From contig CBFFRQ010000054.1 in the NCBI GenBank assembly GCA_965644315.1, forward strand, positions 186,001 to 250,000: a DNA stretch of 64,000 bases. The letters are read 5' to 3'. Positions 1-64,000 of this stretch are shown here, piece by piece. The stretch's first letter is position 1; each line of letters begins with the position of its first letter. The translations under genes and the position numbers were made by a program. The notes below the pieces were generated by a model, which was not told where the DNA came from, ran no database searches, and saw nothing but the letters and a program-made list of their open reading frames with translations. This DNA is from Caecitellus pseudoparvulus. Lineage: Eukaryota; Protista; Bigyra: Bicosoecida.

Positions 1-3000
1 AGGTAGGTTCATGAGCAGCAGCACGCCGTCAAAGACGATGCGGATGATGGGCTGCGGTGACTGCATGGCCTTCAGCTCCACCAGGGCAGAGGAGGTGATC
101 TTGTTCACCGCCTCCTCCGCTGCATCCAAGAAAGGCTTGGCGGCGGCCAGGTCCGCCTCCGCAACGTCACGCTCCTCCGCGATGCCTGCCGCGCGCTCCT
201 CGCACTGCGCCTTGATGGAGGTGACGACTTCGTTCTCCCGCTCGGCGTCGGCCGCCTCCACCTGCAGCTCCTGCAGCACACCAGCACACTCCCGCTGCTT
301 GGCAGCCACCACGGTCATCTTGCCCTCCAACTGCACCTGCATCACCTCAACGTCCTCGGCCCCCTTGGCCAGCTTGGCCAGGCCGCCCCGAACTCTGGCC
401 TCTTGTTCCTGAATGTCAGCCATGCCCCGCTTGAACAGGGACCCGAATGCTGTGAGCAGCGCCAGGTAGGACTTCGGGGTGAACGTGACGAAACGCCCAG
501 TGGCGTTCGAGTACGCCCTGGCCATGGCCACAGCGTCTGCGTGCACTTGTGCCAGGTGCTGCAGCAAGGCGGCCCCAGCAGCAGCTGCGAGGGGTGTCAG
601 TTGGCCGTCTTGCACCCCCTGCCCCATGAGCGTTCCCCCCGCCCCGCTGCCAACTGACAGGTCCCGCTCGTCAAACGCCTGCGCAGCGACGTCTGGCCAG
701 CCACCTGGAGGCGGACGTGCACCGGCGGCAGGTGTGCGTGACAGTTGCAGGGGTGGCGCCAGTGCCGGCAGGGCGGACACGCTGGCATGTGCCACTTCCA
801 CCAGTGCCTCCGTGGGCCACGGCATGTGGAAGTCCACGACACAGCGGGAAAGGAGGGCGGGGAACGTCATGGACAGGGATGCAAAGGTGTCCAGCGGCCC
901 TGTGGGCCCATCTCCCGCAGCCCCCGCCACCATGGGTGCGATGCCGTACACGACATGCAGGTTCCGCTTCACGCGGCTGGCAAAGAGGGAAGTCAGGGCC
1001 TGTGTCGAGTCGGCTGCTTGGGCCTCTGGTCCACCCGTGGCGCTGAGTTCTGTCAGGACCATGGTGAGCTCTTCCTTGTTGAAGAGGCCTGGCAGCATGC
1101 CTGCGCACATGATGGTGTGCACGTCCCCCATCCACGCCGCGTCGCCAAACGCCGCCTCTGTCAGGAACAGCACCACGCCACGCCCGCTGCCGCCTCCCGC
1201 CTGCCGGCACACCTTGCGCAAATCGTCCAGCCACTGTCCCCGGGTGTATGCCCGGGACGCAACGGGCTTGCGGAACTCCATGCCCAGCATGTAGGCTGCG
1301 AGGCGGGTCATGGAGCAGCGACCACTGCCGCCGACGCCCACGAGCACAGCGTGGCCGCCTGGCTGGCTGAGAACACGTGCGATGCGCAGCAGGTGTTCTG
1401 TTCCGTACTGGAACAGAACAATGCCTTTCAGGGGCGAGCCGGGTGTGTCCCGCAAGATAGCTCCCAGGGCTGCCTCTGCCACCCGCCGCACTACCAGCAC
1501 ACCCCCAGTGGTGGGTGGTGCTGGGTTTGCCAGGGGGGCAGACGGCTGCAGGGGCGCCGCGGAGGAACGGCGCCGGGCAGAGGCTGCCTTGGAGAAGTCC
1601 CCACTCGCGTCCAGGTCCACGCTCTGCCCCAGGATGTCCCCCCGCGCGCCGGGGCTGGCCAGCGGCCCGCGCCCAGCAGCCGCACTCCACTCGGCCAGGA
1701 GCTCAGCCTCCTCCTCCCCAGCTCGCAGCCACGCCAGGGCAGTGTCCAGAGCCGCAGGCTCTGCCTCTTCGTCTCGCAACGCCAGGGGCACTGGCTGGTA
1801 CCACGTTCGGCGAGGTGAGATGGGCAGGCCGTCCTCGTGCACGTCCAGTGTGTGCAGGAGGGGCGAGAAGGAGGTGAGGGCCGATGCAGGCAAAGCGGAG
1901 GCGGGATCAGGGCCCGCCGCTGCCTCGCCGTCCAGCCCACATGCCATGAGCCCCGGGCGCAGGCGCCGCAGGAGCAGGGGCAGGAGGCTGTCTGGTGCTC
2001 GGCGCAGATGGCGCTGCATGACCCCCACGTAGTCATACTCCGGTGCCGCAGCACCAATGCACGCCAGGCCCATGATCACCTCCTCCTCCACTGTCAGGCC
2101 CAGGGCCACGACGGCAAGTGAGTGCGCGTGCGTGCCCATAAGGTCGGCAGTGGGGTGCCTGTCAGCATCCGCAGACAGCGTCGCAGCAAGCGCATCGCAC
2201 GCCTCCCTGCTGGGCGGCTGGCGGTGTTGTGGCTGCGAGTGGATGTGTTCCGGCAGGAACACACGCAGAGCCACGGCGTGCAGGGCGCTGTCAAAGGCCT
2301 CTGCGTCGCCTGGCAGAGTCAGTTTGTCTCGCATCACTCGATGGCACTCGTGAGCCCACAGCTGCAGCAGCGACACACCGTCCCGCACGTCGTGGCGTGG
2401 CACGCTGCACACACCCTGCATCACCCGCGAAACGTCGTTCGTGTTGAATGCGGCGTAGTGGAACTTCAGAGGCGTCGGCATGAGGTGAGATGCGCACCAC
2501 TGCTGCAGCTGACGTGTGGCTTCCACCAGGTGCCCTGCCACCCACCCCAGCGCAGGGGACGCACTCAACACACTGGGTGCAGCGTCCTCCCCTGTGCTGG
2601 CGAGACTACTGCCGCGTCGGTGTCGGCGTGTGGAGGGGGTGGTGGGGGTTGGCGGCCCAAGAGGCGGTTGCTCCCAACCCGCTGGCAGCAGGGTCAGCAC
2701 AGCCCCCACCCTCGCAGACACGCCGACCTGCACGGAAATGGCTGCCGTGTCATCCAGTCCACTGAGAGTCACGGAGGGAGCAGCGCTGGGGGATGCAGCA
2801 CTGGCCCGCGCACCGAGCGTTTGCTGTGTCGGCCCATCGCCCTGCACGCGGGCCGCCTTGAACGGTGCGTCCCAATGCCGCAGCATGTCCACGTTGAAGG
2901 CGGCGGGGTTGAACCTGGACCGCACAATGGCGCCAAACATGCCGTCAAGGGAGTAGTCCCCAGGTGCATCCATGAACACACACCCAAAGTGCCGCAGCAG

Positions 3001-6000
3001 GCGTGAAGGCACCATTCCCGCGGGTGTTCCGCCATCCGCGCCTTCACCATAGCGGCCCCCAGCCGCCGCTGCTCCCTCCGTCAGCACCACACGTGCCGTG
3101 GCCAGAATGTGCAAATCTTCCAGGCTCTTCAACTCCCCCCGCCGGTCGCGCTCCAGGAAAGGCGTTGTGCCCACTTCCATCACTTGCCGCAGCGTCTCCA
3201 GGGCAGGCTTGTCCCCCCACGTGTTCGGGGCCGGGCAGCCAAGGTCCTCCACGAACACCACCATGTTCCGACCTGAGGGGGCACCAAAGGTGCGTCCACC
3301 CCGCCGCTCCAGCCCCGCTTGCAGAGCCTGCCCAAAGCCAGCGCAGGTCGTGACGCCGTTCAGCACCAGGCGCTTGTACCTTGCAGACTTGCCATGGGCC
3401 GCGAGGCGGGCATGCCCCGACGGCGCCCACGCCCCCCGGCGCCCAGAGGCAACCCGAGGCGACTCACCTCCACCCCCACCCTGCTCCGTCCCGGCAGGAC
3501 AGGCCCGGTTCACGAGCAGGTCGGCCGTGTCCTGCGCCATGCCGCTGAGGACGGGCGACGTGGCGAATTGGTCAGGCGCCAGCTGCTGCAGGAGCAGGGT
3601 GGCTGTGGACACCTTCCCAGTGCCAGTGGACCCCGCAATGAGCACGGGGCAGCCGACTGTGTGCAGGGCAGCTGCCAGGGACACGGCTCGCATGATATGG
3701 TAGGTGGGGATGGTGACGCCTGATAAGTCCAGGGCGTCGCAGCCACCGGCGGCCAGGGCGCCAAGACCGGCGGCAGCGGCGTCGCCATCCTTGGCGAACA
3801 CGCTCAGATGAGCCATGGGCCCACCGACACCCTCGCCTCCTGGGCTGGACACCTGCGCAGGGCTGGACACGGAGGACGGCCCGGTCACTCGCAGGCCAGT
3901 GGCGCCGGCCGTGGGGTCTGACGGGGGGTGCAGCAGTGGCAGTGGAACGGACACCTGCGGCAGGGCTGACACCCACAAGGCCCAGCCCTCCCGACGCATG
4001 CGGGTGGGTGGGCCCACCTGCCCCGGCCACGCAGCCTCCTCTTCATCGTCCGTCTCATCCCCATCACTGCCCCAGGCAGGAGCGCGGCCGGCGGCGTCTC
4101 CAGCACGTGTGGACAGCAACACCCCAGGGCGCCCCCGCCAGGAGGCGTCCACGATCCAATCATAGATCGTGGTCATGCCGTACCCCTCGTCTGCCTCACC
4201 TGCCATGTCAAAGGTGCCGGTGAACGCGTCCACGCCCAGCCCTGGCGGAGGTGGCACTGGGAATGCGCCGTCGCTTCCGTAGCGTGGGCTGGGCAGTGGC
4301 GTAGGCGGAGGCAGTGGCGCCCCCAGCGCCCTCAGCCACCGGTGCACCTTGACGCGGTCTGCATCCCGCAGGGACCCGCCCACGGACCAGGCCAGTGCGA
4401 ACAGGAACATGCGCTCGATAAGGCCCGTCAGTCGGGCCGGCAGCTCAGTCGCCGCTGTCGGGGCGCCCCAGCCTTGGAACACGTCGTCGCAGAACTCGGC
4501 CGCCTTGTCGCCGTGCGACGTCGATGACGAGGGGTCGCTGGTGGCTGGCACCAGTGCCTCCCGCACAGACCCAGACTGACCGGCACTGTACAGGGGGCCC
4601 TCGTGAATGACAGGCACAGGCGGCCTGCGACGCAGCAGGCTGGCCAGGTCGCGGCTGCCGCCAGGTGTGGCGGTGGTGACATCCCCGAACGCGCTGGCTG
4701 CTCCCTCCTGCACCGGCACCACTTCGAAGGAGGAGAAGGCGCCCAGGGAGATGCCTTGCACGTTGGACACCATGTCCCGTTCAGGAGGGGGGGCACTGCC
4801 GCCAGCGAGACCCGCCGAGGTCAGCTGCCCCACCAGCAGCGCACACAGAGTGGAGACGATGGCGACGGGTGACATGTACAAGCAGGGCGCACAGGCGCGC
4901 GAGAGGAAGAAGAACAGCGTCCCTCCGGCCTCCCGGATGAGGTGTTCTTCGTGAGAAGACAGTGGCGGCACGTCACTGTCGTCGGGGACGAACGTTTTTG
5001 CAGCCTCGGGGTGCCGCACCAAGTGCGCCGTGACAGCGCCAGAGGCGGCTGTGCCGCCAATGAAGCGCTGTGCCATGCCCAGCACCACCCGCGCAACGGG
5101 TGCGGGGAGGTGCCTGCACCAAGCAGTGAGAAGGGGCTCCCACGACAGTGCCGTGGGGGGCAGGTACAGGATGCCGCAGCGCGACACGGTGGCGGGGGAG
5201 GCGTTGCGCAGGTCACGCGCCTCCATGATGAGGCGACTGCCCTCCTGCATGCGGATGCGGTCGCCAGACGCGAGGGTGAGCACCTTGTTGTCGTCCAGCA
5301 CTGAGTTCAAGTTCTCGATCCACACCGTGTCCACGGGGCCGTCCATTACGAGCCAGGAAGTGTAGTGCTTGTCAGCGGCGTTCAGGCGCTCAAACAGGTT
5401 GGAAAACACACCCGGCACCCACTCCCCCCCGCCGTGTGGGTCGGTGTACCCGTACAGCTCCTCTGTATCCACAGCCTTTGGGTTCAGGCGGCTCACGCGG
5501 ATGGACGCGCCGGACTCCCCTCCTACCAGGGACGCATCCGTGTTCAGCGCCTGTGCCAGCACCGCTACCATGGCGCTCTTGCCAGCCCCAGCAGGCCCAA
5601 TGAGCGCGATTCCATGGCGCACCAGCATGGAGCCGTGCAGTTGGACAGCCTTGTCAACCCAGGCCTGAGGCGTGGACAAGTGGAAGCCTTCTGCTGCAGC
5701 GGTGATGGCAGCCTGCACGCCGCCACGGCTGCCCTCCCGCAAGCTCACGCCGGGAAAGACGTCAGCCAGCAACGCCTTGAACAGGCGGATGTCCTGCTCC
5801 ACGAGCTTGGACACGTTCATGACTTGCAGCGTGTCGTACAGCAGGTACTCCTCGTTGTCGTGGGGTCGGGAGCGCTTCTGTGCCCCCGCTCGCCGCAGCA
5901 CACTGAGCACTGACCGCAGGCCGAAATCGTAGTGCCGCTGGGGCGACAGCTGCTGCTCCAGCATGGAGTACAGCGTCTGGAACTTGGTGGCCAGGTCGTC

Positions 6001-9000
6001 GTACTGGCCGTAGCCCAGCGCGCACAGCTTGACCTTGATGATGATGGTACGGTCGGGCACCATCATGGCGATGCTGCGGAACTGGGACTTCAAGTTGTCA
6101 GGCAGCTTGGAGCGCCCGCCGTAGCCCTTGCCGCTGGGGTTCATGGTGACAAAGTACCCCGTGCCAGGCAGCAGGCGGGAGGGCGCGGCGTCGCCTGGGA
6201 ACAGCACCTGCGTGGCCAGAGCGCGCCGCGCTGAGGTGATGCTGGCCACCTGCTGTGCAACGACGGACAGCACAGGCAGGGTGATGCGGTTGAACTCATC
6301 GAAGCAGCCCCAGCACCCGGCCTGGCAGAGACCTCTGAAGATCTTCGCCACGTCGCTGTACCGCATTTCGGAGGAGCAGTTCGTGACGACGACGTACAGG
6401 CCCAGCGTGCGGCCCATGTCCTTCACGGTTTCCGTCTTGCCCGTGCCAGCGGGACCGACGGGGCTGGCACCACAGTGCATGGACAGCGCCTGGGAGAAGG
6501 CGATGTAGGCACGGTCTGTGAGGGGCGTGATGACCAGGCGGTCCTTCACGCCCAGGTACTCGTACCCATACCCCATCGTGATATCCGCCACCCGCACCTC
6601 CAGCCTGCCCTCCCCCAACTCATCCTTCTCACCCTCACCCTCCTCCCCGCTCCCAGCCAGCATGGACGTGTCGGCACCGGCAGACACCTGTGTTCCGGGT
6701 GCCCCCGCCCGCCCCAGCGCACTGGCGCCCACCGCCTTCACGCTGCCCTGCGCAGTGGCCAGAACACCGCCCAGCGGCACGGGGTGTGGCAGCCCTGCAT
6801 GCGGCGTGCCACTCACCCCCCGACGGGCATGTGTGCCGCCTCCGCTGCGCTTGGCACCTGCACCCTTGCCGCGGCGTGGCGCGTTTTGCCCGTACAAGGC
6901 GTCCATGCCACCGTCCCACACGTTGCCCTTTGCCGACCGCTGTGCTTGTTGCGCCGCTTCATGGTCGTTGCCCACCCATGCCAGGCGAGTCTGGCGTGTC
7001 CACTCAAACGCGTCAGCTGACGCGATGCGCCGCTCGCGGTAGGCACGGGCAAGGGACGACCAGACATCGCGCTGGTGCACCTGCACCACCACCAGAGTTT
7101 CCAGCTTGATGCGTTGCATGGGCTGGTGCACCAGGTCGGGGTTCAGGCACATGGTGCCCAGCTCAGACAGCAGCGCGAGCTGGTGCTTGGTCGTGTCGCT
7201 GAGCAGTGTCTTGGCGCCCCGCGCATTGTCCAAGGTGTGCGAGACAGTCTCGCTCCACGACACTTGCAGACCCACGATGGCGATTTGCGCGGGGAAGCTG
7301 GACACCACCTCCCGCAAGCTGCCCCCTGTGCCTGTGGCCGTGGCCATGGCCACTGACGCCACCCGCCGACAGAGGGACTTCACTGTGCGCTGCATGGACA
7401 CTTCTAGGTTCGCCAGCCAGTCCTCCACACTGCCTTTGGGTGTCACGCTCTCCACCAGGCCTACTTCCTCCTTGTGCCCTGCCACGACGTTGGTCATGGC
7501 AATGATGTGCGCCTCTGTGTCTGGCCCGCCGCCGGGCGTGCTGGCACCCCCCCCACTTGACCGGGAGGGGGAGGCCAGCGCCGGTGTGGCCACCGTCGCG
7601 ACAGGGCGCTCCTCCACCTCCACCCGGTCCACGGCGTCGTACAGTTTCTCGTAGAAGCGCTGCATAGCAGAGACGTCGCTGCCTTGAGACAGCAGCTGCA
7701 GGAGGGTGGAGCTGGCGACGAAGTAAAACCGCGGGTAGGCCGCACGCTTCGCTTCCAGGTAGCCCTCCAGGGACTTGGAACACTTTTCCAGCTCCCCCAG
7801 CATGGCGGGCAGGGAACTGCGCAGAACATCGTTGGATGCTGCGGGCAGCACCAGCTCTGTCTCGTGGGCAGCTGCCATGAGGCGGGCCCACTCCGTGTCG
7901 ATGCGTGCGAACTTCTTCGCTTCGGAGGGCAGCTGGTTCACGATGTCGCCCCCCCGGAACACGCGCTCCAGAGCCGCCCACATGCTCTGCACCTTCAGCC
8001 ACAGCTCCAACGTGTCGCTGACTTCACTGAGCTGGTTCAGGGTACTGGTCAGCGCCTCCTTGAAGGGGCCCACCTGCCGCAGCCCCAGCTGCGTCTGCAG
8101 CACCAGCGACGACTCCTCCAAATCCTCCACAATGCTGCCGTAGGCAGACAGCACCCAGGTGTCTGTGCGGTCGCCCCAGCGACTGAATGAGAACGCTCGC
8201 TCCGCCCAGTCTGCCCGGATGCCGTTCAGCTTCGCTTCAATGCCTGCCTGTTTCCCCGCCGCGTCAGTGATGTCCTCGACTGCCTCGGCGTGGCGCAGCA
8301 AGCCGCCCCCCAGCCCCATCAACACCTCCACCGTAAACTCTGCCGTCTGCACGTTCACTGCCTCCTCCACCACCGCTGCCAGTGCTGCCCAGTGCCGGGG
8401 ACGCACATACTCCTGCCCCAGCGCTGTCAGCAGCGGCAGCACTTCCGACATGTGCTGCACATCCAGGCGCAGTGTGCGGTAGGCAGCCCAGGACTTGACT
8501 TGGCGCGGCAGGCGGCGCACCCGCACTTCGTGTGACTTGATGCGCTCTGTCCAGCCGGGCAGCTGATCAATGGCCTCTGCCCACTGCGTGGCCTTCCACC
8601 CAGCCAGATCTGCATCCACCTCCTCCCACAGTCCGAACACGGCACTGCACAGGCCCAGCTCGGCCGCTGTAACGGACAGTTCTGGAGAATTCACGAGAGG
8701 CAGGGCGAACAGCGCTTGACTTTCCCGAAGGCTCGCCTGGCGGCGGGACAACAGCTCGAAACGCGCCTGGCACCGACGCATGCGCGGCAGTGCCGCCTGG
8801 GGACTGAGCTGGGGCTGCATGGCACCGTCGCTCTCCCAGGCGCTGCGCATGTCCCGAACGTCGGCCAGGAAAGCACTCAGCTCCTCCTGCAGCATGGCGT
8901 GGTAGCTCGCTTGCTGCCCCTGCAGCGTCTCGGAAATGGCAGTGCCCTGAGCCACCACCCGCGCCCACCGCTGGCGCAGCTGCACTTCTGCGTCAGTGGA

Positions 9001-12000
9001 CGCCTGGTCCACGTACTGGTCTGGCATGTACCGCTGCAGAATGCGAATCATGCCGGCGATGGGCTCGATCTCAGAGCTGATGGCGCCTGCCCGCTGCCGC
9101 ACCTCTGCCAGGGCGGACATGACTGCCTGCAACTTGGGCAGGGTGTGCGCCTTCACCTCCAAACGCCCCTGCAGCGACGCCATGTACGTAGACAGGGACT
9201 GCATGCGGGAAGCCATGCGATCTGAAATCGCATCTGCGTACATGGCCTTCCACTGCTGCAGTTCCTGCTGCAGTTGGGCCTTGAGCGGCGAGGTGCTGAA
9301 CGCCAGCGCACCAAGCACGTGCAGCTGCTGGATGTGGGGAATGCGTGCTTCCCACACGGCCAGTTCGCGCAGCTTGCCTTCGATGGCGTCCAGGGTAGGG
9401 GGCGGGGACGCTGCGAAGAATGCTGCGCCCGCTGCATCCCTGTCAGCCGTCCACAGCCACTCAAAGTCGCGGAAGGACTTCAGGTAGTCCCGCACCGACG
9501 CAGACGTGCCGTGCAGGGCCCCTGCCAGCAACAGCACGAACTTAATCACCTGCACGTCGCGTCCGATGAGCTCAAAGAGGGAGTGCATGCTGTCGCTGCC
9601 ACCCGCCCCCGCGCCCGAGCCCCCCCGGCTGCCGTCAGTCAGGTTGCGGCCCTGTCCCAGCACCATGGCTGAGCCAGTGTTGTGCGCCAGCGCAGCGGCT
9701 TGCTGCGTCGGCGCGCTGAGAATGGCAGCAACAAGGCTTGACCGATCGCCATCTGCGCCCCCAACAGGGGCGGCTTCGGGGGAGGGTGCGGGTGACTTTC
9801 CAGCTGCTGGCAGGGCGGCCAGGCTCAACTGCAGGGCACCGCCGCCGTCCCCCGTGTCCACCCAGCCCTCGGGAGATGCTAGAGTTGGCTCCTCGCCGTA
9901 CGTGTGCCCCGGCAGCTGCCCCCACATGGGCATGGCCTTGAAGGAGTGGATGATGTTGCGGGCAGCGGCATTGATGCCGCTCTGAATGGAGTCCAGCGGC
10001 GGGGACAGCTGCACGCTGGGCGCGGCCAGCTGCACATCCAGTCGGAAGAAGGGCTTCCGTGCAAGGAGCACGCCAGACGAGCCCACCCGCGCACACACAC
10101 GTGCTTTCAGGGCAGACAAGCTCTGCCGCACTGCAGCCACGGCAGCGAGGTACATCTGTTCTGAGTAGTGCTGCCGCACAGACAGCACTGCTCGCCGGAA
10201 GAACTGCATGCCGTCATCCACAGTCAAGCTGCGTTGGGCGGCCTCCAAGGCCTCCTCATGCGACCTGCCTTCCAGAAACGCTGCCAGCTTCTCGCTGGTG
10301 CCGCGTGACTTGGCTGCTGCCGCGACCTCCGCTGCCAACTGTTGACCTGCCACGGCAATGAGAGCACGGGGGTGTACCGGGTATGCCCGAACGTGGTCGA
10401 TGGCGTCTTCCACAGACACTTCAATGGTGGTGTTGGCAGAGGTGAGAGCTTCCAGGCGCTCACGCAGGTGGGCTGCCTGCGCCTCTGCGAAGCTGGACAC
10501 CGTGAAGGACGCCTCGCGGGGCAGGTACATGAGGTCCATGCGCGCGACGCGCTTGATGTTCTTCTCAATGCGGTGTTCCACGATGTCGTTCACGGACAGA
10601 ATCAAGCCCTCCAACTTGTGAATGCAGTCCAGGACACCCTTGCACCAGGTGTCGATGTTCAGGCTTGTCCAGGTCAGGGACACGAGTGCAGGTCGCATGC
10701 GGACATCCAGGTCTGTCAGCGCTGGGCGCAGCAGCGGCAACGTCACAGGCAGCACCATGCCATACCGCACCCGATTGTACTCTGCCAGCACATGTGCTAC
10801 TGTGGTGTAGCTGTGCTTCAAGTGCGCCTCCCGCTGCAGGATGGCCCGTGCCGGCGGGGGCACCTCCACGTCTGGCATGCGGTCCAGACAGCGAGCCTCC
10901 CGCATGAGCTGTGCGATTTCACTGTCAAAGTTAACGTGCAGGCGGCCGTCAGCGGGGTGCCGCACGAGGAGCGTCGCGTCCAGTCCCGCTCGTGCGCTGT
11001 CCACGCTCTTCACCCACGCCGAGTGCCACAGGTACTCGAATGCCACCAGGGTGCGGGCGAGGCGGTTGTACGCTTTGATGATTTTCTTGCTCTCCGCGCC
11101 CTTCAGCACTGATGGGTACTTCTGGAACTCCTCCATGGGGCGCCGTACACGGTCTAGCAGGTGCCGGCTCCACTGCACAGCGCCAGACACGGGGGGCATG
11201 GCCCTGGCCAGAGGCGGGCGGTCCTTCTGCCGCTCGTACAGCTCCTGGCAATTCAGCAGGTCCAGGCCGTACTGGTGGAAGATGAGGCGGAACTTGGAGT
11301 CCAGGTCTTTCAGCAGCGTGTCGCGCTGCAGCACGTTCTTCAACTTGTGCAGCAGGGCGAGGGATGCCTCCACGGAGTGCAGCGCGTCGAACGCCTGGTT
11401 GATGAAGAACTGCAGACTCGTCTCCAGGTCCGCCACGCGCACGTTGAACACGACATACGCCTTGTCGAAGCTGGCGTCGTCAAACGCGAGCAGGTCATGC
11501 TGCTGTGCCTTCAAGTCCTCCAGAACGCTGAAAAACGCCCGAATGAGCTTCCCCATGCCGTGCACCCGGTGGGTGGCCAGCAGGCGGAACTGGTGCACAG
11601 TTGAGAACACGTCCAGGAGCTTCACGATGCGTCGGCAGAACAGGTCGAACTGGCCGAAAATCTGTGCCTCGGAGAAGTCCCACTGCCGCCCCTGGGGGTT
11701 CTCCGCAAGCTCCGCTCGCACGACGCGGTACTCGTGCTGGTACTCTTCCGACAGCGTCAAGACCGACTCCAGCGCCAGCAACGCCACAGAGGGCTCAGCA
11801 TGCCACAGGGGATGCACACTGGACGCCTCTGCCTGGCGCTTGGTGCCGCTGCTGGCGCCTGGCAGAGCGGGCAGGTGCCCCAGCAGCCCCGCAGAGCGCC
11901 CCCCCACCCTGCGACCTGGCGCTGCGCGTGAGTGTGCCACCAAATCCAAGTTGTCCACTTCCACAGGGTTTGCCCTGGCAGCGCGCAGGACGCTGTTGGA

Positions 12001-13849
12001 GCAGGAGCGGATGAGTTGGTTGGTCACCTTCATGAGCAGGTTCGTCATGCGCTCCGTGGAGTTGAAGTGGCGGGAGATCTGGTACACCATGGAGCAGGCA
12101 TTGAGCAGTCCCGGCAGGCCGCGCCGCACCGTGTCTGGGTCAGCCACGTACAGCGGTGCGAGGGACTTCTCCAGCGTGTTCAAGTACTTGACGTTGTCCT
12201 TCGCCTCCACGGCAGCGGCGGAGATGCTGGCCTGCGTCGCTCGCCAGCGAGTCAGCAGCGCTGCACAACGGGAGTGCAGCGCGAACGGCCCAAAATCCCG
12301 CCCGCTGCGCGCCGCACTTGTCAACACCGCCACTGTCACACGCATGATGCGGCGCTTCAGCTGCTCCGTCAACGCATGCAGCTGCTGACTGCGGGCACGC
12401 CACATCTTCACCTCTGTATCTGGCCCCGGCAGCTTGTCCGTGGTGGATGTGGCGGGGAGCGGTGGCGGCGTGCCTGTGGTGGCGCCACGCTGACCAGCCT
12501 CCCCCACATCCTCCAGAAACTGCTCCACGTGCCCGATCCAAGACTCCACGGTGTCTGCCGCGTGTTTCACGACACCAGGCCCCAGGACGCCCTCCCGGTC
12601 CTCTGGCTCGGCGTTCGCGAAGGACAGCAGCACGCTTGTCCACCGCTCGTTCGGCACGCGCAGCTGCGAGCCTGATACCGTCGCACCCCGGGCGCTGCTG
12701 ATGGCAGACTTGTACGCGTCCAGCATGCAGCCCATACTGACCGCGACGGGGTCGTCTTGGGGTGCCATGGCCCGGGAGGGGGGTGCCGGGTGGGCCAGGT
12801 GCTTCGTCACACCCTCCACCCGCTTGCTGTGTGACAAGGCCAGGTCGCGCAGCAGGGGGGAGACGACCCGGGCCAGCATGCTGTCCATGGTCAGGAGGAG
12901 GTCGGGGTGCACCGTTCCGAATGCCACCTTGCCGTCCGCTGCCACCATGAGGTCCAGGGGGGGCAGACTGCGCACCGCATCCAGTGGCTCCAGCACATCG
13001 CCCGGGCCTGGCTGGGGCAGAGCAGGCAGGGAGGTGACGGTGTCCGTCAGGGAGCCTGGCGTCATGTGCGGGGGCAGGCCACTGCCGTCCACGCCGACCG
13101 CTTGCTCTGCCGGCAGCCCCCGGGCGACAGCCAGGGCCAGGTCCACGGCACCGCCGCGGCCGCCGGCCGCCGGACCTGCCGACCCGACGCTGTCTGCCGA
13201 CCGGCTGCCCACACTACTGGCCTCGCCATCGCCGCCTGGGCGGGACGTGTCCCGTGCAGACTCCTCCTGGGACACTTCCCGCATGGTGCCGTGGTCTGCG
13301 CAGCGCTGGGTAGCCTGGGCAGCGTCTGTTCGCCAGAAGTACACTGCCTGCCCCACCAGCCCCTCCCCCGAGTCACCTGTGGACACCGTAATGCGGGGCA
13401 GCAGCTGTGTCTCATCGTCTCGCCCTGGCTCAGGCTGGTACAGGACGTAGATGGCCGTGGGCGTGGCTGCTGAGCGCCGAGACGCGGCGCTGCTGCCTTG
13501 CCCAGCAAAGCCAGTGTGCCCGAGGAAGTCCTGCAGCAATGCGAAGTTCCGGGGTGTGCTGAGGGCAGACTCCACCTCACCTGCACTGCCCATGCCGAGT
13601 GCTTCCCGGACTCGCGCAGCAATCCACCTGCGCAGCAGCCCAGCGGCGTGCAGTGCGTCGGCAGTGCGGGCGCCGCGTGCGTTTCAAAGCCTGCCGTTGA
13701 GGGACAGGCCACTTCAGAAGCCACCGCTGCAGGCACCGGAGGCCACAGGCGAGGCAGGTCTGACTGCCCCACCATTCAGGCACGTACCTATGCCTCGCGC
13801 GGAGGACGCCTTTGCCCTTGCTTGTCCCGACACGCATGGTGCCGTCCAT
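1..13849 (-). CDS. Axonemal dynein heavy chain, outer-arm gamma (DNAH5/8-like); 3' part runs off the left edge
   Basis: The ORF track lists no minus-strand ORF in this frame, consistent with one stop-free frame from 13627 to 1. Exon 1 is 13849-13788 (MDGTMRVG..RARHR) and the intron is 13787-13628 (GTACGT..GCAG). Motifs read directly: AAA1 GPAGTGKTETVKD and CFDEFNR (~6290-6455); AAA2 GPAGAGKS and WIENLNSVLDDNKVLTL; AAA3 GSTGTGK; AAA4 GVGGSGR; stalk EADLAAAKPFLDAAEEAV at ~105-160; N-terminal tail RHFNSTERMTNLLMKVTNQLI. Confidence 0.93.
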
Positions 13850-14367
13850 GGTGGCAAGCACTGCTGCACCTGCTCGGGCAAGCCTGACTGTCGAGCTCGT
13901 GCGAGGTAGCCGCCTGGTGCTCAGGAGCGCGGGGCCGTCAAGTAACTACCTAGAATGAGCACTTGCTCTGTGGGCAATGTGCCTTTCCGAGGAGCCCCAC
14001 TGCAGCTGCCTCCAGGCGGGCAGACAAAGTGTGTCTGTCGCACGCGACGAGGCTGGAGTGATGCCGAAGCAATGGAACGCAGGTGAGGCCAAGCATGGGG
14101 GGCCTCTCGTGTACAGGCACCATGAAGACGCTGTTTTCAGTTTTGGTAAATTCTCCTCAACCAGCCACCCCCATCTGAGCTCGTCTCAGACGGTGATCAG
14201 AGCGGGCACGACTGTCTGGTGTGAAGGAAACACGGTGCAAAATCAGTGTCAAGCAAGGGGGTAAACGGCGCCACCAAGTGTCCTGCATTGTGCTCGCAGT
14301 GCCACCCGGTGCAACACTGTGTTCCAACTGCCGCCACCGGCCAGCAAGAGGGTGCCAACTGCAGTGC

Positions 14368-15253
14368 CTAAGCGATGAGCTCGACAGCGCCGCCAGCAGC
14401 CTTGATCTTCTGCTCAGCCTTGGCAGAGACGAAGCGGGCCTTGACGAGCAGGGGCAGGTTGGGCAGGGTGCCGGTGCCCAGGACCTTGTAGAAGCCGTGC
14501 TGGGTGACGTCGATGACGAGGGCCTTGGAGGCATCGGCCTTGGCGGCGGAGATGACAGAGGCGTCCACCAGGTTCAGCAGCTTGTCCACGTTGACGGTGG
14601 GGCAGAAGTACTGCTGGTTGGTCTTGTGGAAGTACCGCATACCGACCTTCCCGAAGTAACCAGGATGGAACTTGTCGAACAGAATGCGGTGGTGGTGCTG
14701 GCCACCAGCGTTACCGCGCCCGGAAGGGTGCTTGCGGTGCTTGCCGATGCGGCCATGGCCGGCAGACACGTGGCTGCGCTTCTTGCGGTTCTTCTTCAGG
14801 TGGGTGGTCTGCACAGACAACAAGGAGGGCGTGAAGGTGCAGCGGGAGGGGCGTTGGGCGCTGGACAGCGTGCCACACTGGCAGGCACTCGGAGACTCGA
14901 AGGCAAGGTTTCGGGCGCATGTCCAACAAGCACAGCGACAGTGCCAGCAAGCACATGGTAGTGTGACAGTGCTGTGCCAGGCAAGCCCAGCGTGAGCCCT
15001 TGGCCCTTGCAGGGGCAGGAGCTTGCAACATCAACAGGCAGCAGGTGTCCGAATTCCGCACCCCCGCCGGCAAGCCGCGGTAGCACGACGTGAGCGGGGT
15101 CATGCAGAGCAACCAGGACGCAGGTGCGCACAACATGGGTGACAGGGTCGCCCATTCCCGCGTGTGTGCCACGAAACACCGCCAGGCACTGCCACCCGTG
15201 CGAGACACACTTCAGCCTGCAAACCTGCACACACGCTGCACGGCACGCACCAT
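14368..15253 (-). CDS. RPL27A: 60S ribosomal protein L27a (uL15)
   Basis: The protein contains [46 protein letters not shown]. The predicted first exon is the ATG alone (15253-15251), followed by a 442-nt intron (15250-14809, GTGCGT..GCAG). Confidence 0.97.
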
Positions 15254-15446
15254 CTTGACTGTGATTGAAGCAACTAGCCACAACCAACAGAAGGCGAGAG
15301 AAGCCTACTGTAACACACAAAGTCTTCGGAGGAACAGTGGTGAGAAAGTGCCTGCGGAGGAGCTTGCAAGCAGCAGAGGAAGCGTGGGGGCGAATGTTGC
15401 GTTCCGCGAATGATGCAAAATGGATTCCTAGTCCGGTGCCGCCGTC

Positions 15447-16706
15447 TCAGCACTCCACGCTGACATCGAAGACTTTTACAGCGGGCTTGTTGAAGCGTTT
15501 CTGCCCCACGTCTGTGATGGCGGTGAGTTCTTCTGCGCCACTTTCGCCCTCAACGGGACTTGCGCCGTCTTCAGGATCCGCCGCCTCCTCCGCCGCCACA
15601 TCCTCGCCGCCCTCAGCCACCACCCGTGCTACCCGTTTGAGGTGCATGAGGAAGCCAGTGTGTGGCGTTTCCATCGACTTGGGCCGCGCGACCGGCGGTG
15701 CGATGAGCCACTCTCGGTGGTGCACTTCAATCGTGCGCTCCAACCACAGCGGAATGCTGCCCACACGCACAGCATTGTACACCTGCATCACCTGAGCAAT
15801 GTTGGAGCAGAAGACAACACAGTTGCCGTCAGGCTTCAACACAGTGGCTGCAGCCTTCAGGCACGTCTGTGGAGGGGAAGGGGGGCGGGCATGCTCGGCT
15901 GAGCAAACGGGCTGCATGCTGCGTTGCCTGTGACTCACCCAGGGGCGCAACATGTCCAGCACGACGCCATCTACTTGCAAGTCGTCAGGCAGGGCAGGGG
16001 GTGGCATGTTCTCCTCGTCCTGACCCCCATTCTCCTCGCCAGGCCATTGGGACAGGTCGCCTGGCAGGAAGGTCACGTTGGCCGTGGGGCTGGCAGCCTC
16101 CGGTGTGGAAGCAGGGGAAAAGAAGCGTTCAATTTCCGCACGCGCCGCCTCCTGTGCGGCAGGCCGGTTGTCCACCGTGAACACCCTGCCGCTGGGGCCG
16201 ACTGCCCGGCTGAGCCAGGTGGTCATGCCGCCTGCTCCCGTGCCAGCCTCCAGCACGACCTGGCCAGGCTGCACGTCCAGGAGCAGGGAAACAGCCGCAC
16301 AGTCCTTGGGGAAGGACGGCGTCGTCTTGCGTGCGTTGATGGTGCAGAAGTCTGTGAATGCCGGCCGCAGCACACGCACGGTGGCCTTCTGGCGCTTGCC
16401 ATCGGGCCGAGTGCGGCCCGACGTGAGCACGGCGCCGACTCCTGCCGCCAGGATATCTGCATGTTTCACAGGGACACTGCCTTCGGTGTGCACAGCCCCC
16501 TCTCGCAGGCGCACCATGCGCCGAGTTCCGTTCGGTCGCTGTGGGAGGAGGAATGGAACCAGGCATGCAGCGAGTCGGACCACACTGCGGCGCAGTCCGG
16601 CGCTGCAACGCACACCCAGGGTCACAAGATCTCCATATGTCAATTGACGGATCCACTGCATAGGCTTCGCCTGGGAAACTCCCCTGGCGTGCAGTAGGGC
16701 AGCCAT
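15447..16706 (-). CDS. tRNA (adenine-58-N1)-methyltransferase catalytic subunit, TrmI/TRMT61B-like, possibly mitochondrial
   Basis: Motifs: SFPKD, LLDVQPGQVVLEAGTGAGGMT (SAM binding), VVLDMLRPW, HTGFL. There is an in-frame 72-nt intron at 15938-15867 (GTGAGT..ACAG). Confidence 0.9.
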   Translation of the reverse strand: MAALLHARGVSQAKPMQWIRQLTYGDLVTLGVRCSAGLRRSVVRLAACLVPFLLPQRPNGTRRMVRLREGAVHTEGSVPVKHADILAAGVGAVLTSGRTRPDGKRQKATVRVLRPAFTDFCTINARKTTPSFPKDCAAVSLLLDVQPGQVVLEAGTGAGGMTTWLSRAVGPSGRVFTVDNRPAAQEAARAEIERFFSPASTPEAASPTANVTFLPGDLSQWPGEENGGQDEENMPPPALPDDLQVDGVVLDMLRPWVSHRQRSMQPVCSAEHARPPSPPQTCLKAAATVLKPDGNCVVFCSNIAQVMQVYNAVRVGSIPLWLERTIEVHHREWLIAPPVARPKSMETPHTGFLMHLKRVARVVAEGGEDVAAEEAADPEDGASPVEGESGAEELTAITDVGQKRFNKPAVKVFDVSVEC

Positions 16707-17082
16707 GTGGAGCGGCGGAAATTGGTTGCGGATTTCGCGAGCAAGTCAAGGGCAGGGTTGCGAGTGACAGCACACTAGTGCGGCAGGGAGCACCACAAGA
16801 TTCTTCAGGGTGCTCACTCCTTTACGTGTATTCTGTTTCATTTTGTGTTGCAGACTGGAACAGGCTTGAGCCTCGCTGTTGTCTGGCGGCTGAGAGCAAC
16901 AAGCGGACCCTTCTCAAAAACAAGTCTTCCATGCACTGACACGACCGCTCTGCGCTTCTTCATGCCTCTTTCGGCAACCCTTGGCTGTTTTTCGTTGCTT
17001 GAAATCATTCTTTGCACTTGAACCGCGGAGGGGGCGCCTCAGCACTCTACTGGCGCTGTGCAGCGGAGACCAGCACCGCAGC

Positions 17083-18605
17083 ATGTGCCGCACACGCCGA
17101 CATGACCGCTTCCTGTGCCTGAGTTCAGATGATAAGTGCTCCGTGCGCACAGCCTCTTTATGTTGCTTGGGCCCCTGGTTCTGCCTTGCGCTGGGCGCCA
17201 CCATCAGCGTCGTGGCGCTGACGGGGAAAGCAGGGTGGGCCGTCCCCCAACACGGCCAGGCGTGGGTGGTGGAGAACTGGCAGCCCGCGGTCTGCAACGT
17301 CACAGCCATGAACATGAGGAGCATCCAGTACTGTGGCAGTTCTCATGACGACGATGACGACGATGTGCACCGCAGCAGTCGCCGGTCGCGGCATGCGCAG
17401 CAAGAGGACCAGCGCGTTGCGGCGCAATTTCCGCAGGTCGCTGGCAGCGTCCAGCGCTTCCTGGGCTCTGCTTTGGACAGTGGGGATGAAGTAGAACACG
17501 AACGATCTCTTCGCTCCTCTTCCTGTGGCTGCACGGAGAACTGTGCGTGGCTTCCCGCACTCGAGTGCCGCTCACTGCTTCGCAGCACGCGCTGAATCTC
17601 CCCCCTTTCACAGACCGTGCCGTGTACGCAGTCACTGTCACTCTGCCGCTGACAGGCGCAGCGCAGGGCGTCATGAACCAAGTGGAGCAGCAGTCCTGCG
17701 CCGTGCAGAAGATCGCCTCTGCGCCCTCTGGCGCTGTGCGTTACACAGGCGCCACGGCCTGTGAGCTCACCTCCCTGCCCTGCCTGTACTCAAAACGCTC
17801 TGGCTGCAGCTCTTCCTCCTGCTCCAGCAGCCCTTACGACAAGGGCAAGTGCCCACAGTTCAACCCCATTCGTAACTGCAATGGTTACGAGGCGGTGGGC
17901 TCACCAGATGGCCTGGAGGCTCGTCTTGGACAATTCTTGCCCTGCTGGGTGAGCAAGCAGGAAGCGGCATGGGTGACTCTCACAAACCCGCGATCTCTGC
18001 CGCTCCGGCCCATGTACGCGGGGTGGCTGGCCAGTGTCATCATCGGTTCCGTGGCCTTGTGCTGCTGCACGTCAGCTGTTGTGGGGGCGTGCTGCTCAGG
18101 GGCCAAGAAACGCCGCCAGCAACGTGCAGAGGCGGCGAGGGAGGGGGATGTTGCCCCCCCTCCCGGGGGATATCAGCCCCTGGGCCGCAGTGTCTCCACG
18201 CCACTCCTTGTGCCCTCTGCGCTGCCCCCCTCGCCCGAACCCCAAAGCGGTTTCCCCGATGCGCCTGAGGGGGGTGCAGGGAGCATGCCACCCCCCCCCG
18301 CATACGCCATGCCTGGGGCTGTGCCAGGTGGGATGGGGGGGGGTCTGGCCCCTCCCCCCACACAGTACAGCCCGTATGGCAGCACCCCCGCCTACCCCAC
18401 ACCCGCCTATCCAGTGGCTCCATACCCTGGCCAGCCGCCCGCCGGCACAGGGGGGTTGCCCCCCCCCTACCCAGGGCAAGCGCCACAGGGCCAGGCTGTG
18501 CCCCCCCCTGCATATGGGTACTCTGCACCTGCCCAGCCCGCCCAGGCCCCAGCACCCTCCCCTGCACCGAGTGGCTACGGCTACACGCCAACGTCTGGTT
18601 TGTAG
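17083..18605 (+). CDS. Hypothetical two-TM protein with a Cys-rich loop and a Pro/Tyr-rich tail (PPxY motifs)
   Basis: Two ORFs are joined in frame by intron 17543-17613 (GTGCGT..ACAG). Hydrophobic segments are CCLGPWFCLALGATISVVALTG and WLASVIIGSVALCCCTSAVVGACC. The tail carries PPAY, PPPY and PPAY. Confidence 0.65.
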
Positions 18606-18879
18606 AGGAGGCTGCGTGTACACACGCCGTGCTGCGTTTCGCCTGTTCGCGACCTTCCATGCTTCCTGACCTGCCCTGCAGGCCGCAATGCAGCTGCTTT
18701 GCGGCCATGGCCACGGCGCAAAACATGTGCATTAGAAAACAATACAATTACCACCCCCGACCGCCACACGGGAACCCTGCCGTTCCGCCCAAGGCCGGTT
18801 CATATCCAGGCCAAGGCTGCAAGGTGGGGGCAGACGCAAAACACGCCAACGCAAGCTTCCTGCGTTGCCGTCACGACAC

Positions 18880-19730
18880 TCAAGACTTGGGTGCGCCGAA
18901 GGCTTCAGGCATGCGCTCGATGGTGAACTTGCGCTGGGAAATGTACATGATGGGCACACCTGGGATCTTCCGAATGCGGCGTTTGAGGTCTTTGTCGCAG
19001 GTGGCGACGATGTAGCACTTGTGCGCGTTGGCCAGGCGCACGAGGCAGTCGTCAGCATAGGTGCCCTTGCAGCCGCAGGTGATGCGCTCCACACGGGGGT
19101 CCTTGGCCATGCGCAGGGCAACGCGGAACTTGGTGCCCAGCTTCTCCAACTCGGCCATGACGCAGTCCGTGACACAGGGAATGCCTGGGGGAAGGAGGGG
19201 GTGTGCGGGGGGACTGTTGCGGGCACAGAGGGGGGTGCGGTGTGCTCGAAAACCCGCCCCCTGCAGGGCGTCATGTCCCCGAGCTCAGTTTTCCATTGGC
19301 CCGCACTGGTAGCGAGTGGGATCAGGTAGCTCGGGTGGCAGCAGGGGGGGTGGGGGGTGCGCACGCACACTTTGCGAGGAGGCAGTCCATCATGGCCCGC
19401 ACCAGGTCCAGCTTGTTCTTGATGGCGAAGTTGATGAAGTTCGTGTCCACCAACACGTGGTAGGGCGGGCCCAGTTGTGTGTTATACGCGAAGAAGAGGC
19501 TTGCTGAGTGCTTCTGCCTGGCAGGGGAGAGCGGCGGCGCGCGGTGTGCGTGTGTGCATGCGGAACATGGCCCAGCGCCACAGCCAGCCTCGAGCCACGT
19601 ACAGGTTGCGCACGGCGCCCTTCTTCTTCTTTTCTTCCGCTGCAGCTTCTTGGTTGGCCTTCAGGCGCATGTCCGTCTTGGCCAGGATCTTCTTCAGGCC
19701 GATCTTCTTCGTCTTGCGTGTCTTGCCCAT
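18880..19730 (-). CDS. FCF1: rRNA-processing PIN-domain nuclease Fcf1/Utp24
   Basis: Spliced protein: MGKTRKTKK..; [27 protein letters not shown]; [17 protein letters not shown]; KGTYADDC; [24 protein letters not shown]. Introns are 19602-19518 and 19368-19185. Confidence 0.95.
19212..19338 (-). ncRNA. Box H/ACA snoRNA candidate in FCF1 intron 2; predicted LSU rRNA pseudouridine guide
   Basis: Perfect 8-bp stem CCCGAGCU/AGCUCGGG, pocket strands ACCUGA and AAACUG, and H box ACAUGA (ANANNA, 19276-19271) 15 nt from the pocket top. A second G/C hairpin follows, then ACA+3 nt (19217-19212). The pocket pairs with the LSU sequence CAGUUU-UA-UCAGGU (rRNA sequence recalled from memory). Confidence 0.8.
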
Positions 19731-20240
19731 GGTGCTCGAAACGCTGTTGCAACGCGGCCACTTGCACCTCCCCACAACTCGCACCAGCCGCACCAGACGC
19801 TTCCAGGCTCCGTGCTTGGGAATCAGACAGAGTGCAGTGGCTTCTTCCCTGCCAGACGAGTATGGCTTTCGGTGTGGAATTTGATCCAAGCGCGCAGTTG
19901 GCAGTTCCCTGCAGTGGGGGAGCAAGCAAGTGCATTGCAAATGGGACGAGTTGACGAGGGGCAGCACACTGCTTACCCCATGCACAATCACGATACTTCA
20001 CGACCTGCGCAGGCGGGCAGTCGGTTGGGAGCAGTGCAGCAGGTGTCGGGAGCAGGGTGCGGCACGGCACTCGCAGGCAGTGCTGTCAGATCGATTAACG
20101 TCTCATGTACATGCTCACAATAGGCGGCGCGAGCTCAACGGTGTCCTAAGATAAACATCATTCAGCAGGGGGGCGCACACGGACCACGCGCACTCACTTG
20201 ACAAATTGACAGTTTGGACACCTCAGCGTCCTGGCACGTC

Positions 20241-21421
20241 TCAGGCCGACCCGCCCCCCAGCTTCAGCAGGCGTGTTTCCTGGTGGTGCTGCACACAGGC
20301 CTTGGAACAGAGGCGCGCCCCCGTGCGGGGGCAGACGGTGCCCCCCCACGCAGGCCCCTCACACACGGAGCAGGCCCCCCCCCGTCGTGGGTGGACCAGG
20401 GGGGCCGCCAAATCAGCGGGGGACGGATCCAGTCTCGTGTCCCCACCCTCCTCTTCGCCCCCGGCCACTGCTGCCTCCAGACTGGCCACGGAGCGGAAGA
20501 GCAGCCTGGAGCGGGGCCAGGAAGTGCAGGGCTGTGCAGCCACAGCTGGCACTTGGAGCGAGGGGGGGAGCAGCTTGGCAGCGGCTGACGGGGTCAGGGT
20601 CGGTGCCAGACACAGGGGCAGGTCTGGGCCGGCGGTGACGAGGCCTGCCGCTGGCGTGGGGGGTTCGCCACTAGCGGGGGCAGGGGGCAGCTGTGGAGGG
20701 AGGAGGGTGTGAGGATGAGGGCGGGTGTGGAGGGTGTGCGTGTGGACTGAGGGGCACGTGTGAAACCTCAGGAAAAAATTAGAGTGTTTGAGTATGGAGT
20801 CATCAAGGAGCGAACACGCTCAGACATGTGTGAATGATCATCAGGGGTCTCACACAGGCCGGGAGCAGGCTGGGCACGCACCATGTTCAGCAGAGTGCGC
20901 TGCAGGCTGAGAATACGACGGGTGGGAGCTGCGGATTTTCGCCGGCCCTTGGCCCGGTTGGGCGGGCCTTTCGTCCCAGGTGCCCCCGCAGCCTCCTCCT
21001 CGCTGTCCACCCACTCGTCGTCGCCAGCGGCATCTTCCTCCACGTTGCGCAGGTTCGTGTGCTCAAGGCGAGCGGCACGTGCGATGGAGGCCTGTGCAGA
21101 GAGACGGCAGTGTGGCTGGTGCTGCAACTGACACTGGCACTTCTGAGCTGACAGGGCGGCCGGCACGCACGAGGAGCTGAGCGGATGGGTCCAGGCCTTG
21201 GACACGACTGGACACCGTGCGTTTCCGACCTGATCACAGAGGGAGGGGGAGGCCGGGAGCGTGATGCAGTGCTGCGCTGGTGGTGGAGTGCGTGCGGAAT
21301 TGGGCGTCGGCCACACACCTGACGCGCGTGTGCGCTTGCGGGAGGCCTTCTTCAGGGCTTTGTGCCCCTCCCGGGCCATGAGTTCATCCCACCCCCGCCG
21401 CTGGCGGCGTGATGCCTCCAT
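20241..21421 (-). CDS. ZNHIT1: Zinc-finger HIT protein 1 (Swc6/Vps71, SWR1/SRCAP complex)
   Basis: The C-terminus CSVC..CPRTGARLCSKACVQHHQETRLLK matches the ZNHIT1 HIT finger and HQETR tail. The N-terminal part has RLEHTN followed by an acidic and then a basic stretch. Three predicted introns; the last is 20881-20691. Confidence 0.8.
20758..20855 (-). ncRNA. Box C/D snoRNA in the last ZNHIT1 intron; predicted 18S rRNA 2'-O-methylation guide (snR53-like target region)
   Basis: Terminal stem GUGUGAGACC/GGUUUCACAC; box C CUGAUGA (20844-20838), D' CUGA (20823-20820), C' UGAUGA (20805-20800), D CUGA (20771-20768). The guide AAACACUCUAAUUUUUUC is complementary to conserved 18S GAAAAAAUUAGAGUGUU. 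Confidence 0.92.
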
Positions 21422-21801
21422 CCTGCCAGGCCTCGTTGCCGTGCAGGGGGCAGCTCACGATGCGGGAGCTGGCCACGGGAGTGGGAACGGCCGACCACGC
21501 CACCCCCGCCCTGCACGGCGAAGCACTGGCAGGATGGAGGCTGGCTGGCGATGCACCGGGCAGTGTGTTTTACGGAGACGCTGCTCTTCGCGACGCAGTG
21601 TCTACGAGTCGTGTGAGGGGGGGGTGCAAGTTGCCCGAAGGGGGGTGGCACTGCCAATTCCGCACCCACCACTCGCGCCTGCAAATCCCGCGCACTGAAC
21701 TGCCCAATGAGCGCCAACACTGCAGGACGAAAGGAGCCTCGTCCTTGCAACTGGTTGGAACGGCGCCTTGTGCGTGACAGGTGCCCCCTGCCCCCGCCAC
21801 C

Positions 21802-24800
21802 ATGCTCGTGAAGTTCGACACCAAGAGCGTGCGGGTGAAGGGCTTGGCCTTCCACGCCAAGCGCCCATGGATCCTGGCCGCCCTGCACGACGGCGAGGTG
21901 CAGCTGTGGGACTACCAGATGGGCGTGCAGGTGGACCGCTTTGCGGAGCACGAGGGGCCTGTGCGTGGCGTGGACTTCAACGCGACACAGCCGCTGTTTG
22001 TGACGGGCGGTGACGACGCCCGCATCAAAGTGTGGAACCACAAGCAGCGCCGGTGCCTGTTCACGCTGCTGGGGCACTTGGACTACATTCGCACGGTGAA
22101 GTTCCACTCGGAGTACCCGTGGATCGTCTCGGCGTCGGACGACCAGACGATTCGCATTTGGAACTGGCAGGCGCGGTCCTGTGTCAGCGTCATGACGGGG
22201 CACAACCACTACGTCATGTCGGCCGCCTTCCACCCCCGGGACGACATGGTCGTGTCTGCTTCCCTGGACAACACCGTGCGCGTGTGGGACACGACGGGTG
22301 CGTGCGCCGCCACGTGGAGTGTCCGCCCGTGGCACGCCCATGAAACGCTTCCGCTGCCACGCAACATCGCCTCACGCCGTGCTCCGCCTGCGCCACCACA
22401 GGCCTGCGCAAGAAGACTGTGCGCACAGGACCCCCTACTGCACGCGTTGGCGGTGCTGACGCGGAGTTGTTCGGCGCCATGGACGCTGTGGTGAAGTACG
22501 TGTTGGAGGGGCACGAGCGTGGTGTGAACTGGGCAGCTTTCCACCCGACCCAGCCCCTCATCGTCTCGGGGTCCGATGACCGCACCATCAAGCTGTGGCG
22601 CATGTCCGACACTCGGGCGTGGGAGGTGGACTCCATGCGTGGGCACAACAACAACGTCTCGTGTGTCGTGTACCACCCCCGCCACGAGCTCATCGTGTCA
22701 AATTCCGAGGATCGCTCCATCCGCGTGTGGGACGCCAACAAGCGCGTGCTGCTGCACACGTACCGCCGGGAGGGGGACCGCTTCTGGATCTTGGCGGCAC
22801 ACCCCACGCGCAACCTGCTGGCTGCAGGGCACGACTCAGGCCTGTCTGTGTTCAAGCTGGACCGCGAGCGGCCACCCTTTGACTCGGCAGGGGGCGATGT
22901 CCTGTTCGTGAAGGACCGGTACATCCGGCGCGCTGGCTTGGAGGCGGGGGGCGAGGGCTCCCCCGTCGTCGCCACGCGGCGGTACGGCGGCCAGTTCAAC
23001 TTCGCCGCGCGCCTGCGCACGCTGCTGGCCAACCCCTTCCATGCTGGAGCTGGGCACTCTGTGCTCGTCACGACCCGAGCCGACGCTGGGTCGTGGGATA
23101 TGTTCAGCCTGCCAGGCCCCTCAGGCACGGCAGCTGACCCCGTGCACGGCTCGGGCCTGGCTGCGGCCTTCCTGTCCCGCAACAAGTTCGTGACGCTGGA
23201 CCGTGCGACGCGGAATTTGCAGGTGCGGGACTTCACCGGCGCCGTCACGAAAGTCGTCCCCGCGCCCAACGCACGCGCCGACAAGCTGTTCCAGGCCTCC
23301 ACCTCTGGGCGTGTGCTGGTCAAGAGTGGCGACCGCGTGTCCCTCTTCGAGATCGCGTCTCGCCGGGAGCTGAACGAGGTGGCTGGCCTCGTCGTCAAGT
23401 ACGTCACCTGGTCCGCCGACGGCGAGTTCGTCGCGCTGCAGGGCAAGACCGGCATCGTCCTGGCCACGCGCAACCTGACCAAGCTCTGCGCCATTACGGA
23501 GGCCTCCCGCATCAAGGGCGGCGCCTGGGACGCCAACGGCGTCTTCGTGTACACCACCGTCTCCCACATCAAGTATGTCGTGGCGGGGCCAGCGGGGGAC
23601 CGGGGTGTCGTGCGGTCGCTGGGCGTGCCGCTGTACCCCGTCGCCATCGCCGACGGCGTGCTCACCGCCTTCAACCGCCAGCACTCCCTGGTCAAGGTGA
23701 AGCTGGACACGACGGAGTACCGATTCAAGATCGCGCTGGGGTCGCGCGATTACGGCGAAGTGCTGCGCATCATCAACACGGGCCGCCTGGCGGGCGCCGC
23801 CGTCATCTCCTACTTGCGCAAGGCTGGTTTCCCCGAGGTGGCCCTGCACTTTGCCCGTGACCCCCGCACCCGGTTCGCCCTGGCAGTGGAGTGCGGCAAC
23901 TTGACCGCCGCAGAGGCGGCAGCAGGGGAGCTGGATGACCCCGCCGCGTGGAAGGACCTGGGGCAGGCGGCACTGGAGCAGGGCGACGTGGAGCTGGCCT
24001 CCACCGTATTTCGCCGGACAGGGGACGCCGCCCAGCTGGCCTTCCTGGCCCTCATCACGGGGCGCCTGGGGGAGGTGTCTGCCGCCGGCGCCAAGGCCGC
24101 CACCGCCCTGGCAGGGGGCGACAAGGATGCCGTCATGACAGCCTTCTCTGCCGCCCTGCTGACGGGCGACGTGCCGCAGCGCGTGCGTGTGCTGGAGGCG
24201 GCGGGGCAGATCGCCCTCGCGTACACCACCGCCACCCTGCACGGGCTGAGCGAGGCGGCGGACCGCCTGCGGGGTTTCCTGGAGGAGGCGGGGTTGCCGG
24301 TGCCGAATGTGGGGGCGGTGGCGGGGGGTGGGCCCAGTCCCCCCGCCCTGCTGGGCCCACCCCCCGCCCTGCTCTCAGGCACCTCCTGGCCTCGCCTGGC
24401 CATTTCGCAGTCGGTCTTCGATGCGGCTGTGGCGGGGGGGGGTGCTGCCGGGCAGGAGGGGGGGTCCGCTGCCGCCGCCGCCGCAGCTGCTCTGGACGCC
24501 GCGGTGGCTGAGGCCGTGGACCCTGACGCCTGGGACGACGGGCTGGACCTGGGCCTGGATGGACCCGGGGACCGCCCAGCAGGGGGGGACACGGGTGCCG
24601 GAGGGGGGGCGGACGCTGCCTGGCCGGGGGGGGACCTGGACCTGGACCTGTCCGAGTTCGACCTGCCCAGTGGCGGGGAGGGGGGTGCAGGGGGGGGTGA
24701 CGGCCTGGGGGACATGGATGTGGGGGACATCTTCGTGGCGCCCACGTCCGGCTCCCCCCCCGCCCAGGTGTGGGTGGGCAACTCCACCCTGGCGGGGGAC

Positions 24801-25712
24801 CACGCCGCAGCTGGCGCCTTTGCCTCTGCCGCGGAGCTGCTGAACCGCCAGCTGGGCATCGTGAACTTCACGCCGCTCCTGCCTGCGCTGCGGGCCGCAC
24901 ACCAGGCGACGAGCCTGTCCGTGCCTGCGCTGCCTGGCCTGCCGGGTGTGGCGGTGCCGCTGCACAGGGGGGATGTGGACGGGCCGCCTCCGGGGGCGGC
25001 CGCCCAGCCGCGTATTACGGTCACCCTGGCCGGCGCCATGGCTTCCCTCACCAGCATGTACGCATCCTTCCTGCGGGGCAAGTTCGCCGACGTCGCTCGC
25101 ACGTGCGACGCGCTCTTTGCGACCCTGCCCCTCATCGTCGTCGCGACGCGCAAGGAAGAGACAGAGGTGCTCGCCATCCTCAAAGCCGCCCGTGAGTACA
25201 AGACCGCCGTCACGCTGGAATTGGCGCGCAAAGGCACTGCCGCAGACACGCCCGAGGGGCTGGGGCGCCAGGTGGAGCTGGCAGCGTACATGACGCACTG
25301 CGAGCTGGAGCCTGCCCACATGCTGCTGGCGCTGAACTTGGCCATGACAGTGGCCTTCAAGGCCAAGAACTTCATCCACGCTGCTGCCTTCGCGCGCCGT
25401 CTGCTGGAGGTGCCTGGCGCCGCCGCACCCGCCAACGCCAAACTGGCCACCAAGGCGAAGAAAGTGCTGGCCCTCAGCGAGCAGCAAGCACGCAACGCCA
25501 TCACCATCGACTACGACGCCAAGAACCCCTTCGACATCTGCTGTGGCAGCCTCACGCCCATCTACCGCGGCAGCCCTCTCTTGCGCAGCCCATACTCCGG
25601 CGCTGCCTACACGCCGCAATTCCGCGGCAGTGTCTGTGCCATTGACGGCATGGCAGCAGTGGGTGTGGAGACGCTGGGGCTGGTGGTGCGCTCAGCAGCG
25701 CAGCAGGGCTGA
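21802..25712 (+). CDS. COPA: Coatomer subunit alpha
   Basis: Starts [18 protein letters not shown], with WD40 repeats ([33 protein letters not shown]) and C-terminal [25 protein letters not shown]. Intron 22298-22401 restores DTTGLRKK. Confidence 0.97.
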
Positions 25713-25746
25713 ACAATGCACGCGTTTGCATTGGGACTGGCGCCGC

Positions 25747-26946
25747 TCACGGTGCCGGGTGGGACAGGAAATGCCCCATGCCTGCCTCGTAATTCCGCAC
25801 ACTGTACCCGAGAGAAGTCAACACCAGCGTCGCCAGGGACTGTGAAAGAGGGGGGGAGGAGAGGGTGGCTCAACGCAATGCAGCGCGGGATGCAGCATCG
25901 CCCGCCGTCACGCACACTGCGCATGCCCGATTGGCACACGGTGATGATGGGTGGTGCGTTGCCAGGCGGCGCCAGGCCGGCCTCGCCCAGCAACGCCAAC
26001 ACCTCCTCTGCAGGGCGCAGCGTCGGCGCGCCGCCATCGCCCGGAGTCATGTCGCAGAATTCCGTGTGTGGCACACACAGCGCGCCCGGGATGTGCCCGC
26101 CCACGGGGTTACCGCGCAGGTCCACGCCTTCAAATTCCGCAGCACTCCGCACATCCAGCACCAGGCTGCCCTCTGGCGCGCCCCCCGCCAGACGGGCCCA
26201 GTCACTGGATGGCCAGTACAACTCGGTGGGCCCAGGCAGCGGCGCCGCCGCCTCACGCGTCGCGGCGAGGTCGCGAGCAACTTTCAGCGCCGCGGCGGGC
26301 GGTGGAGGGGGGGCCAACCCCTCCACACCCCTGTGCCCGCCTGGCAACACCCACACATCCCGCAGGCCATATGCCTTGAGCAGCCACCACAGGCGTGCTG
26401 AAGGCATGAGGCCGAAGGCGTCTGTCAGCACCACGGTACTGTCCAGTGTGATGCCCAGTGCGTCCATGAGGGGGCGCATCTCATCAGGGCCCAGCGCATC
26501 GTGGGCTGTGGTGTGCAAGGGGAGGGGGAGTGTGATGAGGATGTGTATGCCGAACCAGTGAGCCGTGCGTGACCAGACCACGCACGGGAAATGGCGGACT
26601 TGGTGTCGGGGAGCTCTTGCAAGGGCCAGGCGCTAGGCAGAGCCAGTGGCAGACCGGCGATGACTGAGAGGTCCAGTATCCGCACCTGTACCGGCCGCGG
26701 GCGGGGCAAGGGAGTGTTGGCGTGGTGCGGAAAATGACGTGGCCCGCAGCACGCTGCAGCTTCCCAGCGCACCTGTGTGCTGGTGTGCGTGTCCCGCGTC
26801 CCGCCGTTCATCAACTCATTGAAATCTGAAGCAGGTTTCAAGCTGCCCGTGCTGGGGTACCCCAGACCCAGCGCCAAAGAGCTGCAAGCCCTCGTGAGTG
26901 TTGTAGCGACATGCCGCCCTGCAGCAGCCCGGCAAGAAGACAGCAT
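25747..26946 (-). CDS. Tandem-domain rhodanese / sulfurtransferase
   Basis: Motifs: SARLWWLLKAYGLRDVWVLPGG, LVLDVRSAAEFEG..GGHIPGA, active-site loop CQSGMR, and last exon SLATLVLTSLGYSVRNYEAGM. Several short introns with approximate boundaries. The N-terminus resembles a transit peptide. Confidence 0.85.
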
Positions 26947-27168
26947 GCTGGAGCAGTGACAGCCGTCTCTCAAATACAAACACCCGAACGAACGTCATTT
27001 CATGGTGTCAGAGTGTGGAAATTGGCCCGTCCACTCAGCACGGGGTGCCCTGCACGCGCAGTGAAGGGGCAGCGAAGGGGAGAGCACGCACCAGCGTTTC
27101 ACGCGAAACACCGCGCAGCCAGTCCTCCCACTTGTGTGCCACGGACTGACGCACGCCAGCACCCCTTC

Positions 27169-28471
27169 ATGGCAGCGGCAGCCACTGCAGCCTCTGCTGC
27201 AGACCCCACCTCCTTCGTCATCGGCGAGGGCAAGTTCGTGAAGGACGAGTTCGCAGTGTACAGCAACGGGGTGGCACGGCATGGGAGGCAGAAAGTGTTT
27301 GCCGTGGACCCAGCTGACCTGCAGCGGGGCGCCATGATCGGCCGAGGCGTGTCCTCTGTCGTGCAGCTGGCGCTGCACAAGCCCACGCAGACTGTCCTGG
27401 CGCTGAAGGTGGGCTCTGCCCGTCGCCGCGACGCAGCTTCTGGCCAGGCCGCACACTGCCTCCCGTTCCCGGCGCATGCAGATCATGAACGTCTTTGACA
27501 AGTCCAAGCGGCATCAACTCATCCGGGAGTTGACTGCGCTGTACGACGCCGACTGCCATGCGTTGGTGCAGTTCTTCGGCGCCTTTTACAACGAGGTGCG
27601 TTGCAACGCAGGCAGCCAGCAGCTCACACCTCGCACCCAGCGCCAGAACGCCCGACTCCCCCCCCTGCGCCAGGGCGAAATCACGCTGTGCTTGGAGTAC
27701 ATGGATGGAGGCAGTCTGTCCCATGTGTTGACGCAGGTGGGACCCATGCCAGAGGACGCGATCGCCGCCATTGGCTACCAGGTGCTGTGGGGGCTGGCCT
27801 ACATGAAGCACGAGAAACGCCTGCACCGAGACCTGAAGCCCTCCAACCTCCTCCTCGCGTCAGACGGCAGGGTGAAGCTGAGTGACTTTGGCGTGTCAGC
27901 CGACCTGCGCTCCAGCATCGGCGTGGCCACGTCAGTCACAGGCACCTTTGCGTACCTCTCACCCGAACGCATCAAGCACGAAGCGTACTCTTTCCCTGCT
28001 GACATCTGGGCGTTTGGCCTGTGTCTGCTGGAGGCTGCTCACGGGGCATACCCCTACCCCCTCGCCAGCTCCAAGTCCTACATCGAGCTGGCAGACGCCA
28101 TTGTCAACGGGGACGTCCCCGCCGCCCCCCCTCACGCCTCGCCAGAGCTCGTGCAGCTGCTGGGCCTGTGTCTGCACAAGGAGCCTGAGCAGCGCATGCC
28201 GCCCGATGTGTTGCTGGGGTCGCCCTTCTTCACCAGCCACGGCATCAAGGACCTGGCCACCGCCACGGCCACCCTGCGGGCATGGGTGGCCCGAGTGCGC
28301 TCTGGAGGGGGGGCGGCGACGGACTTGTCCCCTGCACCGGAAGGGGCGGTCGCATCCCTGGCAGCTGCGACGAGTCCCCCGCAGGGCGCGTCGACTGAGG
28401 TCGTGGGGGGTGTCCCTGCTTCTGCCCCAGGGGGCGACGGGGAGGAGGATGACGTCACACTGGCCGGTTGA
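27169..28471 (+). CDS. MAP kinase kinase (STE7 family)
   Basis: Motifs: IGRGVSSVV, ALK, LEYMDGGSL, HRDLKPSNLLL, DFGVSADLRSSIGVATSVTGTFAYLSPERI. Introns are 27409-27481 and 27596-27673. Confidence 0.92.
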
Positions 28472-28498
28472 AGGGGGGTGGGGGGTGGGATGGTTTCA

Positions 28499-28557
28499 TA
28501 CTGGCCAGGCGGGTGTGGTTAGATGGGCGATAGTCTCCTACTGGCCAGGCGGGTGTG
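28499..28557. repeat. 19-bp direct repeat TACTGGCCAGGCGGGTGTG x2 with a 21-bp spacer
   Basis: Read directly at 28499-28517 and 28539-28557, just downstream of the MAPKK stop. Confidence 0.85.
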
Positions 28558-29282
28558 ATGGGGGGCTGTGACACGTCACACACAGTGCCAACACCACTGC
28601 GCCGTGAACGCCAGTGCCGCACCGCCCGCCCTGCCGCCCCCCCGCCTGCTCCTTTCAGAGGATGCACCTAGCAGATTGGGGATGCGGGAACTGACCCCCT
28701 CGTCGCCCAGTACAGGCGATTTCAAACCCTGTAGCGGGGCGCCAGCTCATGTTGTGGCGCCGCTTTTGAACCCGGCTCCAGCTCCCAGGCTTGCTCGGCG
28801 GCAGCCCTGCACTGCGGGGCACCGCTTTACGGTTGAAGTCAAGCAGAATCTTCCAATGTATTTATTTGCGTCATGATGCACCGCTTGCGATAACTCTTCG
28901 TTGGTTTAGATCCGCAGACATTATGCTCCCAGGAATTGATGGCATTGGAGTTCGGCATCTCGCGTCTCATGCTTTGCCTCACAGCCCATTCTACGTGACT
29001 AATATAATGTACATGAAAGCAGATTAAGCTTGCAATTCAGGCTTGCGACGCAGGTGCAGTGCTCACTTCCGTGAGGCTCAGCAAGGTATTTGTGTTGGCT
29101 TCCAATTTCCGCAGGCGAGGATACCCGATGCGCATTGCGACACACGAGACCATTCCATACCGCACTGCAAAACGTTGATGAGTTATCAAACATCGCCGAT
29201 GATTAAATTCACTTGCTTGGGTACTCTACTCGGTACTCTGTCTATTCAGGCGCTGTCTGGCTAGGGGCTGTGCGTTGTCCTT

Positions 29283-31853
29283 GTGCACTGGCTTTTCGAG
29301 GGCCACGACAACCCACAGCAAGAAGAGACAACCCAGGCCACGGAGAGTGCAATCAACGCCACAATGGATGCGGAGAGAAGCTGCGCATCGCCCCAGAGCA
29401 TGGGCCTCCCGGCCATGCAGTCAGCGTTTGCGGCACACGCTGCGGCTGTCGGCATCACGCCAACGCAGCTTGAGGGCTTCCTCACGCCTGAGACGCTGGC
29501 AATGCTGCCGTGCTTGCAGGAGACGCGGTCACTGCCTGCCATGTACAGCGACCTTGCAGTTGAGGCTGTTCGCACAGTGAGAGTCGTCGCTCATGCAGTG
29601 AGGGTTTCTGGCCGCACGTTTGCGCTCGAGGTTGATGACACTCTTGCTGCCACGGGTGCGGAGCACCTGAGCGCAGTGGTGGTCCACTGCCCTGGAGCGC
29701 TCGCCAAGCCAAGGGTGGTTCGAATCTTTGCAGCTGCTGAATTGCAGACTGCCACGCACATGGCTGGCATGCTCCTGCAGTGCTGTGTCGAGCTGGGCCT
29801 GCCAATCGGTCGCCTGAGCTGTGTTCTGGGCGACAACGCTGCACTCCTGGCGAAAGCAGTGCGTACGCTGCGAGGCATTGGACAGGCTGAGTGGCAGGCG
29901 CTGGCCTCACCTTGCGCCTTGCCGACCGCCAGTGACATGTGTGCCAGCCAGGGAGTCACGCTTGACCTGTGTTCGCGTTGTGCTGCGGAGTCAGACGACG
30001 CGGCACGTGACTCGGCGGATGGAACTCCCACCAGCACTGTGATCGACTCCGGTGCATCCTGTGCGGCACTCGCTGCTGCTACTGGTGTAGATGTGGGGGA
30101 CGAAGGCATGGAAACTATTGCGCGTCGACTCATGGGCCTCCCACCGACAGACTCGGACGCAGCGGAAGACTTGCAGACTGCAGACAGCATCAACGCTGCC
30201 TTGCTGGTGCGAGTTGATGCACCTGATCACTCGCTTGAGGCAGGCGGCAGCTTCAAGCGCGTGTCCGTGGCAGAGCTGCGGGGGGAGCTGAACCGGATGG
30301 CCGCCCCCAGGGCTGGCGAGCCGTGGAGCGGGCTTTCACCACTGCGCGACCTCAGGCACCACGTGCGTCTGGACCAGGCCTTGAACTTGGTGAACCAAGC
30401 AGTGCAGGAACCCTTCCGGAGCTTGCCTGCGATACTGTCAACGATGGCTGCGCTGGGGCCAGGCGGGATGAGAACCAGGCTGCAAGCTAGGCTCCAGGCG
30501 GGCGGAGCGTGGAGCAGGCGCTTTTCCTTTGACGAGGCCAAGTGGGGTTCGAGGGCAGTCGCCATGGAGGCCATCTTCGAAAAACGTGCCGCGATCCTGC
30601 GAGTGGCCAAGGAAGAGCTGTCGCGAGGAGATGAGAAGCTTGAGGGTTCTCAACTGGATGCTCTGCGTGCCGCAGCAAGTGTGCTCACCGACACCAGAGC
30701 GATGGTTGAGCTTGCAGTCGCGATGAGCGTTCTGAGGCTGGTCAACTCAGCGATCGTTGCGTTTACAGGACGTTGCCCCTCACCGGACGCTCTGGAGAGG
30801 TTGTCCAAATTGCCACTCGTGCTGCGAACCCTTTTCGGAACAAAGGAGCTGTCTGAGAAGCACGTGCGTGAAGTGTGGACTCAAGTCGTTCCGGCTGAAG
30901 CACAGTCTCAGCGTTCCTGCTCGGGTTTGGGGCTCTTCCTGGATGATCCAGCTCGAGCAAGCTTTGAAGGTAGCGGGACGTGTCGGCCCGAGTTCTCTGT
31001 GAGCGACGACACCAACTCTGCCGTGAAGGAGATTGCAGAGATGCTGTGTACCTCTGTGTCGTCAGCGATTGAAGAGCTAAACCAGCGCGCGTTGGCTATC
31101 ACGACGCAGCAAGCTGTTCAGGCTGCGCTTGATCCGACTGGGGACGCCAAGGCGGGGTTTGAGCTCGCCAAGGCATGCCTCCAAGCGCCTCAAACCTCAG
31201 AGACGCTGACCATCGTCGACGTTGCGAGGCATGCGGGACTGCTTCGCTCCGATGCAGGCGACCTAGCGCACACGAAGCTGCAGGCGGACTTCGCCTTGTT
31301 CCTGTCACGTCCAAGCCCAGAACGACGAGCCACGGGTCGTGAGTTTTCGAGAGAGTTCCCTGAGGATGCATGGAGAACGAATCAGATGAAGCACTACCCT
31401 GCCTTGCAACGCCTAGCCCAAGAAGCGTGGCTGGTACCTCAGGCGCCCAAGCCAGCGAACCACGATTCACCAACTGGCACAACGTTTTTCATAGACACCC
31501 GTCACATCAAATTAAGCGGCGAGTGCATCAACTCTCAGTTGATCCTGCGCGCCAACAGCGACCTTGTCGAAGCAGCACTAGGGTACACGCTGCGAGAATC
31601 CTCCGTCACGCCATCGCCCCCCAGCTGTCGTACAGTGCTGGGGAGGGGTGCGGAGTCGCAGCAGCGAGGGACCAAACGCCCTCGCTCTGTCGCCCTGGAT
31701 GACGCGCTGTTTCCTTCGCTGTTTGCATCCGTTGCAACTGATGACCCGTGGGCTGACAGCCCGGCCTATGCATCACCCGCGCTCTCTGACGAGAGTGCCC
31801 ATCACAGGCAGCGCCGATGCAGAGCCTATTCCTATGACACCGACGAAGAGTGA
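29283..31853 (+). CDS. hAT-transposase-derived protein, catalytically degenerate (first ATG at ~29364)
   Basis: Motif order matches hAT: FALEVDDT (D1), VLGDNAALLAKA (D2, TDNA-like), DQALNLV (in place of CxxHxLNL), AKWGS (TRWNS-like), ALDP, and W..YPALQRLAQEAWLVP..R..LS..I..QLILRAN (dimerisation-domain-like). The SERxFS glutamate is absent. No TIRs were found. Confidence 0.65.
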   Translation: MHWLFEGHDNPQQEETTQATESAINATMDAERSCASPQSMGLPAMQSAFAAHAAAVGITPTQLEGFLTPETLAMLPCLQETRSLPAMYSDLAVEAVRTVRVVAHAVRVSGRTFALEVDDTLAATGAEHLSAVVVHCPGALAKPRVVRIFAAAELQTATHMAGMLLQCCVELGLPIGRLSCVLGDNAALLAKAVRTLRGIGQAEWQALASPCALPTASDMCASQGVTLDLCSRCAAESDDAARDSADGTPTSTVIDSGASCAALAAATGVDVGDEGMETIARRLMGLPPTDSDAAEDLQTADSINAALLVRVDAPDHSLEAGGSFKRVSVAELRGELNRMAAPRAGEPWSGLSPLRDLRHHVRLDQALNLVNQAVQEPFRSLPAILSTMAALGPGGMRTRLQARLQAGGAWSRRFSFDEAKWGSRAVAMEAIFEKRAAILRVAKEELSRGDEKLEGSQLDALRAAASVLTDTRAMVELAVAMSVLRLVNSAIVAFTGRCPSPDALERLSKLPLVLRTLFGTKELSEKHVREVWTQVVPAEAQSQRSCSGLGLFLDDPARASFEGSGTCRPEFSVSDDTNSAVKEIAEMLCTSVSSAIEELNQRALAITTQQAVQAALDPTGDAKAGFELAKACLQAPQTSETLTIVDVARHAGLLRSDAGDLAHTKLQADFALFLSRPSPERRATGREFSREFPEDAWRTNQMKHYPALQRLAQEAWLVPQAPKPANHDSPTGTTFFIDTRHIKLSGECINSQLILRANSDLVEAALGYTLRESSVTPSPPSCRTVLGRGAESQQRGTKRPRSVALDDALFPSLFASVATDDPWADSPAYASPALSDESAHHRQRRCRAYSYDTDEE

Positions 31854-32320
31854 ACTTGCCCATGGTACCCTTTTTGCTTTAGACTTGGCAATGTGTATCG
31901 GCATCGTGCCTGGGCAGGCGTGCGAAGGCCAGGATTTACAATTACGGCTCTGTGGCACGCCAACGGAAGCAACACGCCGTCGCGGGACTTGACAGAAAGG
32001 TTAATCCTTCCCCGCTTTAGTGTAGACTGCTGGTATTGCGGGATGCAAGGCGGTCGGTGTTCCCGAGGGGTGCCTTTGGCCGAAAGTGAGAAGCAATACC
32101 ACCAGCACCGTGGACCCGAATGAACAAACGCTGCACAACTCACCCTGCCTCCAAAACCCAACACTGGTGGAGCAGCCGAGACAACCAGGGCATGCATCAA
32201 TTTCCATTGCTCCTGCGTTTGCGCCCACCTCGCGCGCTGCAGCTGCACCACTCGCTTCGGCTGTAGGCGCTGCCGTTAACGTGGATCGGCAAGCCTGACT
32301 CCGGGCACCTGGCAAGCACC

Positions 32321-35300
32321 ATGGAGTTCATCACGCCGGTGCACTTGGAGGACCTGGAACTGGACAAGCCTGGAAGACTCTCTGTGACGGATGTGCTGGA
32401 TGCTGCGGCCGTCGGGAACACAGACGGCATGCTGCCTTTGCTGGAGGGTGCGGAATTTGCGCAGCTCCCAGTATTTGCACAGTTGTGCACCCCGTCTGCG
32501 CTCCCTTTCCCGCTCATAGACGCAAGATTGGAGGTTCAGTCTGACTGCATGGTAATTTCGGAGGAACGCGTGTTCGACGCCGTGTATGGAGTGCTGCGGT
32601 GCGTGTCGTGCGCAGTTGCCGCAGCAGCATGCAACGCCATGAAACGCCACCAACGTTGTTGCTGCACAGGCACTGGGAAAGCGCCCACGCCACCGTGCAC
32701 CATGCAGCTGGCTGTGTCTTGTCAGAGGCGCTGACTGGCCTCCTGGCAATGCTGTCCGAAGACACGCTGGAAGTTGACTCTGCCCAGGCCAAGCTGGCGT
32801 TCAAGGCTGCTGTGTACCTCAGGGTAGAGTTCGCAGCTGCCGCACAACGGTCGTACACTGCCGAAGTGGCACGCGTAGCAGCCAAGAAGGGATCTTCCCG
32901 AGGGGTGCGTCATTGCCGGCACCCAAGCCTGTCCACAAACCCCGCCACACTGGCCGCACTCCCTTGCCGCCACAGAAACTCGTCGTGCCCAGCGCGAAAG
33001 CGGGCTTCGACTGGGCCGCGACCCGCATCAGCGTGTACACACAGCTGGTGCAGGCCAGTCTGGCCAACTTCAGCCATCTTTGGTCCGCGGGCGTCGTGGA
33101 GGAGGCGTGGGCAGGCCTCTTTCCCCGCGCTGCAGCGGCAGCCCTGGATGACGCCACGGCAACACGAGACAAGGCCTTGAGGCCGCTGCTGGCCCTGCTG
33201 CCATGCATCGCTGCCACACGTTGCCCCGCCGTGGCGTCCTCCGCCGCTGTCGGCATCATGACGCGGCTGCAGGTGCTGGAGCATGCCCCCAGTCACTTTG
33301 CAGCAGCGCTCGGCGAAGGCCTCGCTGGCGCACAGGCGGCAGATGTGGCAGAGGCCCTGCACTTGCCGCCAGAGGCAGCACATGCCTTGCGCCCGCTGGC
33401 ACCTCGCTTGGCCGACTTCCTGCGCGAACTGCTGGGCGAGCTGGGCCGCCTCGGGGACGGCGCGAGTGACTCGGCGTCCATGCGGAATTTGGGCGCCTTC
33501 CTCGCTGAGCTCGCGTCTGCTGCGCCGACGGCGCTGCTGCCGCACGTCAGCTCCCTGCACCGCCACTTGGACTCGCCGGCCTATGCGCTGCGAAACGCCG
33601 TCGTGACTGCACTCGCCACACTGCTGGCCGAGTGTTTCCACCCAGACGCAGGCAGTGCTGCTGGCGCAGGCGAACAGGGCGCCTCTGCGCCGCCCAGCGT
33701 GAGCGTGCGAGACACGCTGCTGGATATCCTCACCACGCGAGTCATGGACAAGCACGCCCTGGCTCGAGCCGCTGCCCTGCGCGCTTGGGCGAGCGTGGTG
33801 GCAGCAGGCGCCCTGCCCATGGCCCGCTGTGGCGATGTGGCGGCACTGGCGGCAGACCGCCTGCGGGACACCTCCTCCATCACGCGCCGAGCTGCCCTGG
33901 CCTTGCTGTGCGCGTGCATGGAGCACAACCCCTTTGCTGGGACACTTGTGCGGCGCCCTTTCCTGGCATTTGCTCGCGAGGCGGGGGCGTGGCTGGCCAC
34001 CCACACGACAGGTGACACGCGGCTGGGCGTGTTCAAGGTGCTGCAGGGTGTACTCGGTGCAGAGGAGGCACGCCAGGTGTGCCCCCCACCAACCCAGGAG
34101 CAGGCGGAGGCTGAGGCAGAGGCTGAGGCGGGGGAGGCCGCAGCCTCCAGCGAGCAAGACTCTGAGCACCCCGACACGGCCGCCCAGCTGCAGCGCCTGC
34201 AGTACGCGGCATGTGGCGGGCGGCTGCTGGATGCACTGGACGTGGCCATGCCAAGGGTGGCGGAGCTGCTGACGTCCGAGACGTCATCTGACGTCATCGC
34301 CGCTGTGCGGGCACTGTGTGTGGCGCGGGCCTTTGGCGTAGGCGGGAGTCACTCGGGCTTGCAGGCTGCGCTGAACCTGGTGTGGTCCAGCGAGCCAACG
34401 GTTGTGGCGGCAGTGACGGCCACCTTCGCACACCTGTACCTGACAGAGCCAGCTGAAGCAGCCAAGGCGAGGGGGGAGGAGGGTGGCCACGCCCTGGGCA
34501 GCCGGCGGTCGCAGGTGGTCGCAGACGACGAGGATGAGGGCGAGGACGAGGGCGAGGATGGGGGTGGCAAGGGCAAGGCGGGGGGGGGCTCCAGCCTCAA
34601 GCGCAAGGGGGGCGTGCTCGTGGGCGTGGATGGCTCCCCCCGCCTGCCCTGCCCGCCCGCCACAGCGGCTGCCAACCTCATCGCCCTGGCTGCTGGCGCG
34701 ACAGCTGCTGTGGCGGCATCCCTGGAGCAGCTGCTGCGGGTGCTGGCAGGGCGAGGGGAGGTGTCCACCGACGTCACTGACGCGCTGTGGGACTGTGTGG
34801 GGCGCGGCGCGGTGGCGCTTGGGGCGGGGGCTGGGCCCACTGACCCGCCCGTGGTGGGCGCACGCACCGCCATGTCCATCCTGCACATGCTCACGCCCGT
34901 CATGCCCGCCATCGTCAACTCCGAGACGGGGCTGACTCGACTGCGCTTCGTCCTGAAGCGTCCTCGGGATGGCGCAACCTTTGACTACCACCTGGCCCGC
35001 GAAGCCGCTGCCGCAGCGGCTGCAGGCATGTGCACCGTGCTGGGAGGGGCGCCGGGAACCCCTGCTGCCATCGCTGCCGCCGAGAGTGTCGATGTGGCAC
35101 GGGGGGCCGGTGCAGGGGGGCTGCTGGCCACCCAGGCCACCCGATCTGCGGCTGTGCAGAGTCTGCTGGGCAGTCTGGTGGCCCTGGTGGTGGGCGGGTG
35201 GGACGGCGGCATTGTGGATGACCCGGCCTGGTTCGGCGCCGCGGGGGCTGCCCTGGACGCGGTGTTCACGTTGTCCCCTCGCCCCGAGGCCGTGGTGGGT

Positions 35301-37127
35301 TCCCTCCTGCACACCATGCTCCTGACCGCCTTCCCGCCTGCGCCCACTGACGACGACGCAGAGGGGGAGGCCGCCCCGGCCACCGCCACTGCTGCAATCG
35401 GCCAAGATGCCCGCACGTGGTCCGGAGATGCCCTGGCCTCTGCGGCTGCGGAGGGCGCCGTCCCCACGCCGCTCCTGGCGCGCCTGCTCTTCGTGGGCGG
35501 CCACGCGGCGCTGAAGCTGCTCGTGCACGCCGAAACGCTTGGGCGGGCGGTGAAACGCATCCGGGGAGGCGTCAGCGACAAACTCGTGCGTGCATCTGTC
35601 GCTGCCAAGGCCAAGAAGCGGGGCAAGCGGCTCAGTCGGCGCCTGAGCCGCGGCAGTGTGGGCAGTGCCGCCAGCAGTCCCGGTGGCGGGGGGGGCGCTC
35701 TGCAGAAGGAGGATATTGAGGAGCAGCTGGGCGGCGGCGGCGTGACGGCTGACGCGGAGGAGGAGGCGGTCACCGCCCTGGCCGCCGTGGGCATCGTGCA
35801 GGATGCGCTGCTGGGGCTGTTTGGGCCCCTGCTGCAAGCTGTCGTGGCGGATGAGGGGGGGGCCTTCGGACCAGCCTCCACCGGCGGCGGGGATGACGAG
35901 GCGCCCCCGCCGCCACACACCCTCTCCCTGCACCGCGCTGCCATGTTGTCCCTGACCAAGTGCATGGCGGTGAGTCGGGTGTTCTGCGAAGAGCAGCTGC
36001 CCCTCCTCTTCACCGCTCTGGAGCGCTCCCCCGACGCCACCCTGCGCATCACCCTCGTCGTGGCGCTGGGCGACTTGACGGTGCGCTTCCCGAACCTGCT
36101 GGAGCCGTGGAACGCCCGTCTGTACAGGTGTCTGCGGGACCCACACGTGGGTGTCCGGCGCAACGCTCTGAACGTGCTGTCCCACCTCGTCCTCAATGAC
36201 ATGATCAAGGTGCGGGGGACGCTGGCGGAGATCGCCGCCCTCCTGGCCGACACGACGCCCGGCATCGCCGCCACGGCGCGGGTGTTTTTCCAGGACCTCT
36301 CCCGGCGCACCAACAACCCCGTGTACAACCTCCTGCCTGACACGCTGTCCTGCCTGTGGCAACACCCGGCGCTGGACCCGCCTGCCTTCCGTGCCATCAT
36401 GCGTTTCCTGCTCACCTGCGTCAACAAAGAGAAACACATCGACGGGCTGGTGGAGAAGTTCGCACACCGCTTCGCAGTGGGCGACGACACCGCCACGTGG
36501 CAGGCCAACGCCTTCTGCTTGGCGCAGCTAGCGCCCCGCCTGGGCGAGAAGGGTGTCCGGAAACTGGTGGAGGCCTTCCCCGTGTACAAGCGCTGCCTGG
36601 GCGACGCCGGCGTGGCGGAGGCCTTTGCCACCCTCGTCACGGCAGCCCAGAAGGTCGCCAGTGCAAAGGGCGGCGCCATGACGGCTGCTGTGGAGGAGTG
36701 GGCGACTGCCATCGACGGCGCCGCCGCCGGCGCCAGCTCCCAGCAAGACGTGCAGCGCCGTGCGGCTGCAGCCCTGCGCACGAAAACCGCCCGAGACGCA
36801 GCTGCCGCATCGGCGGAGCAGGCTGAGGAGGCAGTGGCCGCGGCGCTCGCTGCGCGAGAGGCGGCAGCAGCGGAGGCTGCCGCGACTGCCAAGCGGTCTC
36901 GGGCGAGCCAGGCCAGCGCACGGGCTGCTGCCGCACGGCGCAAGGCAGCTGCACAGGCGGCGGCGAGCGACAGCGACGCATCGGACAGTGACGGATCGGT
37001 GGGCTTCCTGGATGAGAACGCGGCACCGCCGAGTGAGGCTGCGAGTGGGCGGGGTGCCAAGGGCGGTGGGGCTGCGGCGAGGCGCAGGGGGGGCAGCGGC
37101 AAAGCCTTGCGGACACGGCAAGCTTGA
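32321..37127 (+). CDS. NCAPD2: Condensin complex subunit 1 (CAP-D2/Cnd1)
   Basis: Starts MEFITPVHLEDL, with HEAT repeats and the Cnd1 domain LGDLTVRFPNLLEPW..LSHLVLNDMIKVRG..NPVYNLLPD. There are 71-nt introns at 32599-32669 and 32905-32975. Confidence 0.95.
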
Positions 37128-37554
37128 AAGAAATGACAGTCATGCCAGGGTAGTGGATGTGGGACGCAGGCCGGCCAGGGTACGTGGCGGGAGATGCAGT
37201 CGTCGTGCAGGCCTTGTGGATGGGGTACAGTGCATGGTGGGATCGGCCGGTGTTGTGGTGCATGTGGCCACTGTGCAGTGTGAGGTCGCATGAGGCTCCA
37301 TGAAGGCATGAAGGGAAGGTGTTGCGCACATGCTGCTGGTACACGGCGGCAAGTGTGGAATGTGTAGCGAGGCTGGCGCAGAGACCTGTTCGATCGGTGT
37401 GGATTGTGCCATGCTGTGTTTGAGGTGCAGAGCGGGAAGCATGAAGGTCCTCAGGCCACACGGTGACCGCGTCATGTCTGGCGGTGCATTGGCGTTGTTG
37501 GTGAAGCTTCTGTAGTTGAGGGGCGTCAGGGGGAGGCCGGGTTAGCCTGCCATG

Positions 37555-37774
37555 AGAACGCTGTGCTTGAGCCTGTTTACCTCGAGGTGGGTGGGCCAGG
37601 CAGCAATGCAGCCAAAGCAGCTGGGACATTGTCGGGGTGCGTCAAAAGCAACGCCACCTCCTTCATCCTGCATGAGATACTAGAAAGAGGCTGCTTTCGT
37701 GATACTGTGCTGTGCCGTCTGTGCCGCTGTACAGGCGAGGGGGGATCAAGTGCGGAAAGTGGAGCCAACACGCC
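37555..37774 (+). promoter_or_regulatory. Conserved ~220-bp upstream block shared by all five ankyrin genes (candidate promoter/5' UTR)
   Basis: Homologous blocks lie at ~49285-49486, ~50600-50803, ~57375-57606 and ~59005-59229. They share variants of CCAGGCAGCAATGCA, GGGACATTGTC and TGCGTCAAAA, and an invariant CACGCC-ATGGCTGA start context. Confidence 0.55.
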
Positions 37775-38701
37775 ATGGCTGATAGCAGTGGAGTGTCGGT
37801 GGTGGCACGGTGGAAGGCTGCATGCGACGTTGAGCAAGCAGATGTGCTACTGAGCATGCTGCACGGGTGTGGTGATGGTGCAGATGCGGAGCTGGGAGGC
37901 TTGTCACGTTCGGACACAACTGCTGCCTTTGTGGTCGCTTGCAAGGCAGGGCATGTTGGGCTGCTGCGTGGGCTGTTGACGTTGGAGGGGGATCTTGCAG
38001 TGGACGTACATGCAGGACTTGATGGCTACCCTGAGAGTGGCTTCAGAGCTGCTTGTCAGAATGGGAACTTGGACGTGGTGCGCGAGCTGCTTGCGTTAAC
38101 AGGAGACCGTGAAGTTGATGTACATGCTGGGCGAGAGGGCGAGCCTGAGGCTGGCTTCCGGCTTGCGTGTCAGCATGGGCACCTGAATGTGGTGCGTGAG
38201 CTTCTGGACCTGGCCGGGCATCGCGAAGTAGATGTGCATGCTGCGTTCATGGGCAATCCAGAGGCTGGGTTCTGGCTTGCATGCTACACTGGGCATGTGG
38301 AGGTGGTACGAGAGTTGCTGGCTCTTTCTGGGTCTCGTGAAGTGGATGTACATGCGGGGTTTAAGGGTGATCCCGAGGCCGGCTTCCGATGGGCCTGTAA
38401 CAATGGGCACGTTGATGTGGTTCGCGAGCTGCTTGCTCTGGGCGGGCATCGTGAGATAGATGTGCACGTAGAAGACTGGCGTGGACCTGAGGCTAGCTTT
38501 CGCCTTGCTTGCAAGGAGGGACACACTGATGTAGCTCGTGAGCTGCTGGGCCTGACTGGCCACCGAGCCATCATTCTGCAAGCACGCCTTGCCGCAGGAG
38601 AGGCAGCTGTGCAGGCGGGCAAGGATGCAGTGTGGGTTGGCACCAGTACGCGGCAGGGTCGCCAGGCATTGGTGCTGCTGCGGGCAGCTCGAGCAGCGTA
38701 G
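37775..38701 (+). CDS. Ankyrin-array gene A1 (308 aa; N-cap + 4 x 38-aa repeats + C-cap)
   Basis: Repeats read xxxxxPExGFxxACxxGHxxVVRELLxLxGxREVDVHA. The gene is intronless and ends RAARAA. Confidence 0.88.
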   Translation: MADSSGVSVVARWKAACDVEQADVLLSMLHGCGDGADAELGGLSRSDTTAAFVVACKAGHVGLLRGLLTLEGDLAVDVHAGLDGYPESGFRAACQNGNLDVVRELLALTGDREVDVHAGREGEPEAGFRLACQHGHLNVVRELLDLAGHREVDVHAAFMGNPEAGFWLACYTGHVEVVRELLALSGSREVDVHAGFKGDPEAGFRWACNNGHVDVVRELLALGGHREIDVHVEDWRGPEASFRLACKEGHTDVARELLGLTGHRAIILQARLAAGEAAVQAGKDAVWVGTSTRQGRQALVLLRAARAA

Positions 38702-39528
38702 GCACATCTCTGTCCAGAGACCGGCCAAACGTCCGTGTCGTCCACCAGGGAAGGCTCCACGCACAGGCTGATAAACGGAGCATATGCGGGCTCCACGCTG
38801 CACCATTCACACAGCCATGGCAACCGTCAGCTTCGGGATGATCAGCGTTCGTGGGCTATGTAAACCACCTGCGGCGTACATGGTTGAGGGCGATGGCTTG
38901 AGCGCCAACCCTTGCGAGTGCGACATCTGCACCGACAGCGTGACAGGGCCGTGGCCAGGCGGCTGGGGGTGCTGGCAGACCACGCAAGTCTCCTGGTCAT
39001 CCACATGCCGCCCATGCTGCAGCGGGCGGGTGATGAGCAGTGCCACCTGGGCGGTGACGGTGTGGCAGCTGGCGTGAGGGATGGTGTTGTGGCTGGCCCT
39101 GGCCGCTGTGGCCATTGTGCGGAGTGGAGATGCAGGGACCGAGGCGGCCGTCAGTGCAGGATAGAGTGCAGGATGATGGTGCTTTCTTCGGACCAGCCAT
39201 CATTGGAGAGCGGGTGGGGAGCCCGCGCCCCGCGATACCCTCAGTTCGGACAGCGGCATGCTGTGTTGGGCAGGATGCAGGCCTCCCAGGCAGGCGGTGA
39301 TGGCACGGTGACTGGTGGTGCAGTAGAGGTACTGGTGGAGGTGCTGGGGCCGGGGCGTCAGGACAAGGCCGGACCAGCACACCTCGGGAGCGCTGTGCTG
39401 GCGTGTGAACGAGAATAAGTTTATAGACTAGGTACGATACTTCTCTGCGAAGAAGTGAGTGTTGGGGTGTGAAGCTGTGTTTGGGGCCAAGTACAAAGAA
39501 TTTAAACAGCATTGGGACACTATTGCGC

Positions 39529-40002
39529 TCACTTGCATGGGCCGTTTGCTTGATATTGAGGCAAGTTTGGGACGTGTTTTGGTGGGCAACTTTGTCCTCG
39601 ACTGTTGCGTTGTCCCACAGGACCATCCAGGCGCTCCCCATGAGTGAAACCAAACCGAAAGTCCATGAATTCACGGGATCTTGTGTCTTGGTAGTTAAGG
39701 CATCTTCTTATCGTCTCTCTCTCGAGAAAACCACTAATCAGCACCGACCGTTGCGGAATGCGGAACTTGATCAGCCGCCCCAGACGTTCCGGCGCCGAGT
39801 ACACGCTCAGGAGCTCAGTTGCGGCAACAAGAGTCAGGTTCTTACGTCTTAAAGTAGAGATGATGCTTTGTAGCCTGATTAATTGTGCTGAATTGTCTTG
39901 CAGACTGAGATAGATGGATGTGGAAGCTGTTGTCCTCTTAGTGACTAACTCCTCTTCCAGTGATTCCAAACTCTTACCCTTCATCCACCTCCAGACACTC
40001 AA
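39529..40002 (-). CDS. Hypothetical small ORF inside transposon 1
   Basis: 157-codon ORF in the AT-richer end of the element, with no recognised motif. Confidence 0.2.
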   Translation of the reverse strand: MSVWRWMKGKSLESLEEELVTKRTTASTSIYLSLQDNSAQLIRLQSIISTLRRKNLTLVAATELLSVYSAPERLGRLIKFRIPQRSVLISGFLERETIRRCLNYQDTRSREFMDFRFGFTHGERLDGPVGQRNSRGQSCPPKHVPNLPQYQANGPCK

Positions 40003-40344
40003 TTTTCACTATCTTTTGATCAAAACTGGATATTAATGGAAAAATATAACAGGGGCTAGAATGTTCAAAGGTATGGTAGGCTTCTTGCTTGCCTCATGTG
40101 CTCAGGAGACTCGGCAAACGGCCCGGCGTGGCGTTTCATCTGGCACTCTTCCCTGGCAGAGTTCCATGTGGACCCACAGAGGGTGCGGCAGAGTACGGGA
40201 TGGCTGTAATCCTATGATAAGCGTAATATAGTGGAATACATTTCGAGGCGTGAAAAAAGCTCCGAAATACCACGTTTTTTGTCGGTTTGGAGGCCGTCTT
40301 TGTTGGACTGGCTCTGGGGTGAAACTCCGGTGAAACTTGGCCGG

Positions 40345-43300
40345 TTAGAAAGCGCATGCGCTCGTGCGCCGCGGCCGTTTAGACAGATTTCGCACGGGTT
40401 TATTTCCCATGGACCTCTTTTTCCCACCAGTACGAGCTTTCGTCTTGACCCCACCGACCTTTGCTTCTGTCATGGCCGCCCCACCCTTTGGACCAACCTT
40501 GGCGCCCGCACGTTCGTGGCCTGTCTCGGCCCCACTCTGCTTCTGAGTCTTGACCTCTTCATCTTGGACAGCTGCCTCCGCCTGCGTCATTTGGGCTACC
40601 TTCCTCACCTTTCCTTCCGTTGCGTGTGCTGCAGAGGCAACCCGTGATACCAAGGTTTTCTCGCTGTAGGGGCAGGCCCCATCCTTGCGTGCCTGCTGCT
40701 CCTCCAGGAACAGCTGGCGAATCTCATGTTCTAGCTCCGGGGTGACAGACGAGGTGGCCCTGTGGTACAGGGGCAAACCAGAGGCCTCGACTTCCTCGAC
40801 GGTTGGTGGGGCGGGTGGAACTGGGTTGCGTTGAAGCGCCGCAGTGATCTCTCCATCACCGAGGCCAGTGACACTAGAGCACAACGCAGACAGCAGATCC
40901 AAGCTGTCTGCTGCTTTGCCCGCCTTGGATCGGGTCTCGCGCTTGCGACTGTGCGAGTTGGTGTACTTAGATAGCAGCTTGGCAGCAGTGGCTTGGTTCC
41001 TCTCCAGCCAGTACAGTGTCAGGTTCATCTTGGCCACATCGAGGCGGGTTGAAGTCCCTGCCGTCACCATGTCTCGCATCCCAGCGTGTAGGCTCTCGTT
41101 TCCCCCTGTTGTCGTCGCGCCGTGAACCGCATCTCGCCCATTCATCAGACCCTGAATGCCGACCAAGTTGTTGCATGAGGCCTTGACCCGGGATCGAGTC
41201 AGTGCGTAGGGGGATCCTTTCTGAAGGATGCCGTGGGTGGGAGCACCGCGTACAACAGATGTGGCACCACTCTCGCTGGGGGGCGCCCAGACTACCTCGA
41301 AGAGCTTGGCAACCCGCTTCAGCTCAGCCTGAGCTTGGCTCACGTTGTCTGGACCCACGTGCAGAGGAAGCATGGGAACGGCACCTTCACCTTCATGTAC
41401 ACCTTCAGCAGTCACAGTGAATGGCTGGCCGCGGGAGCGGCGATGCAGCATGCCGGCAGCAGCGGCACACACAGCTGCCAAGGCGAGGGGGACGTGCTCG
41501 CGAAGCCTTGCAGCAGCCCCGACTGCACGCGCTGGCCCGTACACAGCCCACCCAAACTTGGCAAGGAAGGACTTGACCACCCCCTGCTGTCCCTGGCTCA
41601 GGGGCTTGCGTGCAAGGATAGCATGGGCGCAAGCTTTGAATCCCTGGATCGCTTCCCTTGCAGAGGGCAGGTCATTCAACTGCTTGTCAATGTCTCGCTC
41701 TGGCAGCATCAAGCGCGAAGACACTTCCGTTCTGGGGGGCGTCCGTATCCAGTGTACAGTGTCAAACCACAGCCTTGACAACACCTTGCCATCTTGGTGC
41801 ACGGATTTGCTGGGAATGGTCTTGGTCACGCGGCTGGCAAAGTGCCAAGGGTCCACCGCGAACCGCACCACGCCTTTCTTCAGCAGTGGGAAGTGCACGT
41901 CGATGATTTTCTGCAGGGTGTGCTGGTGGGTCCTGAGGTTGTCCACTGTGATGACGCTGGGGTGGGACGCACCCGGGCCACGCTCCCGCAGGTGTCCCTT
42001 CAGCTTGCACAGTAAAAAGTCCAGGACCCAGGCCAGGTTGGCCCCACTCTCGTGGCCCGTGAGCATGGGACGCTGCAAGATGAAGCCGTATCGCCCCACA
42101 ACCGTGGCTATGCAGGGAGCTACCCGCCACCGGGTTGTGCCTCTGGCCCGAGTTGCTGTGGCAGTGCCACCGCTGCCATCCCCTGTGCACGCTGCCAAAG
42201 CCTGCACATTGCCTGTGTCTTCACCAGCTTCATCATCACCTTCATCCAGATGCTCCCCGTCGCACTCCTGCCCTTCAGGCCCGGGGGGCACGTCAGCTGC
42301 TTGCATGCTGTCATGCTGCCCAGGCCTCGGACCAACCACGTGCACCCGTGCAGAGGATGCAAAGGTCCAGTCCACGCTGATGGTGTCAGCGAAGCGCGCC
42401 AGGGCTTCCTCGTACAGACTGACGTGTGGCTCCACTGTGACATGGAAGATGTGCAGCACAGCATCTCGCAAAGCCTCCACCCCAGTGCTCAGCTGCAGCC
42501 TCTCCTCGATGGGGGTCTTCACGCGGCGCACGATCCCCGCCACGGCCCTGCCAATGGCATCGTCCTTCTGGTACCAGAACTTTTGTCGCAGCTCTCTCTT
42601 CTACTTCCTAAACGTGTCCCGAAAAGGGTGCATCAGGTCTCTGTAGAATGCATCCTGTACCTTGGCCATGCCTTCGCGACGGTGCGCGACGTAGCACTCC
42701 CACAGACTCTCTGCTGCATCTTCATCCAGGAGCAGAGAGCCAGCAAGTGCACAAGGTATGGACAGGGTCAGCCTGCGCCCCTCCATATGGGGAAAGGGGG
42801 TACCGTCCTGCTGCTGCTCGGGGAAAAGACGGTCCTTGAGCTCCCAGAACTTCTGCGTGCCGACCAGGACAGAGGCACCGTGCTTCTGGCAGGTGTACCT
42901 GACCTTTTTGACCGACTGCACGCCACGCATGCCAGTGATCAAACACTGCGTACACTCCTGTATCCCATTTGTTGTCCAGGCACAAGTGTCGGCCGTGTCC
43001 GCGTTGGGACACATGCCCCAGGGCACCACAGGGCGTCCGTCTGAGCCACCGTCTACCGGGACAGACATCATTCGCAAATGAATGGCCATCGAGCTTGGGG
43101 CCATACTTTCCTGCAGTTCTTTTTCCATGTTCCTGAGCATCCCAGTCAACTTCTCAGGCAGCGGGCCAGCCTCTGCAGCTGCAGCCCCCCCTGTCCATGG
43201 CGCCTCAGCTCGCGCTGCCATGGCTGACCGAAAGGATACCCCCCCTTCTGCGGCTTTGGCTTGGTATGCATCGCTGTCGGGGAAGGTGTGCCCGTCAGGT

Positions 43301-44647
43301 GTCCAGGGGATGGGTCCTTCGACCAGCTTGTGGGTCTCCTCATCCGCTTGATCGAACCTGCTCCCCAGAGCTGGGTGTGCGGCAGCGACGCCAACTGCCT
43401 GAATCCGCCGCTCTGGGGGCTGCTTCTTGTGAGGAATGAAATGCTTGTAAACTGTGCCAGCAAACGCAGCATGCTCAGGTTTCTCGACATACCACTTGTC
43501 TTCGGTGATTGCGTGGGTGTATCCCCCGAGGAGACCCTGCTCGCCGACACACTCCTCCTCGCGGTCTGTGGTTCGATACACCAAGCCGCCTTCAATCCTG
43601 CGGACCTTGTCCCGAAGAGCGGCAGTCACAGGTCCCTGTGCGTCCCGCAACGCGGCCGCAATCCCAATCTCTGCCTTGTCTGCCATGTAGGTCAGCACAA
43701 GCCCCTCCCCAGGCTGTGGAGGAAGCGCCATCCTGCCCAAGGCTGCGCGCACCATCATCACGCTCGACCCAACAAGCTGAACAGTGGCAGGCTTGGCAGG
43801 CGATGCCATTAACACGGTCAGGATTGTGCTCATGTTCCCGGCGAGCGCCGCTGGACAGGTGGGCACGAGAACCTCCCTGGGAGGCTGTGGGAGGCAATGC
43901 TCAGCGGGCCCCACTGCAGAGCACTGCTCGGTGAGCTCGCCTGGACTCATGTCACCGTGAAGGAGAAGGTGGGAGGCTGCTGGGGCACACCTGTGAACAA
44001 CAGCTTCAGACTTGGCCAGCGCCTGGTCGGACCACGTGCTACCGTGCCCCAGAGGAACGCTGCGGCGCAGGCTGTGCAACGCTGATTTTGTCAGTGACTC
44101 TGGAGACAGGTCTTCGACCGAGTCTGAAGCAACTGTAACCTCCACGGGGCTCTGGGCATCAGGATGGCCTGCGGACAAAGGCGGATGTGGGGGACTGCAG
44201 GTACAGGCCGAGACCCTGCAGGAAACAAGAGAAAAGCTTCAGTATCACCTTCTTCATGCCGTTGTGGTGCTTCATGGGGCACCAGAGTGTCTGCATCTTG
44301 CTCTGTGGTACGGAAACGCTCGCAGCTGGTGCTGCCGTTATGGGCGAAACGCCGTTAGCACCACAAGACGCAAATACGCACCTTCTGCTGCCATTTTGAC
44401 AGGTCCTGCCCCAGCAGGAGTGAGATTCAAATCCTTTTTTCACCATTGCACGCCAAAAACACACGTCAGAGGAGCAGTGGTAGTGAGTGCCGTCAATGAA
44501 GGTTGAGTTGCTACTGCCCTTGCGGGGAGCATAGCACCCTCGTGCAATGGCCGCGGCCCGGAGCGAGCAAAGCTGACATTCAGAAGCCTTGGACCTTTCT
44601 ACCTTGAAACAGTGCGTTGTAAGCACCCCTGGGGCTCTTCGCGGCAT
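40345..44647 (-). pseudogene. Large DDE transposase of the IS256/DxxH group (MuDR/Kolobok/Dada-like), interrupted by one TAG
   Basis: ORFs 42601-44178 and 40345-42543 are in the same frame and separated only by TAG at 42603-42601. Motifs: ISVDWTF (D), VITVDN (D), AVDPWHFASRV (DxxH), GGNESLH (E), and an upstream Cys/His cluster CPN..C..CTQC..CQKH. Cys-rich ORF 44159-44647 is a possible first exon; its splice junction is not resolved. Confidence 0.75.
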
Positions 44648-45218
44648 CCTGGCGTGGGTAGCGCAATGTCGTTCCTCGGTCAGTGGGGGCGCCCGTTGGA
44701 GCTGGTGCCGGAGGAGGTGGGGGGTACATTCAAAACGATGTGACGGTCAAGGAGAGAGGGGCAAAGGCGCCAAGTGAAGGAGATCAAATCCAAGTTGATG
44801 AGTGTCCAAATGCCACCTTTGTCACCCGACAATTTACCTAGACTATAAACTTATTCTCGTAGGTCTCGTGAAACCCTGCAATAAGGGCAAATGTAGGACA
44901 AACTGATATAAGGTCTAGCACTATGCTCAACATTCTTAGAGCAATTTTGCGTTCTTGGAGGTTTTGCGCAACAAGACCCGGCGGGGGGGCTTCGCCAAAA
45001 TTCAAATACTTCAAATTTGAGTTTTTTGTTTGATGGTGCCGTTGGCCGTTGGCGTTACGGGCACCGAAAGAAAACGGCCAATCACCCAAGGCCGTCTACC
45101 TCTTTCAGAATAAGCGCTGGCTCAAAAATTTCACGCAATTCATGGCCAACCTCAAGCTTTCTCATAACTTCCGCCATTTGTTCGCCCGGTTTCCTCTTCC
45201 AAGCCGAATTCTCACCCA

Positions 45219-47429
45219 GTGGTGATGGCGACGAAACGAGACCGATCCGGCGCCCCGTTGCGAACGGCCACAGCTGTCCCGGAAAGGTCGTCACGCGGAA
45301 TAGCTCAAGGAATTCTTGAAGCAAGTGCCCACATGATGAACCTTGGTGCGGCCTCACTTGTCACAGGGCAGTCGTTGCTTGTACACTCGGTGCATGCCTT
45401 GGCAGGCCAGCTTCGAGCCGAAGGCTACACCCGCAGGGATCAGCGGGAAGCGAAGTTCGGAGCAGCAAAAGGCAGAGGTAGGCTTCGTAGGATCAAGCCA
45501 CTTGTCATTCGCCAGTCTATTGAAGCGACGCTGCAGAACCCGAGGCACTGTTGGAGGTTAACGGGGATGAACGCAGAGATGTACAGGCACTTCTCTGACG
45601 AAGTCCAGAGAGCTCTCGTAAAGGCCAAAAACATGCAAACCAAGCAGCACTCAGCCTTTGTACGGATTTTCATTTGCATTTCCCAGCTCCGTGGGCACCC
45701 TCCTGCCGCTCTGGCGATCATTACGAAGATGCCGGAAGGATCTATGCATGGGATCTTCCGGGAGGTGATTCCCTTCGTCCTCTCTGTTGCCACCAGAAAT
45801 TTGATGCTCAAGATACCCGAAGATCAGCGGGACGTGTCTCACGGGATTTTTGGCGGCGCACTTGGCCGTGTTGTCGGGGCAGTGGATGGGGTAACCATCC
45901 CGATGCAAGCGATGCCGGGCCGACCCCAATCCCACTACAACGTCCACCACAAGATTCCAGGTTACGACTTCCTGCTTGTGACAGACCTCACTGGAGTTCC
46001 CTTGGCTATTTTTGAGATGGGGCCTGGATCACAGTCTGAAGTTGCGGCGGCGTCAGACGCGGTGCGAACCCTGCGCCGCCATGGAGTCATGGAGCCAGGC
46101 GATCTGCTGCTAGGAGATGCATTGTACTGGCACTCCAACAAGCACATTGTAGCGGGAGACAAGCCATCCCACCTCAAACAGTGGGCCGACAAGATCACCC
46201 AGCACATTGAGGCTGGGTGGGAGGATGCCGAAGAGCTCGAGAGGCTGCGCATGGCGTCTGGGATGCTGCTTAGCTTGGATCTGCGAACGGAGATGATAAG
46301 CAGCGCAAGGCTTGTAGTGGAGAACTGCAACAACGTCATCAAGTCGTTCAATGGTAGGTTGAGCGAAAGACACTCACAGATGCCGTTCCTCGCAGACCAA
46401 AAGGCACTTCTGCTCTTGACGGTCAAGGCGGTCACAGGTCTTGTTGCATTTCGGATGCTTTACACTCGTCGCAGCCTCCGAAGCGAGTCATGGCTGCTTC
46501 GAAAGAATCACTCGTTGAGCTTGCTCCATCTCACTGTAAAGGCCGACCGTGCATTAGGGGAGGCAGCAGATCGCACATTTGAAGACCTGCCCCGACTGAT
46601 GCAAGTCCGGCGCAACAAGCGACCCATGAAGGTGGCTTATCAGGCCGTTGCCAAAGCTGTGCGTGATGCACAAGGGGAATCTGCGCCTGAGGTTGAAGCC
46701 CAGCCCCCTCGCGGGGCCTCGTCAGAGCTTTGGGAGCAGATCCAAACCATGACGACGCTGCTCCATGGACTTGATCGCGAGGTGCTGCAGGACCTGGACC
46801 AAGGGGGCTTGTCATCCTTGAAGAAGAGGAGCAAGAAGCCCGGCACAGCATCTGCTGTGCCGGGTCAACCCCGTCATACACGGAGTCGAGGCAGTGCACA
46901 ACAGGAAGTCATGCCACGACTGCGAAAGTGGTTTCACGGGATGGTCCTTCGGCAAAACGAACCTCTCATGTACTCGGGGGGGTCACAACCCGAGCGAGGC
47001 TACGCAGTGTTGGTCCACCCCTACACCGCAATGTGGGAGGTGTACTACTACCACGAGGATGGAACCGAGGAACAAGAGCTGCACTCCTCGGGAGCAGCGA
47101 CGCACTTGTACAACACACTCCCTCTGATCGCAGAGAGGTTGGCATTGGACAAGAACTGCACTCCAGTGGAGCTTAGCCTGTTGCAGTGTCCGGGATCTGG
47201 TTTGGAGGACAGCCCGCTCGTGGAGTTTGCGTCTGGACTTCTCCTTGAGGGTGACCCTTGTCTGGACCCGGACTCGATAGCGCGGATGACCATCGACCAG
47301 CTTCGCCAACGATGTGAAGAAACGGGGTTGTCTTGCATTGGTACGAGGGGCGACCTCGTTCACCGGCTGACACTTTCCTGCGCTTCGCAAGGCACAGCCA
47401 CGGCAGCGGGATCTGCCCTACCGAAGTGA
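45219..47429 (+). CDS. Harbinger-type (DDE_Tnp_4-like) transposase with a C-terminal SAP-like domain
   Basis: Motifs: VVGAVDGVTIP (D), HYNVHHKIPG..LVTDLTG, LLLGDALY (D), ARLVVENCNNVIK (E). The C-terminal MTIDQLRQRCEETGLSCIGTRGDLVHRL fits the SAP consensus. Confidence 0.87.
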   Translation: MVMATKRDRSGAPLRTATAVPERSSRGIAQGILEASAHMMNLGAASLVTGQSLLVHSVHALAGQLRAEGYTRRDQREAKFGAAKGRGRLRRIKPLVIRQSIEATLQNPRHCWRLTGMNAEMYRHFSDEVQRALVKAKNMQTKQHSAFVRIFICISQLRGHPPAALAIITKMPEGSMHGIFREVIPFVLSVATRNLMLKIPEDQRDVSHGIFGGALGRVVGAVDGVTIPMQAMPGRPQSHYNVHHKIPGYDFLLVTDLTGVPLAIFEMGPGSQSEVAAASDAVRTLRRHGVMEPGDLLLGDALYWHSNKHIVAGDKPSHLKQWADKITQHIEAGWEDAEELERLRMASGMLLSLDLRTEMISSARLVVENCNNVIKSFNGRLSERHSQMPFLADQKALLLLTVKAVTGLVAFRMLYTRRSLRSESWLLRKNHSLSLLHLTVKADRALGEAADRTFEDLPRLMQVRRNKRPMKVAYQAVAKAVRDAQGESAPEVEAQPPRGASSELWEQIQTMTTLLHGLDREVLQDLDQGGLSSLKKRSKKPGTASAVPGQPRHTRSRGSAQQEVMPRLRKWFHGMVLRQNEPLMYSGGSQPERGYAVLVHPYTAMWEVYYYHEDGTEEQELHSSGAATHLYNTLPLIAERLALDKNCTPVELSLLQCPGSGLEDSPLVEFASGLLLEGDPCLDPDSIARMTIDQLRQRCEETGLSCIGTRGDLVHRLTLSCASQGTATAAGSALPK

Positions 47430-47598
47430 GCTCGAGGACACCACCCCTCTCAATGGTGTCTTCCCCCTGGCCCACCCGGCAGCGTGCATTGATCAGCAAA
47501 GCCGTGTCTCGCTCCTGTTCCCTCCTCTGATCACCATACACAACAAATACAATGACTTTACACTCGGGACGGAAGGAGTGAAAGGTGTGTCCCCTGGA

Positions 47599-48936
47599 TC
47601 ATGCAAGACGAGCCTCTATCCGTGTCACTGCTTGCTCGATCGACGTCATCCTGTCCAAGAGCTGGACAAGAGCCTCCTTCAGAGTGTCGTGCATGCGTTG
47701 AGAGTCCCTTGACACATCGAAGCACTCTTTTGCTTGTTGGGCAGCCTTTCGAAGCACTGCAGCGCTGTGAAACAGACCGCTTGGGTCACTGCCGCGGTTT
47801 CCAGCATTGCGTCTTGATGCTGAAGCCTCAGTTGCTTGTGCTACTGCTGCGATTGCAGCGTCTTGCTCCTCAAGAGACAGAGCGGTCTCGACAGACAAGA
47901 AGGGGACTGCCGCGGGGTCGATCTGACATGCCGCCTCAGTAAGTTCATCAACCAGCGTATCAGCAATGTTGCTAGGGGTACCCGCCTGTCCCGGGCTTGG
48001 GGTCTGAGCTCCTCGAACCGATTTGGACCGTGGTCGATCGAGGGCCGGGGACGTACGCTGACGCTTCCGTCGGCTTCGCTCAAGCTTTGGGTTCACGCGA
48101 ACAGCCATGCGCACCACTGAATGGTAACGAATGTACCCGAAAGCTGCTGCGAAGCGTGCAACTTCTTCACTTCCCGGAGTCAGGGTGGGGCCAAGGCACG
48201 GACCTGAGTGAGCCTCCTGGTTGTGAACATGTACCCGCAGCAAGGCTGAAAATGGGAGCAATGCTGGATCAGAAGGGCATTTAGTTGGATCCTCTGGGAA
48301 TGCCACGGCTGGATTTTCCACTGCATGCTCTGCAAGAAGCTCAAGGGCCTGGATGGCTTCCTTGAGTCCCCGTCGCAGTCTGCCCTTCAATTGCAGGTTG
48401 TGGAAAGTCCTCTGTACAGACTTCCCGTTCTTGCGGTCTGCCAAGAAAGCTGACAACTTTGCTTGGGCATGTGCAGCAGACCAGTACAGCCCTGCAGGGC
48501 CCACGTTTCCCTCTGTTGGAACGCCAAGGTATGCAGCTGCATGCTCAGGCCGCACCAGCCATGAAACGCCACCGGGGACGTCCACGGTTCCGGCTCCCGC
48601 GCTGATCAATCGCTCCAAGAACTTGATAAACTGGGTCTTTTCTGCAGCTTTATGCGGAAGAGCATCGACAAGGGACCCACCTTCGTCCATTTTCTTCTCC
48701 AGCCAGCTTGAGGCAATCTAGGCGTTTCATTTGAAACGGGTTTGTGGGGTACCACACCTACAGCAGCAAGATCCAGCGCCAAAACTCACTGCGAAAAGGG
48801 TCAGTACAACGTCATCTGGGACTGGGACTCCTCTGGGTTTTACGATTCCGCGTTGTACGGCATCCTGTTGGCCATTCGGGGTTGTTGAGTGGGGTTGGGA
48901 ACCATGCTGGCTCCCGCCAGCCGGATGGGCGGCCAT
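47599..48936 (-). CDS. Harbinger accessory protein (ORF2); putative DNA-binding protein with a basic NLS and a C-terminal coiled coil
   Basis: Exon 48936-48790 joins ORF 47599-48690 in frame through a 72-nt intron (48789-48718, GTGAGT..CTAG). It contains RSRRKRQR and ends LVQLLDRMTSIEQAVTRIEARL. The gene lies between the TIRs, convergent with the transposase. Confidence 0.7.
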
Positions 48937-49486
48937 CTGGAAAGAATCCAAGCCAAAACTAAAGTCCGTAGTACTGGGATAAGTTGTGCAGCTTTTAGTA
49001 TGCTCTGAGTTGGATTTGAGTGAAGTATCATTTTATTCCTGCAAACCGATTTCCGCAATTCTCACTTGCCAATCACTACGACCTACAGCAAAACCTGCAT
49101 CAGGCTGGCGAGTGCAAGCGATTGATTCCGCATGAAGTACATATCGATCAGTTTTTGGTGGGGTTCCCAACTCAAATATCCCAAGAATCCTCATTTCGCC
49201 ATTTCTGATATAAGCCTGAACTCCTACAGTAGTCAATCAGCAATTTCTTACTGTAAGGTTTCACGAGACCTATCTCGACGCACCGCTGTGCTGGAGTCCG
49301 CTTGCACCCAGTCTAATGGGCCAGGCAGCAATGCAAGTCAGGCAGCTGCGATATTGTCGGGGCTGCGTCAAAATCAACGCCACTTCCTGCATGGGACACT
49401 GGAAAGCGGCTGTTTCAGAAACACTGTGCTGTGCAGGCGAGTTGGGTGGCAACGGTGACATGCGCGGAAACTGTATTCACCACGCC

Positions 49487-50599
49487 ATGGCTGATGGCAG
49501 TGACAGCCAGACGGTGGTGGATCGATGGCGCGCTGCATGTGATGGAGAGCAGGCAGATATGCTGATGAGCATGCTTGAGTGCTTTGGTGGTGGTGCGGAT
49601 GCGGGGCTGGATTAATTGTCAAGCGATGAGACAACGGCTGGCTTTGTGGTTGCTTGTGTGACAGGGCACGTTGGGCTGCTGCGTGAGCTGTTGGCGTTGG
49701 AGGGGGACCTTGCAGTGGACGTACATGCAGGACTCGATGGCTACCCTGAGATTGGTTTCCGTGAGGCCTGTGCGAATGGGCATGTGCAAACCGTGCGCGA
49801 GCTGCTGGCTTTGACTGGGCATCGTGAAGTTGATGTGCATGCTGGGCCTGAGGGCAATCCTGAGTACGGATTCCGAGTTGCCTGTGAGAACGGGCATGCG
49901 GATGTGGTGCGTGAGCTGTTGGCCTTGACTGACCATCGTGAAGTGGATGTGCATGGAGAAGATTGGCTTGCCGCTGAGGCAGGCTTCAGACAGGCCTGTG
50001 CCAACGGACACATTGACGTGGTGCGGGAGCTGCTGGCGCTGACGGGGCATCGTGAGGTGGACGTACATGCTGGACCTGAGGGAAGGCCTGAGGCTGGCTT
50101 CCGAAAAGCCTGTGAGAACGGCCACGTGGCCGTCACACTTGAGCTGCTGGCGCTGACCGGGCATCGTGAGGTGGACGTGCACGCAGAAGATTGGCTTGGA
50201 CCTGAGGCTGGCTTCCGACTTGCCTGTCAGAATGGCCACGTGGATGTGGTACGGGAATTGCTGGGCCTGAGCGGACATCGAGCCGTGGACGTACACGCGG
50301 GACGCCAAAATCGGCCCGGCTATGGCTTCCAGTATGCCCTTCTTGGTGGTCATAAGCATGTACTGCGCGAGCTTCTAGGCCTCACTGGTCATCGAGCCAT
50401 CCCACTGCAGGAACGTCTTGAGGCTGGAGAGGTAGGCGTGCAGCCGGCCAAGGATGCCGTCTGGCTCGGCACCAGCACTCGGCAGGGTCGGAAAGCCGTG
50501 TTGTTGCTACGGAGCGCAAGAAGGGCAAGGAAGCGTCCACGGCCACAGACCGGCTCAGCGTTGGTGTCTCCATCAGGGAAGGCTCCACGCTCTGACTGA
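49487..50599 (+). pseudogene. Ankyrin-array gene A2 (5 internal repeats) with a premature TAA
   Basis: ATG at 49487 in the shared context. In-frame TAA at 49613-49615, where paralogs have a Gly codon. The rest of the frame is intact but has no further Met. Confidence 0.82.
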
Positions 50600-50803
50600 G
50601 GGTGGCGGAGCTGGTGTTGGCCTCAATGCAGGTCAGGTAGGTGCGGCATTGTGATGGCTGTGTCAAAATCAAGACCCATGTCTTCTCCCTGATTGTACAT
50701 CGGAAATCGGCTACTCTTTTGATTGTGTGTTGTGCCGCCTGTGCTGCTGTGCAGGTGAGTTGGTTGGCGAAAGCACTTGCGCCATCTGCAATCCCGCCAC
50801 GCC

Positions 50804-53800
50804 ATGGCTGACGAGGGCGGCAGTGAGTCAGTGGAGGGGCGATGGAAGGCTGCATGTGATGGTGATCAGGCAGATGAGCTGATGAGCATCCTGGACGGGT
50901 GTGGAGATGGTGTGGGTGTGGAGTTGGGAGGTTTGTCGAGTGCTGACACCTCGGCTGGCTTTGTGGTTGCTTGCAAGACGGGGCACGTTGGGTTGTTGCG
51001 TGGGCTGCTGGCGCTGACCGGCCACCGCGAGGTGGATGTGCATGCTGGGCCTGAGGGTAATCCTGAGCATGGCTTCCGGCTTGCTTGTAAGCATGGGCAC
51101 ATCGACGTGGTGCGGGAGCTGCTGTCTTTGACCGGGCATCGCGAGGTGGACGTGCATGCTGGGCCTGAGGGCAATCCTGAGCATGGCTTCCGGCTTGCCT
51201 GTGAGTTCGGGCACATTGACGTGGTGCGGGAGCTGCTGGCTCTGAACGGGCACCGCGAGGTGGATGTGCATGCTGGGCCTGAGGGTGATCCTGAGGCTGG
51301 CTTCCGATTTGCTTGTCAGAATGGGCACATTGACGTGGTGCGTGAGCTGCTGTCTTTGACCGGGCATCGCGAGGTGGATGTGCATGCTGGGCCTGAGGGT
51401 AATCCTGAGCATGGCTTCCGGCTTGCCTGTGAGTTCGGGCACATTGACGTGGTGCGGGAGCTGCTGGCTCTGAACGGGCACCGCGAGGTGGATGTGCATG
51501 CTGGGCCTGAGGACAATCCTGAGCGAGGCTTCCTGCTTGCTTGTCAGAGTGGGCATATTGACGTGGTGCGAGAGCTGCTGGCGCTGACCGGGCATCGTGA
51601 GGTGGACGTGCATGCTGGGGTTGAGGGCTGGCCAGAGGCTGGCTTCCTGCTTGCTTGTAAGCATGGGCACATCGATGTGCTGCGTGAGCTGCTGGCTCTG
51701 ACCGGGCACCGCGAGGTGGATGTGCATGCTGGGCCTGAGGGCAATCCTGAGCATGGCTTCCGGCTTGCCTGTGAGTTCGGGCACATTGACGTGGTGCGGG
51801 AGCTGCTGGCTCTGAACGGGCACCGCGAGGTGGATGTGCATGCTGGGCCTGAGGGTGATCCTGAGGCTGGCTTCCGATTTGCTTGTCAGAATGGGCACAT
51901 TGACGTGGTGCGTGAGCTGCTGTCTTTGACCGGGCATCGCGAGGTGGATGTGCATGCTGGGCCTGAGGGTAATCCTGAGCATGGCTTCCGGCTTGCCTGT
52001 GAGTTCGGGCACATTGACGTGGTGCGGGAGCTGCTGGCTCTGAACGGGCACCGCGAGGTGGATGTGCATGCTGGGCCTGAGGGTGATCCTGAGGCTGGCT
52101 TCCGATTTGCTTGTCAGAATGGGCACATTGACGTGGTGCGTGAGCTGCTGTCTTTGACCGGGCATCGCGAGGTGGATGTGCATGCTGGGCCTGAGGGTAA
52201 TCCTGAGCATGGCTTCCGGCTTGCCTGTGAGTTCGGGCACATTGACGTGGTGCGGGAGCTGCTGGCGCTGACCGGGCTTCGTGAGGTGGATGTGCATGCT
52301 GGGCCTGAGGACAATCCTGAGCGAGGCTTCCTGCTTGCTTGTCAGAATGGGCACATTGACGTGGTGCGTGAGCTGCTGTCTTTGACCGGGCATCGCGAGG
52401 TGGACGTGCATGCTGGGCCTGAGGGTAATCCTGAGCATGGCTTCCGGCTTGCCTGTGAGTTCGGGCACATTGACGTGGTGCGGGAGCTGCTGGCGCTGAC
52501 CGGGCATCGTGAGGTGGACGTGCATGCTGGGGTTGAGGGCTGGCCAGAGGCTGGCTTCCTGCTTGCTTGTAAGCATGGGCACATCGATGTGCTGCGTGAG
52601 CTGCTGGCTCTGAACGGGCACCGCGAGGTGGATGTGCATGCTGGGCCTGAGGGCAATCCTGAGCATGGCTTCCGGCTTGCCTGTGAGTTCGGGCACATTG
52701 ACGTGGTGCGGGAGCTGCTGGCTCTGAACGGGCACCGCGAGGTGGATGTGCATGCTGGGCCTGAGGGTGATCCTGAGGCTGGCTTCCGATTTGCTTGTCA
52801 GAATGGGCACATTGACGTGGTGCGTGAGCTGCTGTCTTTGACCGGGCATCGCGAGGTGGATGTGCATGCTGGGCCTGAGGGTAATCCTGAGCATGGCTTC
52901 CGGCTTGCCTGTGAGTTCGGGCACATTGACGTGGTGCGGGAGCTGCTGGCGCTGACCGGGCTTCGTGAGGTGGATGTGCATGCTGGGCCTGAGGACAATC
53001 CTGAGCGAGGCTTCCTGCTTGCTTGTCAGGGAGGGCACATTGACGTGGTGCGGGAGCTGCTGGCGCTGACCGGGCATCGTGAGGTGGACGTGCATGCTGG
53101 GGCTGAGGGCTGGCCAGAGGCTGGCTTCCGGCTTGCTTGTAAGCATGGGCACATCGATGTGCTGCGTGAGCTGCTGGCTCTGAACGGGCACCGCGAGGTG
53201 GATGTGCATGCTGGGCCTGAGGGTGATCCTGAGGCTGGCTTCCGATTTGCTTGTCAGAATGGGCACATTGACGTGGTGCGTGAGCTGCTGTCTTTGACCG
53301 GGCATCGCGAGGTGGATGTGCATGCTGGGCCTGAGGGTAATCCTGAGCATGGCTTCCGGCTTGCCTGTGAGTTCGGGCACATTGACGTGGTGCGGGAGCT
53401 GCTGGCGCTGACCGGGCATCGCGAGGTGGACGTGCATGCTGCTCTCAGGGGTTACCCTGAGCAAAGCTTTCTGCTTGCTTGTAAGCATGGGCATATTGAC
53501 GTGGTACGCGAGCTGCTGGCTCTGACCGGGCACCGCGAGGTGGATGTGCATGCTGGGGTTGAGGGCTGGCCAGAGGCTGGCTTCCTGCTTGCTTGTAAGC
53601 ATGGGCACATCGACGTGCTGCGTGAGCTGCTGGCTCTGAACGGGCACCGCGAGGTGGATGTGCATGCTGGGCCTGAGGGTGATCCTGAGCATGGCTTCCG
53701 GCTTGCCTGTGAGTTCGGGCACATTGACGTGGTGCGGGAGCTGCTGGCGCTGACCGGGCTTCGTGAGGTGGATGTGCATGCTGGGCCTGAGGACAATCCT

Positions 53801-56362
53801 GAGCGAGGCTTCCTGCTTGCTTGTCAGGGAGGGCACATTGACGTGGTGCGGGAGCTGCTGGCGCTGACCGGGCATCGTGAGGTGGACGTGCATGCTGGGG
53901 CTGAGGGCTGGCCAGAGGCTGGCTTCCGGCTTGCTTGTAAGCGTGGGCACATTGACGTGGTGCGAGAGCTGCTGGCGCTGACCGGGCATCGTGAGGTGGA
54001 CGTGCATGCTGGGGTTGAGGGCCGGCCTGAGGCTGGCTTCCGACTTGCCTGTCAGGGAGGGCACATTGACGTGGTGCGGGAGCTGCTGGCGCTGACCGGG
54101 CTTCGTGAGGTGGATGTGCATGCTGGGCCTGAGGACAATCCTGAGCGAGGCTTCCTGCTTGCTTGTCAGGGAGGGCACATTGACGTGGTGCGGGAGCTGC
54201 TGGCGCTGACCGGGCATCGTGAGGTGGACGTGCATGCTGGGGCTGAGGGCTGGCCAGAGGCTGGCTTCCGGCTTGCTTGTAAGCATGGGCACATTGACGT
54301 GGTGCGAGAGCTGCTGGCGCTGACCGGGCATCGTGAGGTGGATGTGCATGCTGGGCCTGAGGGCCGGCCCGAGTGGGGCTTCCGAGCTGCCTGTCACAAT
54401 GGGCACATTGATGTGGTGCGAGAGCTGCTGGCGCTGACCGGGCATCGTGAGGTGGACGTGCATGCTGGGGTTGAGGGCCGGCCTGAGGCTGGCTTCCGAC
54501 TTGCCTGTGAGAATGGGCACATTGATGTGGTGCGAGAGCTGCTGGCGCTGAGAGGGCATCGCGAGGTGGATGTGCATGCTGGGCCTGAGGGGGATCCTGA
54601 GCATGGCTTCCGGCTTGCCTGTGAGTTCGGGCACATTGACGTGGTGCGTGAGCTGCTGTCTTTGACCGGGCATCGTGAGGTGGATGTGCATGCTGGGCCT
54701 GAGGGTTACCCTGAGCAAGGCTTCCTGCTTGCTTGTATGCATGGGCACATTGACGTGGTGCGGGAGCTGCTGGCGCTGACCGGGCATCGTGAGGTGGACG
54801 TGCATGCTTCGGACAATTTGGGGCCTGAGCATGGCTTCCGGCTTGCCTGTGAGTTCGGGCACATTGACGTGGTGCGGGAGCTGCTGGCGCTGACCGGGCA
54901 TCGCGAGGTGGATGTGCATGCAGGGGTCGGGGACAATCCTGAGTGTGCTTTCCAAAAGGCCTGCCATGAAGGCCATCTTGATGTGGTGCGAGAGCTGTTG
55001 GCGCTGACTGGTGCTCGAGAGGTGGATGTGCATGCTGGGCCTGAGGGCAATCCTGAGCAAGGCTTCCTGCTTGCTTGTATGCATGGGCACATCGACGTGC
55101 TGCAGGAGCTGCTGGCGCTGACCGGGCATCGTGAGGTGGACGTGCATGCTTCGGACAATTTGGGGCCTGAGCATGGCTTCCGGCTTGCCTGTGAGTTCGG
55201 GCACATTGACGTGGTGCGTGAGCTGCTGTCTTTGACCGGGCATCGTGAGGTGGATGTGCATGCTGGGCCTGAGGGTTACCCTGAGCAAGGCTTCCTGCTT
55301 GCTTGTAAGCATGGGCACATCGACGTGCTGCAGGAGCTGCTGGCGCTGACCGGGCATCGTGAGGTGGACGTGCATGCTTCGGACAATTTGGGGCCTGAGC
55401 ATGGCTTCCGGCTTGCCTGTGAGTTCGGGCACATTGACGTGGTGCGGGAGCTGCTGGCGCTGACCGGGCATCGCGAGGTGGATGTGCATGCAGGGGTCGG
55501 GGACAATCCTGAGTGTGCTTTCCAAAAGGCCTGCCATGAAGGCCATCTTGATGTGGTGCGAGAGCTGTTGGCGCTGACTGGTGCTCGAGAGGTGGATGTG
55601 CATGCTGGGCCTGAGGGCAATCCTGAGCAAGGCTTCCTGCTTGCTTGTATGCATGGGCACATTGACGTGGTGCGGGAGCTGCTGGCGCTGACTGGTGCTC
55701 GAGAGGTGGACGTGCATGCTGCTTTCAGGGGTGACCCTGAGCAAGGCTTCCTGCTTGCTTGTAAGCATGGGCACATTGACGTGGTGCGGGAGCTGCTGGC
55801 GCTGACGGGGCATCGTGAGGTGGACGTGCATGCTGGGGTTGGGGGCAGGCCTGAGCAAGGCTTCCTGCTTGCTTGTCAGGGAGGGCACATCGACGTGGTG
55901 CGGGAGCTGCTGGCGCTGACGGGTGATCGAGCCGTGGATGTGCATGCAGGGGTCGGAGGCAATCCTGAGTATGGCTTCCGAGCTGCCTGCGAGAATGGCC
56001 ACGTGGATGTGGTCCGCGAACTTCTGGCCCTAAGCGGACATCGCGAGGTGGACGTGCATGCTTGTATCCAGGGTGAGCCTGAGGCTGGCTTTCGACTTGC
56101 TTGCAAGAACAGGCATTTGAATGTTGTTCGCGACCTGCTGGGCCTCACAGGCCATCGAGCCATCCCACTGCAATCACGCCTTGAGGCTGGAGAGCTAGCT
56201 ATGCAGGCAGCCAGAGATGCCGTCTGGCTCGGTACCAGCACTCGGCAAGGCCGGAAAGCCGTGCTGCTGCTACGGAGCGCAAAGAGGGCAAGGAAGCGTC
56301 CACGTCCACAGACCGGCTCAGCGTTGGTGTCTCCATCAGGGAAGGCTCCACGCTCGGACTGA
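50804..56362 (+). CDS. Ankyrin-array gene A3 (1852 aa; 81-aa N-cap + 44 x 38-aa repeats + 99-aa C-cap with a basic NLS-like motif)
   Basis: 1852-81-99 = 1672 = 44 x 38. The tandem DNA unit is 114 bp and the tail contains KRARKRPRP. Confidence 0.92.
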   Translation: MADEGGSESVEGRWKAACDGDQADELMSILDGCGDGVGVELGGLSSADTSAGFVVACKTGHVGLLRGLLALTGHREVDVHAGPEGNPEHGFRLACKHGHIDVVRELLSLTGHREVDVHAGPEGNPEHGFRLACEFGHIDVVRELLALNGHREVDVHAGPEGDPEAGFRFACQNGHIDVVRELLSLTGHREVDVHAGPEGNPEHGFRLACEFGHIDVVRELLALNGHREVDVHAGPEDNPERGFLLACQSGHIDVVRELLALTGHREVDVHAGVEGWPEAGFLLACKHGHIDVLRELLALTGHREVDVHAGPEGNPEHGFRLACEFGHIDVVRELLALNGHREVDVHAGPEGDPEAGFRFACQNGHIDVVRELLSLTGHREVDVHAGPEGNPEHGFRLACEFGHIDVVRELLALNGHREVDVHAGPEGDPEAGFRFACQNGHIDVVRELLSLTGHREVDVHAGPEGNPEHGFRLACEFGHIDVVRELLALTGLREVDVHAGPEDNPERGFLLACQNGHIDVVRELLSLTGHREVDVHAGPEGNPEHGFRLACEFGHIDVVRELLALTGHREVDVHAGVEGWPEAGFLLACKHGHIDVLRELLALNGHREVDVHAGPEGNPEHGFRLACEFGHIDVVRELLALNGHREVDVHAGPEGDPEAGFRFACQNGHIDVVRELLSLTGHREVDVHAGPEGNPEHGFRLACEFGHIDVVRELLALTGLREVDVHAGPEDNPERGFLLACQGGHIDVVRELLALTGHREVDVHAGAEGWPEAGFRLACKHGHIDVLRELLALNGHREVDVHAGPEGDPEAGFRFACQNGHIDVVRELLSLTGHREVDVHAGPEGNPEHGFRLACEFGHIDVVRELLALTGHREVDVHAALRGYPEQSFLLACKHGHIDVVRELLALTGHREVDVHAGVEGWPEAGFLLACKHGHIDVLRELLALNGHREVDVHAGPEGDPEHGFRLACEFGHIDVVRELLALTGLREVDVHAGPEDNPERGFLLACQGGHIDVVRELLALTGHREVDVHAGAEGWPEAGFRLACKRGHIDVVRELLALTGHREVDVHAGVEGRPEAGFRLACQGGHIDVVRELLALTGLREVDVHAGPEDNPERGFLLACQGGHIDVVRELLALTGHREVDVHAGAEGWPEAGFRLACKHGHIDVVRELLALTGHREVDVHAGPEGRPEWGFRAACHNGHIDVVRELLALTGHREVDVHAGVEGRPEAGFRLACENGHIDVVRELLALRGHREVDVHAGPEGDPEHGFRLACEFGHIDVVRELLSLTGHREVDVHAGPEGYPEQGFLLACMHGHIDVVRELLALTGHREVDVHASDNLGPEHGFRLACEFGHIDVVRELLALTGHREVDVHAGVGDNPECAFQKACHEGHLDVVRELLALTGAREVDVHAGPEGNPEQGFLLACMHGHIDVLQELLALTGHREVDVHASDNLGPEHGFRLACEFGHIDVVRELLSLTGHREVDVHAGPEGYPEQGFLLACKHGHIDVLQELLALTGHREVDVHASDNLGPEHGFRLACEFGHIDVVRELLALTGHREVDVHAGVGDNPECAFQKACHEGHLDVVRELLALTGAREVDVHAGPEGNPEQGFLLACMHGHIDVVRELLALTGAREVDVHAAFRGDPEQGFLLACKHGHIDVVRELLALTGHREVDVHAGVGGRPEQGFLLACQGGHIDVVRELLALTGDRAVDVHAGVGGNPEYGFRAACENGHVDVVRELLALSGHREVDVHACIQGEPEAGFRLACKNRHLNVVRDLLGLTGHRAIPLQSRLEAGELAMQAARDAVWLGTSTRQGRKAVLLLRSAKRARKRPRPQTGSALVSPSGKAPRSD

Positions 56363-56872
56363 AGGGCGGTGCATGTGTGGGCTCCACGCTGCACGGCGCA
56401 AGTCGCCACGGCCACTGTCACCTTCGGAATGACCAGCGTGCGTGAGCTATTCAAACCACTTGTGGCGTGCGTGGCTTGGAGCTTGAGCCTGAGTACCAAC
56501 CCTTGGAGGAGGGTGCTGCCTCCAAAGCTTGGCAGTTCCGAGGCCAGGCGGCTTGGGTTGTTGACGGGCAAAGTGGAACTCGTGAGCATCAACAATGGAG
56601 CAATGCAGCGAACAGACGATGGGTGTGTCTTCCGTTGGAGGCCGGCGCCCTTGCCCGTGCCTTGGGGCGGTAGAGTGAATGGGGAGCATGAAAAGCATGG
56701 CAGCAGCACCTTCAATGCACAGCGCCTTGCCAGGTGACTGTGGATACCGTCATCTAGTACACACCGTGTACGCTCGGTCACATTGCATGTCGTTTCATCA
56801 GCAGGCGGGGGCGTGGCCCCACCCGCCCGCAGTGGCCTGCAGCAAGGGCAGCAGCTCCTGGCCGTTCAAGGG
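56080..56872. repeat. ~0.8-kb near-identical segmental duplicate of ~60858-61650 (offset 4778 bp), including the last ~25 codons of the glycosyltransferase gene
   Basis: Direct comparison. The minus-strand peptide PLNGQELLPLLQATAGGWGHAPAC* occurs in ORFs ending at both 56798 and 61576. Confidence 0.92.
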
Positions 56873-56930
56873 CCCCGCCACTCCCTCAGCTCGGATAGCG
56901 GCATGCTGGGTTGGGCAGGATGCAGGCCCC

Positions 56931-57271
56931 CGAGGTTGCCGGCACCCCAGCCGGCAACCATGTTTCCCGGCAGGAGGGGCGGCGGGCAGTCCCACGCTAG
57001 TGGCACAATTGTCCCCCGCCGCCCCAACGCAGAGTAGACGACGGCAGGACCGGGCATGACAAAACCAGTCATTAGCCGGCCTCGTCACTCTCTTTCCTTT
57101 TTTTTTTTTTTCCTTTTCTCGATTGGCGGGTGCCGCAAGGAGGCGTCCCCTCCCCCAAGAGATGCAGCGAGCCCTGGTGGCCGCTGGCATAGAGGGGGGA
57201 GGGGACGGCCTCGAGGCGGGCCCAGTTCAATGCATTTCGATTGCCACGCACAACGCACCAACACGAGGGAA
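56931..57271. mobile_element. ~340-bp non-coding insertion with a terminal hairpin and an internal T-tract
   Basis: The segment is absent from the paralogous spacer at ~39270-39300 (GCAGGCCTCCCAGGCAGG). It has the perfect hairpin GGTTGCCGGC-ACCCCA-GCCGGCAACC at 56934-56959 and a T-run at ~57098-57112. Confidence 0.6.
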
Positions 57272-57606
57272 CCCAGGCAGGCGGTGATGGCACGGTGACT
57301 GGTGGTGCAGTGGAGGTACTGGTGGAAGTGCTGGGGCAGGGGCGTCAGGACGAGGCCGGACCAGCACACCTCGGGAGCGCTGCGCTGGAGCTCGCTTGCG
57401 TGAAAAGGTGTGGAGTCCAGGCAGCAATGCAGCCGAAGCAGGTGGGACATTGTCAGGGCTGCGCCACATCAACGCCCGCTTCATGAGCTCGAGTCAGATG
57501 GTAAAATATGGGTGCTCTTGCAGGACTGTGCTGTGCCATCTGTGCCGCTGTGCAGGCGAATTGGGTGGCGAAGGCTGATCAAGTGCGTAAGTGGAGTCAA
57601 CACGCC

Positions 57607-58533
57607 ATGGCTGATGGCAGTGACAGCCAGACGGTGGTGGATCGATGGCGCGCTGCATGTGGTTGAGAGCAGGCAGATGTGCTGATGAGCATGCTGCAGG
57701 GGTGTGGTGGTGGTGCGCCGGACTTGGATGGATTGTCAAGCACTGAGACAACGGCTGGCTTTGTGGTTGCGTGCAAGAATGGGCAAGTTGGGCTGCTGCG
57801 TGGGCTGCTGGCGTTGGAGGGGGATCTTGCAGTGGACGTACATGCAGAAGACTGGGGTGGGCCGGAGGCTGGCTTCCGATCTGCCTGTGGAAATGGGCAT
57901 GTCGAAATCGTGCGCGAGCTGCTTGCTCTGACCGGGCATCGTGAAGTCGATGTGCATGTTGGAGTTGAGGGCATTCCTGAGGCTGGCTTCCGGCTTGCGT
58001 GTCGCAACGGGAACCTGAATGTGGTGCGTGAGCTGCTGGAACTGGCTGGCTTTCGCGAAGTAGATGTGCATGCTGCGTTCATGGGCTCTCCTGAGGCTGG
58101 GTTCTGGCTCGCATGCTACAATGGGCATGTAGATGTGGTTCGTGAACTGCTGGCTCTTTCTGGGTCTCGTGATGTGGATGTACATGCGGGTTTTAAGGGT
58201 GACCCCGAGGCTGGCTTCCGACTTGCCTGTAACAATGGGCACATTGGAGTGGTGCGGGAGCTGCTTGCGCTGACTGGGCATCGCGAGGTAGATGTACACG
58301 CGTGCGTATTGGGTGTTCCCGAGGCAGGCTTCCGATGGGCATGTCAGGGAGGGTATGTGAATGTGGCTCGAGAGTTGCTGGGCCTCACTGGCCATCGGGC
58401 CACTCCCCATGAAGCACGCCTTGAGGCTGGAGAGGTGGCTGTGCAGCCAGCCAAGGATGCCGTCTGGCTCGGCACCAGCACTCGGCAGGGTCGCAGTGCC
58501 ATGCTGCTGCTGCGAGCTGCCCGAGCTGCATAG
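57607..58533 (+). pseudogene. Ankyrin-array gene A4 (4 internal repeats) with a premature TGA at codon 20
   Basis: ATG at 57607 and TGA at 57664-57666, where A2 has GGA. An in-frame ATG at 57685 could allow re-initiation. The frame ends RAARAA like A1. Confidence 0.75.
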
Positions 58534-59229
58534 ACCATTCCCAGGCCACTGAATGGCTCAGTGTGGGTGTCTGCACCAGGCACGGCTTCACGCTCTGGAT
58601 GAGAAGCGGGGCATGTGTGGGCTCCACGCTGCACCACTCACACAGCCGTGGCCCTCGGAATGATCAGCGTTCGTGAGCCACAGAATTCACCGTGCATGTG
58701 CATGACTGGGTGCGATGGCTTGAGTGTCAACCCTGGGAAGTGCGACGCCTGCGCCCACAGTGTGGCGGAGCCGTGGCCAGGTGGTGGGCATGCTGGCGGA
58801 CCAGGTGGATCTCCTGGTCATCCACGTATCGCCCATGCTGCAGCGAGCGGGTGATGTGCAGGTCTGCTTGGGTGGTTCCGGCGGAGTGGCGGCTGACGTG
58901 GGGGAGGGTGTCGTGGCTGGCCCTGGCCGCTGTGGCCATTGTGCAGAGTGGACGTGCTGAGGCGGGGGCGTCAGGACGAGGCCGGACAAGCTCGCCTCGG
59001 GACCGCTGCGCTGGGGTGCGTTTGCATCGAGGGTCATGAGCCAGGCAGAAAGGCAGCCAAGACAGGTGGGACATTGGCAAGGCTGCGTCAAACTCAGCAC
59101 CTCAATTTCCAGCTTGTATCGGACACTTGAAAGCAGCTACTTCTGTGGTTCTGCACTATGCAGCCTGAGCTGCTGTTCAGGCAATTCAGGTGCTAGTGCG
59201 GAAAGTGCGGAAAGTGCATCCACCACGCC

Positions 59230-61140
59230 ATGGCTGAAGGTAGCAGTGGGGAGTCGTTGGTGGGTCAATGGAAGGCAGCATGTGATGGTGAGCAGGTAGA
59301 CGTGCTGCTGAGCATGCTTGAGAGGTGCGGTGGTCGTGCGGGGCCGGAGCTGGGAGGCTTGTCAGGCGATGAGACAACGGCCGGCTTCTTGGTTGCGTGC
59401 AAGAAAGGGCACGTTGGGCTGCTGCGTGGGTTGTTGGCGTTGGAGGGGGACCTTGCTGTGGACGTGCATGCACAAGATGAAGATGGGCCGGAGGCTGGCT
59501 TCCTGGTTGCCTGCTTGCATGGGCAAAGTGACGTGGTGCGGGAGCTGCTGGCGCTGACCGGGCATCGTGAGGTGGATGCTCATGCGGGGCCTGAAGGGGA
59601 TCCTGAGTGGGGCTTTCAGGCTGCATGCCAGGAAGGGCATATTGACGTGGTGCGAGAGCTGCTGGCGCTAAATGGGCAACGAGAGGTGGACGTGCATGCT
59701 GGGCCTGAGGGCCGGCCAGAGGCTGGCTTCCGGCTTGCTTGTCAGGAAGGGCATATTGACGTGGTGCGTGAGCTGCTGGCGTTGAGGGGGCATCGCGAGG
59801 TGGATGTGCATGCTGGGCCTGAGGGGGATCCTGAGCATGGCTTCCGGCTTGCCTGTGAGTTCGGGCACATTGACGTGGTGCGGGAGCTGCTGGCTCTGAG
59901 CGGGCATCGTGAGGTGAATGTGCATGCTGGGGATGAGTATGGGCCTGAGGCTGGCTTCCTGCTTGCTTGTCAGGATGGGCACATTGGCGTTGTGCGAGAG
60001 CTGCTGGCTCTGACGGGTGATCGAGCTGTAGACGTGCATGCTGGGCCTGAAGGGGATCCTGAGTGGGGTTTACTGGTTGCGTGTGAGAATGGGCACATTG
60101 ACGTTGTGCGCGAGCTGCTGGCGCTGACAGGTCACCGAGCTGTGGATGTGCATGCAGGGGTCGGAGGCAATCCTGAGCACGGCTTCCTGCTTGCCTGCCA
60201 GAACGGGCACATTGATGTGGTGTGTGAGCTGCTGGCGCTGACGGGTGATCGAGCCGTGGATGTGCATGCAGCCTTCAATGGCGACCCTGAGTGGGGCTTC
60301 CTGCTTGCCTGCGAGAACGGCCACATTGATGTGGTGCGTGAGCTGCTGGCGCTGACGGGTGATCGCGAGGTGGACGTGCATGCTGGGCCTGAGGGCGAGC
60401 CTGAGGCTGGCTTTCGATTTGCTTGTCAGAGTGGGCACATTGACGTGGTGCGGGAGCTGCTGGCGCTGACCGGGCATCGTGAAGTGAATGTTCATGCAGG
60501 AGATTGGCTTGGGCCTGAGGCTGGCTTTCGACAAGCTTGTCAGCATGGGCACATTGACGTTGTGCGCGAGCCGCTGGCGCTGACTGGTGCTCGAGAGGTC
60601 GATGTGCATGCTGCATTCCTTGGCAGGCCCGAGGCTAGCTTCCAAGTTGCATGCCAGGAAGGGCATATTGATGTGGTGCGAGAGCTGCTGGCTTTGAGCG
60701 GGCACCGTGAGGTGGATGTGCATGCTATGGCTGAGGGTGATCCTGAGGCTGGCTTCCGACTTGCTTGTCAGAATGGGCACATTGACGTGGTGCGGGAGCT
60801 GCTGGCGCTGACTGGACATCGTGAGGTGGATGTGCATGCCGAGGCTGATGGTGAGCTTGAGGCTGGCTTTCGACTTGCTTGCAAAAACAGGCATTTGAAT
60901 GTTGTTCGCGACCTGCTGGGCCTCACAGGCCATCGAGCCATCCCACTGCAATCACGCCTTGAGGCTGGAGACCTAGCTATGCAGGCAGCTAGAGATGCCG
61001 TCTGGCTCGGTACCAGCACTCGGCAAGGCCGGAAAGCCATGCTGCTGCTACGGAGCGCAAGAAGGGCAAGGAAGCGTCCACGGCCACAGACCGGCTCAGC
61101 GTTGGTGTCTCCATCAGGGAAGGCTCCACGCTCTGACTGA
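59230..61140 (+). CDS. Ankyrin-array gene A5 (636 aa; 12 internal repeats; NLS-like tail)
   Basis: 636-81-99 = 456 = 12 x 38. The C-cap is almost identical to that of A3. Confidence 0.92.
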   Translation: MAEGSSGESLVGQWKAACDGEQVDVLLSMLERCGGRAGPELGGLSGDETTAGFLVACKKGHVGLLRGLLALEGDLAVDVHAQDEDGPEAGFLVACLHGQSDVVRELLALTGHREVDAHAGPEGDPEWGFQAACQEGHIDVVRELLALNGQREVDVHAGPEGRPEAGFRLACQEGHIDVVRELLALRGHREVDVHAGPEGDPEHGFRLACEFGHIDVVRELLALSGHREVNVHAGDEYGPEAGFLLACQDGHIGVVRELLALTGDRAVDVHAGPEGDPEWGLLVACENGHIDVVRELLALTGHRAVDVHAGVGGNPEHGFLLACQNGHIDVVCELLALTGDRAVDVHAAFNGDPEWGFLLACENGHIDVVRELLALTGDREVDVHAGPEGEPEAGFRFACQSGHIDVVRELLALTGHREVNVHAGDWLGPEAGFRQACQHGHIDVVREPLALTGAREVDVHAAFLGRPEASFQVACQEGHIDVVRELLALSGHREVDVHAMAEGDPEAGFRLACQNGHIDVVRELLALTGHREVDVHAEADGELEAGFRLACKNRHLNVVRDLLGLTGHRAIPLQSRLEAGDLAMQAARDAVWLGTSTRQGRKAMLLLRSARRARKRPRPQTGSALVSPSGKAPRSD

Positions 61141-61575
61141 AGGGCGGTGCATGTGTGGGCTCCACGCTGCACGGCGCAAGTCGCAACGGCCACTGTCACC
61201 TTCGGAATGACCAGCGTGCGTGAGCTATTCAAACCACTTGTGGCGTGCGTGGCTTGGAGCTTGAGCCTGAGTACCAACCCTTGGAGGAGGGTGCTGCCTC
61301 CAAAGCTTGGCAGATCCGAGGCCAGGCGGCCTGGGTTGTTGACGGGCAAAGTGGAACTCGAGAGCATCAGTGATGGAGCAATGCAGCGAACAGACGATGG
61401 GTGTGTATTCCGCTGGAGGCCGGCGCCCTTGCCCGTGCCTTGGGGCGGTAGAGTGAATGTGGAGCATGAAAAGCATGGCAGCAGCTCCTCCAATGCACAG
61501 CGCCTTGCCAGGTGACTGTGGATACCGTCATCTAGTACACACCGTGTACGCTCGGTCACATTGCATGCCGTTTCA

Positions 61576-63993
61576 TCAGCAGGCGGGGGCGTGGCCCCAC
61601 CCGCCCGCAGTGGCCTGCAGCAAGGGCAGCAGCTCCTGGCCGTTCAAGGGGCCCTGGCACGACCTCAGGTCGCATGGATGACACACCTCCGCCAGCTCCT
61701 CCCGTGCCACGGCGCCGTGCACTGCTGTGCCTCCTTTGTGAGGCATGCCCACCCACTCGGAATTTGGGCCTTCGGAGCGGGGCAGCGGGAACGCTCCTCC
61801 GCGAAGCGTGTCACAGTTCACCGCGTCGTGCACCATGGCGTCCCCAGTGGCCAGCACCCACGGCCACACCACTGCCGACAGGGTTGCCGACAGTGCCCTG
61901 GTGGGCAGGCGGTCGCAGGGCGAGCCGTTGCTGTGCGCAGCGGGGCATAGGCGGAATTTGAGCGTCGCCGCCCACTCTGCCGCGACACCGGCCATAGTAC
62001 GCTGGCGGCCCCGGGGGCGCAGGAACACACCCCACAAGTCCGCCACGAGGGGTGTCGCATGGCGCGACCTGTGATCGCGCATGACGTGCACTGCGTCCTG
62101 GCGGTTAACCCACGATGCCACCGCGACGGCTTCTCGCCAGGTCGGAATGGCCGCGGGCGACCGGAACACCAGCCGCTGCACATTGAAGGCTGGCGCTTGA
62201 GACAGCGCAGCCAGGTGCCCTGCGCCCACGGGCCACCCCTGCACTGGCAGCACTCGCACCAGGGGCAGCGAGTGCAGCGCGTCAGGCATGGAGGAGTCAG
62301 CTGGCAGGGCGTGCTGCGTTGCAGCGGCCAATTCGGCCACGCCCCCCCCCTGCGCCGCTGCCGCCAGCACCTCTTGCACTGTGACTTCTGCCAGACGCAG
62401 CAAGGGTGGCGTGGCGTACAGCCACAGCTGCCACCGTGGGTACATGATTGCAGTGCTGGCCAACGCAGCACGCACTGCAGCGAGCATCGTAGTGGACTCG
62501 TGCGTTTCAGGCAAGGACATGGCCACGGCCCCCGTGGTCAGGGGCTCCCCCATCGCCTCTGCTGCCGCCACCACCTCGGCCAGGGCCTGCTTGAGGGGTG
62601 TCAGGGGGGGGTGCGGCGCCAGCCACCCCTGCACCTGGGGCAGGCTTGACTCGTTCAGGGGGGCCTGTGGGCGCAGTGGGCGGGGCAGGCGCCGCGCGAC
62701 GTCCACGACGGTCCTCCAGAACGCATCAGGGCGGGGCGACCGAAGAAACGCCCGCAGCATGCCCTGGCCTTGTCGCACCAGCCGAAGCATTGTGCGGCAG
62801 TCGCCGCCGCGTGAGGAGTACCGCTGCCCCCACCCCGTCGTGTGGTCCACCACAACGCCATGCGTTACGCCGCCCCGCATGCCGTACACGTGGGACACCC
62901 AGTCGTCTGTGAACCACGTGCGCAGCTGGTGGGGGTAATACGCAGGGAACACCTCCAGGTGAGTGGCGTGTGTGAAATCGTGCGTTAGAATGGCCGTGTT
63001 GCCGTTGTCGTGTTTCGGCCCAGTCATGCCCACCAGCGGCGGCCAGCGGCGCAGCAGCAGTTCCTGGACCATGGCCCCCGCCCAGCCGCCGCTGACGAAC
63101 GATGTGTCATCGTTGATGCGGTACAGGAAGTCTGCACCCGCTGCAGCCCCCGCCGCCATGGCAGCTGCGTGTGCCAGGCTGGGTGCGTGGTGGGAGCCAG
63201 ACGGCACCAGCAACAGCTGCACGGCCAGGCCAGGGCGGGCACAGTGTGCGAAGGCGGCAAAGCTTGCCTGCAGCATGGCCCGCTGTTCCGGGCTGGCCAG
63301 CACTGGGTCGTCGTCGTCAAACGCAGCCACAACGCTGTACCGGAAGCCGTCCTCGGCAGTGATGAAGAGAGTCGGCACCACCACCTGCATGAGGGGCAGG
63401 TCTGTCAAGTGTGCATCTGCACGCACCTCCACGCCACGGGTGGTGGTGCCGAACCCCACTGCGATGTGCAGCTTGTCGTGGCCTGCGCCGCTGAACGCTG
63501 AACGAATTTCCGCAGGTGACCTTGCTGGCCGCCGAGCTGCCGCTTCCAGGCACTGCACAATCGTCCGCCCGTTGCTCCCGGGCAAGGACGGGTCTCCTAG
63601 GTGTTTTTGCCAAGCCCGAGCGCGCTGCAGTGACGCTGCGGCTGCACCAGGGCCGCCTCCCGCCAACATGCTCCACACCGTCCACACCCCGCCCACAACC
63701 GCGGCCACGCAGCTCAGCACGACGCAGGCAGCCAAGGACAGGCGCTTGCCACGCTCCATTCGCCGAATGCTACCAGCCAGGCGCCCTGCATGTCTCCGGA
63801 AAGCCCTGCTGCACGGCCCGAGGGTATGCGCTGCGCTGCCGTTGCGCTGCGCACCCAGCATGACAACTGGCTGGTGCTGGTGCGGGCAGTTTGGGCGGCC
63901 GAAGGGCGACCTGCCACGCCCTGGAGATTCAGGCAAGGGGGTCTGGGCAAGGGCACTCGCTGGGTCGTCAGTTGGGTGGGTTTTATTTGCCAT
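61576..63993 (-). CDS. Type II membrane glycosyltransferase-like protein with two domains (start may be the ATG at 63759)
   Basis: Signal anchor LAACVVLSCVAAVVGGVWTVW; GT-A-like ADFLYRINDDT..GMTGP..ILTHDF..WFTDDWVSHVY; second domain YPRWQLWLY..REAVAVASW..HVMRDH..PLVADLWG. Confidence 0.65.
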   Translation of the reverse strand: MANKTHPTDDPASALAQTPLPESPGRGRSPFGRPNCPHQHQPVVMLGAQRNGSAAHTLGPCSRAFRRHAGRLAGSIRRMERGKRLSLAACVVLSCVAAVVGGVWTVWSMLAGGGPGAAAASLQRARAWQKHLGDPSLPGSNGRTIVQCLEAAARRPARSPAEIRSAFSGAGHDKLHIAVGFGTTTRGVEVRADAHLTDLPLMQVVVPTLFITAEDGFRYSVVAAFDDDDPVLASPEQRAMLQASFAAFAHCARPGLAVQLLLVPSGSHHAPSLAHAAAMAAGAAAGADFLYRINDDTSFVSGGWAGAMVQELLLRRWPPLVGMTGPKHDNGNTAILTHDFTHATHLEVFPAYYPHQLRTWFTDDWVSHVYGMRGGVTHGVVVDHTTGWGQRYSSRGGDCRTMLRLVRQGQGMLRAFLRSPRPDAFWRTVVDVARRLPRPLRPQAPLNESSLPQVQGWLAPHPPLTPLKQALAEVVAAAEAMGEPLTTGAVAMSLPETHESTTMLAAVRAALASTAIMYPRWQLWLYATPPLLRLAEVTVQEVLAAAAQGGGVAELAAATQHALPADSSMPDALHSLPLVRVLPVQGWPVGAGHLAALSQAPAFNVQRLVFRSPAAIPTWREAVAVASWVNRQDAVHVMRDHRSRHATPLVADLWGVFLRPRGRQRTMAGVAAEWAATLKFRLCPAAHSNGSPCDRLPTRALSATLSAVVWPWVLATGDAMVHDAVNCDTLRGGAFPLPRSEGPNSEWVGMPHKGGTAVHGAVAREELAEVCHPCDLRSCQGPLNGQELLPLLQATAGGWGHAPAC

Positions 63994-64000
63994 TGGCGTG

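Follow-up and report, generated by a model that had tools for sequence, protein, structure and literature searches.

FEM1B and FEM1C are ankyrin (ANK)-repeat substrate receptors of cullin-2 ligases, and their groove reads short peptide motifs. Designed ankyrin repeat proteins (DARPins) are engineered from capped ANK units, and their library positions, as compared here, are 2, 3, 5, 13, 14, and 33 of the 33-mer. Among fungal NLR proteins, highly internally conserved ANK, TPR, and WD repeat arrays have been delimited by at least 85% amino acid identity between units and at least 100 aa (Dyrka et al. 2014, PMC4986451). A lineage-specific ANK expansion with tandem duplicates on particular chromosomes, HOM000035, has been described in the GC-diverse green picoalgae Bathycoccus and Micromonas (Moreau et al. 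2012, PMC3491373). Here we compare with these systems a cluster of ANK genes found in a window of 64,000 nt, the whole stretch of DNA that was analyzed. As read from its sequence, the cluster holds a real and unusually long natural ANK repeat array in which unit-to-unit differences fall mostly on the predicted binding face. We propose, with moderate confidence, that it represents a lineage-specific family of soluble intracellular ANK binding proteins whose growth involved both the tandem duplication of genes and unequal crossing-over in register.

Five ANK-repeat genes (g1 to g5) lie on the same strand, each running from a conserved ATG context, common to all five, to a stop codon (Table 1, in which the first coordinate of each gene is that of its ATG). 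The initial annotation had described five tandem genes sharing an N-cap, a C-cap, and a 38-aa module in 4, 5, 44, 4, and 12 repeats. Tandem Repeats Finder and unit parsing of the translations bore out this description: the 114-nt arrays occupy positions 38108-38466, 49871-50298, 50997-56062 (44.4 copies), 57865-58335, and 59487-60881, and the genes hold 6, 7, 46, 6, and 14 units when caps are included. Across all 79 units, the spacing is exactly 38 aa with zero indels. Three of the five genes are intact (g1, g3, and g5); g2 and g4 carry one internal stop each and no frameshift and are probably pseudogenes or N-terminally truncated. Self-BLAST aligned g1 and its flanks (37475-39146) with g4 and its flanks (57296-58970) at 76% identity, and the conserved region upstream of g1 is a probable promoter or 5′ untranslated region. 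The locus is nuclear and eukaryotic, with condensin and COPI genes adjoining. Its host is a GC-rich, intron-poor eukaryote.

Table 1. Features of the ANK cluster, with coordinates in the window
Feature	Coordinates	Strand	Description
5′ flank of g1	37475..37774	+	Conserved; homologous to g4 5′ flank (self-BLAST, five upstream regions aligned)
g1	37775..38701	+	Intact, 308 aa; N-cap, 4 internal units, C-cap, short tail; Pfam Ank_2 E = 2.5e-22; AlphaFold model
Insertion A	39409..44860	.	g1-g2 spacer; 26-nt terminal inverted repeats, 96%
Insertion A ORFs	40345-42543 and 42601-44178	-	Family unassigned
Insertion B	44860..49272	.	26-nt inverted repeats at ends, 88%
Insertion B ORF 1	45219-47429	+	Transposase-like; DDE_Tnp_4 and SAP (Pfam)
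Insertion B ORF 2	47599-48690	-	Second ORF
g2	49487..50599	+	5 internal units; in frame from ATG to end, one internal stop; long basic tail
g3	50804..56362	+	Intact, 1852 aa; 44 internal units; basic tail; Pfam Ank_2 E = 2.4e-160
3′ flank of g3	56363..56896	+	96% identical to g5 3′ flank
g4	57607..58533	+	4 internal units, one internal stop; collinear paralogue of g1, both 927 nt
g5	59230..61140	+	Intact, 636 aa; 12 internal units; basic tail
3′ flank of g5	61141..61675	+	Homologous to g3 3′ flank

About 9.9 kb within the cluster span (39409-49272), outside the ANK array, consists of two insertions bounded by terminal inverted repeats. The ORFs of insertion A gave zero matches in Pfam, PDB, NCBIfam, and PADLOC. 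Insertion B is classified as PIF/Harbinger-like from its DDE_Tnp_4 transposase (28.7 bits; cut-off, 24.8) and terminal inverted repeats; its second ORF, in which a Myb/SANT-like DNA-binding domain was sought, had no Pfam match even at E ≤ 1.

Pfam, PDB sequence searches, and structural modeling were concordant in identifying the repeats as ankyrin. All five proteins pass Pfam Ank_2 (60 to 522 bits against a cut-off of 27.3), and Pfam detected no domain other than ANK families in them, NTPases included. The best PDB sequence match was DARPin/consensus ANK, and fold matches reached a target-normalized TM score of 0.85 with an rmsd of 2.7 Å. The AlphaFold model of g1 (pLDDT 86.5, pTM 0.82) has two helices per unit in a stacked solenoid, and the top Foldseek matches to it were all ANK proteins (probability 1.00). 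Neither the canonical 33-residue period nor the TPLH motif occurs in the units: x-G-F-x occupies the place of TPLH, and the loop is 5 residues longer than the canonical one. A 38-aa period without TPLH is a variant repeat, still within the ankyrin superfamily. In all five genes, the two terminal units have diverged in sequence from the internal ones, and they are conserved from gene to gene and in relatives, as caps. The DARPin-like architecture proposed from the sequence, with caps and consensus-like internal units, was thus upheld. Neither g1 nor g5 matched a PADLOC profile, which is a weak test because that library is prokaryotic; one weak match fell in the ANK-repeat part of a relative, P0003.

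With columns numbered from the G of GF, the high-entropy columns are 35 (the residue before PE), 38 (after PE), and 7 and 8 (the two before GH), all of which had been named as variable beforehand; columns 3, 4, and 31-34 likewise vary. Mapped onto the predicted structure, the variable sites fall on one helix-1 face and the preceding loop: columns 38, 3, 4, 7, and 8 form a stripe along helix 1 (i, i+3, i+4, i+7, and i+8), and the conserved columns F2, A5, C6, and G9 the opposite, core-facing stripe. The variable sites had also been equated with the randomized positions of DARPins. By HMM alignment, this equivalence holds for columns 7, 8, 35, 34, and 31, which are library positions and vary in g1 to g5, but not for column 37, the invariant equivalent of position 5, and columns 38, 3, 4, 32, and 33 vary in addition. 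In 63 units of 25 unrelated database relatives, column variability parallels that of the locus (Spearman 0.86), and the pattern is therefore a property of the family rather than hypervariability specific to this locus.

Close relatives (162 to 497 aa, 53 to 65% identity) share the N-cap, the 38-aa units, and a strict tail motif. The conserved C-terminal tail (∼45 aa, with W-x-G-T-S-T and G-R-x5-L-R) is common to the short relatives, which marks the short form as the conserved family and g3 as the outlier; since the relatives come mostly from short-read assemblies, in which long arrays are underrepresented, the outlier status of g3 may in part be a sampling effect. From the sequences compared, the ∼300-aa short form, conserved across taxa, looks like an ordinary adaptor and the long arrays look like multivalent derivatives of it. 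A basic, nuclear localization signal (NLS)-like stretch follows the conserved tail in g2, g3, and g5. Some close relatives carry an N-terminal domain of ∼600 aa of unknown family, or a kinase plus PP2C; none carries an NTPase, and STAND-ANK database matches are generic (26 to 42% identity). The initial annotation of the proteins as stand-alone, with no NTPase or effector domain, stands insofar as Pfam finds only ANK domains, but it overlooked the conserved tail and the relatives with an N-terminal domain or kinase/PP2C.

In the family that we propose, core-facing residues are held by purifying selection. The helix-1 stripe exposed to solvent would, with the loop before it, form a ligand groove that differs from unit to unit. 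The tail may tether the binders to one shared partner or location. As the sequence shows, gene duplication, flanks included, gave rise to the pairs g1/g4 and g3/g5, and in-register unequal crossing-over duplicated blocks of 2 to ∼7 units, recently inflating g3 to 44 internal units. Two gene copies gained a stop, and two transposon-like insertions entered one spacer. Together, the gene duplications, the stops in two copies, and the insertions make up a birth-and-death pattern.

The divergence among units bears on how the scaffold is maintained. Mean nucleotide identity between units is 83% in g3, 76% in g5, and 67 to 70% in g1, g2, and g4, and mean pairwise amino acid identity is 81%, 74%, and 67 to 70%, respectively. 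Identity at third codon positions of g3 is only 77%, and synonymous diversity between pairs of units amounts to 0.43. These values contradict the earlier impression that even the DNA of the scaffold hardly varies. They also narrow the description of the repeats as homogenized, which fits the identical multi-unit blocks (block duplications) in g3 and the 3′ end that g3 and g5 have in common; elsewhere, units differ strongly at synonymous sites. Scaffold omega is 0.13 to 0.18 despite the synonymous diversity, which implies purifying selection on the units through most of their divergence. On this evidence, it is purifying selection and not homogenization that keeps the scaffold.

A different explanation for these data is diversifying non-self recognition, in which repeat shuffling and positive selection would diversify the groove residues of stand-alone ANK binders that bind or inhibit virus, virophage, or transposon proteins. 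We consider it unlikely. The concentration of variation at the predicted binding face, the block shuffling in g3, and the wide range of unit numbers among paralogues (4 to 44) are consistent with it, as are the pseudogenes, transposon-like insertions, and low third-position GC (GC3), features of fast-evolving regions; the fungal NLR ANK arrays provide a precedent (PMC4986451). The dN/dS analysis that the initial annotation called for gave a divided answer. On the helix-1 face of recent g3 units, omega reaches 1.6 to 2.2 (uncorrected P of 1e-4 to 1e-3), which hints at more than relaxed constraint and counts against reading the proteins as plain adaptors. After correction by simulating the post hoc choice of the five best columns, however, P is marginal at ∼0.01 to 0.03 for recent edges and not significant at 0.08 to 0.2 for all edges. 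The a priori DARPin-mapped set gave a nonsignificant omega of 0.8 to 1.2, and between the collinear g1 and g4 (dS ∼0.5), omega is 0.35 to 0.47 even at the variable columns. Further points against non-self recognition are that variation at these columns recurs in all relatives, that unit identity is below the 85% set for such arrays (PMC4986451), and that a signaling or effector domain is absent, with no NTPase in any close relative. Two giant-virus-bin loci in IMG/VR provided no virus link: L001 has only a generic ANK protein (34% identity), and the retrieved part of L005 contains a cluster of kin with 34-aa units and lacks viral hallmark genes. More speculatively, a protist might maintain a germline-encoded binder library against parasites in the form of capped, stand-alone ANK arrays that lack an NTPase, a natural counterpart of a DARPin library in which 38-residue blocks are shuffled, the helix face is selected, and the tail hands targets to a common partner; we regard this as distinctly unlikely.

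It is quite improbable that the expansion is neutral, with g3 and g5 being of no selective relevance and having arisen through replication slippage or unequal crossing-over as the cluster decays. Neutrality would account for the stops in two of the five genes, the low GC3, and a surface-site omega near 1 overall (∼1.1 at variable columns over all minimum-spanning-tree edges). It would also account for the exact DNA duplicates, which number 14 among the 69 internal units and all lie within g3, where 32 protein unit types are found among 46 units (caps counted). It does not sit well with the 5.5-kb open frame retained in g3, with the scaffold omega given above, or with the conservation of caps and tail in distant relatives.

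The composition of the cluster could instead point to a foreign origin, such as horizontal acquisition with a giant virus or some other eukaryote as donor. Compared with the flanking housekeeping genes, the 38-62 kb stretch has reduced GC and GC3 (GC3 of 0.55 to 0.64 for the ANK cluster against 0.80 to 0.86), as a compositional island would, and some family members are filed as "viral metagenome" or under giant-virus bins. We nevertheless find such an origin very improbable: the closest relatives, which come from ENA and NCBI assemblies, have the same caps as g1 to g5, the IMG/VR relative retrieved with g5 is the generic ANK protein at 34% identity, and the contig end with P0033 has a GC content of 65 to 71%, lacks viral hallmark genes over the 13.6 kb retrieved, and may be mis-binned cellular DNA. 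The GC3 difference also counts to some extent against the family of binding proteins that we favor, as it is not obviously expected of an ordinary conserved adaptor. A trivial explanation, that the length of g3 reflects a collapsed or over-expanded repeat in the assembly, is suggested by the size of the array, 5 kb of 114-nt units, and by the exact duplicates in it. This is extremely improbable: the register is perfect, the frame of g3 is open from ATG to stop, and the internal units comprise 30 distinct DNA types, which suffice to anchor long reads.

Should the long arrays prove to be both expressed and polymorphic, they would constitute the first repeat-shuffling ANK recognition family outside fungal NLRs, here in a marine protist lineage, and protist intracellular immunity would become testable from metagenomic data. 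On the ordinary reading too, the locus is of interest to repeat-protein folding and design as a natural ANK scaffold, capped and consensus-like, whose 38-residue units lack TPLH and number up to 46, and it records cleanly how very long solenoids are built by in-register unequal crossing-over.

Of the known systems, FEM1B and FEM1C are the top structural matches of the g1 model. The predicted resemblance is at the fold level only (∼20% identity); the likeness lies in an ANK solenoid groove combined with a C-terminal module coupling to a partner, and no FEM1-type TPR, VHL-box, or BC-box is detectable in the ANK proteins here. With the variable-number ANK genes of Wolbachia and other intracellular bacteria, the cluster shares changes in repeat number by tandem duplication, but those genes encode secreted bacterial effectors, whereas this locus is nuclear and eukaryotic. 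The relatives P0001-P0003 share with HOM000035 the layout of an unknown N terminus and C-terminal ANK repeats, a comparison made by description and at the level of the ANK fold; g1 to g5 lack the N-terminal part. The window's housekeeping genes have no close match among named species, which sets its source apart from the Bathycoccus and Micromonas species of that family.

Like the fungal NLR arrays, the cluster consists of tandem, very similar ANK units in which variation centers on the inner helix and on the hairpin/loop at the concave face and whose number is altered by recombination between repeats (PMC4986451). It differs from them in lacking a NACHT or NB-ARC domain and an N-terminal effector domain, in having units of 38 rather than 33 aa, in a unit amino acid identity of 67 to 81%, under 85%, with only local g3 blocks identical, and in that positive selection is not robust. 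With DARPins and consensus ANK proteins (PDB 4qfv, 1n0r, 4o60, and 7ujj_G), g1 to g5 share an N-cap, consensus-like internal units, and a C-cap, and variation at the residue pair preceding GH and at the loop tip parallels that of the libraries. In contrast to DARPins, TPLH is absent, the equivalents of its T and H (columns 38 and 3) are variable, and the position 5 equivalent is invariant. The proteins encoded by g1 to g5 are natural, with a 38-residue unit, a longer loop, up to 46 units, and an extra conserved C-terminal tail.

The window is nuclear eukaryotic DNA, with a GC content of 55 to 71% and long uninterrupted genes. Five same-strand tandem genes of ankyrin (ANK) repeats, g1 to g5, occupy 37.7 to 61.1 kb, share one conserved context at their start ATGs, and could be read without spliced gene models. 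The end of the stop-bearing g2 lies only 205 nt from the start codon of g3 (50599 to 50804), and the promoter region of g3 is effectively the 3′ flank of g2; the intergenic distances are 1,245 nt after g3 and 697 nt after g4. Coding of g3 on the plus strand is shown by the codon-position identities in that frame (0.857/0.876/0.766) and by ANK profile matches. A 1,724-aa antisense open reading frame (ORF) through the g3 array (50828 to 56002, minus strand) was rejected as a gene and attributed to the mirror effect of a stop-free repeat.

Features of the ANK gene cluster and its surroundings
Feature	Coordinates	Strand	Description
COPI-alpha ORF	22419-25712		
Protein kinase	27476-28471		
Condensin subunit-1 ORF	32913-37127		1,404 aa
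g1	37775-38701	+	Conserved-context ATG, in frame to stop; intact
Insertion A	39409-44860		5.45 kb; 26-nt inverted repeats, 96% complementary; two minus-strand ORFs, 731 and 524 aa
Insertion B	44860-49272		4.4 kb, abuts insertion A; 26-nt inverted termini, 88%; PIF/Harbinger-like
g2	49487-50599	+	Conserved-context ATG, in frame to stop; one internal stop, no frameshift
g3	50804-56362	+	Conserved-context ATG, in frame to stop; intact
g4	57607-58533	+	Conserved-context ATG, in frame to stop; one internal stop, no frameshift
g5	59230-61140	+	Conserved-context ATG, in frame to stop; intact
g3/g5 near-identical stretch (C-cap, tail, 3′ flank)	56087-56896 and 60865-61675		96-97% identity

Tandem Repeats Finder detected a 114-nt array in each of the five genes, the one in g3 comprising 44.4 copies. 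Parsing at the protein level gave a unit spacing of exactly 38 aa, with no indels across 79 units. Including caps, g1 to g5 hold 6, 7, 46, 6, and 14 units; the internal units alone number 4, 5, 44, 4, and 12, the same counts as in the initial annotation. The unit is a variant ANK unit of 38 residues versus the canonical 33, with x-G-F-x at the place of TPLH and a longer loop, and the arrays are capped by a degenerate N-terminal unit (W-K-A-A-C...) and a divergent final unit. Pfam assigned solely ankyrin families to g1 to g5 (Ank_2 down to E = 2.4e-160), bearing out the earlier statement that they carry no NTPase. The best matches in a PDB sequence search were the designed ANK protein 4qfv, Kidins220, and FEM1B. 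A structure predicted from the single sequence was of middling quality (pLDDT 62.7), and we replaced it with an AlphaFold model of g1 that draws on an alignment of 18 sequences (pLDDT 86.5, pTM 0.82). Queried through Foldseek, this model retrieved ANK proteins only, FEM1B/C and DARPins among them (target-normalized TM of ≤0.85, root mean square deviation of 2.7 Å). We conclude that g1 to g5 encode capped proteins of the ANK fold. Natural ANK proteins are usually cited with up to ∼33 to 34 repeats, and the 46-unit g3 protein would be at or beyond this range; HMMER search results also include metagenomic proteins of >3,000 aa with many ANK stretches.

Variation within the unit follows a regular pattern. 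With columns numbered from the G of G-F, entropy exceeded 2 bits at columns 7, 8, 32, 33, 35, and 38 and was 1.2 to 1.8 bits at columns 3, 4, 31, and 34, and 18 columns were invariant or nearly so. In the g1 model, helix 1 comprises column 38 and columns 1 to 7, helix 2 comprises columns 11 to 18, and the remainder is loop. The variable helix residues (38, 3, 4, 7, and 8) fall at i, i+3, i+4, i+7, and i+8, which places them along one helix face. The opposite stripe (F2, A5, C6, and G9) is conserved and aligns with the core-facing L8, A11, A12, and G15 of consensus ANK. Because of this helix-face pattern and the core-facing conserved stripe opposite it, we infer that the variable residues occupy the exposed side of the inner helix together with the loop before it, exposure being deduced from helix periodicity and established ANK structure. 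The model helices and the periodicity agree with the expectation in the initial annotation that the variable sites would map to one surface. The exposed inner-helix face and preceding loop form the canonical ANK binding groove, and the variable face is a predicted ligand groove. Variation falls at the same columns in 63 units from 25 database relatives (Spearman 0.86), which makes the pattern a family property.

The scaffold had been described as homogenized and almost invariant even at the DNA level, which turned out to be largely incorrect. Mean unit identity was 81% (amino acid) and 83% (nucleotide) in g3, 74% and 76% in g5, and 67 to 70% in g1, g2, and g4. None of these means reaches the 85% used as the criterion of high internal conservation for fungal arrays (PMC4986451). 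Third codon positions in g3 were 77% identical versus 86 to 88% for first and second positions. Pairwise synonymous diversity between units was 0.43, nonsynonymous diversity at scaffold columns was near zero, and scaffold omega (dN/dS) was 0.13 to 0.18. These values show that the scaffold is kept by purifying selection on the protein and not by DNA homogenization. There are two exceptions. One is g3, which contains recently duplicated blocks: its unit-type string has repeated blocks of two to several units, and 14 of its units are identical in DNA sequence to another unit. The other is the 3′ end shared by g3 and g5, described below.

Selection at the variable columns was evaluated by counting substitutions on a minimum spanning tree of 55 distinct internal units, with a simulation control. 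We chose this approach because phylogeny-based site models would yield too many false positives where units recombine with one another. The eight most variable columns gave an omega of 1.07 on all edges and 1.3 to 1.75 on short edges, and columns mapped a priori from DARPin library positions gave 0.8 to 1.2 (not significant). On the helix-1 face of g3, omega was 1.6 over the full edge set and reached 2.2 when only short edges were counted, with uncorrected P values between 1e-3 and 1e-4; for the g3 loop, it was 0.7 to 1.0. When the best five of 10 to 15 unconstrained columns were selected in simulation, the helix-face P value became ∼0.01 to 0.03 on short edges and 0.08 to 0.2 on all edges. 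The cleanest selection comparison is that of g1 and g4, collinear paralogues of equal length with duplicated flanks (76% identical). At a dS of ∼0.5, their dN/dS was 0.35 to 0.47 at variable columns versus 0.2 in the scaffold, indicating that surface residues are conserved between old paralogues. The surface residues of the recently amplified g3 units are close to neutral, or possibly under weak positive selection. Measured against the dN/dS threshold of 1 named in the initial annotation, the outcome is mixed, with values above 1 on the g3 helix-1 face (marginal once simulation was applied), around 1 for the a priori columns, and below 1 for the g1/g4 pair.

The 3′ ends of g3 and g5 are closely related (C-caps 97% identical, 535-nt 3′ flanks 96%), versus only 76 to 79% for the arrays and 5′ parts, a pattern that indicates either gene conversion at this site or partial duplication in the recent past. 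Two inverted-repeat-bounded insertions lie in the 10.8-kb interval separating g1 from g2; with both removed, the spacing of these two genes would be ∼0.9 kb, comparable to that of the other pairs. The ORFs of insertion A had no match in Pfam (E ≤ 1), PDB, NCBIfam, or PADLOC, and this element may represent an undescribed transposon family. Insertion B encodes an uninterrupted DDE_Tnp_4 plus SAP ORF (45219 to 47429) and, on the opposite strand, a second ORF (47599 to 48690) with no Myb match.

HMMER, run across the full set of 1.84 billion representative sequences, returned 152 proteins at E ≤ 1e-30. The closest cap-sharing relatives (working handles P0184, P0185, P0187, P0193, P0189, P0213, and P0008) are short, at 162 to 497 aa and 53 to 65% identity, and have the same N-cap and two to about six 38-aa units. 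Their tail is strictly conserved (D-A-V-W-x-G-T-S-T and G-R-x5-L-R), and P0184 also has the basic extension of g2, g3, and g5. The short form of the protein is thus conserved in other taxa. The conserved tail may couple the proteins to a shared partner, and the basic K/R-rich extension resembles a nuclear localization signal. Other close relatives carry the same 38-aa units after an unannotated ∼600-aa N-terminal domain (P0001 to P0003 and others) or after kinase plus PP2C (P0186), and a larger set has 34-aa units followed by a ∼200-aa C-terminal region ending in a looser G-R-R...L-x-R motif. Neither the C-terminal tail nor the relatives' N-terminal domain was matched in Pfam (E ≤ 1), PDB, NCBIfam, or PADLOC. 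No NTPase occurs in close relatives, and STAND-ANK proteins were only generic matches (26 to 42% identity). Runs of 38-aa units in database relatives reach about ten at most; by this measure, g5 and especially g3 appear exceptional in length, with the proviso that short-read assemblies break long arrays. No exact copy of g1, g3, or g5 was present in the protein collection, and a metagenome-contig scan with unspecific patterns gave only three weak loci (26 to 35% identity).

The cluster combines an exact unit register and one-face variation with genes duplicated together with their flanks, two stop-bearing copies, and transposon-like insertions. As the most economical reading, we favor, with moderate confidence, a lineage-specific intracellular ANK binding or adaptor family under birth-and-death evolution. 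Arrays would change length by in-register unequal crossing-over, and g3 would be a recent multivalent expansion. The initial annotation had viewed the cluster as an immune-like natural DARPin library, possibly acting against viruses. The variable face is what such a library would present, but a robust omega above 1 was not obtained, and scans of IMG/VR yielded no parasite link. With g5 as the query, the scan returned one generic ANK protein from a giant-virus bin (34% identity). With P0033, a relative with 34-aa units, it returned L005 (1 to 13640, the end of contig GVMAG-S-1103017-74, GC 65 to 71%), which has three to four ANK genes on one strand, kin with 34-aa units that include P0033, and no viral hallmark genes in that stretch; it may be a cellular contig misbinned as viral. 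A link to viruses is thus unsupported, and we consider the immune-like reading improbable.

A foreign origin of the ANK stretch is not demonstrated by its composition alone. GC is lower over the whole of 38 to 62 kb, and third-position GC (GC3) is 0.55 to 0.64 in the ANK genes and 0.52 to 0.67 in the insertion ORFs, against 0.80 to 0.86 in the condensin, COPI-alpha, and kinase genes, as would suit an island of weak expression or rapid evolution. Exact or 99% matches to condensin and COPI-alpha were confined to ENA contigs, and their best named matches (∼42% identity) were to chlorophytes, with Tribonema, Ochromonas, and Aureococcus lower down, pointing to a lineage not yet sequenced, probably a green picoalga. 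Two further long ORFs, one on either side of the cluster, have no Pfam family: 29283 to 31853 (plus strand, 856 aa), with a lowish GC3 of 0.65, and 61576 to 63993 (minus strand, 805 aa), with a host-like GC3 of 0.77. The sole ARAGORN call, tRNA-Pro(AGG) at 22927 to 23014, lies inside the COPI-alpha ORF and is probably a false positive, and Rfam gave no hit over the whole window.

The compositional island, seen here within 64 kb alone, may be akin to the low-GC outlier regions in the genomes of small green algae. For protists, the literature searched gave no report of stand-alone capped arrays of the g1-to-g5 kind; Bathycoccus and Micromonas have expanded, tandemly duplicated ANK families without known function (PMC3491373; PMC11409870). 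[quoted passage not shown]

What the first reader, a model, noticed from the sequence alone, without database searches (positions are those of the whole stretch)
51047..56062. A3 repeats are combinatorial chimeras arranged in higher-order blocks
Seen: a limited set of cassettes recurs, including A=GPEGNPEH/RLACEF, B=GPEGDPEA/RFACQN, C=GPEDNPER/LLACQx, D=GVEGWPEA/LLACKH, SDNLGPEH/RLACEF and GVGDNPEC/QKACHE. The 5' order reads roughly A B A C D A B A B A C A D A B A C D' B A. A three-unit block recurs 570 bp apart (~54.8 and ~55.4 kb). Hybrids such as GPEGDPEH/RLACEF, GAEGWPEA/RLACKH and GPEGNPEQ/LLACMH join halves of different cassettes at the conserved CCTGAG and GGCTTC islands. Cassette types change from 5' to 3'. 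Inference: ongoing unequal crossover or gene conversion creates new specificities. A code-like, TALE/PPR-style reading of a polymeric ligand is a speculative alternative.
Basis: partly seen in the sequence, partly recalled or inferred. Interest (0 to 1): 0.8.

Follow-up and report, generated by a model that had tools for sequence, protein, structure and literature searches.

The report
Shuffled ankyrin-repeat array in a protist
A single-celled flagellate has a gene with 45 ankyrin repeats that it copies in blocks and recombines, so the protein-binding groove varies while the scaffold stays fixed; fungal immune receptors are already known to do this, but this gene lacks their signalling ATPase.

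Summary
Observation confirmed. Window 51047-56062 holds 44 exact 114-bp units in one intact ORF (50804-56362, 1852 aa). They encode 38-residue ankyrin repeats (Pfam Ank_2 525 bits; AlphaFold pLDDT 86; Foldseek hits are ankyrin proteins). Cassette order, the 570-bp block and the 5'-to-3' gradient are real (p<0.001). Recombination is strongly supported (PHI p<0.001, at least 8 events, trees of the two unit halves reject each other), but inferred switches are not confined to the two named islands. Variation sits on the loop and the exposed side of helix 1, the usual ankyrin binding face (dN/dS about 1-2 versus 0.1 in the scaffold); positive selection is suggested, not proven. The TALE/PPR reading is unsupported: wrong fold, ten variable positions, strongly acidic array. 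The gene is one of five tandem paralogues (two with early stops) in a probable stramenopile flagellate. Block duplication is normal in long ankyrin arrays, and this diversification is known from fungal NLR sensors. New here: the 38-residue unit without TPLH, no NACHT/NB-ARC, an undescribed C-terminal motif, and relatives fused to a helical plus pseudokinase-like domain. Most likely a fast-diversifying intracellular protein binder, perhaps for defence.

The parts
50804..56362 (+). A3 gene: single uninterrupted ORF, 1852 aa, about 200 kDa; no signal peptide seen by eye
   Evidence: Pfam Ank_2 E=4e-161
50804..51046 (+). N-terminal cap, 81 aa, acidic, ending in a degenerate ankyrin repeat; no effector or NTPase domain
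   Evidence: 72-74% nt identity to the caps of all four paralogues
51047..56062 (+). Array of 44 ankyrin units of 38 aa (114 bp). Variable: unit positions 1-5 (loop) and 8, 11, 12, 15, 16 (one side of helix 1). Scaffold nearly fixed.
51152..52970 (+). 5' zone of A/B/C/D cassettes with overlapping exact block duplications of 296-375 bp at offsets of 2, 5, 6, 7, 8 and 13 units
54763..55092 (+). First copy of the 330-bp exact block (about three units)
55333..55662 (+). Second copy of the 330-bp exact block, 570 bp downstream
56063..56362 (+). Capping unit 45 and basic tail with two predicted helices; 94% nt identical to the same part of paralogue A5
56225..56275 (+). Family-wide C-terminal motif W-x(n)-R-x-G-R-(R/K)-x-h-h-L-x-R; no Pfam or PDB match
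56282..56308 (+). Basic stretch KRARKRPRP resembling a nuclear localisation signal (resemblance from general knowledge, untested); also in A2 and A5, absent from A1 and A4
37775..38701 (+). Paralogue A1, 308 aa, 5 units, intact
49487..50599 (+). Paralogue A2, 6 units, in-frame stop at codon 43 (49613) and two transposons in its upstream region; probable pseudogene
57607..58533 (+). Paralogue A4, 5 units, in-frame stop at codon 20 (57664); 76% nt identical to A1 over 1.7 kb
59230..61140 (+). Paralogue A5, 636 aa, 13 units, intact; shares a 95-bp exact tract with A3 units 31-32, and its 3' flank is 97% identical to that of A3

Best explanation
A3 encodes a long intracellular ankyrin solenoid with high internal conservation. 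SHOWN: the units are ankyrin repeats. The array grew by in-register duplication of blocks of two or more units and was reshuffled by recombination between misaligned units, with exchange also between A3 and paralogue A5. The scaffold is under strong purifying selection, while the loop and the exposed face of helix 1 change amino acids freely. INFERRED: the mechanism is ordinary homology-driven unequal crossover and gene conversion, since the long conserved scaffold lets any unit pair with any other. Because neighbouring repeats jointly form an ankyrin groove, each reshuffle makes a new composite protein-binding surface. INFERRED, weaker: the family is a diversifying recognition repertoire in a biotic conflict (viruses, intracellular bacteria or mobile elements), like the repeat sensors of fungal NLRs. 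As it has no ATPase, it would act as a stand-alone binder, decoy or adaptor, passing the signal or cargo through the conserved C-terminal motif or through the pseudokinase-fused relatives. Confidence: about 0.95 for ankyrin plus recombination, 0.8 for a protein ligand, 0.45 for a defence role.
For: Pfam and PDB sequence hits are ankyrins and DARPins. The model has pLDDT 86 and pTM 0.79, with helix 1 at unit positions 8-16 and helix 2 at 19-26; Foldseek returns FEM1B/C, EHMT1, NOMPC, ankyrins and DARPins. PHI p=2e-4, codon-level p=3e-4, and incompatibility rises from 0.26 to 0.67 with distance; 200 clonal simulations never show such a trend, and AU tests reject each half's tree for the other half. 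Hudson-Kaplan minimum is 8 events. pN/pS is 1.3 on the face and 0.12 on the scaffold; codon-model omega is 8.7 for exposed helix-1 sites, 0.88 for the loop, 0.083 for the scaffold. The same positions vary in 42 units from 13 outside proteins (Spearman 0.75). Unit positions 1, 2-5, 12 and 15 map onto or next to randomised positions 33, 2-3, 10 and 13 of a designed ankyrin library (PMC4308713). The cluster shows birth and death: 5-45 units, two early stops, inserted transposons. Fungal NLR ankyrin arrays show the same pattern (PMC4986451, PMC13449251).
Against: No ligand, expression or phenotype data. Positive selection is not established: sites were chosen partly by their variability, recombination inflates tree-based omega, and a tree-free count gives 1.66 for helix 1 and 1.13 for the whole face, neither different from 1. 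No second allele of A3 was found, so repeat-number polymorphism is untested. A3 has no effector domain and the pseudokinase-like domain is not in the window. One position randomised in designed libraries (position 5) corresponds to an invariant Glu here. Low GC3 (0.64 vs 0.86 for COPA) and pseudogenised neighbours also fit weakly constrained, little-expressed genes.
Confidence: 0.6

Rival explanations
1. Mostly neutral runaway expansion. A short (5-6 unit) ankyrin adaptor gene expanded by unequal crossover because similar units recombine easily. The scaffold is kept by folding constraints and homogenisation, surface residues drift, and the combinations are not selected.
For: Block duplication and higher similarity in longer arrays are general in ankyrins (PMC7314423, PMC1553488). 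The tree-free N/S ratio of the face is about 1. Most paralogues have 5-6 units and two carry early stops. Internal identity rises with array length: 0.68-0.70 for 4-5 units, 0.74 for 12, 0.81 for 44.
Against: The 5.5-kb ORF is intact with no indel. Codons 8 and 16 each show 7 codons for 7 different amino acids and no synonymous variant. Helix-1 face omega is 8.7, LRT p=8e-4. Distinct cassettes persist despite homogenisation of the scaffold.
Confidence: 0.25
2. A structural, spring-like or scaffolding solenoid (as in NOMPC or membrane ankyrins) in which length matters and cassette order matches a periodic cellular protein polymer.
For: 45 repeats is nearly two superhelical turns if 24 repeats make a turn (PMC7314423; that figure is for 33-aa units). 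NOMPC is the top PDB sequence hit. Identical neighbours are absent (0 observed vs 2.7 expected, p=0.05; helix-1 half p=0.006).
Against: Unit number varies from 5 to 45 among paralogues and the order has no single period. The family is lineage-specific and turns over fast. No membrane anchor or channel is attached. Lack of identical neighbours also follows from multi-unit duplication.
Confidence: 0.07
3. TALE/PPR-like code: each cassette reads one base or monomer of a nucleic acid or other polymer.
For: A limited cassette alphabet in a long, highly conserved array; a basic NLS-like tail in A2, A3 and A5.
Against: Ankyrin fold, no TAL or PPR Pfam hit. About ten positions vary, not two. Net charge is about -136 at pH 7 and the face averages -1.5 per unit. 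The order is explained by block duplication history.
Confidence: 0.03
4. Assembly artefact: a shorter array was over-expanded or scrambled by the assembler, producing blocks and chimeras.
For: Short-read assemblers shorten such arrays and invent chimeric repeats (PMC12222747). No reads or second assembly of this locus were available.
Against: 32 distinct units, the longest exact duplicate is only 375 bp, block copies end in divergent flanks, there is a smooth 5'-to-3' gradient with divergent terminal units, and no frameshift. The window runs through the whole cluster, whereas a 97%-identical metagenome contig ends at about 37.5 kb, at the cluster edge, which suggests a long-read source (inference).
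Confidence: 0.05

Closest known systems
Fungal NLR sensor domains with high internal conservation (Podospora Pa_3_8560 and Pa_2_8180 ANK arrays; HET-D/E/R WD40 arrays; PMC4986451, PMC13449251, PMC12222747)
   Same: Highly similar tandem units, concerted evolution, repeat shuffling within and between paralogues, variable residues on inner helix and loop of the ankyrin groove.
   Different: No NACHT or NB-ARC and no N-terminal effector; 38-aa units rather than 33-36; 45 repeats versus 7 to over 16 (21 in Chaetomium); unicellular probable stramenopile; polymorphism and function untested.
Long natural ankyrin arrays in general (PMC7314423; PMC1553488)
   Same: Longer arrays have more similar units, grow by copying 2-7 units at a time, mostly in the middle, and can show several periods in one array.
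   Different: Non-canonical 38-aa unit in which TPLH is replaced by x-G-F-x with both x positions variable; clear sub-unit mosaicism and a tenfold face-versus-scaffold contrast.
DARPins and the ANK-N5C designed library (PMC4308713; PDB 4QFV, 7Z71)
   Same: Capped ankyrin scaffold with fixed framework and varied loop and helix-1 positions; a natural analogue of a combinatorial binder library.
   Different: Natural, diversified by recombination of a few cassettes; 45 rather than 3-7 repeats; extra variable sites at the TPLH positions.
Brown-algal ROCO LRR genes with exon shuffling (PMC11378527)
   Same: Stramenopile candidate immune receptors whose repeat units are shuffled and diversified.
   Different: There each repeat is its own exon and the protein has a ROC-COR GTPase; here the array is one exon with no NTPase.
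TALE and PPR proteins (own knowledge)
   Same: Long arrays of near-identical helical units with a limited alphabet.
   Different: Different fold, no two-residue code, strongly acidic surface.

Membership tests
Ankyrin repeat proteins | Match to ankyrin HMMs above curated cut-off | tested here: met
   Ank_2 524.6 bits vs cut-off 27.3; Ank 263.5 vs 21.1
Ankyrin repeat proteins | Stacked helix-turn-helix units with projecting loop | tested here: met
   Model pLDDT 86, two helices per unit; all listed Foldseek hits are ankyrin-repeat proteins, best E 1.7e-7, TM about 0.55
Ankyrin repeat proteins (canonical consensus) | 33-residue unit with TPLH motif | tested here: not met
   38-residue unit, x-G-F-x in place of TPLH; a divergent variant
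Repeats with high internal conservation (HIC) | Mean identity to consensus of 0.85 or more over at least 100 aa (PMC4986451) | tested here: met
   0.87 over 1672 aa
HIC NLR receptors (fungal type) | Central NACHT or NB-ARC ATPase | tested here: not met
   No P-loop domain in A3 or its paralogues; only an 81-aa N-cap precedes the array
HIC NLR receptors (fungal type) | N-terminal effector domain | tested here: not met
   Absent from A3; relatives carry a helical plus kinase-fold domain that the window does not encode
HIC NLR receptors (fungal type) | Repeat shuffling within and between paralogues | tested here: met
   PHI, simulation and AU tests; 95-bp exact tract shared with A5
HIC NLR receptors (fungal type) | Positive selection on the binding face | tested here: inconclusive
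   omega 8.7 (p=8e-4) on helix-1 face by codon model, but tree-free ratio 1.66 is not significant
HIC NLR receptors (fungal type) | Repeat-number polymorphism among strains | not testable with these tools
   No other allele retrieved
HIC NLR receptors (fungal type) | Non-self recognition or cell-death function | not testable with these tools
   Needs experiments
TALE proteins | TAL repeat with two adjacent variable residues | tested here: not met
   No TAL Pfam hit; ten variable positions
PPR proteins | 35-aa PPR motif with a basic RNA-binding groove | tested here: not met
   No PPR Pfam hit; net acidic face
Brown-algal exon-shuffling ROCO/NB-ARC receptors | One repeat per exon, with an NTPase domain | tested here: not met
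   Array is one continuous ORF without NTPase

The most novel reading that the evidence does not exclude
An undescribed, ATPase-free immune repertoire of a unicellular flagellate: stand-alone 38-aa ankyrin binders diversified by cassette recombination (a natural DARPin library), working with helical-plus-pseudokinase ankyrin proteins as MLKL-like signalling or executioner partners through a conserved C-terminal docking motif that also occurs in proteins labelled viral metagenome.
Probability: 0.2. Interest if true: 0.75.

Novelty: new variant of a known kind. Interest (0 to 1): 0.4.

Why it matters
How unicellular protists recognise viruses and intracellular microbes is poorly known (own knowledge). 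If this array is polymorphic and selected, it extends the diversify-by-repeat-shuffling strategy of fungal NLRs to a protist family without an ATPase, and gives testable candidates. It also offers a natural 38-aa ankyrin scaffold with extra variable positions and a clean single-gene record of how repeat arrays evolve. The shuffling and block structure themselves are well precedented and would not surprise a specialist.

Tried and rejected
Looked for another allele of A3: exact look-up of A5, JGI metagenomes (only generic ankyrins at 23-38% identity), prokaryotic genomes and viral contigs gave no close relative. The word search was run on the 636-aa paralogue, so it saw only proteins of about 350-1110 aa; long relatives of A3 were not searched and no absence is claimed. 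The costly representative search was not used because the family was already identified. TALE/PPR reading rejected (fold, charge, number of variable sites). Breakpoints confined to two islands rejected. Tree-like repeat history rejected. NLR membership rejected (no ATPase). The C-terminal motif matched no Pfam family or solved structure, so an F-box or SOCS-box identity is unsupported. The relatives' N-terminal domain had no sequence-level match; only fold search suggested a kinase fold, and MLKL was not among the listed hits. A dynein tree left the host as a long unplaced branch. Literature searches for the sample accession and for a bicosoecid ankyrin expansion found nothing. My notebook gives the A2 stop as codon 37 and the A3 start as 50807; the correct values are codon 43 and 50804.

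Full report
Context. The window is eukaryotic. It encodes an axonemal-type dynein heavy chain (1-13683, minus strand), coatomer alpha and a condensin subunit. Named top hits of the dynein are stramenopiles (oomycetes, Cafeteria, pelagophytes) at only about 57% identity, and a tree leaves it as a long unplaced branch. The host is therefore probably a divergent flagellated stramenopile; this is an inference. A metagenome contig (L003, ENA ERZ23499096) is 97% identical over window 19.2-36.1 kb and ends near 37.5 kb, where the ankyrin cluster begins. Nothing here looked human.

Observation. The stretch 51047-56062 consists of 44 units of exactly 114 bp inside one open frame, 50804-56362, 1852 aa. 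The cassettes, their order for units 2-21, the 570-bp block and the 5'-to-3' change of types are as reported. All exceed chance: repeated pairs 20 vs 3.3, triples 8 vs 0.19, mean distance between like cassettes 7.6 vs 15 units. Fourteen exact internal duplications of 226-375 bp occur at offsets of 2 to 17 units, never 1.

What the units are. They are ankyrin repeats: Pfam Ank_2 scores 525 bits and PDB sequence hits are NOMPC, FEM1, DARPins and consensus ankyrins. An AlphaFold model of units 39-45 plus tail has pLDDT 86 with helices at unit positions 8-16 and 19-26, and Foldseek returns ankyrin proteins. The unit is non-canonical: 38 aa, with TPLH replaced by x-G-F-x. Relatives have 38-aa or 34-aa versions. 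Identity to consensus is 0.87, which meets the published threshold for high internal conservation (PMC4986451).

Where it varies. Entropy concentrates at positions 1-5 (loop) and 8, 11, 12, 15, 16, a one-sided helical pattern on helix 1; positions 10, 13, 14, 17, 18 and most of helix 2 are invariant. Aligned on the AA-x-x-GH motif, positions 1, 2-5, 12 and 15 fall on or next to randomised positions 33, 2-3, 10 and 13 of a designed library whose randomised residues form the concave binding surface (PMC4308713). I had no model coordinates, so the face assignment rests on this alignment and on secondary structure. The same positions vary in 42 units of 13 outside proteins (Spearman 0.75). pN/pS is 1.3 on this face and 0.12 elsewhere. 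A codon model gives omega 8.7 for exposed helix-1 sites (p=8e-4), 0.88 for the loop and 0.083 for the scaffold, but a tree-free count gives 1.66 and 0.82, not different from 1. Purifying selection on the scaffold is shown; positive selection on the face is only suggested.

Recombination. Incompatibility between sites rises from 0.26 within 3 bp to 0.67 beyond 40 bp; PHI p=2e-4, and 3e-4 when whole codons are permuted. None of 200 clonal simulations shows such a trend, and trees from codons 1-16 and 17-38 reject each other (AU p<1e-4). At least 8 events are needed. Painting each unit from the others needs 57 mismatches and 41 switches against 159 differences for whole-unit copying. Exchange extends to paralogue A5: a 95-bp exact tract is shared inside the arrays, and the last unit, tail and 3' flank are 94-97% identical while the N-caps are only 73% identical.

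Surroundings. Five paralogues lie in tandem with 5, 6, 45, 5 and 13 units. A2 and A4 have early stops, and two abutting transposons with 26-bp terminal inverted repeats, one with a DDE_Tnp_4 transposase, sit upstream of A2. This is a birth-and-death cluster. The word search with A5 finds dozens of relatives, nearly all unnamed assembly proteins. Twenty-three share a C-terminal W...R-G-R-R-x-h-h-L-x-R motif with no database match. About a dozen distinct relatives carry the 38-aa unit behind a 520-aa domain that folds confidently (pLDDT 84) into a helical bundle plus a kinase-like fold. Nearly all Foldseek hits are kinases but weak (best E 7e-4), and no HRD or DFG motif is visible, so it is probably a pseudokinase. 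Three of these fused proteins come from the same dataset as L003 and have similar GC3, so they may belong to the same or a sister species; this is not proven. The domain is not encoded in the window.

How it most likely works. Shown: block duplication and mosaic recombination of ankyrin units with a conserved scaffold and a free binding face. Inferred: misaligned pairing between the highly similar scaffolds drives unequal crossover and conversion, and each event builds a new composite groove for a protein ligand; the acidic surface (pI 5.4) points to a basic protein partner rather than nucleic acid. More weakly inferred: a defence or recognition role, by analogy with fungal NLR sensors and from the gene turnover and pseudokinase-fused relatives. 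The main rival is neutral expansion of a short adaptor gene. Structural-spring, polymer-code and assembly-artefact readings are each unlikely.

Comparison and verdict. Multi-unit duplication is the rule for repeat proteins and for ankyrins in particular (PMC1553488, PMC7314423). Shuffling with diversification of the ankyrin groove is described for fungal NLRs (PMC4986451, PMC13449251). A3 works like those sensor arrays but is not an NLR, since it lacks the ATPase and effector domains. It is a new variant of a known kind: real, well supported, moderately interesting (0.4). The upside is an ATPase-free protist immune repertoire (probability about 0.2, interest 0.75). Not checked: raw reads, alleles, expression, ligands, and long (over 1100 aa) relatives.

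Noticed in passing
P0001 (L001:653-3883), P0016 (L072:10001-12700), P0002 (L078:2371-5091), alignment A2: Undescribed 520-aa domain (helical bundle plus kinase-like fold lacking HRD and DFG) fused to the same 38-aa ankyrin units, in one case also to SEL1 repeats (P0083). No Pfam or PDB sequence match. The layout recalls MLKL, but MLKL was not a listed hit.
   Followed up: partly
window 56225-56275 and C-termini of 23 homologues: Conserved C-terminal motif W...R-G-R-R-x-h-h-L-x-R shared by 34-aa and 38-aa family members, with a related form in P0033 and P0044 labelled viral metagenome; possible docking motif.
   Followed up: partly
window 39409-44860: DNA transposon-like element with 26-bp terminal inverted repeats (96% complementary) and ORFs at 40345-42543 and 42601-44178 (minus strand) without Pfam match.
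   Followed up: partly
window 44860-49272: Second element with 26-bp terminal inverted repeats, directly abutting the first; DDE_Tnp_4 plus SAP ORF (45219-47429) and a convergent second ORF (47599-48690), a Harbinger-like layout.
   Followed up: partly
window 29283-31853: 856-aa ORF without Pfam match, also present in the 97%-identical contig L003; could be a transposase remnant.
   Followed up: no
L073:8001-12576: A distant relative with the related repeat type (P0012) lies next to a cullin gene and two kinases on a gene-dense 175-kb contig; possibly viral, not verified; one observation only.
   Followed up: no
window 37000-62000: The cluster has lower GC (55-62% vs 65-71%), lower GC3 and lower CpG ratio (0.65-0.75 vs 0.79-0.89) than neighbouring housekeeping genes.
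   Followed up: partly
window about 50637-50755 and matching positions upstream of A1, A2, A4, A5: Conserved upstream segment with splice-donor-like and acceptor-like motifs, suggesting a 5' intron; A3 starts only about 200 bp after the A2 stop codon.
   Followed up: no
P0114 (CAE7938282.1): A family member is annotated as Symbiodinium sp. KB8 on a 1.3-kb contig; it may come from a contaminating flagellate in that assembly (suspicion from memory, untested).
   Followed up: no
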